A DNA stretch of 64,000 bases from Oopsacas minuta. Taxonomy: Eukaryota; Animalia; Porifera. The DNA lies in contig JAKMXF010000233.1 of NCBI GenBank assembly GCA_024704765.1, positions 124,001 to 188,000 of the forward strand, given 5' to 3'. Below the pieces are notes generated by a model that was not told where the DNA came from, did no database searches, and worked only from the letters and a program-made list of their open reading frames with translations. How positions within the stretch are numbered: the stretch's first letter is position 1; each line of letters starts with the position of its first letter. Both the position numbers and the translations under genes were made by a program. Positions 1-64,000 of the stretch are shown piece after piece.

Positions 1-2
1 AC

Positions 3-269
3 GATGCTTCTATCATAAACTGTACCTTCACTTTACCTGTATTAGGTAATCCTGATTTGAATAATCCTGAGGGATACTATGTGCTTCTTGCTTGGGGTGG
101 TGTGTCTGGTGGATTAATCCTTCAGCATTTAGGTCCAGGACATGGTAGATGTGTTTCTTCGACCAGAATGATAATCACAACTGCTACAGGAGGTCCATCT
201 TCTGCATCTATGCTCTCTTTATCTGTTTCTACTCTCGTGTTGATGTTAACTATACTCTTCTTAGTGTAG
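3..269 (+). CDS. 3' end of a DOMON-domain cell-surface protein with hydrophobic C-terminal (GPI-type) tail; 5'-truncated by the window edge
   Basis: Frame 3 is open from base 3 (DASIINCTFTLPVLGNPDLNNPEGYYVLLAWGGVSGGLILQHLGPGHGRCVSS...LMLTILFLV, TAG 267-269). Nearly identical to the last domain and tail of the 1882-5054 gene. Confidence 0.85.
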   Translation, partial: DASIINCTFTLPVLGNPDLNNPEGYYVLLAWGGVSGGLILQHLGPGHGRCVSSTRMIITTATGGPSSASMLSLSVSTLVLMLTILFLV

Positions 270-746
270 TTACATTATTTTACCCATTGTATAATTAGCT
301 CACCTACTTTATCGTCTTTAACTGCCCCATTGACTGTGTAATTGTACAGCTAGACTTGTCGTATCTATTTCTTTTTTGTTTCTGAGAATTCAATACTGTT
401 ACTCAATACTCATGGTTATGAAAAGTGTTCTTCTAATTTTGGATCATTTTTATGATAAAAATTTGTATCATTATTCGTCTGAAAGATAGGGAAGGTTTCA
501 GTTGCAGTTGCCCTAAGCCTTTACTATTTTTAGGATGTCTAAAGTTTCTATTGCTCATATATGGATCAATATATGAGTAATTATTTCAACCGGATTGCAA
601 TTGCATTCCCAATTTACTTGTATACGATATACTAGAGGATGCTATGGATATACTTTATTGCACCTAATATGCGCAAGGTATTCTCCAGCACGACAAAACC
701 TTGGGAACTCCATAATTTGGCATCCTTTTGGACTTAGGTGAATGCC

Positions 747-883
747 CAGTGGCGGCGCTAACCAGCCGATACTGGTAGTGCACGCTTACGTCACAGGTTG
801 GACACAGGTTATTAAACTGGGGGAATACTTACATTAATGACGTGGGGTACAAGACCCACCTGGCCCCCCTCGCGCCGCTTCTG
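747..883. mobile_element. Short MITE-like element
   Basis: Imperfect terminal inverted repeats CAGTGGCGGCGC ... GCGCCGCTTCTG around a GC-rich core; no clean target-site duplication. Confidence 0.4.
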
Positions 884-1053
884 GGTGAAGGTGTTAAAAT
901 GTGATTAATCATATGATAAACCTGTGTTTTTATTTCATGCTCTGTAGTCTCTACTCACAACATTACGCTAACACCAAGTTGAAACTTAAGCATCCTTTAA
1001 AACAACTTCAAATACAAAGGTGTGAATATATGAATGATCACCGAAAACCGCCG

Positions 1054-1405
1054 CAGGGTTGGAAAATACTCACGATTTATTTGATTTAAATCAGATTTTT
1101 ATATATAAACTTGCTTAATTCAATATTTTATCTTCTGATAATCACGTAGAATTCTAGAATAAATTTCACAATATACGTATAATAGAATGTTTGTCAATGA
1201 AGATAACGAAAAATTTATTAATGAAGAAAGCGAAAATATCGAACACATTATTAAGTATCATTAACGATACATCTATTGTTCTCTGAAGCAATCACACTTT
1301 TATCAAATAAGAAACATTGAAGAAATGTACTAAAGGTGATATATTTCCAACAATCAAATAATAGGATTTTGATTTTTTTGAGTGATTTAAATCAAAACAA
1401 CCCTG
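1054..1405. mobile_element. Non-autonomous DNA-transposon-like element
   Basis: Ends CAGGGTTG... and ...CAACCCTG, each with a subterminal GATTTAAATCA; no ORF; TSD not seen. Confidence 0.45.
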
Positions 1406-1881
1406 CTGAAAAGGTGTGAAAATTCTCTTTAGAAAATTCATACCCTAGGTACAAAACTCCACTCCTAAATATGTATATGTACTAATTTTCGCGTTAATCG
1501 TGCCAATAGATTTCGGATGACCGCGCGGACAGACATACAGACATCGCACATTGTTCATTTGAGCATCTCTCAATAGAAGTTGCACTAGAACATTTCAAGT
1601 TCATAAGTTAGTTCCAAATCTCATAAACATATGAATTTTGTTAATAAGGTGAACCGCCGAAATGTGGTAGAAGCATTCATGTAGGGTACAATTGATTGCC
1701 TAAATTAAACTCGAATATATTGCAACATAATTGTTGAGACTACGAAATTGATATTTAATATATTTATAAATACTGAGATATGTTACAAGTATGCACTATG
1801 CTCCTCTGAATACCCCCAAGAACATAAATAGATTCGCATTTTCAACTATTTACATAAGTAACATAACCTGGGGAACTGAAA

Positions 1882-4800
1882 ATGTTTAAAATACTCATTT
1901 CAATTTTACTATTAAATTGTCTCGGAATTATCCAAGCAAATCTCCCAATCGGTGAAGGATGTGGTACTATCGCTACATGCATCCAGTTTTCGAATTGTGC
2001 TCAAACCACCGATCCAACTACCCCTAATATCGGTACCATCTATACAATAGACGATACCACTGTACAATTCCAGTTACAGTATGACAATGCTGCAGCAGAT
2101 TGGATCGCCATGGGACTTTCAACTACCCAAAGTATGCCAAATTCATTCATATTCATGTGTGTACGTTCTGGTGTGGATGTCGTAGTCCAAGAAAGATTTG
2201 CCTCTGCTAGAGCTAGACCTCCAGAAGTCACATCTGATCTAACCCTAATAAACTCCATCAACGATGCTTCTATCATAAACTGTACCTTCAACACTAATGT
2301 CTTAGGTAGCCCTAATCTGAATAGAGGTGAAGGATACTACGTCCTTCTAGCTTGGGGTACTGTATCTGGTGGATTAATCCAACAACATGGAGGTGCTAGT
2401 AGATGTGTTTCTTCGAGTGAGATTGTTATCACAACTGCTACAGGAATGGATCCAACTACCCCACCAGCTACCACCCCATCAGCTACTACCCCACCAACTA
2501 CCACCACCCTACCAGCTACCACCCCATCAGCTACTATCCCACCAACTACCACCACCCTACCAGCTACTACCCCACCAGCTACCACCCCATCAGCTACTAC
2601 CCCACCAACTACCACCACCCTACCAGCTACCACCCCATCAGCTACTATCCCACCAACTACCACCACCCTACCAGCTACTACCCCACCAGCTACCACCCCA
2701 TCAGCTACTACCCCACCAACTACCACCACCCTACCAGCTACCACCCCATCAGCTACTATCCCACCAACTACCACCACCCTACCAGCTACTACCCCACCAG
2801 CTACCACCCATCAGCTACTACCCCACCAACTACCACCACCCTACCAGCTACCACCCCATCAGCTACTATCCCACCAACTACCACCACCCTACCAGCTACT
2901 ACCCCACCAGCTACCACCCCATCAGCTACTACCCCACCAACTACCACCACCCTACCAGCTACCACCCCATCAGCTACTATCCCACCAACTACCACCACCC
3001 TACCAGCTACCACCCCATCAGCTACTACCCCACCAACTACCACCACCCTACCAGCTACCACCCCATCAGCTACTATCCCACCAACTACCACCACCCTACC
3101 AGCTACTACCCCACCAGCTACCACCCCACCAGCTACCCAACCGTCTAATCTTCTCATCGGTCAAGGATGTGATACTATTGCTACATGCATTCAGTTTTCG
3201 AATTGTGCTGAAACCACCAATCCAACTACCCTTAATATCGGTACCATCAATACAATAGACGATACCACTGTACAATTCCAGTTACAGTATGACAATGCTG
3301 CAGCAGATTGGATCGCCATGGGACTTTCAACTACCCCAAGTATGCCAGATTCATTCATATTCATGTGTGTACGTTCTGGTGTGGATGTCGTAGTCCAAGA
3401 AAGATTTGCCTCTGCTAGAGCTAGACCTCCAGAAGTCACATCTGATCTAACCCTAATAAACTCCATCAACGATGCTTCTATCATAAACTGTACCTTCACT
3501 ACTAATGTCTTAGGTAGCCCCAATCTGAATAGAGGTGGAGGATACTACGTGCTTCTAGCTTGGGGTACTGTATCTGGTGGATTAATCCAACAACATGGAG
3601 GTGCTAGTAGATGTGTTTCTTCGAGTGAGATTGTTATAACAACTGCTACAGGAATTGATCCGACTACCCCATCAGCTACTACTCCATTAGTTACTTCTCC
3701 ATCAGCTACTACTCCATTAGTTACTTCTCCAACAGCTACTTCTCCATTAGTTACTTCTCCATCAGCTACTACTCCATTAGTTACTTCTCCAACAGCTACT
3801 TCTCCATTAGTTACTTCTCCATCAGCTACTACTCCATTAGTTACTTCTCCAACAGCTACTTCTCCATTAGTTACTTCTCCATCAGCTACTACTCCATTAG
3901 TTACTTCTCCAACAGCTACTTCTCCATTAGTTACTTCTCCAACAGCTACTTCTCCATTAGTTACTTCTCCATCAGCTACTACTCCATTAGTTACTTCTCC
4001 AACAGCTACTTCTCCATTAGTTACTTCTCCATCAGCTACTACTCCATTAGTTACTTCTCCATCAGCTACTACTCCATTAGTTACTTCTCCATCAGCTACT
4101 ACAGCATCAGCTACTACCCCAACAGCTACTACTCCATTAGTTACTTCTCCAACAGCTACTTCTCCATTAGTTACTTCTCCATCAGCTACTACTCCATTAG
4201 TTACTTCTCCAACAGCTACTACTCCATTAGTTACTTCTCCATCAGCTACTACTCCATTAGTTACTTCTCCAACAGCTACTTCTCCATTAGTTACTTCTCC
4301 ATCAGCTACTACTCCATTAGTTACTTCTCCATCTGCTACTACTCCATCAGCTACTACACCATCAGTTACTACTCCGTCTGCTACTACTCCATCAGCTGCT
4401 ACACCATCAGTTACTGCTCCATCAGCTACTACTCCATCAGCTATTACCCAATCGTTGTCTAATCTCCTCATCGGTGAAGGATGTGGTGGCATCGCTACAT
4501 GCATCCAGTTTTCGAATTGTGCTGTAAACACAGCTCCAACTACCCTTAATATCGGCACCTTCTCCACAATAGACGATGACACCATACAATTCCAGTTGCA
4601 GTATGATAATCCTGCAGCAGATTGGATCGCCATTGGACTTTCAGCTAGCCCAAATATGCCAGATTCATTCATATTCATGTGTGTACGTTCTGATATGAGT
4701 GTCGTAGTTCAAGAAAGATTTGCCTCTGATAATGCTCTACCCCCCGAAGTTGATGATCCTGATCTCACTCTAGTAAACTTTGCTAACGATGCTTCTATTA

Positions 4801-5054
4801 TAAACTGTACCTTCACTTCACCTGTATTAGGTAATCCTGATTTGAATAATCCTGGCGGATACTACGTTCTTCTTGCTTGGGGTGGTGTTTCTGGCGGATT
4901 AACCCTACAGCATTTAGGTCCAAGACATGGTAGATGTGTTTCTTCGACCAGAATCATAATCACAATTGCTACAGGAGGTCCATCCTCTGCATCTATGCTC
5001 TGTCTATCTCTTTCTACTTTTGTGCTGATGTTAACTCTACTCTTTTTAGTGTAG
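1882..5054 (+). CDS. Three-DOMON-domain, mucin-like, probably GPI-anchored protein, interrupted by a 1-nt deletion at 2807-2809 (1057 aa if restored)
   Basis: Signal peptide MFKILISILLLNCLGIIQA. Three copies of a domain with W-I-A-x-G-L-S...M-P...FMCVR...QERFA...YYVLLAWG...QH...C, matching DOMON (FRRS1/SDR2-type) motifs as I recall them. T/P/S-rich linkers and a hydrophobic tail with no cytoplasmic residues. ORFs 1882-3258 and 3318-5054 merge when one C is restored in ACCACCCATCA (other repeat copies read ACCACCCCATCA): 3173+1 nt = 1058 codons. Confidence 0.85.
2461..3135 (+). repeat. Coding minisatellite: 111-bp higher-order unit built from 48-bp (PATTPSATTPPTTTTL) and 15-bp subunits
   Basis: CCACCAGCT recurs at 2461, 2572, 2683, 2794 and 2904 (last spacing 110 because of the deletion). 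Confidence 0.95.
3669..4445 (+). repeat. Coding minisatellite, 30-bp unit (PSATTPLVTS / PTATSPLVTS), degenerating after about 4340
   Basis: CCATCAGCTACTACTCCATTAGTTACTTCT and its CCAACAGCTACTTCT variant repeated in tandem with a 30-bp period. Confidence 0.95.
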
Positions 5055-5255
5055 TTGCACCATTATTCAGACCATATGATTTGCATCCCTACTTTACCTA
5101 ATATCTACCTACCCCCCTCTTCCATTATTCTGTAATTGAATGACTAGACTTTGGCGATTTTGTATGTACTGAATCCTTTTCCCCGTCATAACTGAATTTA
5201 ATTGTACTTTATGCATCTTGTAATTGAAATATGCATGTTTGGTGCCGGTGAACAG

Positions 5256-5381
5256 CCTAGATTAACCCCGGATATAGTCTGGGCTAGCCTAGATTAACCC
5301 TTAGGTATAAACTGGACTAGCCCAGATTAAGCCCCGGGTTAAGCTAGGCTAGAACAGATTATACCCGGATATTCTGTCGGG
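5256..5381. repeat. Four degenerate 32-33 bp tandem units with internal dyad symmetry
   Basis: Units start at 5256, 5288, 5321 and 5353 (CCTAGATTAACCCCGGATATAGTCTGGGCTAG-like). Confidence 0.75.
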
Positions 5382-5518
5382 GAGTTAATTTGAGCTGCTA
5401 CACCGGTCTGGACCGTGTGATATTTCACATTCCAGGAAATCATATTTACCAATACTGATAAGTGTATAGAAGAACTTAAAATTACAACCTGTGCCGACAG
5501 GCATGTCAATTTAGTATA

Positions 5519-5520
<2 letters not shown>

Positions 5521-5555
<35 letters not shown>
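5521..5555. repeat. (TG)n microsatellite
   Basis: 35-nt perfect TG run. Confidence 0.97.
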
Positions 5556-5556
<1 letters not shown>

Positions 5557-6531
5557 GTGCTCCCATATAGAAAACATATAGGTTCAGTTCATAAGTTCGA
5601 CCAAATATTACACAACATAACAACAAAATAACATTGTACTGGGGTAATCGAGTATGCTGAATCCGAATATGGTATTGTAAACAACATTTTGTAAATATGT
5701 GTTTACTTTTAGGTGCATAAAGTAACCAAATTTCAAATTCGTAGTAGATTGATACTTTCAACGGCTATACTGGGGTAATCGAATATGCTGAGTTATGTAC
5801 TCGGGGGCCATAGGCCCGAGTGCGGACACGAAGTGTTCGCAACCGCCTAGCGTGAGCAAGCGAAGCGCACTAGTTCCTTTTCAAGTTGCAAATTCATTTG
5901 GTTTCGAATAGTGCCTCAAATACGTATGTACCTTAAAAACGAATCGAACTAAATAGAATGTCAGTCAGTCCAGGTTGTAATTTCAGATTTTTGCTCGTTT
6001 TACCTGCATTTTCTTAATTATTATTGCCATACTACTTGTTATATATAATTTCTTGAAGGCTAAAAAGGTGAAGAATGTAAATTTATTGTAGTCTGATGAT
6101 CGGTAGATGAACTCAAAAAGACGTCTGCACAGAATGTTTTTCGTGATTAACTGATTATTGTTGCTTATGATGTCCTTAATAAAATCGAGTTTTGCCACTT
6201 TAAAGTGCCCCTTTTGGACGCATTTTGAATATATTATAATTAATATAACTCCTTCAGTTTAAATCTAACCTAATTTATGTCGATAGCCGTAATCAGTGAA
6301 GATTTTTAAGTGGTCACTTGAAATTATTTTGGATATTTTTCCCTAGCAACCAGGAATGTGTCCGGCCCCACTACGTAGTGACCTTGTCGGCCGCTGTAAA
6401 ATCTCGCTAATACAAGGTTACTTTGATGGATTTTATGCTGGGTGATATAATCCAGAAATTTCCCATCAAATTCCACACTAATGAATGAGCTTTAGAGAAA
6501 TCATAAGTATTTATCTTATCGTGAAATCTTA

Positions 6532-7152
6532 ATGGCTATAAGTAGCAATTCCAACTACGACACTACTAATTCCACTTTTATGGTATGCTACCTGGGAATT
6601 ATCCAAGCTGACGATTCCATCGCCGCTGGTTGTGATGGAGACAAAACCTGCTTTCAGTTTCGGATTGTTCAATAACGACCTCCCCGACCACGCTTAACAT
6701 TGCTACCATTTACAAGTTGGACGATAACACCAACTATAGTATGACGATATTGATGCAGATTGTATCACCATTGGATTTGACCATCTTCCGAAGATATGCC
6801 CCAAACAAGCATCTTTATGTGTGTCTGTTCAGATACATGTGTGACAGTTCAGGAGAGATTTGCCACTGATGAAGCTTTGCCTCCAGTGGTTCTATACCTA
6901 AATGTACCTTCACTTCACCTGTTACACGGACTCCTTATATGTTGAATAATCTTAATGGGCATTATGTACTGATAGCATGGGGGTAGCGTAAGTGATGGCG
7001 AAATTCAACAGCATCAAGGTTCTGGGGTTGGTGGATGTCATACTAATGATAAGATTGTGCTCACTACTGTTACAGGAAATACCTCTGCACCTGTTCTCTC
7101 GTTAGCTGTCACTACTCTCGTGTTGATGCTAACTTTACTATTCTTAGTGTAG
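6532..7152 (+). pseudogene. Degenerate single-DOMON paralog
   Basis: Recognisable fragments LGIIQA...GCDGDKTCFQF, MPQTSIFMCVCSD..VQERFATDEALPP, and tail ...VTTLVLMLTLLFLV* (TAG 7150-7152), with several frameshifts and an internal deletion. Start position approximate. Confidence 0.8.
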
Positions 7153-7433
7153 TCACACTCTCTAACAAAATATAGAATTAGCTTACCTACCCTCTCCTTG
7201 ACTGTGCAATTAAATAGAAAAGTCAAGTTTTGTATTTTCCTTATATTTTAGAACTAGGCCTGTACTTGATTTCTATAAGGATGTATTTTTATAATCAGCT
7301 AAATATTATTAAATCTCTATTTGGCACCTCGCCTGTTTGTCTGAATACATTAATAAGTATAGTTAATGTCTATAGGAATTCAAACTGGACTTTAAAAAGT
7401 GGTCTGTATGTATTAAATATATTCTCTATTTAG

Positions 7434-8082
7434 AAAGATGTGTAGAAGATCTTCATTGAAAGTACTCAATCATGCTTTACAAGGAAAAGAAGGAATAGAG
7501 AATTGTATTAAATTCATAGACCTAGCTGGCTTACGTACAATATTTCCATTCTTTATGCTGCCGAATAAATCTTGTAAGAAAAATGCTATCTCTGGAATGG
7601 AACAAGATGAACATGTAATTTCAATTATACTCAGTCTATTACGAAATGTACAGGGTCAACATAATGATAGAATATTAGCTAAATTCGTTGAGAAAGATAT
7701 GGAAAAATCTGAGAGATTAGTTGAATTGCATTTTGTTTACAAACAACGAAGTTCTGTTTCAGATTCAATAATTTATAAAGAAATTCAGAGAACAAAGAAT
7801 GAAGATCGGTTAGATGAAGATGCTATATACATGAAGAGACTTGATGGAGGTTTGTATGTGTTACAACAAATTGATTTAATTGTTGTAGAAGTATTGTATC
7901 ATGGATCAGCTGCTTTGAAAGATAGAATATATAAACTATTCGAACAACAAAGAGCGAATATAGATTGTGTGAAGAGTGTTGTGATAGATTTTATACAACA
8001 TATGGGGGAAGCTTCTTCTGAAGCAGATCACGGGGAATTTAATGATAAGAGGAGATTAATTGAGATGGTTAATGTTCTGTAG
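7434..8082 (+). CDS. CTNNBL1: Beta-catenin-like protein 1, last exon only (about the C-terminal 215 aa)
   Basis: SLKVLNHALQGKEGIENCIKFIDLAGLRTIFPFFM...HVISIILSLLRN...EKSERLVELHF...YMKRLDGGLYVLQQI matches the CTNNBL1 C-terminus as recalled. Acceptor TTTAG ends at 7433; upstream exons not found in the window. Confidence 0.88.
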
Positions 8083-8446
8083 TAATTCTCTGTATTCTCA
8101 TATATTGTGATGTAGGAATCTATTAATTATTATTTCATTTGGCTGTTATTGCAGTATAATATTTAGGTATATGGCGCAACTAGGCTCCCGAGTCAGGGTG
8201 GGCGAAGATGACGTCTTCCCCACCTACCCGATACCTTTTCCGGCAGCCGGAAATGTCTGTGTGGTGATGGGTTATGACCCAGACCTATGGTCCTATGGGC
8301 TATCCAAAGAACAGAACCTATATTTTCCGGCCGTCATGGAAAAGCTGACCGGTCCATTTCTATACTCCTGTCTAAGCTCATCTAATAACGTTTTAAATTC
8401 CTTTTATAGACATATAGCTACTGATGTGTACTTCGTATTGATATTA

Positions 8447-11400
8447 ATGGAGCGTTTCAGGACAGAAGTACGACACACTAAGGTATGCGTAGTGTGCATT
8501 TAATATACATTATACATACATTACAATCGTCAAATTTTAACTACGTATTTATGTTCCGCCCCGATCCGCAACCTGTCCGGTTAGGCATCAGGACGGAACA
8601 TTTATATAGTGAATATACTGAAGTTTATGCAATTTATATCTTCTAGGTAGAGCCTAAAAATTACATTGCACTGAATAGGAAGAAAGCTTGTGCTAAGAAC
8701 TCATCAAAACCTATTCCTATTCCTCAGACAATTAAACCTGTTATTGGAGATAAGAGAATAAGTTTGTTAGCCAGGAAAGAGAGACATGAGAATACAGTAT
8801 ATAATAGTGGTGTTAAGCGTAGTTTAGAACAACTTGCTTCTATAATTAGCAGTGGAGATCTAGAGAAGATTATACAACTTGCTAAAGGAATTCAAAGTTA
8901 ATACTAATATTAAACAGTAGAATTTTGTTAACGTAGAGCGAATGTTAATGAGTAACGTGTTTTAGCTCCAACATTATGTCCATCTAAACATGCTTACGGG
9001 CGGCATTTCATTATCATTATTTCATTTTTTTATGGAGTCAAGTAGCCAATTCATGGATATATTTCAATGACTCTACTTAGAAATATGCAAATTTTGCGTG
9101 TCAAAGGAGGTCTGTGAAAATAAAATCACTACTGTTAATTTTTTAAATATGTTGGTTAGTTGAATTTCACTTATAAAATGGTGAAATAATGGTAATATTC
9201 GTGCGACAGGTGAGATTCCTTGCGATAAAAAGAATTTATTTTTAGTTTCTTAAGCTTTTTCAATAAATTTATCATTTATTATCCATGTTTTCCAAAACTA
9301 GGTACAACTCAAGTAGGCACTCAACCCAATCACTTATCTCCACAAACTGAACTAGAAGATAGAGTTATATCTCAAACACACGTTATACCTCCTGTTAAGA
9401 TTGTAGAGCCCAGTAATATTCCAGGCTTAAACTTAGATAGTGAAAATACACATACAAGGTTGATACACAAATATATAAGTATGTATACATTAAAGTTATT
9501 ATGATTATTGTGGTCATGTGTACACGTGTACATATCCGAAAAATGTACACTCATTACATGTCGGCCAGAATTTCTATTCACTTTTCGATGTGTTGAAAAG
9601 TCATTTTCCTAGATGAGTGAGGGGATAGGTTTTATAATATACATTTCTCGCCGACATATAAGTATACTGTAGAAATTTATTAATTACTATTGATATTACT
9701 CCATAGATTATGCTGGTTATGACATATCTCTAATCACATTATTGTGCATCAAATTAGTTACACGTATAACTGAATTTGGTTATAGGATGGCTATCGGCTA
9801 AGTTTGGGCAATTTAGAAGTAATTAAAGTATTATTATTCAACTTATTCAATCAAATTCTGTCAGTCAACATAAGTTCTAATTTTAGAAATTCAAGAAATC
9901 TTCTCAGTTACGTAATAAACGTTCTTTTGCTAATGGACTTGGATTTTGAACTCTCTATTTGATTCATTGATAAAAAGTTTCATAGAATAAATATTGTAAA
10001 TTATTCGTATTTTCTATTTTGCTATTATCGGATTAAATGAGTGTACTCAGCGTTGTCACGTGATTAAGTCCCATCCATCCGCTTAGGAGAACTACTTGGT
10101 CCCGGGTCCTGAGTGTCACTACTTCGTTCAATATAGTTGTCACAACCTACGAAGCTACAATGGTTATTCAGTTCGTACTCCTGTTAATATTAACTCTGGA
10201 TAAAGCGAATAAATTTCGACGATACTGGTGTTCGTATTAACTGGGTTACGATCCCCTGTATACGAATACTACTGTACTACCTCAAGGCATCAAACATTAA
10301 GGATATATTTAGGAATATGAACTCGAACGATTCATATGTACTTAATATTCTCCCTTATTACTAATAGTTTTGCATGTATGTAAATTATACATTTTTATAC
10401 TTCCTTATTACTTCCATCACTTCCATTACTAATGGCTGAATACAAAACTTCCTTATACCCTCACCAACCCATTATCTGCTCGAATAAAGTCTCCCTCAAT
10501 ACATCATTGAATTCTAACACTGTAGAATGGTGTCCTATAGATTCTCAATCTAATCTACTTCTTTGTGGTACTTATTCATTAGATACTGGTTTCAACAGAT
10601 ATGGTAATCTAGAGTTATATGGGTGGGTAACAAATGGATCATTTGCATTATTGAATAGACATGATGAAGGTGCTGGAGTGCTAGATTTAAAATGGTTGCC
10701 TCTTAGCTTTTTTGGTAACATTTTCTATGTAGTTAACTCTATAGGACAATTGAATGTGTATAGTATAGATTGTGCATTATTCGAGATTAAGAAAATACAA
10801 TGTTTGCAGGTTTGTGATAAATCTGATGGCAGTGAGCTGTGTTTGTCTTTTGATTGGGTCAGCAATGAGGATAGGAGCATCATCCTTAGTGATAGTGTGG
10901 GTAGATTGGCATTTATGGATTGTTGTGATACAGGTGAACTGGTTTGTAAATCTCAATGGAAAGCTCATGATTACGAGGTTTGGATTACATCTAGAGATAA
11001 TTGGAATAAAGATGTTGTGTTTTCAGGTGGTGACGATAATAAATTGAGAGGTTGGGACCTTAGACTAGCCGGCAGTGCTTCTGGATGTGTATTCACTTCC
11101 TCTCGACACGTCACTGGTGTGTGCGCGATACAAAGTCATCCGTTGAGAGAGCATCTGTTGGCTACTGGTTCATTCGACGAGACTCTGCTGATTTGGGATA
11201 CAAGGGACATGTCTAAACCTCTGAACAGAGTACAAATAGAAGATGGAGGGATTTGGCGTTTAAAATGGCATCACAGTGATCCTAACCTTCTACTTGCTGC
11301 GTGTACAAGAGCAGGAGCAGCTGTGTTTGATTTTACAGTGTCTCTAAGTATGCCTAGTGTCACCTGGTACAGAGAGCACCAGTCGTTAGTCTATGGGGTA

Positions 11401-14400
11401 GACTGGAGGAGAGGTGAGTATAAAAGCGAGTCGAATAGTGATGTTGATCAGATGCTTAATCAATTTGGGGATATGAGCATGGATACTGCTGCTACACATG
11501 GTGGTAATGCAATACAGTATAGTAGTGATGTTGTGAATTATCAAATTGCTTCATGTTCATTCTATGATAGATCGCTACATATTTGGTCTATTGATCGTTA
11601 CAGAATTTAATGTTACGTGCTATTTATCTTAGATATTTTTGAGTTGGATTTGATAATAATCTGAGTAGAATTTTGCCATGATATTACTTTCTCCTTAGCG
11701 CCTGTTAGTACTTGACAGGCCATGTATCGGTTAGAGTTTAGACTATTTTAACGGGGGGAGAATATCAAAAGTGAGAATATTGCTGATTTTGGCCATTCTG
11801 TTACTTTGCAACAGTACACCTTTTAATATTCAAATACCTTCGTTTGGTGTTCGCTTAACTGAAATAGTGTATTGTGTTATATTGAAGTTACTGAGATTTG
11901 AAATAAGGGTTTTGAAATGGGATTACCCTGACTGCATATTTTTATAATATTGTCCTAAAATACCAATATCTGGGAAAACTACTAGTACAAAGAAGTATAA
12001 AGATTCCCGCTGTTCGGATAATCGAGGGTATACTGATATGAAAAATAATCCTCAAATTTTAAGGACGAAACAGAGAGAATACCCACTTGACCTCTCAAAC
12101 GCTCACTGGATATCTTTATCTCTTGTTCACACACGCCAAAAATTTTCATTCTACACTACTGGCAATGTTGTTTGATGTACAGGAATATTATTGTATATTT
12201 GACAAGCTATATAGTTAATTACATCACTCTTATGTTAAAAACAGTTGAAATAATATGCTTATGAATAATACATGCCTTTTATACTTATCCTTTAGTCTGT
12301 CACACAAGTACCTGCTGTATATCATGATCCACCATCGTATACCTTACATGATATCTGTACTTATATGCTCTCACGAACAGTAGCTTTTCACACAAATAAT
12401 ACAGTGTGTATACCAAGAATACTGGCAGGTATAGGATCACGAATATTGCATAGAATATAGATTCAAGTAGGACGATTGCGAAATCTACTTCAGCATAGAT
12501 TGTTGAGTTTATCCGTGTATATTTCTGTTGAGTTATAAGTTCCAGAATGCACTTTTCTCCAAGTATGTTTTGTGGTAAACTAATAAGGAATAAGGTCGTA
12601 CATAATAGGATATTGACTGCTATAATGAAGAACCAGATAGTGAACCATTTGAAGTGCCTTATATATCTCAAAACCAATCTAGCTTCAATACTTAAACTCC
12701 CAAACTCGTATTTCGTATCTTCATAGAGTATTATTAACGATTTGTATAGTATCATTGAGTTTCTGTAATAGCAGATCAATTGTGTGAATAAAATTATTTC
12801 AGCCAAGAAGTAACCTATTCCTATCCCAATGCCACTTAATGCCAAACACAAAACTATCGATGTTCTCGCTATGAACCATTTCACCTTCTTCCTCATTACG
12901 CAATCTGTCGTATTATTATGTAGATACACATCTTTAGCGAATACTGTTGTCAGATTCAGTATTTCTAAGGTGCATTGGAAGAAAACTATATTCAACAGGT
13001 CAAGGACATATTTGACATAAATATATGCAATTGCGTAGTATTGGTGGCAATTGAATTTGAATTTATCTTCATTTACACTGATTACGAAATTTATACCAGT
13101 CATCGTCACTGTTAAAAGTTCAAAGGTTGTAGCTGTTAGCAGGTATTTATATAGGATCAGCTGATTTCTTTGTTTCACTATTAAATTTTTCATCTCTTCG
13201 CTTAGATCTTGAATTCTAACTAAACTACAGAGCAATTTTCTTGCTTGCACTAGTTTAATTATGAAATATAGCATCCATGGTAATTGTACTAGAACTACAG
13301 TTGTGAAACAAATCGTGAAGGTAGATTTTACCCCGTAAGAAGATGTGTATAAGAGACAGTTACATCCAGAATAATTGTCATTGAATAATATCATAATACA
13401 TCGAATTATTGGTCATTTATACTTATATTTTAATGGAAACTGATTTGTTATTATTTATGTTTTTGTGTATGAAATATTATCATTTTCTAGGTAAAACTTT
13501 TGTGTAAGGATATGGTATAATTTCTTCCAATGTGCTTTCAGTACCCAATTAAGCGTTATGTAATGTCCGATAGTATTCTTTGATAATGTAATGTATAACT
13601 TTCATTTTCATTTTATTAGAATATTTTCATGATTAATAGGGCTGAAAAGAATTGTAATCAATTTGTAACTCCAACACAAATCTCTGTCCAAATTCTACAA
13701 ATTGTAAGGTTTTTGCGATGATAATACTGAATGTTTAGAAGATTCTGGCATAACTTAAGATGTGTGCATTTTACTGAGCTCTTCTAAGTTAAATTTAACT
13801 CCTACCCCCGATTTGCAAGCTTTACGCCCCTGACTTGTGGTGAATTTATTACGCCATGGTTTCTATTATATCCTAAAATCAATACATACAATCCCAACCT
13901 GCAGGCCTCGATTTTCAATTCGTCAAAACTCCATGAATACACATACGTATTACAAGGAAATTACATACTGGCTATTACACACAGCAATCATTGATAAATA
14001 TTTGCTGGTTAACTACTGAAGATGGATGATTACTGCATAATTTAATTCAATTTACTGAGGGTATGCAATATACATTTTCTCACAAGATTAATTATGAGAT
14101 AAGGTGGACTCCGTTTAGAATGAATGACCACATCTTATATGGAGTAACTGACAAATAATCTGTGCCATTTCTACGAAGGGAAACAATACAAAATGGTCAT
14201 TTTAAAGCGGAGTAGAATATATTGAAATATCATGGTAGGTAATATCCACTAGATGAGCATTTCTTTCACATCATCAAACGCTACAGAATACCTTATCTTA
14301 TATCTGTATTTATATTTCTTCATGGAATAAGACTTCTCACACAAATAATAAATAGAGTAGATAATGTAAATAGGCGTGAACCAGATTACACCAATTATAT

Positions 14401-17400
14401 GGAAAAAACTCCCAACTCCTTCTAGAAGATACTTGTAGCCTTGATAAATGTCAGAATTCACAAATTGTAAATCTTGTAAACTCTGATGTGTAATGTTTTG
14501 TATCAAGCATTGATCTTCTATTACGCTTTGCGGTAACCATAATATAAAATCTATGGATATTAACACGAGGATGAATGTGTATGTGAAGAACCATATAGTG
14601 AATCTTTTATAATGTAAAAGGCGATTTCTTGCTTGAATTGCCTCAATACTACCACGTCCATATTCGTAAAGCATTTCTTTTGCTATCATAGATAGTGATT
14701 TGTATAATTCTATTGAGTGTTTATAGTACTTATAGAAACTAAATATGAGAAATATTTCTGCGAATATGAAAGTTAATGGCAGCCCTATCCCACTCAATGC
14801 TAACACGGCAACGAATACAACTCGAAATACGAACTGGTAGATTTTGTGTTTTAAACTTGCCTTGCTTTTGTTCCTGAGGAAAATGTAATTGACGAACTGT
14901 GTAGTCAGGTTTATGAGTTCAATGGTACAAGCTGGTATTACAATAGTGAGGGATAGCATCATATACTTTATGTAGAAATAAAATAGAAACATATAGCTGG
15001 TACAGTCTATAGCCGGAGTTATAAGATCGAATATTATAACTAGAGTTAGTACTATTGAGCAAATTGTAAATGATTCAAACATTGTCGATATTAGCAGGAA
15101 AATGAATAACTGTAGTTTGTTCTTTTGTTGATTGTATATTTGTGTGTTAGATTTGCTCCAATCCTTTTTAATTTCCATGTTTGAGACTGTTCTTCTTGTT
15201 TTTATTGTTTTTCCGATAAAGTAGACAATCCATGGTATTTCTACTACTATAATGGTTATGTAGCCGGTAATGAATACGTAGTTGATTGCAAGTTCTAGCG
15301 TGGTGATGCCGGAGAAGCTGTTATTCATTCTAAAATCTAATATGAAAATAGAGGGACAATAAAATATAAATATGCCAAATCAGTTATTGGAGTGGGTGTG
15401 AAGGACGTATTCAGTAGGTAATTAGCCATATTATCCAACTGTCCTGATGTCTTGGCCTAACACTTAGTTTTATGTCCCGCTAAATCTTGCTAAATATATG
15501 AATTGTCCCGCTTTGAGTGTAACAGACTAATACTAACATATGACCCACTAGATTAATACTTCCATCTCGCTTTTCTCTTCACTTTGGTTGGCATTTGGAA
15601 ACTGGCAAGTATGATCTGGAATTTCTATAATTTGTATCCAGCAATTGAGATCTAATTTATGGATGTACTACTGTCTTATAGGGCCTTAGGAAGTGAACTG
15701 CTTATTTTAAAGAATTTTGTTAGTTCTCTGTGGGTTTTGATAACCTGCATCTATATCATGGTTATCAATTGTCATCTCAGGGGATGAATGACACTTATCT
15801 AGGGCAATTTATACACAAATAATGTGTTTCCCCTTCACCCTAATTCGATAATATTAATCAATTTAGTTCTTTTCTCTAATTGAAAATACTGAAGCTGAAT
15901 ATTATTTGAGAGATTTAGAAATTTGATCTTAATACCTATTATGAGTTTATGACACCCAATACCAGTCAATTTATCTATAGGATGTATTCCCATGTTTTGT
16001 TATATGAACATTCTCTTAGAAGCTACCAGTTAAAATCCATATTTTAAGTAACAATACGAATACAGTAGTACACGGCTTATACGAAATTTCTGTTTTTACG
16101 CGGATTATCAATTCTTGTATAGGAAGGATATTCGGATCACACGTACTGTTGAAATCGGGGTTTTTTGTCCATTTCTATACACAAGGAATGAAGACAAAAA
16201 CTTTCTCAAGACGAAATAATCCGATTTCAACTGTACGTCGGTTAGTACATACTAATTTTTGTCTCCCGAGGGGGTAGTCTTATCCCAGTTCTACTGTATT
16301 TTCTTTAATTAATTAGAACAACAAGATCAGATGCTCCTATCCTAACAGAGTATTATGAGAAACCTCATACTACAGAACGACATAACAATATCCCTTCTGT
16401 AACCACTGAGCCATACTTTGGCCGTGGTCAGGGTTTGAGACAATTATTAGAAGTTAACAATACTACTAGATCTTCAGTTATTCAGCATAATGTTAGTAAA
16501 CCAACTAATGAGTTTAAGGAGAGGGTTCAGGAACAAGAGGAGTATTACCCCTGGGGGAGACCTGGTGCAGGAGCTCCTCTTACTTCATTCAGTGGGTATG
16601 ATACCTCGCTTCATGATAAGAGTGTGAGTTTATTTGTATTCAGTAGCAGGAGCAGATATACGTATAATGGAGTTGGCCTATTAGCAAATCATATTTTGCA
16701 TGGGTTTGCCTTGAAGCGAACTATTTGCCAAATACAAATGCACTTTGTACCATGAAATATGTTACTAAATAGCGGATTTTGATATTAGACCAATAGCTAT
16801 TAGCTATTAGTGAATACTAGCACTGCATATCCCTTCTTCACTTGGGGCATTCGTGAATTCGTGAATATTGGCTACCTTTTCACTCTTTTTGAATTACACA
16901 AAGTAGAGAGTTTTGATGTGAATGTTTGTAATTACTTATATAGACTGCTGCAGATAACAATCACACTTCTTCTCGAGTTCAACCTCTACAACAACCTTTC
17001 GTTAGGTATGTATCTTATATGTATTCAAGGACCCTTGCATAGTGTATACCATTAATGAGCGACAAACTGGGTTCATATTATTCTCACACCATTGTATACT
17101 GTCTTGATATTTTTGTTCCATTTTTACTAGTATTTCATTGTCATCCCTGGTCCATTAGTGTATTAATAAAATGAAGGTTGCAACCTTCTTCTATTATTTA
17201 GACACAACATGTCTCTGATACGTAATCCTGATACAAGGCCAGAGGAAGATAGGAGACGGAAAGCTAATCAATACATGGTATGTTGTAATACTATACAGAT
17301 TAGATCAAGGATTCTCAACCTGTTGTCATTTGACCAAACTATGCAACACTGTGGCCACTGAGATATTTCTCGTCACTTCACTTTTTGGTCAAATTGAAGT

Positions 17401-20400
17401 TCTAAGGCCAATATGGTAAAACATGACCAAATATGGCCAAAAGTGACCAAATTTGAGCTAAGGCCGACATGAGTGTGGTCATGAATCTCATGATGCTAAA
17501 TGTTATACGACATATGCCCAATTGGCCATAGGACACAAGAGTTTGAGAAGTAGATATTTTCAGGAGCCAATTTTAACGAAAACCTATAAATGGCAAAATG
17601 TTTCAGCAATCAATTTCTCTATTGATAGATTGCCATCTGTAATTTCCCTGTAATTTACAATCAAAGTTGTGACACATTAAAATCTCTTCAACCCATTTCC
17701 TAATACGCTAACCCAGTGGTTCTCAACCTGGGGTCCGCGGCCCATAGGGGGTCCACAGCTCTAAAATGTTTTCGTTATGTTTATTGGCAGGGGTCCGCGG
17801 AAGAAAAAAGGTTGAGAACCAATGCACTAACCTATCTCATAATCATTAACGGACATAACGATTAATATTTGTAAAATACAATAATCTCCTCCCTCATAGA
17901 CAAGGCAAAAATCCCTTATCTCCTTTTGAATAGGTTTTCAAAGCTGTTTGAGTACTAATTAGTAAGGTATCTTTATACTTAACTTGAATACATTTAAGAT
18001 GTGATTGCAATTATCTCAATTCTATTACGCATGAATACTTAGAAGATATGTCTTATCAAACTGAATTGTTTAGTCTTGTTATTCATGGAATTCTTCTGAT
18101 TTGAAAGTGGTGAACTATCATGTGAATTAATTGTAATCTGCATGAATTAATATATCTGTATATGCAGTGGAGCCTGCATAATCCGACACTTGTCAGGACA
18201 TGAAAAAACACTGGTGGGTCCCCCTTCCAAATGATCCTATAGATAATATAATATCGTACTGGTTATTATTGCTAGCCGAATTGAATGAAACAGAGCTCAT
18301 AACTAGCAGAGTTGCCCCACATTTTTAACTTTTTTTAATCTCCAACCATTTTGACATGTACAGTAGGTCCAGGAATAGACGTACACTGTACTCAGATATT
18401 GCGCACTAATATTTGTTAGGGTGTCTAAGTCTTATCCGAGTTCTACTTCTACTATATCATCTTATGAATAATTTTTAGCTGGAATTGCAGGCACAAGTTA
18501 AAGAGAAAGAAAGATTAAAGAAAGAAGAAGAAGAGAAACAAATTGAATTAGACAGAATTAGAAATGAGAAAGTTGCCAAAGAGAGAGATCAGCTGTTATT
18601 AGAATCAAAGAGGGAACAAGAAAGACTCAACACGAAAAAGGCAATTATTACATTCTAATTACAGTCAACTCCCCGTTATATCGATGCTCAAGGAGCCGTG
18701 ATAATTACTTCGGCATACGCGGAGTTAGATATAACCGGTGGAATATATCTTACTCTGATTTTGGTACTTTTTGAGATCACATTTGTGCCATTTCAGACTT
18801 TGATGTAAGCGGAGTCTAGCTATATCCGTGTTCGATATGACAAGAGTTAACTGTATCTTTATCAAACAATTTACACATTAGGCTATCACCAAGATTTTTA
18901 ATTTTCTTTGACAGTTTGCTATAACATAATATAAATAAGAATTCTTTTATTGATTCAGGAAAGTTTAATAAATTCTCTTATTCTACAGCATGAAGCCAAT
19001 AAACGCTTTCAAATTCTACAAGCAAAGATAGAAGAACAGCATCAAATGGCTATTGCAGAGAAGAAGAGGAAAAATAAGAAATATCATCACAGCAATACTC
19101 CTGTACAACAAACAGTATCACCATTAACTACACAACCCTTAAGTACAATTGATTTAACACAAAAACAAATAAAACTAAACAAATCCAACAAACAAACTGA
19201 GCACCAAATAAATATATCTTCTCATAAACACGGTAATATTAGAAATCCTCCTCCTTCCCAACTTAGTGTAATACAATCAACAAAACAACAACAGGTTAAT
19301 GATAACAAATCTTCCTCAATGCCTACAACTCGACACAGCAATATTGATCATTTTGAAGTTACGAAGAATTGTTTAGCTGTTAGTTCTGAATGTTTAGAGC
19401 AATCAGCTGATCTGAGTGTATCCTGTTCAGTAGCAAGCATAAATCATGTGACGTCACTACATGATTTGAATACAGATGTACAACACTCTGATAATAATGC
19501 TCAGTTACAACAAGTAAGTAAAGGAATGTGATAGTCAGCACACTCTGGAGTAAGGAGGTCTTAACTACCCCTGTCAAGGGTGGCTTTTCGCAAAATCTCT
19601 CTTAATTCTGTTGAATTTCAAATTCAACTTTGATATATTAGAGTCCCGTATTTTTGGATTATGGAGTTATTTATCCGGTATGTACTAGCTACAAACAGCC
19701 CCATATTATTGGACATATCTATCCAAAGCTGTTTTAGTGATTATCCCAAATATTTGTATTATCTCATAGGCTTGGCATGTATCTGACCCTGAAAAATTGC
19801 TCAACTATCAGTTAACTGTTTAACTGATCTAGTCCTTATCTAGGTATTCAGATATTTACCTGTAGAAATTAGTATTTATTTAAATATTCAAACATGCCAG
19901 AGTAATATTATCATTTTGTAAAATTGTAATTTTTTTCTCTTTTAAGGTTGTTCAGCCATTTAAATGTGTCAACTTTTAACTTATCAAGTTGTAACGAATC
20001 TTTGAAAATGCGAACATATATAAGGAACGTTTATGAAGGAATTCTGAATTTTTGAGTCTCTCATTTCGCTCATATTGTCTGATATGCCAAAATTTTGACA
20101 TTCAATGAATATTATTTATATACAATCAACTCCGTATATCGAAGTCTGAATTGTAGGAATATGGCCCGAACCATCAAAGTAACATAATTGCATAAATTCC
20201 ATCGATTACGGTATATCGAACTCCGCTTACTTCGAAGTAATTTTCGTGGTAACTTGAGCTACGATATGACGGGAGTTGATGGAATTATTAAATTCATACA
20301 GTTAACTCCAGTCAAAGGACGCGATAATTTCTTCGATATAACCGGGTGAAATTATGTTCGACTGTTTGGGACCATATTTCTACAATTTAAGACTTCGATA

Positions 20401-21431
20401 TACGCTGGAAAGTATTCAATATAACAAGCGCAATATATAACAGTATTTTGATTGCTTCGTAATGCTAGTTAGCAAAGAATTTAAATTTCATTGTTACAGT
20501 AATATGCTAAATATTTTTCCTATGCCTTACAGCTCTACATACCTTACAAGCTTGTTAATATTACCACCTCTAACAATTTATGGTTAATACGGTGGTTTAA
20601 TTGTCTTTGTGGTGGACTACTATACTCATAAGAGAATAGGTGCATTTTGTTTATAGTATTAAAGTATGCTGGATTTAGTGTATATTGACAATCAGTTCAT
20701 ATTCTATTAGAATTAGAGTTTTATTGTAATTTGTTTGTGTCTACAGATATATTCGGGAGAGGATAGTGTTAATATTATTAAACAGCTACAGAAGCTAAAA
20801 CAGGTCAGTGAGACTATCATTTTGTAGTATTGTTTTTGAATTCAACTTTCCTGGATCAGGGCGGAATTTGGAGAGCTCTGATTCAGCCACAGACCTAATC
20901 TCTACCTTGTTTGAAAATGTAATCGTTAAAATTTCTAGCATATGTGTTAGTTATTTTCTCATATTTCTCTCAATAATCATGTGCATATTCTAATTGGTTA
21001 CTTGATACCATAGACTAGCGGTTCCCATCCGGGGTCAATGGACCTTACAGACGACTGGAGGGGGTTCACAAGACCTCAAAAGTTGTATTTCAGCCTATGG
21101 TAGGAGATCTGCGTTATGTATTAAATTGCTATAGGGGTCTACGATTGAAAAAGATTGGGAACTGCTGCTATTGATCTTTCATAAGGGAACTCAATTCTGC
21201 TTGCCCTTCCCTGGTCCTGTCTCCCACCATGCTTAAAACCCATGAAAATTATATACATACTGTATATGAGTGTATTTCAGCTTAAAATCAATTTGAATAG
21301 ATTATGTGTAAACTTCTCGAATCTTTTACAAAAATACTTATTCTACTCAAAAAAATTGTTGGCGTATTTTAAATTATTCTATATAGGGCCTACTTGTAAA
21401 GCAGCAAGAATTACAATCTACCTATTACTGA
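8447..21431 (+). CDS. CCDC66: CCDC66/CSPP1-like ciliary coiled-coil protein, 10-exon hand model (568 aa)
   Basis: Exons 8447-8482, 8647-8896, 9302-9458, 16317-16623, 16944-17005, 17202-17277, 18479-18640, 18959-19513, 20747-20803, 21387-21431. All phases match; total 1707 nt. Motifs YYPWGRPGAGAPL, DRRRKANQYMLELQAQVKEKER and C-terminal IIKQLQKLKQGLLVKQQELQ. The first three exons are joined on phase compatibility only; extra small exons between 19514 and 20746 are possible. Confidence 0.7.
10432..11610 (+). CDS. DPH7: Diphthine methyltransferase (WDR85), WD40 protein, intronless, 392 aa
   Basis: NTVEWCP...LLCGTYSL...RYGNLELY, WKAHDYEVW, FSGGDD, LATGSFDE.LLIWDTRDMSKP, GGIWRLKWH, HQSLVYGVDW, SCSFYDRSLHIW. 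Confidence 0.93.
   Translation: MAEYKTSLYPHQPIICSNKVSLNTSLNSNTVEWCPIDSQSNLLLCGTYSLDTGFNRYGNLELYGWVTNGSFALLNRHDEGAGVLDLKWLPLSFFGNIFYVVNSIGQLNVYSIDCALFEIKKIQCLQVCDKSDGSELCLSFDWVSNEDRSIILSDSVGRLAFMDCCDTGELVCKSQWKAHDYEVWITSRDNWNKDVVFSGGDDNKLRGWDLRLAGSASGCVFTSSRHVTGVCAIQSHPLREHLLATGSFDETLLIWDTRDMSKPLNRVQIEDGGIWRLKWHHSDPNLLLAACTRAGAAVFDFTVSLSMPSVTWYREHQSLVYGVDWRRGEYKSESNSDVDQMLNQFGDMSMDTAATHGGNAIQYSSDVVNYQIASCSFYDRSLHIWSIDRYRI
12300..13394 (-). CDS. Orphan multi-pass (6-7 TM, GPCR-like) membrane protein, paralog 1, 364 aa
   Basis: Intronless ORF with 6-7 hydrophobic segments, colinear with the 14249-15328 ORF (LALSGIG, FTIWFF, YYLCEK..KYRY). No classic GPCR signature seen. The N-terminus overlaps a Tn5 mosaic end. 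Confidence 0.75.
   Translation of the reverse strand: MILFNDNYSGCNCLLYTSSYGVKSTFTICFTTVVLVQLPWMLYFIIKLVQARKLLCSLVRIQDLSEEMKNLIVKQRNQLILYKYLLTATTFELLTVTMTGINFVISVNEDKFKFNCHQYYAIAYIYVKYVLDLLNIVFFQCTLEILNLTTVFAKDVYLHNNTTDCVMRKKVKWFIARTSIVLCLALSGIGIGIGYFLAEIILFTQLICYYRNSMILYKSLIILYEDTKYEFGSLSIEARLVLRYIRHFKWFTIWFFIIAVNILLCTTLFLISLPQNILGEKCILELITQQKYTRINSTIYAEVDFAIVLLESIFYAIFVILYLPVFLVYTLYYLCEKLLFVRAYKYRYHVRYTMVDHDIQQVLV
13341..13359 (+). other. Exact Tn5 mosaic end / Nextera adapter sequence (probable assembly artefact)
   Basis: AGATGTGTATAAGAGACAG, 19/19; reads CLLYTS in the minus-strand ORF. Confidence 0.9.
14249..15328 (-). CDS. Orphan multi-pass (6-7 TM, GPCR-like) membrane protein, paralog 2, 359 aa
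   Basis: Intronless ORF with the same hydrophobic pattern and shared motifs as paralog 1. Confidence 0.78.
   Translation of the reverse strand: MNNSFSGITTLELAINYVFITGYITIIVVEIPWIVYFIGKTIKTRRTVSNMEIKKDWSKSNTQIYNQQKNKLQLFIFLLISTMFESFTICSIVLTLVIIFDLITPAIDCTSYMFLFYFYIKYMMLSLTIVIPACTIELINLTTQFVNYIFLRNKSKASLKHKIYQFVFRVVFVAVLALSGIGLPLTFIFAEIFLIFSFYKYYKHSIELYKSLSMIAKEMLYEYGRGSIEAIQARNRLLHYKRFTIWFFTYTFILVLISIDFILWLPQSVIEDQCLIQNITHQSLQDLQFVNSDIYQGYKYLLEGVGSFFHIIGVIWFTPIYIIYSIYYLCEKSYSMKKYKYRYKIRYSVAFDDVKEMLI
17714..17824. mobile_element. hAT-type MITE
   Basis: TIRs CAGTGGTTCTCAAC ... GTTGAGAACCAATG; 8-bp TSD CGCTAACC / CACTAACC. Confidence 0.85.
18662..18853. mobile_element. Tc1/mariner (pogo-like) MITE
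   Basis: TA-flanked; imperfect TIRs CAGTCAACTCCCCGTTATATCGA ... TCGATATGACAAGAGTTAACTG. Confidence 0.8.
21016..21167. mobile_element. hAT-type MITE, degenerate relative of 17714-17824
   Basis: TAGCGGTTCCCA ... TGGGAACTGCTG ends with GGGGTC internal motifs; a similar left end starts at 35509. Confidence 0.6.
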
Positions 21432-22825
21432 TACTCTATTTCCACTTCATATCACTTCTATAATCTCCACCAGCGTCGTGAGTTGTCAAACACTTAATGA
21501 AGTATACTAACTATTATCTCTTATATGTATTTTGTATTTTTATCAAACTTTTCCTTTCAAAGTTAGTATATTTGATATTATCACTATCTTGAGTACCGGT
21601 TTGGATAGTTTAATTACACCATACGCAGGGTTTTTATTTAAGCCTAGTTTTTGGGCTCTCTAATTTGTAACTTGCTAAGTAACCAATATCATTACATTTG
21701 GGAGTGAGGGAACTGTTGGTAGGGCAGCCAGGACCCCTCAAGTATATCCTTCAAAAAACAATTACTATACTTCGCATTTTAGAAATTTATACGGCATGAT
21801 GCTGTATAATTTCCTCGATAAGACAGCCGAATTGTCATTATTTGTTCTTGATTTATGTACTGGGAATCATCTCTATGCTGCAGTTATATTTAATCCCGAT
21901 CTAAACCATCACTAAATTTATGAAATACCCTCGATTCCACTTAATACAGATATTTTAATCCGGGAACTTTTCAAGCTTGAGTGATGAAAACTCGCATAAT
22001 TCGGAGAAACTGTCTGGAACGAACTTATCCCAATTTATGCCATATCGTCTGTATCCTCAATTTTCGACATTTTGGTACAATTTTACAATTACTGTGCTGA
22101 GTGGGCATTATGCCAACAAGTAAGATAGTTATTTGTGATGATTGATCTTTGAACTATGAAGTGAATCTATATTGTGTATTCGAGTTTATCAAAATGTATA
22201 CTTGGGAAGTATCACGCTTACATTTGTACTGTAATCAAATACCATACTGTATTTGGTATGAGTTCATTTGCTATTAACTATTAATTTAATCATTCTTTTA
22301 ATTAACATTGGGTATACCATGATTAATATAACTGTTACTTAGCAGTTTGAATCATGTCTTATAAGAACTTTGTTATTGCGAATTGCCGAATTCTTTCATT
22401 ATACCAGTCACATTAGATCGAATAAACAGAGCTGAGAAATGTTGATTTTCATTCTACAGTCAGGATCGCTTATTTTGAACCAAGCTAATGGCCGCAATAT
22501 TGTATTTCCCTTAAGATTTGTATTAAATTCAGTTCCCATAAAATGAAGTCACAATAGAGACCCTAATTATATATGTCATTAAAACATGCTTCTATAGAAG
22601 CAAGACTGGAAATTATGGGACTTTGAGACTTGAGAAGACTGTAAGTAACTTAAACCCCTCCCTAAAGTGCAACAAATGTTACATTTTCTAATCTATACAC
22701 TCAATATTATATCGGTTACTTATAAATCCTCCGATAACTTATACGTCGTACTTCATAACAAAAATTTACTGATAAATATATTATATAATATTCTCCGTAT
22801 TGATGCTAATTCTACCAAACTAGCC

Positions 22826-25800
22826 ATGTATCGAATACAGCTCGTAACATTCCTATGTCTACTGATCCCTCTCACTTCACTCGCACAAATCTTCACCTTA
22901 CATCCTCCTAATACTACACGAATAGTTGACACAGATATCAGTATTGACTGTAGCATAGTTGCATCAGAGATTACAGTAAGATGGAGAAAGGATAGTGATA
23001 TATTAAGTCCATCTAGTTCAAGTTATGAGATACTTACCGTTCTAATTAGTGCAGGTCTATCTTCACAATTCCATATATTTTCTGGCGAATTCGCTAACAC
23101 AGGTGTCTACACGTGTCTAGCTTACAATGACTCTGTTTTCCTAGCCGAATCGTATCCCGGTACTTTAACCATGGAAGGACCTGTACATTATATTGAAGAT
23201 CCATTAGATCAGGTCGTATACCTCAATCAACCGATTATTCTCGTCTGTCACATTCAAGGAAGCCCTCTTCCCACTCTAAAATGGACTCACGATGTTACTG
23301 AGGGTAATATTGATGTAGTTCCCGGAGGGTTAACATCTATCATAACGAATAGGATAAATGCATATGAAACATCCAGTAAGCTTACCATATCCAATGCCCA
23401 GCTAACGCATGATAGTACTTACCATTGTGAGACAGAGAATTCCTACGGATCAGCTGATCGGACTGCCCGTATAACTGTACAGGATCAGGAGATAGAGTCT
23501 GTTTCTATTGCACAACCTGTGCACGGTACTGTCTACCCACTAATAGCTCATGATCTTAATTCCATTACACTACCCTGCTCTGCTACAGGTCTACCTAAGC
23601 CTACTCTACAATGGGAGATACCGGCAAGTGTGCAGACTGCTAATGTACGTGTAAATCAAGCTACACTAATACCAACACTATACATATCAGCTCCAACATT
23701 GGCAGATGCAGGTATTTACACTTGTATAGCAAATAATACATTCACTTATGACGTAGCTAGTATCGAGGTTGTAGTTATAGAAACACCGGTTGTATCAACT
23801 TCTAGTGATAGTGTAGTTACCGCCGACAGTTCTGTGACACTTTTCTGCTCGGCTACAGGTACACCTACACCTACTGTTACACTAATACACCCTGATGACA
23901 CTATACTAAATTTGGATGTTAACGGTTACGTGACCATATCAGTCATTTCCTATTTAGATGAAGGTACATATACTTGTCTTGCTGTCACACAGACTGTGTC
24001 TAGCGATGCTACTTTCTTCCTGACTGTGTATAGCGAACCTGTCATTGCAATTCCACCAACTGACAAAGGTGTGGGTATAGGACAAGATGTCTCATTTTCA
24101 TGCATCGTAGCTGGAACCCCAACTCCCTCAATCACTTGGATTCATAATACACACACTATAATACAAGCTCCTATCCCCTCAACACTAAGGCTCAGTAACG
24201 TACATTCTAGTGATCAAGGCATTTATACTTGTATGGCAACTAACTTAATTAATTCGATTAATGCTACCGCAATTCTAACCATTTATCCTATACCGCAGTT
24301 TGCTATAACTCCAACCACAACATTAGCTGGTGTAGGTGATTCTGTCACTTTCAAATGCAGCGCTAACGACGCAACGACTACGGTTGAATGGTATGTAGAC
24401 AATATCCTAATTACATCAGGGATTAAATATTTCGTCATATCAGATAGTCTCGTTATATATAACCTTGTACTGAGTGATTCTAACTCATACACCTGTCGTA
24501 TATCTAACCCAGCTGGTGAGCTAGAAGCTAGTGCTATTCTAAACATAATACTACGTCCATACTTCCTACAAACCCCCCTAGACCAAACTGTAGAAGCTGG
24601 CATCCAGGTCACTTTCACTTGTAGCGTGTCGGGTTCACCTGACCCAATTTTATCATGGTTAGACGGATCAGATAGCATTGTAGAAACTAACGGGAAGTTT
24701 ACTGTATCTATGGATTCTAATACTATAACATTGACTATAACTGATGTGACATTAACAGAAGCAGGTACTTATACATGTCTTGCTGATAACGGACTAGAAG
24801 CTAGCAGAACTGCTCTCTTATCTATTATCAATGCCCCGCAGGTTACTATTATCCCTGCTATACAGAAAGCTATTCTTGGCCAACAGTTTATACTCACATG
24901 TGAAGTAACGTATTCAGTGCCTTACCCTTCATTTCAATGGTACAATAATTCCTTGATAATCACTACAGATGATCGCGTTAAGAGGTTCGCAAACGGATCA
25001 TTAGTATTCAGTAATGTAATGCTTTCTGATGAAGGAGAATATCTGTGTATAGCTATTAATACAGAAGGTACTGGTGATGCTAAGGCCAATGTTGAAATTA
25101 TTGTAACACCAACATTCTCATCTACTCAAACACAGCATCATGTCGCGTTAGGCAGTGATATAACTTTACCTTGTTCTTCAGCGGGTGTGCCTTCCCCTGT
25201 GACGTCATGGCTGTTACCAGATAATACTGCAGCACCTAATGATGGACATTTCTCATGGTCTCTAGCCGTAAATGGTTCTTTGACTATAAGGGACGTGCTA
25301 GGATCTGATCATGGGTCATATACGTGTGTTGCTATGAATGAAGCAGGTGTAGCAAACCTACAAATCTTCTTAACAGTACAGGTTGCCCCAGATGAACCAT
25401 ACAATTTAACTGTAGTGATTGAGGACGCTAGCAATGTTACTATAACCTGGATTATACCATTCAATGGATACTCTGCTATCACAGGCTATATGGTAAGGCA
25501 GAATATAGTAGGTGGTGATGTAATGGAAGCTGAAATTGAGTGGGAAGATTTGAGCTTGGATGAAGGGGAATTTGATTCTGCAATTGTGATGGGATTAATT
25601 CCATTTGAGTTCTATCGTTTCCGTGTAGCAGCTGTTAATGAAATTGGAATAGGCTCGTATTCAGATCTGACAGCTAAAGTACAGCTGTTCTCTAGCTTTC
25701 CACCTGCCCCTGAGAATGTCACTACACAATCACTCAATTCCACTGCAATACTAATAATATGGGATCCTCCCACATATCCACATGGTGTCATACTAGAGCA

Positions 25801-27029
25801 TGTTATAGAATGGGGTATTGCTGGTGAAATTTCCTTTAATAATACCATTCCTATTTCTCAAGGCACTCGGTACATATTGACTTCTCTGTCTATTTATACA
25901 GAGTATTGTTTCATTATTCGTGCAGTTAATGACAACCCATTTGGTGGTGTTTTTAACGGTTTCTTCTCAGAACCTGTTTACCAGTACACGGGGGAGGGAC
26001 CACCGGTTGGTCCCCCGTTAAACGTGACCCTAACAACCGTCCCTGGCGGTATTATTGTCATTTGGAATGCTCCCAGGATTGAATTTAGACAAGGAATTAT
26101 AATCGCTTACAACTTGTTCTACAGACCATCTTTGTTGAATATTCCTTTCCCTACTCTTCCACCTTTTGAGATAAATCAGACTAATCATTCGCTAGAAATT
26201 CTTAATGCTTATAGGAAGGAATTAATGGAGTATTATCAGTTCGGTAATATTTCTTATACGTTATTTAGTATTGCTGTAAAAACTGAATCATTTTCCCATA
26301 CAATAACGCTTGAAGGTTTAGCCAGAGAGGATTACTATTATGATATTAAGCTACAGGCGATAAATTCCGCAGGGATAGGTCCTAATTCGACAGCACAATC
26401 TGCTAAATCTGGATTTAATTACGTGAATCTCTTGCCAATTATCCTTCCTTCCATCCTCGTGCCTGTATTGATATTAGCGTGTATAGTAATATCTGTAATA
26501 GTTGTGCTTATATTATTACCGTATTACAAGAATTGGAAAGAGACTGCTAGAAACCGGAAGCCATACCGTGAGACCGGTAGTGCTCGCAGACCCTTGGTTC
26601 CTAGTTCATCGTTACAGGTATCTAACTTCGATACAGAGAATAGAGGATTTGATGATATTATCCGGAAACAAAGTTCCTCGGCTAAAAAACGCGATTCACC
26701 CACTGGTAATGAATCATATCTCGCGGCAATTAATGAGATAAACCGCCAGATAATGGAATCTGTTGGGGAATCAGATCAGGAAGCCACGCCTACAGGTTCT
26801 GAATACTCTGATTCAGAAGGTTCAGGTTCAATGTCAGGTATAAACACAGAGGTTTTCACTTCAAACAAACCCACGGATTCTGACGGAGCACACGTTATAT
26901 ACAATTACGATTCTGTAATGCCTAAGGTAGGCGAAGAGAAAACTGGTACTACGAAACAAACCGATTTTGATGACGTAGTAGGTGATACAATTCGCGAGGC
27001 TCCTGTTTTACAAGCGGGAAATTACTCAG

Positions 27030-27061
<32 letters not shown>

Positions 27062-27535
27062 GATATACGTCTGGCGGATAGTCAGACGCCAGCTGATTTC
27101 TACCCGCATGAGAATTCTGATTTATCTGATGATGAGCGTGTGACGTATGGTGATTATCTTAAGAATGTATCAGCTGATCAGGATCAACCACATGCTGATA
27201 GTGAAGTTAGCCTCAGTCAATATTCACATATTTCATTCGAGTTTTCGCGAGCTAAGAAACAAATGGCTAATTTGAAGATGGAAGATAAGAATATTAAAGT
27301 CGAGAAAAAACGACTGGATCAGGAAAAGAAATTGAGAGAGAAAATTGCGTTTAAAGAGAGGAAAGCGCGTGAGTTGCGTGCGAAAAGTGAGAGAAAAGAA
27401 CGCGAGAAAGAAGCGAAACAACGTCTGAAAGAACGACAACAAAGCTATATCCCTCCTTCATCATTAGATCCTGATTTGAAGTATAAAGATATGTCCGCTA
27501 CCCGTGAGAATAAGAATAGAGATGTTCTATTCTAA
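22826..27535 (+). CDS. Single-pass Ig-superfamily receptor: signal peptide, 9 Ig domains, 3 FN3, TM, long cytoplasmic tail (Dscam/Sidekick-like architecture); intronless, 1569 aa
   Basis: ATG at 22826 begins MYRIQLVTFLCLLIPLTSLAQ. Nine paired-Cys Ig domains (most with the core Trp and D-x-G-x-Y-x-C), three FN3 repeats, TM LLPIILPSILVPVLILACIVISVIVVLILL, acidic and K/E/R-rich tail ending RDVLF. Confidence 0.9.
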
Positions 27536-28240
27536 CCACAAATCACTTATCCATACTTTATAGATTCTATACGACCCCTGTAATTCGCAATTTATAGTAT
27601 TTAACCAATTTCCATTTTAACTACATTATTTATAATTTTTGTATTTATTATTTTTATTATTATTTTATATTTCTTTATGCTTTTGAATTGGCCCTTTTGA
27701 AATTCAGTAGACCCTCGCTAATCCGAACAGGGAGGGCCTAAATCATATACAAACTTTGGAAAAATGTTCTAAATTTTCATAAACGCATTAATTGCCTCCA
27801 ATTCTACTGCTGACAAATACATTGTACTATATTTCATTTTTCACAGCCTTTTCATCGGTTTTGAACTTTCGAAAAAATGTACTCATAGATCCTATAGTAT
27901 TGCTTCAATGCATTTCGCTAATCCTAACGAACAGGTGCGGTCCCTTGAGCTTCGATATAACGTGAATTGACTGTAATTAGTTTCATAAATGCTTTCTGTT
28001 TTGATAATAATATTTCACTATTTTTGGATGAGTGATTAACTTATAAAATCACTGGTTGCTAGACTATTTACCCGCATCATGTTCATATTCCATTGTTTCA
28101 TTATCTCATTAATTATCTACTGGCTATAAGTCATTAATCTTTATATTGAAAATCAACCACATCATAGTCTGGAGTCTTTGTGTGGAGTATTTAAGGATTT
28201 GAGTTTAGTTATACTATAAGGAGGCTTAGCTGGCTGCTAC

Positions 28241-28321
28241 TTCAGAATGACCGAGTGGTTAAGGTGATTGCTTGCTAATCAATTGTAATTTTACGCGTGG
28301 GTTCGATCCCCACTTCTGTTC
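28241..28321 (+). tRNA. tRNA-Ser(GCT)-like sequence with non-canonical acceptor and anticodon stems (pseudo-tRNA or tRNA-like domain)
   Basis: A box TGACCGAGTGG, D stem ACC/GGT, anticodon GCT at 28274-28276, long variable arm, perfect T arm GTGGG-TTCGATC-CCCAC. Acceptor stem pairs only CAGAA/TTCTG (top two pairs are T-T); position 31:39 is C-T. Confidence 0.75.
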
Positions 28322-29749
28322 CTCTTTGCAGTCGGCGCTACCCTCCTTTTTAACTATGTAAATTGAATAAGTAGGGATATACAGAATATTCGGGGTTTTT
28401 ATAAGATTGCAATCTATAAGAATCATCTTCTAGAAAACGGTTCTCATATACTCTTGCATAATTTATACCGGTTATAAGAACATATTTTGCTACTCCCAAG
28501 GTTGTCTTATAAGCGATATAACGACTGTATTAAATGGCTTTCTATCCTGTCGAAATGTCAGTATTATCTACTCGATCGCGAATAGCTTACATATTCTTGA
28601 TCATTGTTGTTTAATACGCACGTATTATCGAATTTCGTATTTTACGATTTCAGCCATATTAATCAATCCTGTTTCACCTGTTAAACTGTTATTTTTGTAA
28701 CAACTATTCGTCAAAAGATAGTTACGTATATATTTATTGAATTTTCGCATCAATACTACTTATGCTTATAATACAAAATTATAATCTCAAAAAATTACTA
28801 TTTATTTTTCCATGTATTTTATTATCTGTTAATGATAGCTCCAATGATTTAGGTATAACTTATATTAACCTGACAGTAATTTGATTATGAATTTTTAGTT
28901 CGTCATCTCACAGATAATGTTAATCCTTATGGGATAGAAATCCCGATAAGTTCAATGTATTATTTGAATTATAATATATTTAATACAAAGAATAGTCTTT
29001 GATTGTAGCATTACTTAATTCAATATAAATAGTTTGAATAATATATAACCAAACTATATGAATGAAATTCTATTAATTGAATTAATAATTAATTCATTTC
29101 TCTCATTATCTATCGAATTATGGTTAAGATTAACTAGTTCGATAACTCTATAACTGAATAGGGATACATGTAAATATAAATGTATTTACATTTGGAAATA
29201 TACATTATTTGAAAATTATTACTGTGATGTCTAACAAAATAACTCAAAGATTGATCTATTCGCGAATGGATGAATTACCATAAATTCTTATAATTCCTAT
29301 AACCCCAATACTTTATACATTTACACAGTATAGGCTCTCATTGAAAAGAATACTGGATAGTTATAACTGGTATTTGACGGTCTGTGATAAGTGTATGTTC
29401 AATAGATGTGTGCCATATGCACTTGGCGTAAAGTTTGTTATTGTGTGCGGTCCCCCCACTTTTCGTTCCTGATTCCAAACGAAATTGTGGAATCTAATAT
29501 AATAATTCATTCTTAATACAAGCTTTAATATGGCATTATTACACGTATGTGCGTGATTAAAGTCTGAAAACATGATATCTTGTGTATAACGTTTCGAATT
29601 GCCTCTCCCACTCTTTGAAAAATATACAAAATCTTTACGCCAATATGCATATAGATTTAGGGGTAATTTTTTTATTCGTATTAATGCGAGTCGATTTATT
29701 TTCTACCTTACCATGTTGATTATTTCCACACACATTAGATCTTACTACT

Positions 29750-32700
29750 ATGAGTTATGAGACGAGTGATTTAGAAGAACTCCTAGAACAGAGAGGCCAT
29801 GCCTTACAAGACGTTCAGAGAATTGTAGCTCAAACCTCAGCCTTATTAACCTTATCCACAAGTGATAAAGTAAGTATAGCAACTAGCACACAACCTCCTA
29901 CATTAGATGAGTTTGTCAGTCAAGTAATTTCTATACTGAATCAACACAGGTCTGCATTACCTGAGGCTTTATCTGTTATCACAGACTTTGTGCCTACACC
30001 TCTTGCTACTGGTAATGGACGTGATGACAATACGGATACTGATAATCAGTTGGCAAAATCTGTATTCCAGGGCTTAGATTCTGAGATAATTGATATGCTG
30101 AGTAAGGTTGACTTAGAAGGAGCTAGAAATGATATCATATCAGCTCTGCATGGAGATGACTTGGCTACTTTCGCGGGTCTCGCTCTGAAGCATCCGATGC
30201 TTGTCACAGAGATGGACGGATTAGGTGGAACACTCCTGCACGTAGTTCTAGAGCTACAGAACCAAACCAAGAAATCACAGGCCGGCTCGAATTTACTCCC
30301 ATTTATCAGAGTACTGCTACAGAATGGAGCTGATCCTAACGTATTATCCAGTGAGGGTACAGCTCCTATCCACCTAGCTGCTACCACGGGTCAGGTTAGT
30401 ATTCTACGGGAGATGATACGCTACGGAGGTAAGATAGAACTGAAAGATAGAGTAGGACGCACCCCTCTCTACATATCTACACTACAAGGGAAGTTAGAGT
30501 GTGTACGGGCTTGTCTAGATGCCGGCGGGGACCCCATGATACCGAATAAATCCGGTTGTACTTGTGTGCATGCTGCAGTTCTACGTGATAGACTGAATGA
30601 ACTGAGATGCTTGCTGGAATACGTACAAGCTAACTGGAACTCTAAACAGGTGTATCAGCTATTGAATGCTCAGGATAGAGATGGCAGAACAGCTGCTCAC
30701 ATGGCTGCTTCCTGCAACCTGACCAGTGTGGTAGAAGAGCTCTGCCGGTGTCAAGGCCTGCTGGATTTGAGTATTAGAGATCGCTGGCAACAAACTCCAT
30801 GGGATACAGCTACACCCGAAACAAGACTACTACTCAATAGCATGGAAGCCAAGCGTGTTGTCGTGCATATAGCTACGTCAGCTGATTCACCAGCTAGTCC
30901 TCATCATGATCAAGATCCTAATCATGTCGAGAAACTATTCGCTGTAGGAGTGATTGAAGTACAGAATGAATTGACTTGGAAAGATTTCGATCTCTTAGTT
31001 GGACAGATTCTAGAAAAACATTGCTACGACCTAGCTTCCTCGTATAACATGTTGAAAGAGCGTGATATCACTGCACTACGTTATGTTAAACCGAGCGAAG
31101 CAGCTATTGCTAATTCTATTAATATAAAGACAAAGAAGGGAAGATTACAGTTGAATAGACGGAATAGTGCCCCGAATATCCGAGACGCTCAACTAGAGCA
31201 ACAACAACAACTTAATATACCAATTCTAACTGAAAAATACTGGGATTTGAGTTTCAGTGCTGAATCGAAGAAGAGACAGGCGGCAGCACAGGAAATATTA
31301 GCTCATTATTTTACCTCAGAAGTGCAATTAGGTTTAGATCAGTCATCAATAGGGTCATACACACTTGGTAGATATTCATGGTCACCTGACAAATACCCTC
31401 AAATCTCTGTTACCAAAACTGTGTATCAAATACTTGAGAATGAACTCAGGAATTTGTATGTTGAAGGTACATCACTCGACTCGAAATCTCAATCACATTC
31501 TCTCACGCTAAACATGGTTGTTAGGCTCAAAGGCTCGGAAGAAGGAAAGCTAGATCAGCTGGCTTATGAGAGTCTCACGCCTATAACGAAGCTGGAAAGT
31601 TACATTGATCTAGTCCTTGATATAAAGAATGTAATAATCAGTGGAGCGCTTGGATGTGGTAAGACATTACTAGCTGAATACATGGCTGAATGTTTGAAGC
31701 AGCAGTTCATGTATAACGGAAAGAATGCCCAGGTATATACAGTATGTCTTCATCCTAGTTTTAAACGTGAAGATCTCCTGGAGCTGCTGATTGAAACTGG
31801 TTGTATATTACAGATGACTAGTGACTCAACTGCACAAGCTATTAGTAGGAATAAATCAGTGCAAGACATAACTCCAATTATTGTATTGGATAATCTGGAT
31901 CAGGTGAATATAACGGAAGTTATTGGGGAGTTGTTGACATCTCTGGAGTTCAGGGGCTTGGCTTGCCCCCAGTGGAACTCAGGGTTCACAAATAGTTCCC
32001 AGGTTAAATTCCCTCCCGGGGAATATTTCCTACGCACAGATTCATACTTCATCGCTACACTCAGTAGATCAGGCTGGTCTGGCCTGAGTCAAATTGTCCG
32101 TGATTCTTTTTCACATATACAATGCTCTGTATTTGATGAACCTGTATCAGGATTGCTTAATAGGTTCCTAATGCGTAGTGTTATCTCACAGAATGGTGGT
32201 GTAGTAGTTAAAAATAATGACTTATTCTCTTCACTACAATGGATATCTGAAGTATGGTATTTGTACAATTGTTATTTACAGAAATACCAGCTGGCTGAGC
32301 TACAAATAGGACCGAGACACTTCTTTTCTTGCCCGACAGAAAGTGAAGATTGGGCTGCTATTTACCGTTGGTTAGCTACCTTATGGAATCATAAGATAGC
32401 TCCGTTCATTGAAGATCAGCTGTTGCTAAAAACCGCGATGTACTCATCTCCTAATGTCCCTTCATCTGATATGGTAATAGGTAGTCTCATTCAAAACGCT
32501 CTCGTATCTACATGCCCGTTAGCTATAGGACATTTCCATGAATTCTACAGTAGTCTTAAGACAGTTAAACCCCAGACTCTAGCACCAATCGATCCTGCTG
32601 AACTCGGTTCTACTGTTTCTCTATTCACACAAACATCATCTAGTAGTCAGAGTGGAGTTACGTACAATAGACCTGGAGGCGGCAGATTCTCATTATTGGA

Positions 32701-33100
32701 GCAGTCTTATCAATACAGAAGTAATACTCTACCTAAAAAGCTACATCCTAAGCCGCAGGGTACTACATCACCTGATCAAGCTCAAATATTACGATTGCAG
32801 CAAATACGATCACAATCTGTTTCATTACATGACCGTAGTAAAAAGAAAGAGGAGAAAAAACCGAAAAAATCTGGTCTATTCAGACGCAAACCGAGTAAAG
32901 ATAATCGACCTGATTTAATCTCCGTCCCACAAATGATGAATCCTGAAATTGAGGATCCTGAAACATCACTCCCCACGTCAACTATCCGCCCACAATCCTA
33001 CGATAAAGAAATTAGGATAAGGTCACACTCTACGGAGGAATTATCTCCCAGCAAATATCATCACGCTGGACCTAGTCAGGTCATGCAGTCAGAGATTTAA
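29750..33100 (+). CDS. CTTNBP2: Cortactin-binding protein 2-like: ankyrin repeats plus NAV/CTTNBP2-type P-loop AAA domain, intronless, 1116 aa
   Basis: Ankyrin repeats (GGTLLH, GTAPIHLAA, GRTPLY, GCTCVHAA, GRTAAHMAA); Walker A GALGCGKT; Walker B IIVLDNLD; IGPRHFFSCP...RWLATLWNHKIAPFIED as in the CTTNBP2/NAV family. Confidence 0.78.
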   Translation: MSYETSDLEELLEQRGHALQDVQRIVAQTSALLTLSTSDKVSIATSTQPPTLDEFVSQVISILNQHRSALPEALSVITDFVPTPLATGNGRDDNTDTDNQLAKSVFQGLDSEIIDMLSKVDLEGARNDIISALHGDDLATFAGLALKHPMLVTEMDGLGGTLLHVVLELQNQTKKSQAGSNLLPFIRVLLQNGADPNVLSSEGTAPIHLAATTGQVSILREMIRYGGKIELKDRVGRTPLYISTLQGKLECVRACLDAGGDPMIPNKSGCTCVHAAVLRDRLNELRCLLEYVQANWNSKQVYQLLNAQDRDGRTAAHMAASCNLTSVVEELCRCQGLLDLSIRDRWQQTPWDTATPETRLLLNSMEAKRVVVHIATSADSPASPHHDQDPNHVEKLFAVGVIEVQNELTWKDFDLLVGQILEKHCYDLASSYNMLKERDITALRYVKPSEAAIANSINIKTKKGRLQLNRRNSAPNIRDAQLEQQQQLNIPILTEKYWDLSFSAESKKRQAAAQEILAHYFTSEVQLGLDQSSIGSYTLGRYSWSPDKYPQISVTKTVYQILENELRNLYVEGTSLDSKSQSHSLTLNMVVRLKGSEEGKLDQLAYESLTPITKLESYIDLVLDIKNVIISGALGCGKTLLAEYMAECLKQQFMYNGKNAQVYTVCLHPSFKREDLLELLIETGCILQMTSDSTAQAISRNKSVQDITPIIVLDNLDQVNITEVIGELLTSLEFRGLACPQWNSGFTNSSQVKFPPGEYFLRTDSYFIATLSRSGWSGLSQIVRDSFSHIQCSVFDEPVSGLLNRFLMRSVISQNGGVVVKNNDLFSSLQWISEVWYLYNCYLQKYQLAELQIGPRHFFSCPTESEDWAAIYRWLATLWNHKIAPFIEDQLLLKTAMYSSPNVPSSDMVIGSLIQNALVSTCPLAIGHFHEFYSSLKTVKPQTLAPIDPAELGSTVSLFTQTSSSSQSGVTYNRPGGGRFSLLEQSYQYRSNTLPKKLHPKPQGTTSPDQAQILRLQQIRSQSVSLHDRSKKKEEKKPKKSGLFRRKPSKDNRPDLISVPQMMNPEIEDPETSLPTSTIRPQSYDKEIRIRSHSTEELSPSKYHHAGPSQVMQSEI

Positions 33101-33290
33101 TATTTTTCAGTCAAAGCAGCTCTCACATTTTAGTCTTCCAAATATTTTAATGGGATCACACACTGCACACTGTTTCGGTAGATATATTCTACCATTTAGG
33201 TCTTAATACTCAGCTCTTGTATATATCTCTATATATATTTGTGTACGATTTATAATTTTCATCCCACACACTTGTGTTAAGCTCAATTGT

Positions 33291-33291
<1 letters not shown>

Positions 33292-33321
<30 letters not shown>
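33292..33321. repeat. (TAT)n microsatellite
   Basis: About ten TAT units. Confidence 0.9.
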
Positions 33322-34240
33322 CCATTGGTATTAGAAACAATCATTAAGTTTGTATTACGTATTTCAGTTAGTTATTTAGGTGGCATTCTACAGTTAATGT
33401 TATCATTGCAGATTTTGATGTACATATGATACAGTATATTAAATGTTAGTTTGTGTTAATGGGTTGAGGGATGGGAGGGCTGGAGGATGTCAGTAACAAC
33501 TCGTATTCGTTTTTTAGGGATAAATTATGCATGCAACAATTTGAAGATAGCTATAGAAGTAATATCCTAGTATGTCGGATATAATTAATGCTGTAATTCA
33601 TAGTGCAAGTACTCCTGTTATAAACGAAGTGGTTTTTTGGCCCCTATAGCTTGGAAGTAATTGATTTTACTCCGCTTAACACGAGTACCTCTCATAACGA
33701 AATGAAACTGGGGTGCCGAACACTTCGTTATAACGAGAGTTACTGTCGATGTATTCACCAACTCTCTCCTGTGCTTCTTTGGAGTTGAATGTAGGTTTGC
33801 CTCAGTTTTTTCTACGAAAATATTCAAGTAGCTAATGCCTACACATAAACATTTTGATGTAGAGCTTTATAGCTAGAGTATGAATTTCTGAAGTTAAGTT
33901 TTCACACATTTGGTGATTGATATTCACATATTTCTATGTAAAATTCCAACGCATCATAGAGATAAATATTCAACGTGTTGTTAATGGTAATTGGATGCGT
34001 AGAGTCTGATTTTGAGACTTTCAGAGCCTAAAATTTACAAATTCATAGATTTATCATATGATTAATCATATTTTCACACTTCATGCATTTTCAAAATGAT
34101 GCAAGAAATTCTTCTTACCGGCTAGTTAGTGTTGAGTTTGTATAAAGTTAAATTCTCGGAGCTGCAATCTCAGTCTAGATTGGACATTTCAATATGCCTG
34201 TACCAGTATATTTCCTTCCATTCATTGCTATTTAGCTGTA

Positions 34241-37200
34241 ATGGATAGTTTTAACAGATTACACCGCTACCTACGTAGACAATCAATCTTCACTCCATTC
34301 CGTAATCGTTACAGATGGACTCTAGCTGTACTCGTATTGTTCTGCTTTACTCTTATTGTTATAACGAAATTGGCTAAATCTGATACTACAATCACTATTG
34401 CACATTTTGATACCAAAATTTATAATCAACAAATTATCGACTCTGAAGATCTGATCGCATCTAATCCGAAAGGTAATACAAAAACTTTTGTGCGATACAA
34501 TCACACAATCAACATCTGTGAAAAACTGAGCTGATAAATTTATCCAAAATCATTGCTTCATCCTGCCCGCGCGTGTTCTCAGAGCCAATTCTTTTAATAC
34601 TCATTCAAGTCATCCACAATACATGATTAGTATTTTGACTATTCTAATTTCTATCTTGGTAGAGATGGGGAGAATTTGACTCAAAGTTATTTTGAAATTT
34701 GGCCTAACATGATGTAGGAAATTTTCTATAATTATCATTGGTCAATGTGTAGCTAAATTCCCTAACAAATTATTTGGTTCAAATTCCTACTTTGCAATAA
34801 TTAAGTGAAGTTTTAGTCAAATTCCAGCGTCTCAACACATCGTGATGCAATATTATTGATTGGGCTAATTTGTATGAGCTATCATAACACCTCCAAATTT
34901 TCATATTTTGGGTCACGTGTACAAGCAAAGTTCTAAATTTCAGTTCCGTTCCGAATAATAGGCGTTTATGATGCGAATTATCGGAATGCTGAATATATTG
35001 AAGAATTATGAATATTTGATTTTTGATTGTTTTGTGTAAGAAATACTTTCAACCAATCATCATTTGTTAGTAATGTGACTCAATAACCTGATAATTACTT
35101 ACAATTCCGTGATAGATGTAAACACCAAGTCCCTTTCGACTTCTCTGAGCGGCTAAAAATGCTTCTGTATCCTGAAACTATTGCTGTCAGTTCAATTTTA
35201 CTCAATCAATTTTGGCATCAAATTCTTATACGCACAAATATCACTTATATTTCAATGCGTTGCACGTAAACACATTCTCTCTTGTTTAGGTATTTTGGAT
35301 TCAGAAGCTCATCATAAATCTCTTCATCGCAGCGTTACATTCTCTTACACACAGTCAGATGGATTTACTAACACTCATTTTGATTGTGAGAAGATCAAAG
35401 CTATAAATGTGAAATATGTAATAGCTAGTGGATTCAATTCTATTATGTATGCTACACAGGCTGATATGAGTAAGGAACTGTTTCAATAGTGTATATTCAT
35501 GTCTAGGTCAGCGGTTCCCAACCTATTCGCCCGCCCGTGGACCCGCTATACAAATTTTACCACATTCTGTGGACCCTGTTCGTGGAAAACCAAAGATAAA
35601 GTTGTTTTGAACAGCTGATTAGTTTCATATTTCTATAGTTAATATAGCTACGTATTATAAAAATTGAGAAATACCGTGGGATTCGCCTACAAGTCATATT
35701 TTGCAAGAATTTCCTTGCTAATATATAATCGAACTTACTATTGGAGGAAATGTCCCTGGAAAAGCATTGCTAAATGAACACCAATGTACATATACTGTTC
35801 TATCTTGTACACCCATAATCCGAAAATACACTAAAAATCTTGACGTGTCGTTGTAAGATTTCAGTGTACATAATTTGAAATATTTTCTTAATGTATCACT
35901 ATTTCCTGTAATTAGGTGGTGGAACAGGATGGCTATCCATCCGTATCGTCTCTAAAAAGTCTCCAGACGTATCAGCCTGTTTATCACAGTTTAAATCAAA
36001 AGACATCAAAATTGACTGTAGTGTTATATCCGATCAGATTCTCACTCATGAAGCAGAGCTCCTAAACAAATTCCATCACCCAAATATAGCACCAGTACTC
36101 AATGTGTGTAAACGAGTTGATGTTAGTAATCCTGATACATTATCTCGCGTAGGAAGTAAGTTAATGGTGTTGGAGGATGCTAGGCCTCTGGATATGAGTG
36201 CGGTACTGAAACTTGAATGGAAAGATAGGGTCAAGAAGTGTATTGATATTGGTGAGTGATAAAATTCTAACGTATACATGTTTTAGTATACTGTTCTTAT
36301 CTGTAAAAGTAACATATTGTGACTTTAACCTAATTATCAGAGATCGATTCAATTAGCAATACGCTACAACATAAATAATAATACATAGATTCATGGAAAC
36401 TCATCCAGGTGGCTCGTTAAAAGGCTTTTTTCGTAACAGATTTGATGTTTCGAAAATCAACAAAACTTTAGTAAAACTCGTTCTCGCTTCTACTTCTGCT
36501 TCTATTGCCGAAACCTTGACATTTCCACTTGATCTTACAAAAACACGTCTACAAATACAAGGGGAGACTTCAGGGCTACGGACAGTGGCTAAGAAGAGAG
36601 GAATGTTCCAAATGGCATGGGGGGTGATACGAGAGGAAGGGGTCTTTAAACTATGGAGAGGTGTAACCCCTGCTGTAATACGTCATATCTTTTACACTGG
36701 CTTAAGAGTGACAATATATGAAAACCTGAGAGAGCATGTTTTTAAGAGAAACTCAAAAGGCCAATTCCCACTGTATAAATCTATAATAGCTAGTATATGT
36801 TCTGGTATGACTGCACAGTTTGTTGCTAGTCCGATGGATTTAATAAAAGTACGTTTTCAAATGGACGGACGTCGACAGCTGCAGGGGCTAAAACCGATGT
36901 ATCGGGGCGTGTCTCACGCACTCACTACGATAGTCAGGGAAGAAGGGGTCCTCCGGTTATGGAGGGGTGTTGTTCCGAATTGTCAGAGGGCTGGGTTTGT
37001 TGCTCTTGGGGATCTAGCTGCTTACGATCTAGCTAAGCGAAGTATCTTACAGTATACTACATTTAAGGATGATATTATTACTCATATACTCTCATCTGCT
37101 GTAGCTGGATTAACTGCTACAACTTTAGGTTAGTTTATTGATTGTAACTTTATTTATATTAATTTCGGCCATTTTGACAGGATTAAACGCAATTACGGTT

Positions 37201-40200
37201 TTGGCCATATTAACTAATTCAAAATCTCAGAATCAGATACTATGTACAAGATTACCTTAACTATCTAAATCTCTAAATATATTTCCAAAAAGGTGTAAAA
37301 ATATGATAAATATACATATGTTCTATATTAGTTGTTCATTTGCTGTCCAGAACTTCTCATATTCCAGAATTAAATATAATTATATTTTTGTTTATCTATC
37401 AGGTACTCCAGCTGACGTCATTAAAACACGAGTAATGAATCAACCTACTAAAAACGGCAAAGGCATATATTACAAGTCGTCAATAGACTGTCTAATTAAA
37501 TCGGTTAAAAGTGAAGGGATATTCTCTCTTTACAAAGGATTCTTCCCGATATATGCAAGATTAGGTCCATGGTCCATAACCTTCTGGTTAATTTACGAAG
37601 AACTTAGAAGTATTTGTGGAGTTGGAACGTTTTAATATTTGCTCTTAACAACCATCACTACCTTACTAATCACGATATTTTATTGTCATTTGTTTCTGAT
37701 ACTTTTTCAATGAAATTGTTTATTGGCTTCTATTACCTATTAAAGTTAATACTTTTAGATTTGTGTGTTTTCTTATGGTTTACTGTGTATAATTTGTAGA
37801 GTAGACTTCACTTGGTTGAGTTACTTAGGGACCAGGTCATTTTGACACGATTGACAAGAATAATCCTGTTGGCCCGTTAACCCCAGCAATTTAACAATGC
37901 AGGGTCGCTGAACCTCCACGGGACCCAGAATCTTGTTCTTGATAAATTGGCTTAATATTAAGGAAATTTATATAATACAAATCCTATGGTAATGGTATTA
38001 TTGGGGTTATTGGGTTTGGTTCTTAATAAGTATCCTGAATGTATTTGCATGCTTTTATTTCTGGTGAAGTGATTTCTCTAAATTACATACGAACACGGTT
38101 AATGCAAAGCTCTGGATAAGGTGTACACATTTTGACGGTCCCTTGTCTTGGTTTCATATTAACTAAATTCTCAGCGAGTATGATACTGCCAAAACTTTGT
38201 GTTGATAGATTTATGTATCGACTTTATATAACAAAATTTCTTATTTATATATACTGAGAAAGTGTCTGTAATTATTATGTGTTTCTCTCTCCTATAGCTT
38301 CCATAGTAGACCTTCTCTACACAAATAACTCTATACAACTTGTACCCTTTGAACCGAGCCAATTCTACATATCATCTGCCGATGATGTTGTCAAGCTAGT
38401 TGATGTAGGCGGGCTGTTTAATGGTGAGCCTACATGTTCTAGTAATGAGGATTGCTATGTAACTAATACAGTAGTTACTGATTGTGTTGATGGGCAGTGT
38501 AAGGATTTCTCATGGAAGGCTAACTCTATTAATGCACATAGGTGGGTTGCTATTTCTATGAACTTTAGATAGAGTATCATATTAATTATTGTTAATTCGA
38601 TCCAGAATTCGAAGCTAGTTACAACCAAGCGATCAATCCACGCGAAATATACCATGTTTGACTGAGTATGATACATAAATGTTATTATCACATACTTACC
38701 AACATTACAGAGATATTCCTCCATCATTTAGGATAAGCGATTTCCTTGTGTAATGCCTGAAATATATATTTAATTCAGAAGTGAAACCAGGAATTTGACA
38801 ATTAAGTTCAGATAATATAGGCTAATGGTGTTATTGCTTATTGGTACATTTTACACAATTTACACTCATTACGCCCAAGGATCGCCAATTTTCGTACTCC
38901 TTATTACTCTACGTATTGCAACAACGAATATTCATTCAATTATTATTGAAAGGCTTGTTAAGTTACAAATTTGAATCCTTATTCGAAAATCGTTTTCACG
39001 TTAACAAGAGGCATTGTGTATACTTATATTGGAGTTATAGGACTGTTTAATTTGGTAAAGATCCAATATTCCACTTTATATACGATAGTTAACAGTGTAT
39101 CAATATATCTTCGCATGAGACGGTCCGCGTCCGGTTGTTCAGAGTTCAACTGGATTAACATTTGGACTCCTAATAGGAATAGTATTAGTCAACCGCACAA
39201 ACTCTGGTGGCTTCATATATTTAGTATCCGTCAAGTTGTCAGATTGAAATCTGTTTGCTATAGCATTGCAATTGTGCCATATTTTGATTGGGTTAATTCC
39301 TGAACTCTGCCATCCTATTGGTTGGTCGTGTGAATAGTCCTTTAGGTATTCCTATAAATACCCTTGTTTAGAAAAATATTATTTATTCATATATATTTTT
39401 ATACACAAATTAAACTACAATAATGCCATATTCTGAGAAAATATGTGAATTTATCAACGACACAACTCTACAGTTCTTTGTCCTTGAATTAGATGGCCGT
39501 CAATTTGAATATCATCTATTAAAAGAAGCAAAAGGTATACAACTTCTCAATATTATCCTGCATAAACATCAAATAACAGAAAGCACGTATTTTGGATTAA
39601 AATACACGAACAGTAAGAATGTTACTAGATGGATAAATATACGTAATCCATTAGTATTAGAAGTTGATAATCCATGTCTACCAATTAAACTTGAATTTGC
39701 TGTTAAATACTATGTGCCATATAATTTGCTTAATGATTTCCCAATCAAGAGTGCATTTCTTTCTCAGATCAAGAATGATATACAAAATGGTAGATTTACA
39801 CTTTCAGATGAAACTGACGATATTTTGCGGTTTTTAGCACTTTTAGCTCAAGCTGAACATGGCGCTTATTTCAAACAATTATCTTATACAACTCCACCTC
39901 ATTTCAGTTTGGAAAGGGACCTGATTGAAGAACACAAGCTAATCGAATCAATAAGTAAAATGGAAGCTCTTGATGAAGTGTTAAGAATCGCGAGTAGTTT
40001 AAGCAACTACGGTAATCATGAATATACTGTGAAGAATGGTTGCTTCTCAATTTCACCTACAACTTTCCAATATTCATTTAGAAATGTAACAAAGACTTTT
40101 CCGCTATATTTGATTATAGATGTTACTCGCGTTTATGGTAGTGTGTTGCTGTCACTGTCAAATTTCGAGCAATCTGAGACCAAAATAAAAATCAAACCAA

Positions 40201-43200
40201 ACTCCATTTCTGAAGCTAAAATCCTCCACAAAAATATCCTAGAATTAATGACATTCTTCACAAGGCCATGTGTAACTGAGGTAATAGCCGACGCAACACA
40301 TAGACTATGGAAAGGTGCGAAGTTCATAACAATCCACACATATGACGTCACACAAACTTGCAGCCAACTTAATCCAAGCTTATACTCAGTCAAACATCTT
40401 GAAACTGATCCTACAACACACTCGATAGAGAGTAGAATTCTGGAAAGGAAATCTAATAGCGAAGAATTCAAACTATACAAAGTTTGTTCTTTACCGGAAA
40501 TTGGACGGATTGTTAAGAGAAAGTTATCTTTCACTAGTTTGAGATTAAAAAGACAAGCTGGCACATGTCAAAACTCTGACAGTATTTCGTCTCATTCATT
40601 ATTATCTTCTGAGAGTATTGATGACGTGTTTAAAATCGCAGATAAAATGCTGAAATGTAAATTGTGTGATACGAAAGATTGCAAAGTGTTATTTCTCCCT
40701 TGTTGCCATTTCATCAGCTGTGAGGGTTGTTCTGACAACAGAAAGTCATGTTTGGAATGCAATTCTCATATAATAGAGAGAGTTAAGGTGTATATTAGTT
40801 AATTAGCTGTTTTACTGGTGTACTTGTTTATCTGAACATTTGAACTTTGAAATGTTTCGCTATTGTATTCTTCTGAACTGTGTGATCCTACAATTTATGG
40901 AATACCTTTTTTGTTTCTCAAGTTTTTTGGCGAAAGGTTATCTAGCAGTGAGCCAGTGCCGGATTTAAGTATGTGGGGCCCTCTTGGAGGGCAATTACCG
41001 GGGCTCCCTGAAGCCAATTCAAAGCTGTTACGGTTCGCCCACCTGTCCCCATTCCTCAATTTATAATGCTTGTGTTTATTGTATTCAAATTTTGCATATG
41101 TAAAATCAACCCTATAAGTAGTACCGCCTAGCTGAAGGCCTATTTCGCCCAGTGACAGCATGGCAGGACTTGTTTTCTAGTATAAGATTTATAGTGATTA
41201 AAATAGAATTACAGTGTTTATCAAATTAATGACGTTAAGTTTTGGGGGGCCTGTTCGGCCGCACACTCCTAACACTCCTAAATCCGGTACTGCAGTGAGG
41301 GAAGTGTCCAAGGTGGAATTTTAGATAATATGACCTTATATGGAAGTAAATTAAATAGACAGCGAACAATTTGGGTTGATAATTAAGCAACTACACCAGC
41401 CTATACACCAATGATGTTCTCCGAAATACCCGCTTATATCCAAATCTGAAATTGTATACATATGATCCCAAACCGTGAATTGACGTAAATTCCATCTGTT
41501 ATATCTAACACGGCCTTAATCGGAGTAATTAGTTCACTTAGAGCTTCGATATAGCTGGAGCCGGGAGTTGACTGTATTGGTATGTATAATATATGTGAAT
41601 ATGATTAATCTAATGATAAATCTAATGATACGTATTGTTGTGTCGGATTGTTGCCATCAACATAGCTAATAATTAAATTTTATGTACTATATTTCCTATA
41701 GAGTATTTTACAGTGTATTACTATCAAAACTCCCTCCTCCTGTACTGTTACCTCATGTAATGCCTTTATTAGAAGGAATACAGAAAGCTAGATTTAATCC
41801 TCCTAGTATTAAGAAGAAGTTGATGAAGTTATACAATGTGTCTCACTATATAGAAGCCCATGAAGTATTCAGAATTACAGGTCAGGATTTGAACTCTATT
41901 AGCTGTATGTGTTCTTGATACAGGAGAAATGGGGAGATGATGGAGCGAGATTTCCCTAATATATAGAATTTTCTAAGTTCTAAATATTTTTCACTAAAAT
42001 TAAACATACCATGGCCGTAGCATAGTCTTGGGTACTCCTATAATTGTATCTATTCTCTCTATCCCTCTTCTCCATCACCATTAAATTCCATTTACCACTC
42101 TGGTAGCTAAGTAATGCTTGCAATAACTCTATTTCTATTCATTAGGAGATCTAGACTTGGATCTTTACTACAATAACAACACATCACTTGGTATTAGGAA
42201 GAACAGAGAAGATTATGTGTATGATGAGATACCAGATGCTGAGATCAGTGATACGTATGTTCAGTTAGATTTATTATTCATCAGAAATACAGCGGTTATA
42301 TATTAACAAGTGGTATCGTTCCGATTGGGAAAAAGGGAGGAAATATTTCCCAAGATTTTCCCAGGGGGTCTCCAGAAGCCCGCTAAATTCGAATATCTTC
42401 GATTTAGGCAGTAGAACTTGATGTACTAAATTGTACGTACAAACCGAATTACGTCTTATCCGAATATTCTTCCTTTATATTTTGTACAAGATTTTGTTTT
42501 CCCCAAATAATAGCCTGAAGTTGCTATTTATGGATGTAACAATCTCGAGAAATTATATAAGGGATTGATAAGTGTACTACAGTCGAAATCAGCTTTTTTT
42601 CTCCCCAAGATGCACGATAAAAACCTGTATTGATGGGTGATTAACAAAGAAATTTCCTAATCACAGATACAACAAAAAGCTCCCAAAATTAAGATGACAG
42701 CACGAATACATACAATACAAAGTATATGCTTAAAGAGTAAAAGGGGAACCCCGAGCCTAAACCCCGATTTCGACTGTGTACTATTAAAGATTACGTATTC
42801 ATGTGTTTCTATTTGTCTATATTTAGTCACAATTACCACTGTTCTTCTACCATAAAGCCAGATCGCTGTGTATTCCCAGTAGACAGTCCTACTCAGGCAC
42901 AAGACCTGTGTTCATCAGATGACATATGTCAGTCTGTATCTATAGCTCCTAATCCAGCTAGCCAGGCGGGATGGTTCCTTGCTAGTTTAAAGAAATCAGC
43001 TTCTAATCTGCTATACAGACCGGGGAGTAGATTATTTCTTAAGAGACTACTGGAGAGACCTAAACCGCAGGTTAGTGGGTAGATTTATACAATCAGAGTA
43101 GTTTATACTGTGGACTATGGTTATATTAACGCCGGATATAAGTATCATCCTCTTGAAAACGGTACTCATACGTATTTCCCTGTTGTACGTATGCCAGTTA

Positions 43201-46200
43201 TAAAAACATACCAAATATTTGACTGTACAACTATTCATTAGTTATCCCTATTCTGATCTATATTATGCATATTCTCTGCTAGGTGAAGCACAATCTAGAA
43301 CAAGAGATTACTTTCAATCCTGATGTCAATAAGCTAGATAAAATTGAGGTATATTGTGTTTATTGAGGGATTAGAAATTTGGTACTAATCTAGTGTTTAG
43401 ATATACGTACATACGTGTTTGACTATAATTCTTACTCTAGGAAGAGAAGAAGGAGATTGAACAGAGAGAAATGATAGAAGATAGTATTGTGGGAAAACCA
43501 ATCGCATCAAGTTCCTTAGAAGTTTGTTTTAACTCTATTAAACTTATATCACACTCGCGTATATACTTAACTCCCAATTTTAGGCTATGCAGAATGATGA
43601 GTGTTATAGCTCAATATATTCTTCTTATAAAGATTTATTTGCTCAGAAGGAAGATAAATTAATGAAGATTTGTGGTTGGAATACTGGTACAGATTCTCAA
43701 TGGATTGAAGCTATGCAGACTTTATCACTGAGATCTGAAGGTATGTTAAAATTGTTATAGTATTTTACTATTTGTGTTAAGAGATAATTATATGTAGTAT
43801 GTAACGTCACATGTATTCCTTTCTATTTCTTACATGAATCATTCAATGGCCATGCATTATTCGAATTGGAAGTATAATTAAGCATTTCAATCAATCGATT
43901 CAACTATGCCGGCGAAAGTAGCTATTACTTTATTATAGGAAATTAACGCGAATGCTCCAATTCGCGTTAATTTCCTATAATAAAGTAGTCTTACTGAATC
44001 AATTATTTTAAAAGAGATTCTCTACACTTTAAATCAATTTCTGAAATTATTGTAAAAGTCTTTGATGACTTATGAAGAGAGAAAGAAGAATTTTCTATTT
44101 AATTATCGAAAGAAATATCTAGACTCATTCAAGATCTACAATGTCTGTATATCAATGAATTGCCATTTTCTATCAAGATTGAAAGTATGATTCTATTATT
44201 TCATTATTTGGATATTTGAAACACTGTTAGTTTGAAATTATTGCTCCACAGTTTAAAGTCTGTGGATATAGACCTAGCAACAGAGGAATTGGAAGCGTTT
44301 ATATAAGAAAATGAAGGCAAAAAGAGTGGTAAAATCTCTATTAAGGATTTGTTGAAAGCACTCAAAGATGGCCTGAGATTATCCGATATTAGAAAAAATC
44401 AATTACATAATGGGAACTAAGGATTACACAGATTTCCATTGATTTTATGCCATCTTCTTTTTACTACGGAAGATACTTGATAGATTGGACGAGTTTATGG
44501 ACTTCTGTAGCTAAACTTGACAACAATTTATTCAAGTAATTAATTCTACCTGAATTAGAGAAATTATCTATGATATATTATATCCCACCAGTTATTTCAG
44601 AAGCATTAACATTACCAGTTGGACTCTTCTCCTATCTAAAGAGAGAATCACAGTTTGATGTTGAATATTTAAAGGTGTCACTCTCTAGCATACAGCGTTT
44701 TGATCTACTAAATATACTGGATAAATGAGTTCGCACAAATACTCTTGAACTGTCACTAGATATGCTAATAATTCTATTAATCTCAGATCAGTACCACGGG
44801 TTTTAATTAATTACCTAACATTATAATGCAATATCATGACCGTCGGAGTGCATGGAAAGTGGGGCGGCCCATATAGCTAGTAATATAAAGCAGCCGTCCC
44901 TTATATATTCCTATACATACATATGTGATCTTATGATGTTGAATTTATTTCATTAGGTTTAATGAAGAGCTCTAAAGCAACACCAGGAGGAGGAATAAAA
45001 CTAAACTTAGGATCAGATCCTAATAAAAAGGCTTGGATGAAGATTAAACCTGATATGACGTCACAACAACGTCATATATCACAACTAGCATTCTTTCTAT
45101 TAGACCGATTACTGGGACTATTTGTTACTGTGCCAACTACTGGTAAGAATAATAGTAGCCTACAATTCTATGATTATCCTTACCTTACACCACAAGTGAC
45201 CAGCATTTGTAGCGATAGCTTGTATTACGAAATTTTAAAATTCGAATTATTTCTATCCCACTAAAATCCTATCATATCTACTTTATTCAATATGCGAATT
45301 TTCCTCTTCCCATCCCTTCTTACTATCAAAAACAAGCATTATAAACAAGATATATATTATGACATATATACTATTACTTATCAGGTAGAGTCATATTAAC
45401 TGAATTCCTCCACCTTTCTTCTAGCTCTCTCATATACTCTATCCAGTCTGTTAACCTATACCCTGTAATAGGGTTTTCTAATAGGCAATACATTAGATTA
45501 TTCTCCTGTGTAGAACTGAGTATTACTGTTTGTAAATGTTTCAGTATAGACACGATAAAATACAGCTGATAATCTATTCCCAATATTAGTACGGTTAAAA
45601 TGTAACTGCAAATCTCTTCGAAATCAAGATAGTTTAAAAAGCATTGTTGTAGCCATATACAGCAAATTGTACCTAGGGATACTCCGCTGATGTGTAATCC
45701 AGCGTAAATACACTGTAATTCTGCTTTGACGATTAATTCTAAGTTATGGAGAATGTTTGTAATACCCCAGTTACGTCCTGTCACTACCAAATCCTGTGGT
45801 AAGATTTTAGACTTGTGCATACGGTTTAACCAGATATAGCATGATGATAACTGTGTGGAGAATGAGGATAATAGTGTGAATGCTGTATGCACGTCTCCTC
45901 GCGTTAATATGAACATAATACCGATAAACCAATCGTAACAGTATGTATCAGACTGTAGAGTATTCAGTAAATTATTCTGTAATGTATATTGCTGGTTAAT
46001 GAGAATACCTTTCATATTAGCAATTAATAATAAGAGCTGTTTACAGTCTGATTCTTCGTCTTTCAGTAATCTGAGGTTACAGCCATATTGTACTATTAGT
46101 TTGCTGGCTATATGCTCGCTAGATGATGTCATAAGTTTTATATTGCTATCAAAAGTCACTGTATTTTTAGGAAATACACCACCATAGGCCTGACACATTA

Positions 46201-49200
46201 TATGTTGTAGAAGAGCATTTGTGGTTTTGAGTATTACAATATTTTGATTTGAAGATAGAAGTTTGGTAAACCAAATTTGTAATTCTTGTTGGGCTATAGG
46301 GAATTCCTTTGACTCATCTGGTAACCAAGGAATCCGCTCTTTGAAATACCCATATGATGTTGGTATAGGGAATTCCTTAAAAGTTTGGAACTTATTTTTA
46401 TCAATTTCTTCATAACAATGTAGCGAATTGTGTGGATGCATTTTCTCCTTGGGGCCCCCTAACAACCCAACTTTTAACAGAGATCTATTTCTTTCATACC
46501 AAAGTTGATCAAACACTTGAACGTCATTAATTACTACTGTACTATTCTGTAATGATAATAGTATGGTAGTTATACCGAATTGATCTTCTAAAAGCAAGAA
46601 ATTGTCCAAAGAGGAAAGCATTAGGTTGAATAACGCGAGAGCAATGACGTGTTTCTCTTCGAAATTGCAGATGTCATTAATTCTTTCATTTGACTTCACC
46701 AATACGTGATCCAATAGAAACTGTGCTATGTTTGTTGTCACGTTTTCTTCAATAGATTTTCTGTCTACGATCTCTATTAGAGTTGCATAATTAACGAATA
46801 CTTTAGCCATATTATACATTGCTTTATGCAAACTTCTGTTCAACGGAGCTATCAAACTTGCTTGTTGGTGTAACAACGGTTCATTTGTTCTGTTCAGCTG
46901 TTTATTAAGTGTATCAGTTAAGTAATCAAGTAGAGAAGTGCTCTGTAGTGGATTTGTACTAAAACTGAAGTTACTCACTTGACTGAGTATGTATCCATAA
47001 CGAATTGAGCTATTTTTATAAGAATTTAAGTTCACATCAGTGTTTAGGAATAGGATCTCGATACAATCATCCAGTATGTTATTTTGCTTTAAACAAACTA
47101 TGCCTTTTGGCGTTGCCATTACATTTGACATAATATGTAACAGTTCATATTTATTACTACTGTTTTGTATGAATGCAGGCTTTTTTAATAAGCCAGTTAG
47201 TAATTGTATTATTTTGTATGTATCTTCGTGTATGATACCTTCTGGTGTAGAAAATAAGTTTATAACAGGAGCAAGTATACCTCGTATCGTGGAAGGAAGT
47301 ACTGTTATTGGAATTGATTGTAATAGATTCTTGGTTTGTGCAACCAAGTCTGCTAAATGCGTATGTTCATGATTGAAAAAATGTTTTCTTCCTGTATCGG
47401 ATTCTGTGAGGTTCTGTATTACGTCATAAACATAAGAAAGATGTGAATTTGCTTGATAGAATGAGACAACTGACCCTGATTTACTGTTAATTGAGCGCAT
47501 AAGGCTTGTTAGAATTTTACCATCCAAGAATAGCTTGTTACCTTTTTGTAAAATTTTCATGAGAGCATTCAACGTAATGTAGTATGGATCCAGTTGTTTC
47601 TCTATAGAGTTATTTTCATTGTAGAGATTCTCTAATATAATTGTTATGAAATGGATTGCAGCATCGTTCTTGTCTTTGAAATATTCTCCATCGAAAGTTT
47701 GTGGGAATATTATTAGTCTACACTCGAATATTATAAAATTTTGTATTATATTGAGTAAGGCAATGAAGAAGAGATAACTGAGAGAAGTTTCGTTATAAAA
47801 GTAGTCTAATTCTCCTATGTCCTCCTCCAAAATTGCCGCGTTATGCTGGAATAAACGCAAATATGCTAGAATATATTCCACTATGGTGCAAAGGAATGCT
47901 GGATGCTTCTCTAGCTTCTGAACTATGAATGTTCTAGAATATTCCGCGTGTATCAGCTTCTGGAACCATTCAGCTTTGTGATCTATTATACTGAGAATAT
48001 GCATTGGAGAGATTGAGTGGGAATTTGAAAAGGAAACAAGTGACTCATGATCAATACATAACATCAGTAGATTTATAGTCTTATCAATTATCTCAGTCAT
48101 AAATGCATTGTTAAACCTGAACCAGTAACTTGGTAGCCAATGAATGAATAATGTAAGCAAATGGAACTTTTGTATTAATCCAGCATTTTCCATAGCACAC
48201 ACATCAATGCCATGTCTAACTTGTTGTGAATAATAAGGCGTTTCTAGCAAATGCTCAACTAGGATAAGATATGCTTCTTTAATGGCTGTGAGGTTGGATG
48301 TTGAAAACAAGCGTAATAAAATGCCAAAACTATTATTGGAGATGAAAGCATCCTGATCTCTAAGAGATCTAGTTACCAACATATGTAACGTAGGCCAATC
48401 AGGACACGATAATATCTCAGATGGTGAAAATTGTATAATAGCTTGTAGTGCTTCTCTACGCACATCTGGACTGTTGCTTGTATCAAATTTGTTGACTAAT
48501 TCTTTTAGATAGTTTGAAGATATGTATGGCATGCATGCATATTGCAAATTCAATGAAATGCTTTCAGATGTTTGTGAGTCGACAGAGAGATAATTGTTAA
48601 GTGATCCCTCACGAGAATGGAGCTCCATCTCATCAACTACACTTAATGTAGCTTCTTTCAGACTATTACTTAGAGAAGAATAGAGCTCTGCATATGATTG
48701 ACTATCTAATACATTCTCACTGATACTATTCACTATTACACCTGGATGTGTATTTGAGATTATATTTTCGTTGTGTTTCTCCAATTCCTTTGCTACGAGA
48801 GGCCCCAGGCATTTTGTAAGTTTATCTTTTAATTTTGAAGTCAATTCATTCGTATCATTTGGATCAAGTTGTAATAGCAAATCACTTGATGGTTTACTGG
48901 CTGTGTTTACTTTGTTGAGACCAGAAACTACCTTATAGAGACCAGGGATTAATTTGTTACTCTCAGACTGAGATGAAGTTTCGTTTGACATTTTATTGAT
49001 TGGAATTATTTTCGGTTTTTGGGTACTTAAATACGTTTATTTCTATCGTAATGGGTTTTTAATATTCTATGTTGACTATTCAAGCTTTGATTTTGGTAAT
49101 CATTTCTTCTGTTGTGTATAAAGTTTGTAATTAACGCTCCACATAATTAGCCTCATACGATATATTCTAAACGAATTATTTTCTCTTCAAACAGTTATCT

Positions 49201-52200
49201 AACAATTTATATCTCATATATAGCACATATTGGCTGGGAAATTGTATGCGTTTTGACATTTCATTTTCGATTTATTCTGAATTGATGGTTGTTGAGGAGC
49301 GTTTTTACACCCTCAAACATTAAAACCGCGCGCATATATATATCTGCAACTTTATTTTTTCCAATAAATACATCCATATTACTCAAATAATCTATTATTA
49401 TGTGCGATATACAATAATTATATAATTTAACAATATTAATTATCATTGCTAAAATCCAATAATGCATTAACCTTTTCCATCATGTAACACTGTACTCTTT
49501 GATTATCTTTATCACAGACGTATAAGAACTTTTCAGAAGCATATATTCCATGTAGCTTATTGAAATGTCCAGGTGCTATACCCTCACTACCGAAATTTAG
49601 ACAAATAGAGCTGTCAGGACTATCGTACATGATAACTTTATTATTTGCATAGTCTGTTACCATTATAACTCCCTCTTCATTGATTGTAATACCAAATCCA
49701 CCTAATAGCTCATTCGGGTCGTTTTGTATGCCAGTCAAGTACAGTAGCTCTCCCATGACGGTGTACACGTTAATACACGGTGTGCCTGTGTGTAGTACTA
49801 CAACCTGTCCGCTTGTGTTTGTATCGATGCTACGAGGCTTCCGTAAGGGCCCTGGACTATTGTCTGCATACCCGATGAAATGTGAGAATGTTACTGGGAT
49901 ATTCTTCTTCAATACTTGCACACGGTTGTTGCCAGAGTCGCAAACTAATAGGTAAGCCTCATGACATTTTAATCCGGCTGGGTATTCAAATTCAAGTGTA
50001 CCAGCACCTCGTGTGCCGAGATGTTCCACGAGAACACCAGTCGCTTTATCGAACTTGTACACAATATGCTTGTTGCATATTGATACGTAAATGTATAGAG
50101 GATCTACTGTTATACCTCCTAGTGATAATGAACCTGATTTTTGTATTGAGTAAGTCTTGTCTAAGCGGAATTGTGAGTCGAATACTTTAATTTCTTTTCC
50201 TTGTACCAGATTCAGTAAGAAAATACGGCCATCTTTTGGGTCAGTAGCAAGTGCGTGTGGTTCTAGCTTTCCAATTGTTTGAGGGTCACTGTTGATGACA
50301 CGATACGGTGTTACATTTCGCGGAGTTAGGATTATTTTACCGAAATTATCAATCTGATCTATCAATGTTCTATCAAAACTGAATTTGACATCTGTGTATT
50401 TTGATACGCTCATACTTTCTAGATCTCTAATTTTGTCCTCTAGTGATTTTAAAAGACTTGCTTTTATTGTTCGGTGATTTTCGATTGTTTCGCTGTCAAG
50501 TGCGATGTATTTTGTACGTTCAAATCCATTAATTTTTGTTATTTTATTCGAGACTGCCAGCATTATTTCATCTTCAAGTTCTTGCAGTCTGTTTAACAGC
50601 AAATCTTTTCTCTCTTGTATCTTCTCGGATAGAACATTAAATTCGTCAGTTACCCTTTCTCTAGCTGTGTATATATCTTGTAATATAAGTGGATAACCTT
50701 CTTTATTGATTGATGCCATTTTTGTTTGTAAATTTAAATCTAATCGTTTCTAGATAACAATTATCACCTGCTATTTATACTAGAATCTAAGGCATTTATT
50801 TGCTTTGCATTACTATTGTTGCCATTGCCTTTTCTAATTGCTTTCAATTTTGGGTTAAAGCATAGTAGAGTAATACTATACTGCTCTTATTACTGAAATT
50901 GTGGGAATTATCTTATATAGATTGCCTCATAATTATTAATCGTGGCCTTGTGGGTAATTACAAGACGAGACTTGAAAAGCTGTTTCGAATACATCTGTAC
51001 TTGATTCGGCTACTATCTTAGAAGTTTCCACCTTTTAGCTTGAAGTATCTTCTTGTGGTTCTGTATGATTGGAAATTGTATTGGTTTATATGTTCGTGAC
51101 ATTATGGTTCTCTCTTAATTGTTTCATCTATATATGTGGTCAAACTTTGAATATGAACAAAGCTAATGCTTGCTATTTACCATCTGAATATCATATGCGA
51201 ATATACTATAATGTTATCTGTATCGTACTAGGTACACTCTTTTCTATTGATTTAATGGCCATTGTGTTGTGATTATATTTGATTGCAGAAAGTCATTTCT
51301 CTCCGCTCAGTCACTTGAGGTTTGTATACCATTGTAAATATATCTGAGGTTTCACTGACTAGCTATATACTTGGAATTAGAAATCCTTAAAATAATCAGC
51401 GTTTTATCTACTTCTACGGCTCTACCTCCCCTATGAAGTAGAAGAGATAGTCTAAATACATAGATATACTATCTTTGAAATGTATCTGAATTTTGTATTA
51501 TAATCTCCCGTGAACTCAGAAGCTGATTCAACAAAGTATTATCTGCTATATTAGTGTATTTAAGATGTTTGCTAGTTACCTCAAGAGGTCGATACTATCC
51601 GAATATGTACGATTATCATATCGCTATAAAATTGCTAATTTACTTGAGATCCGTGTATTCAGTTATAAATCAGCTGATTTATCTCAGTTGTGTATTTATA
51701 TATTGCATTTTATCCTAATTATTTGGGCCACCAGAAATGGAAATTAACTTGCTTAACTCACGTTTTGGATTATTCTTGCCTCTAATTAACTCAAAGGAAA
51801 TTTTTATCTAAGCAAACCAGTTTGCTATATTTTAGATGAAACACATAATTATCCTATAAGGATATATACATGCTAGTAGTGGTGATAAGCATTTTCTTGG
51901 AAATAATTGCTAATACATTTTCTTCATTGGAAATGATAACAGACTTGTGTACATTACTACTGAATTTTACCAAAGAAAAATGTATTCTACCTCCCGATGT
52001 ATGATGTCTACATTACCATTGGAGAATGTTGTTGTCATGTTATTGATGGTTTAAGTATTATACGAAATCACTTCAAATTCCCTCCTTTTCTTACTACGAA
52101 TACATTAACATGTTCTAATTATTGTTAGTATGTATTGGATCATGCAGACAGGCGTATACATTGTAAGAATTGATCGTGGAAAATAATATGATTTGACTCC

Positions 52201-55200
52201 TACATTTTTCTAGGAAGCAGGGGTGGGGCGGAACTTTATTTAATAAATTCTTCTCACGTGTGTGTGAACACGTATAGCTAATGTTTTGATAAATTGAACT
52301 TGCTCATTAACTAATGAAAATTTCAATTTTATCAGTGCTAGAGATAACAATTGGGGCTGGTATTCTATGCAACAGATCATTGTGTAATTAAAGTAGCTCT
52401 GTTTCGTTTGATTTCGCTCACTTCTTGACACTACTTGTATTAGTTGGCGAATAAATGCAAACTTGAACATATTTTGCTTGCGTATATAGCATGTAACTGC
52501 GTAATCGAATGTAAGCAGTGAGCGAAATCATATGGTATTAGAGTATCTATTAACTTGTAATACATTCTAGCGTCAATCAGACCCGAGCGAAATTACAATC
52601 TACATCTTTGATATATCGTCTGTTTGCAATACACTCCTCTTGTCCATCTTCTTTAATCAACTTCAACAAGTCCTATACATAATAGGAACTAAATACACTG
52701 TCGATTATTATTACTCTTAATGTAACTGAATAGTCCAGCTGTTCACAAGCTCTTCTATAAGGATATCAGTTGTCATTATGTTAAGAATGATGAAATGCTC
52801 AAAATGGCCTTACACTGAATAGTTACTATTCATTTCATTGACAAATATTTCAACTAAACACGCAGTTGAAATATTTTACAATATAATCAATGTTATTATT
52901 GCACCATAATTTGCACGCGATTTCTTATTAAACGAATCCTATACTGTATTTTGTGTAAATTGGTTATTTTGCTGTTTGTTGAATTACCCAATTTAGAAAT
53001 ATCTATGATAGACTTCTTGATATACTAATTACGAATTATAGCAGTTTAATTAACAATATTGTATGTAATTATTCACGGCAAGTTTTTGATTGTGATCACT
53101 TTCAATAGTAATTCCTTGAACGTTCTTTACTGTTAGAATTATTATTATTATTGTGATCTTTATGCTAACGTTTGTGGTATCATATTTTGTTGCAATATAT
53201 GTGTAGAATTGATTAATTTCCTATAAATTTATTTTGATTTGTTATTTACTTTCTTATCATGTCAATAACTAAATTTGGTTTCATAATTGCTTTGTACAGA
53301 TATATATAATTTTAAAACAATTTTACTATAATGAGAAACATCGTATAATACGTATAATACTCATGTGTTTTGTTATCATCTTTGATCAATTCTTAAACAG
53401 CTGATTTACATGTAAAATTTAGAGAATTTTCATATACACCAAAATTTCCAAACACTTTAGGGAAATTATTGGATGATAAATAATAATATTTCCTTAAATT
53501 TATGTAGATTAATTACCTGCATGTTGTAAATTACCTTAAAAATATTGCATGTAAAGCTGCCATACAATCTCTCTATGATATTCACAAGCATAACTAATAA
53601 TTTGCTAGCAAAGATACGCTAAATAACTGTAAAATCATCTCAACAGATATATCTTTATTCCTAACTTCTCCAGGATTTCTTCTGGCATACAAAAGACAGG
53701 ATTAACCGGTTTAATCTCACCCTTATAATGTCCAAGTAAAGATAAACCGGTTAAACCGAATAGTGTATGGAAGGGATCAGTTATATCACCAGGTCTATCT
53801 GCTATACCTCCACTCTCTTCATCTTGACAGGCCAGAATATAATCTTTCATCTTGTCAGCGTCGATCCATTTAATCCGTCCGATTATCTTAAGAGAGGCCA
53901 GCACCCACCAGGAGTAGCATACGTCAGGGAGTTTCTCAGGGCGCCCGTTTAGCCCACCTGATTTAAGTTGTCGCTCACACAACCATGTTCCTAACACATC
54001 AGCCTGTACTTTGTATAAACGGTTAGTTATAGCCAGTGCCCCTAGACAACAATATATCTGTCCGGAATGAGATTCAGAGCCGGGAACACACCCGAAACCT
54101 CCGTCAAAGTTCATACATCTAACAACGAAATCTACTGCCTTCTCAATATTAACTCTTTCCAGTCTGTTAATCAACATCAACGATGCTAATGCACACAATG
54201 AGAACCTCGTATCAACCTCACCCCATTTATCGCCAATGAATGAACCATCTTCTTGCTGTTGTCCTGCTATATAGTCAGCTACTTTATCAGAATCTATCTT
54301 ATCTAAGCTCTCATAGATAGCTAAAATCTGTATTGCACTCAGTGTATATAGCAAATGAGGGTCGTTTTTTATATTTCCCCCAAATCCACCGTTTGGACGT
54401 TGGCATGACAATACGAACTCTAAAACCTCATTTTTCTCCAACTTATCCTCTTTTCCGATTAATTTCAATGCAGTTAGTATCCAGTACACTCCGTTCATTC
54501 GGAAATATTCAGACATGACATATTCCAAATCATTCTTATCCTTACCATATGTTTCCAATGACTTAACATGTAAATCTAATAACAGAGATTTCCGTTCAGG
54601 AATATCTGGCAGTTTGACGTCATTAATTGATACAGCCATTTTCTTAGAAACTTGTAAATTTAATTGTATCTATCTTATGCTTGTTTATTATACATATGGT
54701 CTTCTATTAATAATTATACATTAGAAGTTAGGTGAAAGTATTAAATGTTCAGATTCCTTATATATAGCTCAACTATACTATAGTACAGTTTTTGTAATAC
54801 AAAACCCCATGCCCTCATCCCAAAAGGTGGCTTTCATTAGGTCTAACAAATGACCTTTCCTCGAATATAGAAAAGCTAATACACAAAAACTATAGTTGAG
54901 CTATATATAAGTTATTTGTTGAATGTTTACTAGAATCTTTATTTAGGGAAGAATATTGGAAATTGGTTTTTTTGAAATGTATTATGGTCCCAAGAATGTT
55001 TTATGTGTATTCTTAATCCGAATTATTGTCTATATTATTCCACTTACTTTCAAACCGAGTTCGAGTTTGCTGATATGGAAATAGATTTTAGAGTAATTTG
55101 CATGCATACAGAATATGTGATTGCAGTGGAACCTCATTAATACAAACACCAACGAACGGTCAAAAATTTGTCCACTTTATCCAGAGTTCAGATAAAGCAA

Positions 55201-58200
55201 GGCAATAGCCATTATAGGTACCTGATTTGTGTATTTATTCTTTCCGGAAATTGGTATTAACGAGGTTCCACTGTATAGCATTGTTACACGAATCTTTTGG
55301 CCATATAGATAATATAAATTCAAGATTTCCTCAGAAATGTTTGCTTGTTTGTTATTTGTCTCTATTTTGCAAACAAACGAAAAAACATCTATTTTGAGTA
55401 GCGTATTTACAGATTGCATTATTACAAATATATTATTTCTTAATCACTTTCCTTTCTTTCAACGTCTAAAATAGATTTTGTTCAATTATAATCTAATTAC
55501 GTAAATAAGGTTTTTTGTTGCGCCAACATTCATCATAACTAATTGCTAAACTAACGAAGCAATAATTCTACGATTATCGATGGAATGAATTTGATTAAGA
55601 AGATTATTGCAATCGTATTTAGTAATTCTAATAGCTTTACTATGGATTCATTACTAAATTCACCTTTTGTATTATTGGTTTTGGAGACACAATTAGTACG
55701 TACTATCCGAGTATACGTCTTAAGTAGATGTGTTATAATGAATGGGAACTAAATTTGTTTGAAAGAAAAGTACGTATTTATCGAATTCTGCTGTATATGG
55801 CATCCATTCATGGTCATTTAATACAATAGACTCTCGTTAATGCCATGGTGATATTACACATCTTTCACTGAATACAGCAGTTTGTGAGATACTTCATTAA
55901 AATACTCTCAATATATTGAAGATGCTATACTATATCATATTATCCCATTACATAGGTCGTAGACTGTTAGTGAATGAGATAACAGACTCAGACATAACTA
56001 TTGCACTCAGCAAGATGCAGATATCTCCAGATGAAGACTCCTCATTTAAATGCACCCTATCTGCCTGGGCTACCTCAGTACAGGGGATAGCTGGACAGAG
56101 ATGGACTCTAACTCCTCAGAGAGAGATTTCTTGGGCTATTAGCAGTTTCAGTCCGAGTCAGAAGAATCAGCTGGCTTTCTTACTGGCTAATTGGCTTGGA
56201 CTTATGCCATTTAAGTAAGTATTAGTTTGTTTGTTTTAATATTTGTTATTGAAGGTGAAAGGAATCGTGTGTATACGCATAATCTTGAAATTCACAAGGG
56301 TGCAATCCATATTCATCCAGTCTATTCCATTATTCTCAAATATCTGAAACAAATTCTAGAATGCAGTGTCTATTAAGAATATTTATTAGAAGATTCCCTC
56401 TAAACTAGCAATGATATTTGATACTTTATTTAGAGATTATTAGACTCAGGTTAATCAATTAGTATGTCTATATTCACTTCTAATAAATTTGAACAACCGG
56501 CTTAGTTAGAACATTTTGAGCATTGCGCCAGGCATTACGCCAAGTACCAGTGCCTATATATGCGCCAGTAGCCCGTGAAGGCTGGAAATGCCACTGAACC
56601 TGGTTCTTGAAGATGTGTCTGCACTCTCGATCCAGTCGTACGGCCAGATAAATACTTTTCTATAACAGCCTGGTTTTTACCTTATGTAATGATTTGTATA
56701 AGAAATTTTTAATTCTCAACAATTGGCAAATACTGTCTCTAAGCTCTAATGTAATAAAATATTACTGAAATTGGTTTCTTTAGGCATTAAATTATACCAA
56801 ATTTCGAGATCCTAATTCTAACATAATTTGCGGATATAAAATTCACACAGTAGTGCCTGTGTGTTAGCTGTTAGATGCTAGCTCACCCGCACTATTACTA
56901 GACCTTTAATACCTTCGAATTTAAATTAGTAAAAGATGGCGGATAATGTAGCAGTCTCATTGGTAAATCTTGTTTCGGGGAAGAATGGAGATGGTGGTGA
57001 TGACGATGGTGTTGAAGCATTCCAAACCAAACCATACCTGAAAAAATTCGTCAAACGCAGGACAGAAACCAAGATATTAAAGTGGCAAGGTACTGACCAG
57101 GATTACACAGAACTCAATGACGTATTGGAACATTACAAAATGGACAAATTGAAGAGGATGTTATTGGGAGGTGCGCCTTACCTATACAAGAAAGATGAAA
57201 ATAATTATGCTATGACACATGCAGCATTCTACTCACGTACAGATATCATGGAGATTATCCTAGAGAGACATAGAAACGAAAAAACCCCAGATGATGAGGA
57301 CGAATTTCAACACCAAACTTGTCTAGCACTCTACACAATCTGTTCAACGAACTGTGGAGACATAGTACGTGCACTTCTAAATGTCGCTACGCCTGTAATC
57401 CCACAAGCACATTTGAATCAGGCAGCCGCTACAGGCAGTACTGCTGTACTAAATGAAATTTTAACATTCTTCCCTAGAATGGATGTCAACCCTAAGGATG
57501 GTGATGGTAACACTCCATTACATAAAGCTGTTGAAAACAAGCACGCTCACACAGTGCAGTATCTTCTCAATAAGAATGCTAACCCTAATGCAGTGAATAA
57601 TGATGGATACAATACTGTACACATGACATGTCAATATGCTGATGAGAGTGTTCTCTATCTTCTCACGACAAGAAATGCAGATGTGAATGCAAGAGAGAAT
57701 AGAGGTAAATCACCAGCTCTGATTGCAGCTGAGAATGGGAAAGAAGGTTGTATCCATATCCTAGCTGCAGCAGGGGCAAATCTAGATCAGAGAGACAAAC
57801 AAGGTAACGCCCCACTGATCGTGGCAGCTGGTCTAGGTCACACGAATACAGTGAAAGAACTGATCCTCAATGGAGCTTCCTTTGACGTAACTGATAATGA
57901 ACGCTACAACGCACTTGAAAGGGCAATTATCAACAAGAGAGATGGAGCAGCAGCTATGTTTATTCGTCTCGCTCCACAGATCGACTACGTCGATTATTAT
58001 CGAAATACGATGGAAGTTAGTATGTTAAAGATTGTTCGCTACCGTCTTACCGAAACTATTAAAGCTCTCCTTGATCGAATGGTTGTGCAATTTGATCCAC
58101 TAAATCCCATCAAATGGAATATACAGACAAAATATCTAGATGTTGATAACACAGGTAAAACTCCAGAAGATGATGAATATGAAAGAAACAAAACTTTTCT

Positions 58201-60533
58201 CTTACAATACATAGCAGGTTTACATGATGAAGAGATCGCTTACCATGGGACAATACGTCTCGTGGTTAATAAGAAAATGAAACAGTTTGGCAATTTAATC
58301 CTGGGGTTTAAGATATTTTCCTATGTCATATTCCTACTGGCTCTTGCATACACTCTTATTCAAGCTTCATATGAACCTGTTGAACTCGATTACACCAGTA
58401 GTCCAGCAAATATATTCAGGATATTCACCGTCGTAATCGTGATGTCCTACTTCTTTTTCAATCTTATTACTGAAGCAGCAGAGTTCTTCAGAGTGACTAG
58501 ACTCACATATAGGTACTTAAAAGATAAACATAAGGATAGAACAAAGGATAAACAGAGAGCAGCAACGATAGAAGGTGAACTCGAAAATGATGACGTCAAA
58601 CAGGACGATGAGGATTTTAATGATGATGATGATGATGATGATGCAATTCAATTCAATATCCCAATTGAGAGAACAGGACCTAAGAAACAGTCCTTGAAAG
58701 GCAAACTGAATGATCTGTTTTGTATTCGTATTTTCACACAATTCTTTAGTGATAGGTCGAACTATTTGGATGTTTTGGGACTGTTTTCACTCTTCATTCT
58801 AATCTTGCTTCGTGCTGCCCAGCAACCAGCCCAATGGGTATTTGCTACTATTACATTCCTAATCAACGGATTCAGATTGTTCAGACTAGTAGCATTGCTT
58901 CCTCATATCGGGCCATATACTAATATCATATACAAAATCCTCGTTTTCGATGTTCCACTATTTTCTAGTCTTTTCCTAATCACACTTCTAATCTTCACTG
59001 GAGGATATTTCGTATCTCTGAGGACTCCATACACAGCCGCTGGGTTTGCTAATGCCTCCTTAATGGAAAACACAGAACGTACAAGGGGTGTAGACAATGA
59101 AGTACAGTGGGTCTTCCTATCAGGACTTAGAGTACTGCTAGAGGGGAACGTATACGAGGGTCAGTATTTGTTTAGACAGCTTAACTGGCTTGCTGCCTCA
59201 CTCTATCTGGGATTCTTATTCCTCACGGTTGTTGTGTATTTAAATGTGTTCATTGCTCAGCTATCAGACAGATATGGAAATGTAAAGAAATTTGCCGAGA
59301 AAAATTTTGCTTGGCACCGACTGAAGTTTATTGTACAAGTTGAGAGGATATCTCTATTATCAATTTGCATTGACTTCAGGAAGAAATATTTCACGAATGA
59401 GATTATTATCAACAAAGAACAGCTGTTTAGATACTATGGTGTGCATAACATCAAAGGTTTGAATGTTAAGAATTTCACTGAGGATGTTGAAGTGAAGGGG
59501 ATGCTTACTTCTATACAGAATCAACAGGTTGTGGCACGACAGACACATGAGATAGCCAAGCTACAAGGTGATCCTCCTCCTTCTCCTCAACAGCAAAGGG
59601 AGGGAAATGTAGAAATTCGACAACTAAATAACAAGATTGATCAGTTGATGGATAAGATACAGCATAAGGATGCTTTATTGGAGGAGAAACTTGATAAATT
59701 GACTCAAGTTTTGCTGGCGAAAACCTGAAAATTGAAATCTGCATGTGTATTTATGATGCTTTTATGTTTTTAGTATATTCAGGCTGTTGCAACATCCAAA
59801 TTGCAAGATAGTTTTGTGTATATTAGGTTGAGATATTTGTAGTTGTATATATTTACTATCATTTGTACTTTCTATATCTATTGCTTTTGTAAATGGTGGA
59901 ATCTTGTGGAATCTAACAGAGATTTATCCATCTTTATGCCCGGTCGGGGATATTATGTCGTACCGTATAGCATTGCAGACTGACGTAATAATAACCCAAG
60001 CAATTTACATGCCCAAATACAGTTTACTCACGTTATATCAAAGCTCAAGGGACTGTGCTAATTACTTCAATATAAGCGGAGTTCAATGTATTCGTGTTGG
60101 ATATAACAAGAGTTGACTGTATTATATTCCGATATTATATTGCAATACATGATGTTATGAAATTTTTACGATTCTCTCCTTCAGGCCTGAAAACGCAGTT
60201 CAAGTACAACAAGGTTACAACATACATATAGATAATGATGCTGCATTCACTGTTGTACCGAATGATATCTTTCTCTACTTCAACAATTGTCAATTCCCCA
60301 AACATGTGATTGAGATTTTAATTAAACTCCGTGAGAAACCTGAATGTACAATTGCTTCTATTTTGTACAGAGCTCTTAATGCAGATCCTCTCAATATTAC
60401 TTTTGCCTTTTCCACACAGAATAATTTCTCTTTGAAGATTGTCGATCAAATGGCTAGAATATTATTACAAACAGCTGATCAGTGTATTAAGAGGTTTGGA
60501 CAGGATAATGTTCTGTATGAAGATGACTGGTAA
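34241..60533 (+). CDS. 13-exon type II membrane secretory-pathway protein with tandem PKDCC/VLK-like and Fam20-like (pseudo)kinase domains, 852 aa; host of six nested genes
   Basis: Exons 34241-34472, 35290-35469, 35916-36251, 38298-38541, 41702-41880, 42146-42254, 42827-43070, 43283-43348, 43441-43521, 43647-43740, 44957-45142, 55956-56214, 60185-60533. All introns GT-AG, all phases match, total 2559 nt = 852 aa + stop, no internal stop. Motifs run across junctions: KKCIDI|ASIVDLL, NAHR|[21 protein letters not shown]|RRL, GLMPFK|PENAV...HIDND...[13 protein letters not shown]. Confidence 0.85.
36393..37635 (+). CDS. SLC25A27: Mitochondrial uncoupling protein 4, 2 exons (36393-37128, 37403-37635), 322 aa
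   Basis: Three carrier signatures ([43 protein letters not shown]); the phase-1 GT-AG intron restores LG|TPAD. Confidence 0.93.
39353..39360 (+). promoter_or_regulatory. Candidate TATA box (with upstream ATTGG / reverse CCAAT) for the nested FERM-RING gene
   Basis: TATAAATA about 60 nt before ATG 39423; ATTGG near 39317. Motif match only, in AT-rich DNA. Confidence 0.4.
39423..40802 (+). CDS. MYLIP: FERM domain plus C-terminal RING E3 ligase (MYLIP/IDOL-like), intronless, 459 aa
   Basis: FERM N-lobe ([10 protein letters not shown]...TYFGLKY...RWINIRNPL...LEFAVKYYV) and terminal IAP-type RING CKLC...[15 protein letters not shown]...CLECNSHI...KVYI. Confidence 0.78.
   Translation: MPYSEKICEFINDTTLQFFVLELDGRQFEYHLLKEAKGIQLLNIILHKHQITESTYFGLKYTNSKNVTRWINIRNPLVLEVDNPCLPIKLEFAVKYYVPYNLLNDFPIKSAFLSQIKNDIQNGRFTLSDETDDILRFLALLAQAEHGAYFKQLSYTTPPHFSLERDLIEEHKLIESISKMEALDEVLRIASSLSNYGNHEYTVKNGCFSISPTTFQYSFRNVTKTFPLYLIIDVTRVYGSVLLSLSNFEQSETKIKIKPNSISEAKILHKNILELMTFFTRPCVTEVIADATHRLWKGAKFITIHTYDVTQTCSQLNPSLYSVKHLETDPTTHSIESRILERKSNSEEFKLYKVCSLPEIGRIVKRKLSFTSLRLKRQAGTCQNSDSISSHSLLSSESIDDVFKIADKMLKCKLCDTKDCKVLFLPCCHFISCEGCSDNRKSCLECNSHIIERVKVYIS
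40954..41292. mobile_element. hAT-type MITE
   Basis: TIRs CAGTGCCGGATTTA ... TAAATCCGGTACTG; 8-bp TSD CAGTGAGC / CAGTGAGG. Confidence 0.85.
45374..48991 (-). CDS. TBC1D32: Protein broad-minded, intronless, 1205 aa
   Basis: [62 protein letters not shown], and C-terminal TBC-like [43 protein letters not shown]. Confidence 0.9.
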   Translation of the reverse strand: MSNETSSQSESNKLIPGLYKVVSGLNKVNTASKPSSDLLLQLDPNDTNELTSKLKDKLTKCLGPLVAKELEKHNENIISNTHPGVIVNSISENVLDSQSYAELYSSLSNSLKEATLSVVDEMELHSREGSLNNYLSVDSQTSESISLNLQYACMPYISSNYLKELVNKFDTSNSPDVRREALQAIIQFSPSEILSCPDWPTLHMLVTRSLRDQDAFISNNSFGILLRLFSTSNLTAIKEAYLILVEHLLETPYYSQQVRHGIDVCAMENAGLIQKFHLLTLFIHWLPSYWFRFNNAFMTEIIDKTINLLMLCIDHESLVSFSNSHSISPMHILSIIDHKAEWFQKLIHAEYSRTFIVQKLEKHPAFLCTIVEYILAYLRLFQHNAAILEEDIGELDYFYNETSLSYLFFIALLNIIQNFIIFECRLIIFPQTFDGEYFKDKNDAAIHFITIILENLYNENNSIEKQLDPYYITLNALMKILQKGNKLFLDGKILTSLMRSINSKSGSVVSFYQANSHLSYVYDVIQNLTESDTGRKHFFNHEHTHLADLVAQTKNLLQSIPITVLPSTIRGILAPVINLFSTPEGIIHEDTYKIIQLLTGLLKKPAFIQNSSNKYELLHIMSNVMATPKGIVCLKQNNILDDCIEILFLNTDVNLNSYKNSSIRYGYILSQVSNFSFSTNPLQSTSLLDYLTDTLNKQLNRTNEPLLHQQASLIAPLNRSLHKAMYNMAKVFVNYATLIEIVDRKSIEENVTTNIAQFLLDHVLVKSNERINDICNFEEKHVIALALFNLMLSSLDNFLLLEDQFGITTILLSLQNSTVVINDVQVFDQLWYERNRSLLKVGLLGGPKEKMHPHNSLHCYEEIDKNKFQTFKEFPIPTSYGYFKERIPWLPDESKEFPIAQQELQIWFTKLLSSNQNIVILKTTNALLQHIMCQAYGGVFPKNTVTFDSNIKLMTSSSEHIASKLIVQYGCNLRLLKDEESDCKQLLLLIANMKGILINQQYTLQNNLLNTLQSDTYCYDWFIGIMFILTRGDVHTAFTLLSSFSTQLSSCYIWLNRMHKSKILPQDLVVTGRNWGITNILHNLELIVKAELQCIYAGLHISGVSLGTICCIWLQQCFLNYLDFEEICSYILTVLILGIDYQLYFIVSILKHLQTVILSSTQENNLMYCLLENPITGYRLTDWIEYMRELEERWRNSVNMTLPDK
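49436..50719 (-). CDS. Coiled-coil plus NHL-repeat beta-propeller protein (TRIM/NHL-like, no RING or B-box), 427 aa
   Basis: N-terminal heptads, then NHL motifs FEYPAGL...[40 protein letters not shown]...[12 protein letters not shown]. Confidence 0.85.
   Translation of the reverse strand: MASINKEGYPLILQDIYTARERVTDEFNVLSEKIQERKDLLLNRLQELEDEIMLAVSNKITKINGFERTKYIALDSETIENHRTIKASLLKSLEDKIRDLESMSVSKYTDVKFSFDRTLIDQIDNFGKIILTPRNVTPYRVINSDPQTIGKLEPHALATDPKDGRIFLLNLVQGKEIKVFDSQFRLDKTYSIQKSGSLSLGGITVDPLYIYVSICNKHIVYKFDKATGVLVEHLGTRGAGTLEFEYPAGLKCHEAYLLVCDSGNNRVQVLKKNIPVTFSHFIGYADNSPGPLRKPRSIDTNTSGQVVVLHTGTPCINVYTVMGELLYLTGIQNDPNELLGGFGITINEEGVIMVTDYANNKVIMYDSPDSSICLNFGSEGIAPGHFNKLHGIYASEKFLYVCDKDNQRVQCYMMEKVNALLDFSNDN
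53635..54639 (-). CDS. RABGGTB: Rab geranylgeranyltransferase beta subunit, intronless, 334 aa
   Basis: [95 protein letters not shown]. Confidence 0.97.
55124..55273. mobile_element. Tc1/mariner (pogo/Tigger-like) MITE
   Basis: TIRs CAGTGGAACCTCATTAATAC ... GTATTAACGAGGTTCCACTG (19/20 match); TA on the right flank. Confidence 0.85.
56936..59728 (+). CDS. Ankyrin-repeat TRP cation channel (TRPA/TRPV-like), paralog 1, intronless, 930 aa
   Basis: Ankyrin repeats ([39 protein letters not shown]); six-TM region with [11 protein letters not shown] and [13 protein letters not shown]; TRP-helix-like [14 protein letters not shown]; terminal coiled coil. Confidence 0.9.
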   Translation: MADNVAVSLVNLVSGKNGDGGDDDGVEAFQTKPYLKKFVKRRTETKILKWQGTDQDYTELNDVLEHYKMDKLKRMLLGGAPYLYKKDENNYAMTHAAFYSRTDIMEIILERHRNEKTPDDEDEFQHQTCLALYTICSTNCGDIVRALLNVATPVIPQAHLNQAAATGSTAVLNEILTFFPRMDVNPKDGDGNTPLHKAVENKHAHTVQYLLNKNANPNAVNNDGYNTVHMTCQYADESVLYLLTTRNADVNARENRGKSPALIAAENGKEGCIHILAAAGANLDQRDKQGNAPLIVAAGLGHTNTVKELILNGASFDVTDNERYNALERAIINKRDGAAAMFIRLAPQIDYVDYYRNTMEVSMLKIVRYRLTETIKALLDRMVVQFDPLNPIKWNIQTKYLDVDNTGKTPEDDEYERNKTFLLQYIAGLHDEEIAYHGTIRLVVNKKMKQFGNLILGFKIFSYVIFLLALAYTLIQASYEPVELDYTSSPANIFRIFTVVIVMSYFFFNLITEAAEFFRVTRLTYRYLKDKHKDRTKDKQRAATIEGELENDDVKQDDEDFNDDDDDDDAIQFNIPIERTGPKKQSLKGKLNDLFCIRIFTQFFSDRSNYLDVLGLFSLFILILLRAAQQPAQWVFATITFLINGFRLFRLVALLPHIGPYTNIIYKILVFDVPLFSSLFLITLLIFTGGYFVSLRTPYTAAGFANASLMENTERTRGVDNEVQWVFLSGLRVLLEGNVYEGQYLFRQLNWLAASLYLGFLFLTVVVYLNVFIAQLSDRYGNVKKFAEKNFAWHRLKFIVQVERISLLSICIDFRKKYFTNEIIINKEQLFRYYGVHNIKGLNVKNFTEDVEVKGMLTSIQNQQVVARQTHEIAKLQGDPPPSPQQQREGNVEIRQLNNKIDQLMDKIQHKDALLEEKLDKLTQVLLAKT

Positions 60534-61249
60534 ACTGATCACTTGAATTTTAATTAATATTTATCTAGAATTTGATTTCTACTCGTCTGCCTTATTATTA
60601 TTCGTTTATTTAGCAATTCCATCTTATTTACCTCACTGATAACTTATCCCGAACTTAATTATATACTTTGTTATCACATACAATAACTCATACCCTCAGG
60701 GGATATAGAAATCTGTTCGAGTAATCGGATATGGTAGGAATTTCTTGCCTCATCGTTTAAACCAATTTGATCTAGAAGTTCATAAGCCCTACCTATAGAC
60801 CCACATAATTATAAATATATACCAGGCTGTTACGCATAGCCTATGTAAGTTGGTCCCACCTTTCATTCAGGGCCAGCTCTACCACATATTCTCATTTCTG
60901 TACGTCCCTAGTGGTGAGAGTGGACCATGACCCATCGTGTGACCAATTGACCAATCGTGCTGCTTATATGAGTCATGTGTACGTATTTATATACTCATTG
61001 AATCATAGCTTAGTTATATATAGTCATTAAACTCGTATGTTATAGCCAGCTGTGCGTACATTTATCAACCAGAGATGTCTAATGTCTATTTACCTGCTTT
61101 AGTATGAAAATTACTGTGAATATCTGCTAATGTGTAGTTAACGTTAACGTGTCACTATACAGTATAGTTTAACATCGATTAGGGCTAAGTATTTATGCTA
61201 GTCCTTTATGAATTGGATTATTATTATAATATTAGCTGTATACCAATTG

Positions 61250-64000
61250 ATGTCATCACCAGACAAAGATACAATTTTCTCGAATGATGTTTTGACTCCA
61301 GAAAAGAAAATATTTATCAAACCGTATCTTGAAACTTTCCTTAATCAGAAATTCGCTAAGAAGAGCATACCATGGACAGGGTCTAAGCTGGATTACCGTG
61401 ATTACGATCACGTGCTGAAAGATTCTAATATGGACAAGCTGAAGCGTATGATCCTTGGTGGAGCTCCTTACCTCTACAAATATGACTCAAATACATTTCC
61501 AATGACTGTGTGTGCATTCTATAGTCGTAGTGATATCATAGAGATTATATTAGAGAGACATAAACATGAGAAAACAAGTGAGGATGAGTTTGAATTTGAA
61601 TCGCAAGCATCACAAGCGTTAAAACAAGTTTGTCAGTCTAATTCCGGTGAGATTGCTAAAATGCTGCTACAGGGTGGAACACAAGTTTCCCATACTTCAC
61701 ATCCACATCAAGCAGCTAAAAATGGCAGTTGGGTTGTTCTAGAGGAGATTTTATTAAAATTACCGGATATAGATATCGATACAGCTGATGAGTTTGGTAA
61801 TACACCACTACACTATGCTACTGAACGAGGATTTACTCATACTATAAAATATTTGCTTGATAAGAATGCTGACCCGAATAAGGCAAATGCTGCTGGCTCT
61901 ACAGCACTACATCTTGCCTGTGAACATGCAGATGAAGATGCAGTCTATCTATTGACCTTGAGAGGCGCTGAAGTTAACGTTAGAGATAAAGATGGTAAGA
62001 CACCAACATTGCTAGCTGGAGAAAATGGTAAACACGGTGTAATACATATTCTAGCTGGGGCTGGTGCTGATTTGGATAAACGTGATCTTAATGGTAATGT
62101 AGCGCTAATCGCTGCGGCTAAAAACGGACACTCGATCACTTTGAAGGAATTAATGTTAAACGGAGCTTCCCTTGAAGTAACAGATCATGAAAGGTACAAC
62201 TGTCTAGAGCGTGCTATACAAAATAGGAAAGATCTCTGTGCTGCTATGTACATTCGCTTAGAACCGAATGAAGACTTCCTTGACTGTTATCTTAACAGCA
62301 TTGAAATACATATATTTCGTTTAGTTAACCTAAGATTAACTGAGACGTTAGAAGCATTGCTGGATAGGATGGTTATACAAAATGATAAGTCTCATACTAA
62401 TAGTGGGGTTGTGTATACGAAATATTTAGATATCGATACTGAGAATAATATTCCAGAAGATAAGGGCTATGCGTCGAATAGGACATTCTTTCTCCAACGC
62501 TTGTCTGAAATGGGCGATGAACAGATGGCATATCATGGGACCATTCGTTTGTTGGTTGATAAAAAAATGTCAAAGTTTGGGAATATTCTGTTGGGTGTAC
62601 GATTGTTTTTCTATTGTGTATTCCTCATAGCTCTAGCCTATTCGCTTCTACAAGCTTCCGATGTACAAAATCCAGTGTTAGACACATATCTTCATGAACC
62701 AGTGAATACTGTAAGATTAGTGACAGACGTGTTTGTCTTGATATTCGTGTTGGTGAATGTATTCACTGAATCAGTCGAATTCTTTCGGATTCTGTTACTA
62801 ACGTTTAGTTATCTTAGTGGGAAAAAGAAAGAAAGGAGAAAGTTACAACTGCGAGATAAAACTTTTGAGAATATTTCAGAATTTGTGAATGAAGAAGATT
62901 TCTATGAATTGTCTTCCATGAGTGAGGAAGAGAAACGAATACGAAAGTTGACGAGTCGTTTAAACGATTTCTTCTGTATTCGTGTATTCACAGATTATTT
63001 CACAGATAAATTCAACATTCTTGATTTACTCGGCTTGACAGCTTTACTTATTCTAATCGTGTTACGCGCTACAGGACATCCTGTACAATGGGTATTCGCT
63101 ACTGTTGCTTTTCTAATCAATACACTACGTGTATTCAAGTTTATTGTATTGATTCCACATCTTGGTCCATATGCTACTACTATATACAAGATCCTAGTTA
63201 GAGACGTCCCGCTATTCTCTAGTCTATTCTGTTTGACATTACTAATGTTCACTGGGAGTTATTACATATCATTACGAGCTCCGTACACGGTTGAAGGTTT
63301 CCAAAATGCGTCACTTATGCAGGAAACGCAACGTACAGCTGGTGTTGACGATACTCTATATTGGGTACTGCTATCTGGACTTAGAGTTCTCCTTGAGGGG
63401 AATATATACCAGGATGAGTATATGTATAATCAGTTAAATTGGCTAGCTGCTGGCATATACGCTGGCTTTCTATTTATGACAGTTGTTGTACTGCTGAATG
63501 TGTTCATTGCCCAATTGTCTGATACTTACGGAGATGTTAAACGCAATGCAAATAGGACGTATGCTTGGCAAAGGCTTAATTTCATAGTTCAAGTACAACG
63601 AACTTCACTTCTATCACTTTGTATTGATTTCAGGAAAATTTTCTATATCGGGGAAGTTTATATTGACAAGTACGATTTGTTTAAGTACTATGCTGTTCAT
63701 CATATCAGGGATTTGAATATTAAGAATTTCACTGATGATATCGATGTTAAAACTATGCTAACTATGATTCAAACTCAACAAACTGTAGCTAGGAAAACTC
63801 AAGAAGTTGCCAGACTCGTTGCTCCTACCCAGGCCAGTCAGAAGATATCTGATTCGACGAAATTCGAGCATGGAATTGCGTCACATGATATAGGTGTGCT
63901 GAATGCTAGGGTTTCACAGATATTGCAGTTATTAAGGGAGAAAGATACCCGTTTGGAACAGAAGATATCTCGTATCCTTGATGATAAACTAGCTAAACTA
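61250..64000 (+). CDS. Ankyrin-repeat TRP cation channel, paralog 2, open to the window end
   Basis: ATG 61250 begins MSSPDKDT...[17 protein letters not shown]...; colinear with paralog 1 ([38 protein letters not shown]); last codons KISRILDDKLAKL. Missing from the ORF track because no stop lies within the window. Confidence 0.9.
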   Translation, partial: MSSPDKDTIFSNDVLTPEKKIFIKPYLETFLNQKFAKKSIPWTGSKLDYRDYDHVLKDSNMDKLKRMILGGAPYLYKYDSNTFPMTVCAFYSRSDIIEIILERHKHEKTSEDEFEFESQASQALKQVCQSNSGEIAKMLLQGGTQVSHTSHPHQAAKNGSWVVLEEILLKLPDIDIDTADEFGNTPLHYATERGFTHTIKYLLDKNADPNKANAAGSTALHLACEHADEDAVYLLTLRGAEVNVRDKDGKTPTLLAGENGKHGVIHILAGAGADLDKRDLNGNVALIAAAKNGHSITLKELMLNGASLEVTDHERYNCLERAIQNRKDLCAAMYIRLEPNEDFLDCYLNSIEIHIFRLVNLRLTETLEALLDRMVIQNDKSHTNSGVVYTKYLDIDTENNIPEDKGYASNRTFFLQRLSEMGDEQMAYHGTIRLLVDKKMSKFGNILLGVRLFFYCVFLIALAYSLLQASDVQNPVLDTYLHEPVNTVRLVTDVFVLIFVLVNVFTESVEFFRILLLTFSYLSGKKKERRKLQLRDKTFENISEFVNEEDFYELSSMSEEEKRIRKLTSRLNDFFCIRVFTDYFTDKFNILDLLGLTALLILIVLRATGHPVQWVFATVAFLINTLRVFKFIVLIPHLGPYATTIYKILVRDVPLFSSLFCLTLLMFTGSYYISLRAPYTVEGFQNASLMQETQRTAGVDDTLYWVLLSGLRVLLEGNIYQDEYMYNQLNWLAAGIYAGFLFMTVVVLLNVFIAQLSDTYGDVKRNANRTYAWQRLNFIVQVQRTSLLSLCIDFRKIFYIGEVYIDKYDLFKYYAVHHIRDLNIKNFTDDIDVKTMLTMIQTQQTVARKTQEVARLVAPTQASQKISDSTKFEHGIASHDIGVLNARVSQILQLLREKDTRLEQKISRILDDKLAKL

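Follow-up and report, generated by a model that had tools for sequence, protein, structure and literature searches.

A 13-exon glass sponge gene encoding a PKDCC/VLK-type domain and a probable Fam20-type domain in tandem

Introduction

To our knowledge, phosphorylation of proteins in the secretory pathway and in the extracellular space is the work of two families, VLK/PKDCC and Fam20, which show no sequence relationship and have been treated as independent systems. Tandem pseudokinase-kinase proteins are represented by the JAKs, which are cytosolic and whose two domains are paralogues of one family, one of them being active.

The roles of FAM20C active-site residues, among them E306, E311, D458 and D478 in the human numbering of PMC4421793, are taken here from two studies (PMC4421793, PMC3416761). 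Fam20A owes its pseudokinase state to a Gln that replaces E306 of FAM20C, and a single change from Gln to Glu restores Fam20A activity (PMC4421793). The Fam20 proteins of sponges and Hydra are xylose kinases, the single Fam20 protein reported from the sponge Amphimedon being a Fam20B-like xylose kinase, and POMK, a secretory "pseudokinase" once called inactive, can be active (PMC5865150). Here we describe a gene from Oopsacas minuta, a glass sponge, in which a PKDCC/VLK-type domain is followed by a probable Fam20-type domain within one protein.

Gene Model and Transcript Evidence

The gene was found on the + strand of contig JAKMXF010000233, in a stretch of 64,000 nucleotides that was analysed as a whole (the window; all positions below are counted from its first letter). 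It spans 26.3 kb and consists of the following parts:

Whole gene, 34241-60533, + strand: 13 GT-AG exons joined in frame
Exon 1 (aa 1-78), 34241..34472, + strand: start codon and a cytosolic tail rich in Arg, then the signal-anchor helix at aa 27-45; donor G/GTAATA (the slash marks the exon border)
Exon 2 (aa 78-138), 35290..35469, + strand: beginning of the PKDCC-like domain (DCEKI, VIASGF); AG/GT borders, phase 1 to 1
Exon 3 (aa 138-250), 35916..36251, + strand: kinase N-lobe, with R147 at the beta3 Lys position and the alphaC Glu E183 kept
Exon 4 (aa 250-331), 38298..38541, + strand: catalytic-loop region with P266/E268, D285 kept, G287-G288 and the first Cys pairs
Exon 5 (aa 331-391), 41702..41880, + strand: helices of the PKDCC C-lobe
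Exon 6 (aa 391-427), 42146..42254, + strand: acidic Tyr-rich insert (including a stretch of 15 residues)
Exon 7 (aa 427-508), 42827..43070, + strand: PKDCC C-terminal four-Cys module
Exon 8 (aa 509-530), 43283..43348, + strand: charged linker
Exon 9 (aa 531-557), 43441..43521, + strand: charged linker, rich in Glu and Lys
Exon 10 (aa 558-610), 43584..43740, + strand: conserved segment preceding the Fam20-like core
Exon 11 (aa 610-672), 44957..45142, + strand: Fam20-like N-lobe with the MKS..GGG loop, K638/K640, Q647, Q652 and the LDRLLG..VPTTG stretch
Exon 12 (aa 672-758), 55956..56214, + strand: central part of the Fam20-like domain, closing with G-L-M-P756 (G-N-M-D in FAM20C)
Exon 13 (aa 758-873 and stop), 60185..60533, + strand: Fam20-like C-lobe with IHIDND (D774) and the C-terminal helices

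The rebuilt exons gave a spliced product of 873 codons with an uninterrupted frame, from the ATG at 34241 to the stop codon at 60531-60533, and all 12 consecutive junctions were canonical (AG/GT borders) and compatible in phase. A first-pass annotation, made from the DNA letters, had proposed 13 exons in one frame with the identical start and stop, which is borne out by the rebuilt exons, by the joints in RNA-seq run X4 and by conservation. Its product length of 852 aa has to be corrected to the 873 aa given by the RNA-supported borders, the difference of 21 aa being probably due to one or two misplaced exon borders in that earlier model. All motifs it quoted occur in the spliced product, including DCEKI, VIASGF, LSIRIV, HEAELL, FHHPNI, W.DRVKKC and a further 20 residues, as well as, in the second domain, a stretch of 15 residues running up to the Arg behind the exon junction, HIDND and a C-terminal run of 16 residues. 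The N-terminal transmembrane anchor also proposed there coincides with the highest 19-residue hydropathy of the protein (2.44, residues 27-45), upstream of which there are seven Lys/Arg and one Asp/Glu. The two domains are linked by a charged stretch of about 50 aa (exons 8-9).

Contigs of run X4 supported 8 of the 12 junctions, either as GT..AG joints or as matching loose ends. Direct joints were obtained for 41880>42146, 42254>42827, 43348>43441, 43521>43584 and 43740>44957. Loose ends behind 43072 and before 43281 support the junction between exons 7 and 8, a loose end before 41698 equals the last 30 nt of exon 4 (junction 4>5), and another behind 45144 equals the first 30 nt of exon 12 (junction 11>12). 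The supported junctions thus include the jumps across nested genes (4>5 and 11>12) and the link between the domains (9>10>11>12). Furthermore, contig record 29 runs through exon 10 and exon 11 into 110 nt of exon 12, and exon 7 is also backed by contig record 27. The direct joining of exon 11 to exon 12 agrees with the earlier reading of the VPTTG/R junction. Junctions 1>2 and 2>3 were spliced in transcript contig L005 from another hexactinellid, and 1>2 was also present in the NCBI model P0010. The RNA check of all 12 junctions proposed in the first-pass annotation succeeded for eight of them in this one run. Junctions 3>4 and 12>13 were not seen in reads; 3>4 is presumably real in view of its phase, its conservation and the unbroken PKDCC profile match across it, and 12>13 in view of its phase (2+1) and conservation.

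The region might instead hold two separate genes, one PKDCC-like and one Fam20-like, joined only via read-through or chimeric assembly, which we regard as very improbable. The deposited NCBI annotation has three models across the region, and the Logan contigs are short, none of them covering exons 1-13. However, the X4 contigs overlap without a gap all the way from exon 4 into exon 12 at similar depth (about 400-1500), every joint being in frame and GT..AG, and this chain shows no transcript break after exons 7-9, the refuting observation named in the first-pass annotation. RNA depth is 0 at 45253-45400, so there is no read-through past exon 11, and exons 8-13 have no signal peptide of their own. 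The annotated models, moreover, are demonstrably wrong: they split the gene into three pieces, P0010 carries a mitochondrial carrier spliced into the middle of the kinase domain, and exon 13 is absent from the NCBI record. A single gene with one mRNA chain, not two genes, is therefore supported.

Six other genes are nested inside four introns of the 13-exon gene and account for its 26.3-kb span; nested intronic genes are normal in glass sponges. The locus illustrates clearly how automatic annotation of these genomes fails when genes are nested.

Several other candidates were rejected. Two + strand ORFs at 51914-52125, which looked Fam20-like, require a frameshift and are not conserved in L003; the direct splicing of exon 11 to exon 12 also makes them superfluous. 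The exon-like ORF at 44559-44674 does not fit in phase, has no joint and shows an RNA depth of 7.

Conservation Among Hexactinellids

Exon order, splice sites and phases are common to three other hexactinellid assemblies, and in another species a single contig carries exons 1-11 and 12-13 collinearly, all on one strand. The 13-exon model is far beyond chance, given 12 successive canonical junctions compatible in phase, AG/GT sites at orthologous positions and, in three other assemblies, exon lengths that agree modulo 3.

At the protein level, exon 1 is 80-82% identical in the hexactinellid assemblies L006 and L007 (dN/dS 0.065), exon 7 is 89% identical in L007, exon 10 is 85% identical in L007 (dN/dS 0.03) and exon 11 is 98% identical in L007 (dN 0.007). 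Identity reaches 99% in L003 and 94% in L008 for exon 12, with AG/GT and the length of 259 nt kept in L003, and 91-96% in L003/L008 for exon 13, with the acceptor AG and the length of 349 nt kept. The AG/GT borders of exon 2 are kept in L006, and both borders and length of exon 4 are kept in L006/L007 (dN/dS 0.04). Exon 5 is collinear with the PKDCC-like protein P0008 through the 4>5 junction, and exon 6 forms a conserved island in L006 (90% of nucleotides) and L007. For the linker, conservation in L007 was weak in exon 9 (62% across 26 aa) and undetectable in exon 8. Across exons dN was 0.007-0.30 with dS saturated, and dN/dS was far below 1. The second domain is 91-99% identical between species, while neighbouring genes are 65-84% identical. 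The gene is under strong purifying selection, which is strongest on the second domain.

The First Domain

Domain 1 (aa 28-499) matched the PKDCC family profile with 164 bits (E-value = 2.6e-52) over positions 14-470 of 472. This profile was a local HMM built from 42 proteins that were found from the PKDCC-like seeds P0008 and P0009, those named by their source being PKDCC or PKDCC-like. In BLASTP, domain 1 matched P0008 with an E-value of 4e-30 over 427 columns, and an exhaustive HMMER search with exon 3 retrieved hexactinellid orthologues together with P0008 and P0009; two more matches from exhaustive searching, P0006 and P0007, were discarded as spurious, being bacterial repeat proteins whose score comes from many weak repeats. 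Atlas features assigned exon 3 to protein kinases (score 0.95). C432, C441, C455 and C461 fall on Cys columns of the profile, and exon 7 reaches its end. With single exons as queries, no match to Pfam PF12260 or PF07714 was better than an E-value of 0.03. Judged by the profile match, domain 1 is homologous to PKDCC/VLK over its whole length, signal anchor and four-Cys module included.

Domain 1 keeps the alphaC Glu (E183), QF in the catalytic loop and D285, which is the first Asp in DxDD. At the beta3 Lys, at the Asp and Arg of DFR and at DxDD, however, the PKDCC pattern is not found, because five residues that are invariant in the family (column counts, 124 of 124 PKDCC proteins) are replaced: Lys by R147, Asp by P266, Arg by E268 and Asp-Asp by G287-G288. 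The same five replacements are present in the other hexactinellids. Profile match and residue columns thus agree with the first-pass annotation, which had called the domain PKDCC/VLK-like and had read Arg for the beta3 Lys and Pro for the catalytic Asp. Given the five replacements, domain 1 is PKDCC by descent but probably lacks tyrosine kinase activity, and it is predicted to be a pseudokinase.

The Second Domain

Domain 2 comprises aa ~558-873. The top Pfam family for exon 13 (115 aa) was Fam20C (PF06702), with 15.9 bits and an E-value of 0.011 over positions 118-217 of 218 (gathering score 26.8), and the exon-13 orthologue P0001 gave the same sub-threshold result. Additionally, five mouse FAM20C peptides matched domain 2 collinearly and with their spacing, scoring 53 against 25.4 +/- 6.6 for shuffled sequences (4 of 5000 shuffles reached 53) and 24-40 for seven real control proteins. 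The peptides were decoded from published primers (PMC3416761) and chained under spacing limits, a crude test that overlaps in part with the Pfam evidence. The Fam20 motif series (Gly-rich loop, catalytic loop, DN(G) and C-terminal helix) is found collinearly in domain 2, with 18 residues from the catalytic loop to DN (20 in FAM20C) and 73 from DN to the C-terminal helix (71 in FAM20C).

Domain 2 keeps K638/K640 (beta3-type Lys) and D774-N775, D774 corresponding to D478 of FAM20C. Q647, Q652 and P756 stand where FAM20C has E306, E311 and D458; we tentatively take Q647 and Q652 to be the equivalents of human E306 and E311, an alignment that requires a loop shorter by 12 residues. Such positions suggest that domain 2 may be a pseudokinase as well. 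In comparison with the PKDCC profile, hhalign gave a probability of 0.2, that is, no relation, which means that domain 2 did not arise by duplication of domain 1.

It is unlikely, in our estimation, that domain 2 is a different luminal domain, perhaps a new one, with short motifs that have come to look like those of Fam20 or of PI4K/HipA-type kinases through convergence or by chance. Such a reading would fit the Pfam support, which stays below the threshold, and the searches of Pfam, NCBIfam and the PDB with raw ORF pieces and single exons, whose sole lead was the Fam20C match of exon 13; the single exons of domain 2 matched no solved Fam20 structure in the PDB and nothing in NCBIfam. Exon 12 alone had no Fam20 match in Pfam and was not recognised by Atlas, and the Atlas leads for exon 13 were mixed (PI3_PI4_kinase, HipA_2 and Fam20C at 0.86-0.93, with low recognition). 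The domain is also about 100 aa shorter than the Fam20 kinase domain and has no Cys-rich insert. Set against this, both orthologues have Fam20C as their highest-ranking Pfam family and match the C-terminal half of its model end-to-end, the motif chain keeps the FAM20C spacing, and a luminal location suits Fam20 but not PI4K or HipA. A scan of JGI metagenomes with exon 13 found no relatives, and the AlphaFold model of exon 13 alone with three orthologues (pLDDT 41, pTM 0.33) was that of a fragment and too poor to use. We conclude that domain 2 is probably of the Fam20/Four-jointed kind, the assignment being no firmer than probable because it rests on the sub-threshold Pfam match and the motif-chain test. 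For the Fam20 domain of the first-pass annotation, the motif order, the two replacements of Glu by Gln and that of the catalytic Asp by Pro hold, while the profile match stays sub-threshold.

No PF06702 domain was present in any of the ~170 PKDCC relatives listed (proteins of 380-690 aa), and, exon-13 ORFs excepted, no protein bearing domain 2 was among 176 proteins fetched. When the domain-2 exons were aligned under a long PKDCC row, the alignment was poor, and the matches listed included only vertebrate PKDCC proteins. Neither a PKDCC + Fam20 fusion nor a double secretory pseudokinase was found described in the literature, in keeping with the earlier remark that no VLK-Fam20 fusion was known. 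A PKDCC/VLK domain and a probable Fam20-type domain in one protein are thus probably a combination for which no earlier description exists.

Possible Function

The product would be a secretory-pathway membrane protein of type II topology (N-in, lumen-out) carrying two tandem kinase-like domains, neither of which is expected to transfer phosphate in the canonical way. By analogy with the pseudokinase Fam20A and its effect on Fam20C, the protein may be a scaffold in the lumen that binds nucleotides or partners, or an allosteric regulator, with two regulator modules held within one chain. The first-pass annotation further conjectured that it might link extracellular Tyr and Ser phosphorylation. 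That this is an expressed hexactinellid gene for a tandem of a PKDCC/VLK and a probable Fam20 pseudokinase, acting as a non-catalytic luminal scaffold or regulator, is the account we lean towards, with reservations.

With the same architecture, at least one domain could be a working enzyme with a relocated or unconventional active site, acting on protein, glycan or another substrate; the Fam20-like domain would be the likeliest, and the PKDCC-like pseudokinase would then be a partner built into the same chain. We hold this to be rather unlikely, though to be taken seriously. In its favour are the near-identity of domain 2 relative to neighbouring genes, the retained K638/K640 and D774-N775, the xylose kinase activity of sponge and Hydra Fam20 proteins and the history of POMK (PMC5865150), and the reactivation of Fam20A by one change from Gln to Glu (PMC4421793). 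It is opposed by the replacement of all three acidic residues required in FAM20C (E306, E311 and D458) by the non-acidic Q647, Q652 and P756. The 91-99% conservation of domain 2 as such is no less compatible with an enzyme than with a scaffold.

More speculatively, and with rather little probability in our view, glass sponges could have joined VLK and Fam20 in one luminal protein in which the near-invariant Fam20-like domain is active via an unconventional site and the VLK-like pseudokinase is its in-cis activator or substrate-docking module. Such a protein would be a cross-family, single-chain counterpart of Fam20A-Fam20C, possibly acting on hexactinellid-specific matrix or skeleton proteins.

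If the non-catalytic scaffold or regulator that we favour is correct, the sponge protein would be a double secretory pseudokinase. If an animal class that branched off early has kept a natural covalent VLK-Fam20 fusion under strong selection, this would be "Rosetta stone" genetic evidence that the two families can cooperate.

Comparison With Known Systems

The extracellular tyrosine-protein kinase PKDCC/VLK is matched by domain 1 from the signal anchor through the four-Cys module. It differs in that the sponge domain has Arg, Pro, Glu, Gly and Gly for the invariant Lys, Asp, Arg, Asp and Asp, and the sponge protein adds the acidic Tyr-rich insert of exon 6, with a second domain following domain 1.

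Fam20A, the activator of Fam20C, shares with domain 2 Gln at the presumed E306 position, the metal-binding Asp and the luminal location. However, Fam20A retains the catalytic Asp and the ion-pair Glu, where domain 2 has P756 and Q652; domain 2 is also shorter, lacks the Cys-rich insert and is fused to another kinase-like domain, and its family membership is sub-threshold. The Fam20B-like xylose kinase of Amphimedon shows that sponges possess secretory kinases of the Fam20 type, but that enzyme is active, monomeric and single-domain, whereas domain 2 has no acidic residues at the corresponding active-site positions.

Like the JAKs, the sponge protein carries two kinase-like domains per chain, at least one of which is degenerate and expected to regulate. 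In contrast to the JAKs, its domains come from two unrelated secretory families, and both look degenerate.

Gene model of the locus

The intronless genes of the window match contig JAKMXF010000233.1 of assembly GCA_024704765.1, the genome of the hexactinellid O. minuta (PMC10280926), in every residue, and LOD99_2905, a protein annotated at the locus, is listed as an O. minuta hypothetical protein. The O. minuta annotation mis-models the host-gene locus. Three unrelated models cover the host-gene region in the deposited record, and nothing is annotated at 60185-60533, where exon 13 lies.

Deposited models in the host-gene region
34241-38572, LOD99_2905 (P0010), 634 aa, mitochondrial-carrier domain
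41682-45264, 387-aa product, no Pfam match
55922-56218, 98-aa product, exon 12 as a stand-alone ORF

P0010 consists of exons 1-3, followed by most of a nested mitochondrial carrier and then by exon 4 with read-through, a chimera that is due to gene nesting, which is a known trait of glass sponges. The 387-aa model begins at an intronic ATG (41682), overruns the donor of exon 11 and stops at 45264.

Exons were placed on the forward strand by canonical splice borders and phase, and the placement was then corrected by two independent lines of evidence. One was comparison with other hexactinellid assemblies, which were retrieved via the products of exon-sized ORFs. Conserved islands coincided with the exons and, outside the nested genes, were found nowhere else; this comparison uncovered exon 6 (42146-42254) and reset exon 7 to begin at 42827. 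The second was the reads of four runs from one sample over the region 40700-45400. Three of the runs were identified as DNA because their depth was flat at ~70-90. The fourth, X4, was identified as RNA because of exon-shaped depth (400-1500), Illumina adapter ends and GT..AG joints (41880>42146, 42254>42827, 43348>43441, 43521>43584 and 43740>44957). The loose ends of X4 corresponded to the final 30 nt of exon 4 before exon 5, to the end of exon 7 before 43283, and to the initial 30 nt of exon 12 behind exon 11, and a single X4 contig ran through exons 10, 11 and 12. These reads added two short exons of the linker (43283-43348 and 43441-43521). RNA depth in X4 was zero beyond exon 11, therefore the read-through end of the annotated 387-aa model is an artefact.

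The final model has 13 exons, with AG/GT at every border, and 873 codons without internal stop. Start, stop and exon number agree with the first-pass annotation, whose product of 852 aa was 21 residues too short. Mapping of O. minuta RNA to the 12 junctions confirmed eight of them (one RNA run, short contigs). A transcript contig of 905 nt from a second glass sponge (L005) contains junctions 1>2 and 2>3, and both were also used by the annotators. Phase, conserved AG/GT positions and exon lengths point to the remaining two junctions, 3>4 and 12>13, with an unbroken PKDCC profile match as additional indication for 3>4.

Two overlapping ORFs in different frames at 51914-52125 (+) looked Fam20-like by eye; they would need a frameshift, are not conserved in a relative and lie outside the transcript, and were rejected. 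Because these ORFs are unconserved and RNA joins exon 11 directly to exon 12, the VPTTG|R junction proposed at first reading is correct (phase 1, G + GT, then CGT). The ORFs are a warning against motif matching by eye.

In the three DNA runs, four intronic stretches (41014-41327, 42427-42583, 43840-43996 and 45096-45252) had word depths of ~1000-8600 compared with the baseline of ~70-90, together with small indel variation and numerous loose ends. These are dispersed repeats of up to roughly 100 copies.

The PKDCC/VLK-like domain

Exon 3, used as the query of an exhaustive HMMER search, returned hexactinellid orthologues, two PKDCC-like proteins of 435 aa each (P0008 and P0009) and two bacterial repeat proteins, and no others; the bacterial hits were rejected as spurious. 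Relatives of P0008 occur in molluscs, brachiopods, arthropods and vertebrates under the names extracellular tyrosine-protein kinase PKDCC or PKDCC-like. The spliced product aligned with P0008 over 427 columns (E 4e-30), and with a profile of 42 family members at 164 bits over positions 14-470 of 472, a match that begins at the signal anchor and ends with the final Cys module. Judged by these alignments, domain 1 is a PKDCC homologue.

Five positions do not vary among 124 aligned PKDCC proteins, namely beta3 Lys, Asp and Arg in the DFR motif, and the last two Asp residues of DxDD; the residues of O. minuta at these positions are R147, P266, E268, G287 and G288. The exchanges of beta3 Lys for Arg and catalytic Asp for Pro had been noticed in the first-pass annotation. 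E183, Q271, F272 and D285 are retained, and the substitutions recur in three other species. Domain 1 should thus not be expected to catalyze phosphotransfer in the normal mode.

Exon 6 (aa 391-427) encodes an acidic, Tyr-rich loop inserted in this domain and conserved in two other hexactinellid sequences (L006 and L007), which resembles a cluster of tyrosine sulfation or phosphorylation sites.

The Fam20-like domain

Domain 2 is divided among exons 10-13. Pfam search with exon 13 matched Fam20C at model positions 118-217 of 218 (E 0.011, 15.9 bits), below the cut-off of 26.8, and the orthologue of exon 13 had the same outcome. No other family lead was obtained from single exons of domain 2 by PDB and NCBIfam searches, Atlas with exon 12 alone and AlphaFold on exon 13 alone gave nothing usable, and domain 2 showed no relation to the PKDCC profile.

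Mouse FAM20C peptides were decoded, with residue numbers, from printed mutagenesis primers (PMC3416761): MKSGGTQL of the Gly-loop, DMTVFDFLMG and GNMDRHHY of the catalytic loop, IHLDNGRG of the metal-binding site and the C-terminal ALDRRLRI. Chained in order with spacing limits, they scored 53 on domain 2, compared with 25.4 +/- 6.6 in shuffles (4 of 5000 reached 53) and 24-40 in seven real proteins of the window. The catalytic-loop position and the DN motif are 18 residues apart in domain 2 and 20 in FAM20C, and the DN motif and the C-terminal helix are 73 and 71 residues apart. With residue roles as in PMC4421793, D774 is the retained metal-binding Asp of domain 2, and either K638 or K640 is a candidate for the ion-pair Lys; Gln stands at both putative Glu positions (as Q647 and Q652), and the catalytic Asp is replaced by Pro (P756), as had been read by eye. 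Domain 2 is thus quite probably of Fam20 kind.

Conservation and nested genes

Compared with three other assemblies, dN was 0.007-0.30 and synonymous sites were saturated. Protein identity between species was 98% for exon 11, 94-99% for exon 12 and 91-96% for exon 13, while it was 63-84% for nested and neighbouring genes in the same genome pairs. A single 398-kb contig of one species carries exons 1-11 (L007) and 12-13 (L008) in order and in the same orientation, the exon parts being spaced by ~19 and 24 kb. The host gene is expressed, under selection and old within Hexactinellida.

In the L007/L008 sample, isolated near-intact copies of the terminal 77-82 codons of exon 13 are also present on two other contigs. 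Genes beside the isolated copies encode NHL, ankyrin, lectin and integrase proteins. A second copy of the exon 12-13 region (L009) lies inverted on the contig of L007/L008 itself, with exon 12 frameshifted and neighbouring genes broken; it represents either a duplication in decay or an artefact of fold-back assembly.

Isolated or second copies of the exon 13 region
L004, 10016-10246
L010, 10247-10492
L009, 5040-5301

Six genes lie within four introns of the host gene.

Genes nested in the host gene
Intron 3, +, mitochondrial carrier
Intron 4, +, FERM-RING protein
Intron 11, minus strand, BROMI
Intron 11, minus strand, NHL-repeat protein
Intron 11, minus strand, prenyltransferase beta subunit
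Intron 12, 56936-59728, +, ankyrin/TRP-like channel, 930 aa

The carrier and the FERM-RING gene occupy the same introns in L006 and L007. Nested genes make up ~12% of the total in Aphrocallistes vastus, and the low number that was reported in O. minuta has been attributed to annotation method (PMC10282587). The ankyrin/TRP-like gene is also present in the L008 species (917 aa). In the L003 species, intron 12 is ~630 bp long and lacks it, and the gene that resembles it most is encoded downstream, on the other strand (L003 18241-20363); what is nested in intron 12 has therefore been rearranged within hexactinellids. At the 3' end of the FERM-RING gene (40700-40856), X4 word depth was ~18,700, more than 10 times that of the host exons, which may be caused by high expression or by a contig shared with something else.

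Architecture and comparison with known systems

Both domain families are already known; the architecture and the corrected gene model are new. No paper on a PKDCC-Fam20 fusion or a tandem secretory pseudokinase was found in the full-text literature, and none of the ~170 PKDCC relatives among the matches listed (380-690 aa) carries a Fam20 domain, in line with the first-pass annotation, which knew of no such fusion.

The predicted product is a type II anchored, luminal, two-domain protein under strong constraint, with the canonical catalytic residues missing from both domains. Between the same genomes, domain 2 shows stronger conservation than the other proteins that were compared. This is atypical of a mere scaffold, and for this reason some weight is left to the alternative, unlikely on balance, that domain 2 is an unconventional enzyme. 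By analogy with Fam20A, which activates Fam20C through dimerisation without catalysis (PMC4421793, PMC5865150), we favor a non-catalytic role, in which the fusion protein would bind nucleotide, substrates or an active kinase. In another sponge, Amphimedon, there is one Fam20B-like xylose kinase (PMC5865150). Fam20A is defined as a pseudokinase by a Gln at the position of Q647; in addition, Fam20A has an insertion in its Gly-loop.

Follow-up and report, generated by a model that had tools for sequence, protein, structure and literature searches.

Introduction

The Drosophila dunce gene has large introns that contain several genes, and intron 27b of the human NF1 gene contains EVI2A, EVI2B and OMG, all of which are antisense to the host. 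In mammals, signals for premature cleavage/polyadenylation are selected against on the sense strand of transcription units (the U1/PAS axis). Among nested genes of the human genome, approximately 63% are antisense to the host and 37% are on the same strand (PMC3192792). An earlier note on the DNA analysed here stated that nested genes are usually antisense, which is overstated, because more than one third of the human ones are same-strand genes (PMC3192792). The same note mentioned that nested genes are abundant in glass sponges, and this is correct: Francis et al. 2023 report 2432 nested genes (12.4%) in Aphrocallistes vastus and 83 in the annotation of Oopsacas minuta (PMC10282587). A trans-spliced leader of ~37 nt is also known in A. 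vastus, where 4% of the long reads carry it (PMC10282587). The genome of O. minuta has a size of 61 Mb and a mean intron length of 341 bp (PMC10280926).

Nesting in glass sponges is already known, and the O. minuta locus described here is a striking example of it. The published counts are genome-wide and do not treat this locus (PMC10282587), in which a single host contains six intact guests and one decayed guest.

Organization of the nest

The window, which is the whole stretch of DNA that was analysed, comprises 64,000 nucleotides of an O. minuta contig. Its features are listed in Table 1. The earlier note described one host with four guest-bearing introns and six complete guests, of which three share the strand of the host, and the splice sites, Pfam matches and orthologues agree with this description. 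The exon chain of the host is an ORF without interruption over 12 exons, in which every site is GT-AG and all phases are correct. The four guest-bearing introns have GT..AG ends with polypyrimidine tracts. Their coordinates are exactly those that were read previously, but the numbering is not: the introns that had been called 11 and 12 become 10 and 11 in the 12-exon model. A decayed DED gene near 44.1-44.7 kb may have been counted as an extra exon. All six guests have intact ORFs and full-length orthologues in other glass-sponge assemblies. Rfam scans at the gathering threshold and tRNA scans of the 33-64 kb region detect no RNA genes. The high-copy repeat in intron 4 is located at ~41060-41500, and the DNA depth over 41060-41300 is ~40 times the baseline.

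Table 1. Positions in the window of the host gene, its guest-bearing introns, the guests and the downstream gene. A slash marks a junction.
Feature	Position	Strand	Description
Host gene	34241-60533	+	12 coding exons, 851 aa, ~26 kb, JAKMXF010000233.1 (Oopsacas minuta)
Host exons E1-E6	34241-34472, 35290-35469, 35916-36251, 38298-38541, 41702-41880, 42146-42254	+	
Host exons E7-E12	42827-43070, 43441-43521, 43584-43740, 44957-45142, 55956-56214, 60185-60533	+	
Host intron 3	36252-38297	+	2046 nt; UCP-like guest inside; RNA joint 36251/38298
Host intron 4	38542-41701	+	3160 nt; FERM-RING guest and high-copy repeat; RNA joint 38541/41702
Host intron 10	45143-55955	+	10,813 nt; three antisense guests; sites CTG/GTAAGA...ACATAG/GTC
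Host intron 11	56215-60184	+	3970 nt; TRP1 inside; sites TAA/GTAAGT...CCTTCAG/GCC
Guest 1, UCP-like mitochondrial carrier	36393-37128 and 37403-37635	+	322 aa, two exons; three-repeat Pfam Mito_carr
Guest 2, FERM-RING	39423-40802	+	Single exon, 459 aa; Pfam FERM_N, FERM_M, zf-C3HC4_3; MYLIP/IDOL-like architecture
Decayed seventh guest, DED remnant	44047-44722	+	Host intron 9; frame-broken
Guest 3, BROMI/TBC1D32	45374-48991	-	Single exon, 1205 aa; Pfam BROMI_N, BROMI, BROMI_C
Guest 4, NHL-repeat protein	49436-50719	-	Single exon, 427 aa; Pfam NHL
Guest 5, RabGGTB (Rab geranylgeranyltransferase beta)	53635-54639	-	Single exon, 334 aa; Pfam Prenyltrans (E 6e-99)
Guest 6, TRP1	56936-59728	+	Ankyrin-repeat TRP-type channel, single exon, 930 aa; Pfam Ank and Ion_trans
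TRP2	61250-64000	+	Downstream of the host, outside the nest; runs past the window end

Splicing of the host across its guests

The RNA data are assembler contigs of a single run (X4), in which rare isoforms are hidden. The RNA depth is ~1200-2500 in the host exons, with an intronic background of 2-8. The contig joint 36250>38297, which corresponds to 36251/38298 when the cut is shifted by +1, is a GT..AG joint with a depth of 787 and a shorter side of 28 nt. The joint 38537>41698, which corresponds to 38541/41702 when the cut is shifted by +4, is likewise GT..AG, with a depth of 760 and a side of 84 nt. Thus, host RNA spanning two of the four introns on which the earlier note had made its reading depend is present, with joints of the cis type over two same-strand guests, UCP and FERM-RING. 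The earlier note also held that some mechanism must resolve the presence of same-strand guests within a host pre-mRNA, for example the joining of host segments transcribed apart from each other. This is not supported, because these joins are ordinary GT..AG host joins with depths similar to those of the host exons. Loose ends of RNA contigs lead from exon 2 to 35916 and from the end of exon 5 (41880) to 42146, and the junctions supported by RNA are E2/E3, E3/E4, E4/E5 and E5/E6, which link E2 through E6 only.

The predicted junctions 45142/55956 and 56214/60185 are supported by canonical sites, phase, homology and synteny. The split codon at intron 10 restores Gly in VPTT-G-RR, so that the continuity of this host motif across the 10.8-kb intron, as noticed previously, holds; VPTTGR is also present in the Oscarella protein P0090. 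In five other assemblies, the counterparts of E10 and E11 show 90-99% identity and flank the same guests.

Transcription of the same-strand guests

Expression of the UCP and FERM-RING guests is seen by RNA. The spliced ORF of the UCP-like guest is intact, its top PDB matches are UCP2 and UCP1 (E 4e-39), and an RNA joint with a depth of 1292 confirms the intron between its two exons. The RNA of the FERM-RING guest extends from ~39418 to 40885, and sequencing adapters adjoin both of its ends. Its depth is 12,000-65,000 as compared with 7.6 just upstream, a ~1600-fold step at 39418, and is ~25 times that of the host, indicating that this RNA does not arise as a side product of host transcription. 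Upstream of the 5' end (39418/39419) there are a TATA-like element and a CA initiator, and the ~45 nt upstream of the RNA start contain no AG acceptor. A leader at an AG acceptor was sought at this 5' end and was not found; the adapter is present there instead. These results show that the FERM-RING guest has its own TATA/Inr-type start and a far higher RNA level than the host. The proposal of the earlier note that guest mRNAs are released from host introns by SL trans-splicing fails for this guest, because it has a promoter-type start, no leader and a depth well above that of the host. An exact look-up of TRP1 retrieves the genome scaffold only and no RNA contigs.

An unspliced contig covers the exon-3 donor (36225-36345) and reaches the region upstream of UCP with a depth of 130, as compared with 2-3 deeper in intron 3. 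This result suggests that some transcripts continue past host exon 3 into the UCP guest, and these transcripts could be host read-through that feeds UCP. It agrees with an operon-like arrangement, in which the UCP and TRP1 mRNAs are excised from the host pre-mRNA by SL trans-splicing and 3' cleavage, so that host transcription feeds the guests. AG acceptors located 5 nt (UCP) and 1 nt (TRP1) before the ATG, and the leader known in A. vastus, also agree with this arrangement; the ATG of the host itself likewise has such an acceptor within 1-5 nt. Nevertheless, we consider it quite improbable. In the AT-rich DNA of this locus, chance alone often places an AG at most 10 nt from an ATG. The leader is carried by just a small fraction of the A. 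vastus long reads, UCP has no leader-type loose end among the ends listed, and FERM-RING, which has no acceptor near its RNA start, clearly does not follow this route. Moreover, leader addition alone says nothing of whether the precursor originates from the host promoter.

Poly(A) signals

The AATAAA statistics refer to one locus and its phylogenetically non-independent orthologues, and on this basis the hexamer is depleted in the host-sense non-coding sequence (6 observed versus 14.9 expected, P 0.008) but not on the antisense strand (25 observed versus 25.8 expected). The depletion trend has the same direction in two of the three stretches from relatives. With the same dependence among orthologues, AATAAA is present within 150 nt of the stop codon of none of the 11 same-strand guests, as compared with 11 of the 26 antisense guests (Fisher P 0.015). 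ATTAAA was also tested and is unbiased. Thus, suppression or weakness of poly(A) sites, which had been proposed as another way in which same-strand guests are accommodated, gains some support at the sequence level, in that AATAAA is depleted host-sense and is missing after the same-strand guests.

Identity and unity of the host gene

The host product is probably a type-II-anchored secretory-pathway kinase-like protein, of which the N-terminal half resembles FAM69/PIP49_C and the C-terminal half resembles FAM20. It was identified through its homologues, because PDB searches with single host exons give noise only and exon 12 alone gives a weak Pfam match to Fam20C (E 0.011), which is under the cut-off. 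PIP49_C (Pfam PF12260) is detected in the homologues P0090, P0099 and P0101 (E 6e-5 to 1e-9), with P0090 under the Pfam cut-off. Host exons scanned one by one give no match to PF12260, but they can be aligned with the part of the homologues that it covers. For the C-terminal domain, a profile built from eight homologues matches the structures of FAM20B (5xom, E 4e-7), FAM20A and FAM20C (E 4e-7 to 3e-5). By eye, IHIDND of the host resembles the metal-binding IHLDN of FAM20C, and the DRHHYE-type stretch is apparently replaced.

A single blastp HSP (E 1.7e-72) aligns Oscarella pearsei P0090 (884 aa) with host residues 140-848. It has 763 columns and crosses all four guest-bearing introns, and tblastn is colinear with it. 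Full-length homologues with two domains are known from Oscarella, where the transcriptome ORF is complete, from the ascidian Clavelina and from one Logan contig. These homologues and the single HSP make it very unlikely that the host consists of two neighbouring genes, a FAM69-like one (E1-~E6) and a FAM20-like one (~E7-E12), which were chained in frame by artefact. Such a division would agree with the presence of stand-alone proteins of 419-494 aa (P0091, P0092, P0094 and P0097) that match the host only from residues ~416-556 to the C-terminus, with the restriction of the RNA links to E2-E6, and with the result of a profile search that finds no window-encoded protein of at least 486 aa in the database. 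However, the 12-exon chain contains no stop and has right phases and canonical sites throughout, and the order and strand of the exons are constant in the relatives. Even if the host were split, the halves would each keep same-strand and antisense guests. A search for a spliced host orthologue with a profile of P0090 and the exon peptides of the window retrieved P0090 alone, and a full-length model of the O. minuta host was not found in the protein database. Hosts of this kind are probably fragmented in current gene sets, because the number of nested genes annotated in O. minuta is so much lower than that in A. vastus and because no full-length model of this host was found.

Conservation and turnover of the guests

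In ERZ25071281, ERZ25072730, ERZ25766962, ERZ25072740, ERZ20067936 and Vazella metagenome scaffolds, these guests are likewise bordered by the host exons, whose order and strand are fully retained. The orthologues of BROMI/TBC1D32 are 57-65% identical over the full length, those of the NHL guest are 76-88% identical in other hexactinellid assemblies, including that of Vazella pourtalesii, and those of RabGGTB are 80-84% identical. These results show that the nest is conserved, with turnover of guests, in five other hexactinellid assemblies. The probability that the guests were misplaced by scaffolding or haplotype collapse is negligible. The stretch compared with raw-read contigs was 35901-41900, and independent contigs from three DNA runs of the same sample show colinearity from 35901 to 41059. 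This part is thus free of misassembly, and the misplacement considered in the earlier note is rejected for it. Misassembly elsewhere is unlikely by synteny, because five genomes of other species, each assembled independently, and four scaffolds of the Vazella metagenome have host exons and guests in an identical order.

Among the assemblies compared, a TRP gene is located within host intron 11 only in Oopsacas and Vazella. The TRP1 orthologue of Vazella-like contigs is in the same intron and is 75% identical, whereas this intron is empty and 426-633 nt long in four other species (E11-E12 distances in L001, L002, L003, L010 and L011). TRP1 was therefore, as far as the distribution of the gene indicates, apparently gained in the Oopsacas and Vazella lineage. 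TRP2 is 73-82% identical to the TRP gene downstream of the host in five of the six assemblies, as compared with ~52% for TRP1; in the sixth (L001), the downstream TRP is fragmented and the match to TRP2 is much weaker. Judged from these identities, TRP2 appears to be the orthologue of the TRP gene that follows the host in all relatives. With an identity of only 52% between TRP1 and TRP2, the possibility that TRP1 is a recent copy of TRP2 was rejected. Exon 12 was searched for a second copy, as a sign of tandem duplication of the exon together with TRP, and none was found. The intron sequences on either side of TRP1 align neither with the short introns of the species that lack it there nor with the flanks in Vazella, and do not define the boundaries of the insertion.

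In the DED remnant, the N-terminal part of one DED gene is fused to the last 56 codons of the paralogue in tandem with it. The remnant matches DED genes of 437 aa and 438 aa, which are intact in relatives, in three different frames (tblastn and tblastx), and its longest open stretch is at most 62 aa. Thus, the DED pair is decayed in Oopsacas; the orientation of the pair differs among species, being inverted in some of them. A Beta_elim_lyase gene, which is a guest in relatives, leaves no trace in the O. minuta window at E 1e-3.

Discussion

The locus is probably an ordinary nest of transcription units that are independent of one another, although it is unusually crowded and old, and no special RNA-processing mechanism is needed for it. 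The host would be transcribed into a single pre-mRNA of ~26.3 kb, from which cis-splicing at canonical GT-AG sites would remove the six guests as parts of four introns. Each guest would be transcribed separately from a promoter inside the intron. We infer the continuity of the pre-mRNA, the own promoters of the five guests other than FERM-RING and the contribution of poly(A)-signal weakness. The host polymerase would have to pass the 3'-end signals of the same-strand guests. This read-through is probably tolerated, probably because these signals are weak, as they lack AATAAA, and efficient host splicing may be a further factor. Part of the host transcripts is probably lost at the UCP guest, and the depths of the unspliced contig and of the splice joint suggest a fraction of roughly 130/(130+787). 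The nest may have originated from mostly intronless genes that accumulated in the introns of a slowly evolving host, and gain and loss of guests would have been ongoing since before the split of Oopsacas, Vazella and other hexactinellids.

It is possible, but unlikely, that same-strand nesting persists over tens of millions of years by tuning of poly(A)-signal strength, with guests that lack AAUAAA and canonical hexamers that are purged host-sense, and that part of the UCP or TRP1 mRNA perhaps arises from the host pre-mRNA by SL trans-splicing at the start-codon acceptors. If this were true, the host introns would represent a hybrid between a nest and an operon.

As a nest of independent transcription units, the locus provides a clean and well-documented case of gene packing in compact animal genomes. 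A conserved host is correctly spliced over introns that consist almost wholly of other genes, half of which are on the host strand. The turnover among six assemblies provides a natural series on how premature polyadenylation and cross-splicing are avoided.

The pattern of poly(A) signals resembles that of the mammalian U1/PAS axis, in that AATAAA is rarer host-sense and occurs at the expected rate antisense, although this comparison is based on one locus and its orthologues and ATTAAA, unlike in the U1/PAS pattern, is undepleted. The locus shares with the SL operons of nematodes, tunicates and other animals a tight same-strand packing, a leader that is known in a glass sponge and an AG before some of the start codons. 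However, SL operons are tandem polycistrons, whereas the O. minuta guests are located in the introns of another gene, and FERM-RING, which is the sole guest with a readable 5' end, has a promoter-type start and no leader. As in dunce and NF1, a long host contains several independent protein-coding genes in its introns and is spliced normally. The NF1 guests are all antisense, whereas half of the O. minuta guests are on the host strand. The O. minuta host is only 26 kb long in a compact genome with short introns, so that guests make up nearly all of its intron length. The nested genes of A. vastus are most similar to those described here, because they are also found in a compact hexactinellid genome, are mostly single-exon guests wholly within introns of multi-exon hosts, and show microsynteny conserved among glass sponges. 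As compared with the A. vastus catalogue, gain, loss and inversion of guests can be traced at this locus over six assemblies.

Host gene and guest genes

An uninterrupted 851-aa ORF is obtained for the host gene when 12 coding exons, all with canonical sites, are chained under the guidance of homologous proteins, orthologous exons of relatives and RNA joints. The four guest-bearing introns described in the earlier note are located exactly, with canonical GT..AG ends and polypyrimidine tracts, but the numbering of the last two is changed from 11 and 12 to 10 and 11, because the present model has one exon fewer. Pfam confirms all six guests, five of which are uninterrupted single ORFs, the carrier being the exception. 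The label "UCP-like" is justified for the carrier, because the solved proteins nearest to it are UCP2 and UCP1 (E 4e-39).

Positions of the host gene, its guests and associated features (window numbering unless a relative's contig is named)
Feature	Position	Strand	Remarks
Upstream neighbour	29750-33100	+	ankyrin + AAA (NAV1-lid)
Host gene	34241-60533	+	12 coding exons
X4 contig crossing exon-3 donor	36225-36345		unspliced
Host intron 3	36252-38297	+	UCP-like carrier (+): Mito_carr; 322-aa intact product, one 274-nt intron
Host intron 4	38542-41701	+	FERM-RING gene (+): FERM_N/FERM_M + RING
FERM-RING upstream region	39350-39425	+	TATA-like run at about -20 to -35, CA at start
FERM-RING covered block	39418-40885	+
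FERM-RING 3' UTR	40803-40885	+	83 nt
High-copy repeat	41060-41500		host intron 4
DED remnant	44047-44722	+	host intron 9
Host intron 10	45143-55955	+	BROMI/TBC1D32 (-); NHL-repeat gene (-); RabGGTB (-): Prenyltrans
Weak tblastx similarity	55105-55282	+	to L006 (Vazella) 17077-17288
Host exons 11-12	55956-60533	+	IHIDND stretch
Host intron 11	56215-60184	+	TRP1 (+): ankyrin + Ion_trans; TRP channel
TRP2	61250-64000	+	downstream of host
373-aa ORF, ERZ25072730	L005 3057-4178	-	host intron 1
Second NHL gene, ERZ20067936	L004 7698-8840	-	host intron 4

The individual host exons, searched one by one, are too short to be recognized in the databases. When the last exon is searched by HMMER against the whole library, proteins of 804-953 aa with that domain at the C-terminus are returned. 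Three of them have a FAM69/PIP49_C kinase-like domain at the N-terminus: a complete transcriptome ORF of the sponge Oscarella pearsei, a protein of the ascidian Clavelina lepadiformis and one from a Logan contig. When these two-domain homologues are compared with the window by tblastn, the exons proposed earlier are matched colinearly on both flanks of all four guest-bearing introns. The continuity of a host motif over the 10.8-kb intron, as previously read, is borne out by the 884-aa Oscarella protein P0090 (VPTT/G/RR in the window, VPTTGR in P0090). Host residues 140-848 are aligned with P0090 in a single HSP (E 1.7e-72), and the profile of the C-terminal domain matches the FAM20B, FAM20A and FAM20C structures. 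These results, together with the FAM69/PIP49_C domain of the homologues, suggest that the host encodes a type-II-anchored two-domain (FAM69-like + FAM20-like) secretory-pathway kinase-like protein, which may be a pseudokinase. A profile search seeded with the exon peptides of the window returns no window-encoded protein of at least 486 aa, so that the host is probably not represented at full length in the public O. minuta gene set. As judged by eye, the IHIDND stretch resembles the FAM20C metal-binding motif, and a DRHH catalytic stretch is seemingly missing from the FAM20-like domain.

Transcription across the same-strand guests

Read contigs were compared with the window over 35901-41900, a stretch that includes the carrier and FERM-RING genes. 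Three runs are DNA-like: their depth is flat, and their contigs are colinear over 35901-41059. Another run (X4) is RNA-like, and two of the four junctions for which the earlier note had sought spanning reads are joined in it with GT..AG ends: 36251/38298 at a depth of 787 (shorter side 28 nt) and 38541/41702 at a depth of 760 (side 84 nt). Loose ends link exon 2 with 35916 and exon 5 with 42146, and the intron inside the carrier gene is joined as well (depth 1292). The depth is roughly 1200-2500 for host exons, 1700-2600 for the carrier and 2-8 for non-guest intron sequence. Thus, the host is spliced over the carrier and FERM-RING genes in the same tissue that expresses both. The repeat in host intron 4 is represented by many variant contigs with small indels and by a depth of 5800-7000 in the DNA runs versus a baseline of 145; no second copy is found within the window.

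The FERM-RING gene has the highest X4 depth in the stretch (12,000-65,000, versus 7.6 directly upstream), and sequencing adapter abuts both ends of its covered block in the RNA contigs. The apparent 5' UTR is only 4-5 nt, and no AG is present for about 45 nt upstream of the start. The 3' UTR contains neither AATAAA nor ATTAAA, and no A-run is found at the 3' end among the ends listed in the RNA contigs. The start is of promoter type, lies inside the host intron and is used at about 25 times the host level. Release of the FERM-RING mRNA from the host transcript, one of the mechanisms proposed earlier, is incompatible with such a start and level.

At the carrier, an unspliced X4 contig with a depth of 130 spans the donor site of host exon 3, compared with a depth of 2-3 in the rest of the intron, indicating that some transcripts extend from host exon 3 into this guest. 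This would reflect either upstream starts of the carrier inside host exon 3 or read-through into the guest by about 14% of host transcripts. AG acceptors are located 1-5 nt upstream of the ATG in the carrier, in TRP1 and also in the host. Spliced-leader addition to the carrier and TRP1 mRNAs is the less favoured reading; in A. vastus a leader of about 37 nt is found on only 4% of long reads (Francis et al., PMC10282587).

Poly(A) signals

In the window, AATAAA is absent within 300 nt of the stop codon in all three same-strand guests, and lies 80-87 nt past the stop in two of the three antisense guests. In the 12.7 kb of non-coding host span, six host-sense AATAAA are observed where a first-order Markov model predicts 14.9 (P 0.008), versus 25 observed and 25.8 predicted on the antisense strand; ATTAAA shows no bias. 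The host-sense counts in relatives are 11 (16.7 expected), 7 (17.1 expected) and 12 (12.1 expected). Over all loci, AATAAA occurs within 150 nt of the stop in 0/11 same-strand and 11/26 antisense guests (Fisher P 0.015), a bias that is only a lead because the orthologues are non-independent. The pattern fits the simplest account, in which same-strand guests would end at weak, non-canonical signals through which the host polymerase could pass.

Conservation and turnover of guests

The relatives, reached through the NHL and FERM-RING orthologues, comprise five other hexactinellid assemblies (large contigs) and, in addition, four metagenome scaffolds that an identical EukProt transcript assigns to Vazella pourtalesii. 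When host exons and guests are mapped onto these contigs, the same host and the same core guests are found in all relatives. The Vazella-like contig (ERZ25071281) has seven guests: UCP, FERM-RING and, in the last intron, TRP1 on the host strand, and Beta_elim_lyase, BROMI, NHL and RabGGTB antisense. ERZ25072730 carries two intact antisense DED-domain genes in intron 9, and its last intron is empty (426-503 nt); DED genes also occur in ERZ25766962 and ERZ25072740, whose last introns are likewise short and empty. Two further guests are without counterpart in the window, namely an extra antisense 373-aa ORF of unassigned family in ERZ25072730 and a second NHL gene adjoining FERM-RING in ERZ20067936.

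Four other species have the tandem DED pair intact, three of them antisense and ERZ20067936 on the host strand; the Vazella-like contig lacks it. In the window it is left only as a frame-broken chimeric remnant, in which about 170 N-terminal codons of one paralogue are followed by the last 56 codons of its neighbour, spread over three frames and interrupted by many stops. No Beta_elim_lyase gene is present in the window. A weak tblastx similarity to the vicinity of this gene in Vazella (composite E 9e-7) may represent a relic of a lost guest or a chance match.

TRP1 is only 52% identical to TRP2, whose orthologue is the TRP gene downstream of the host in relatives (73-82% identity in five of six assemblies; in ERZ20067936 this gene is fragmented and the match much weaker). 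TRP1 is therefore an old paralogue; either it entered the intron in the Oopsacas + Vazella lineage, or it was lost from there in other lineages. Protein identity across species is 87-99% for host exons 10-12, versus 57-88% for the guests; the host is under strong constraint. Microsynteny reaches beyond the host, because both neighbours keep their positions and strands in relatives.

Comparison with known nesting

Hosts with multiple guests are classical, and we know of no higher guest count for one host in the O. minuta genome. This genome is compact (61 Mb, 36% G+C, mean intron 341 bp, 1.59 introns per gene; PMC10280926). Nested genes are a hallmark of glass-sponge genomes, in agreement with the earlier note, numbering 2432 (12.4% of genes) in A. 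vastus; only 83 are annotated in O. minuta, for methodological reasons (PMC10282587). The earlier statement that nested genes are usually antisense is overstated, because about 37% of human nested genes lie on the host's own strand (PMC3192792). The nesting is confirmed and belongs to a known phenomenon, same-strand nesting being common, whereas the claimed need for a special mechanism is without support, the host being spliced across same-strand guests and FERM-RING having its own start. To this known phenomenon the locus adds proof, at the level of reads, that two same-strand guests are spliced over, a history of guest gain and loss reconstructed from six assemblies, and a testable hint that weak poly(A) signals may underlie the tolerance of same-strand guests.
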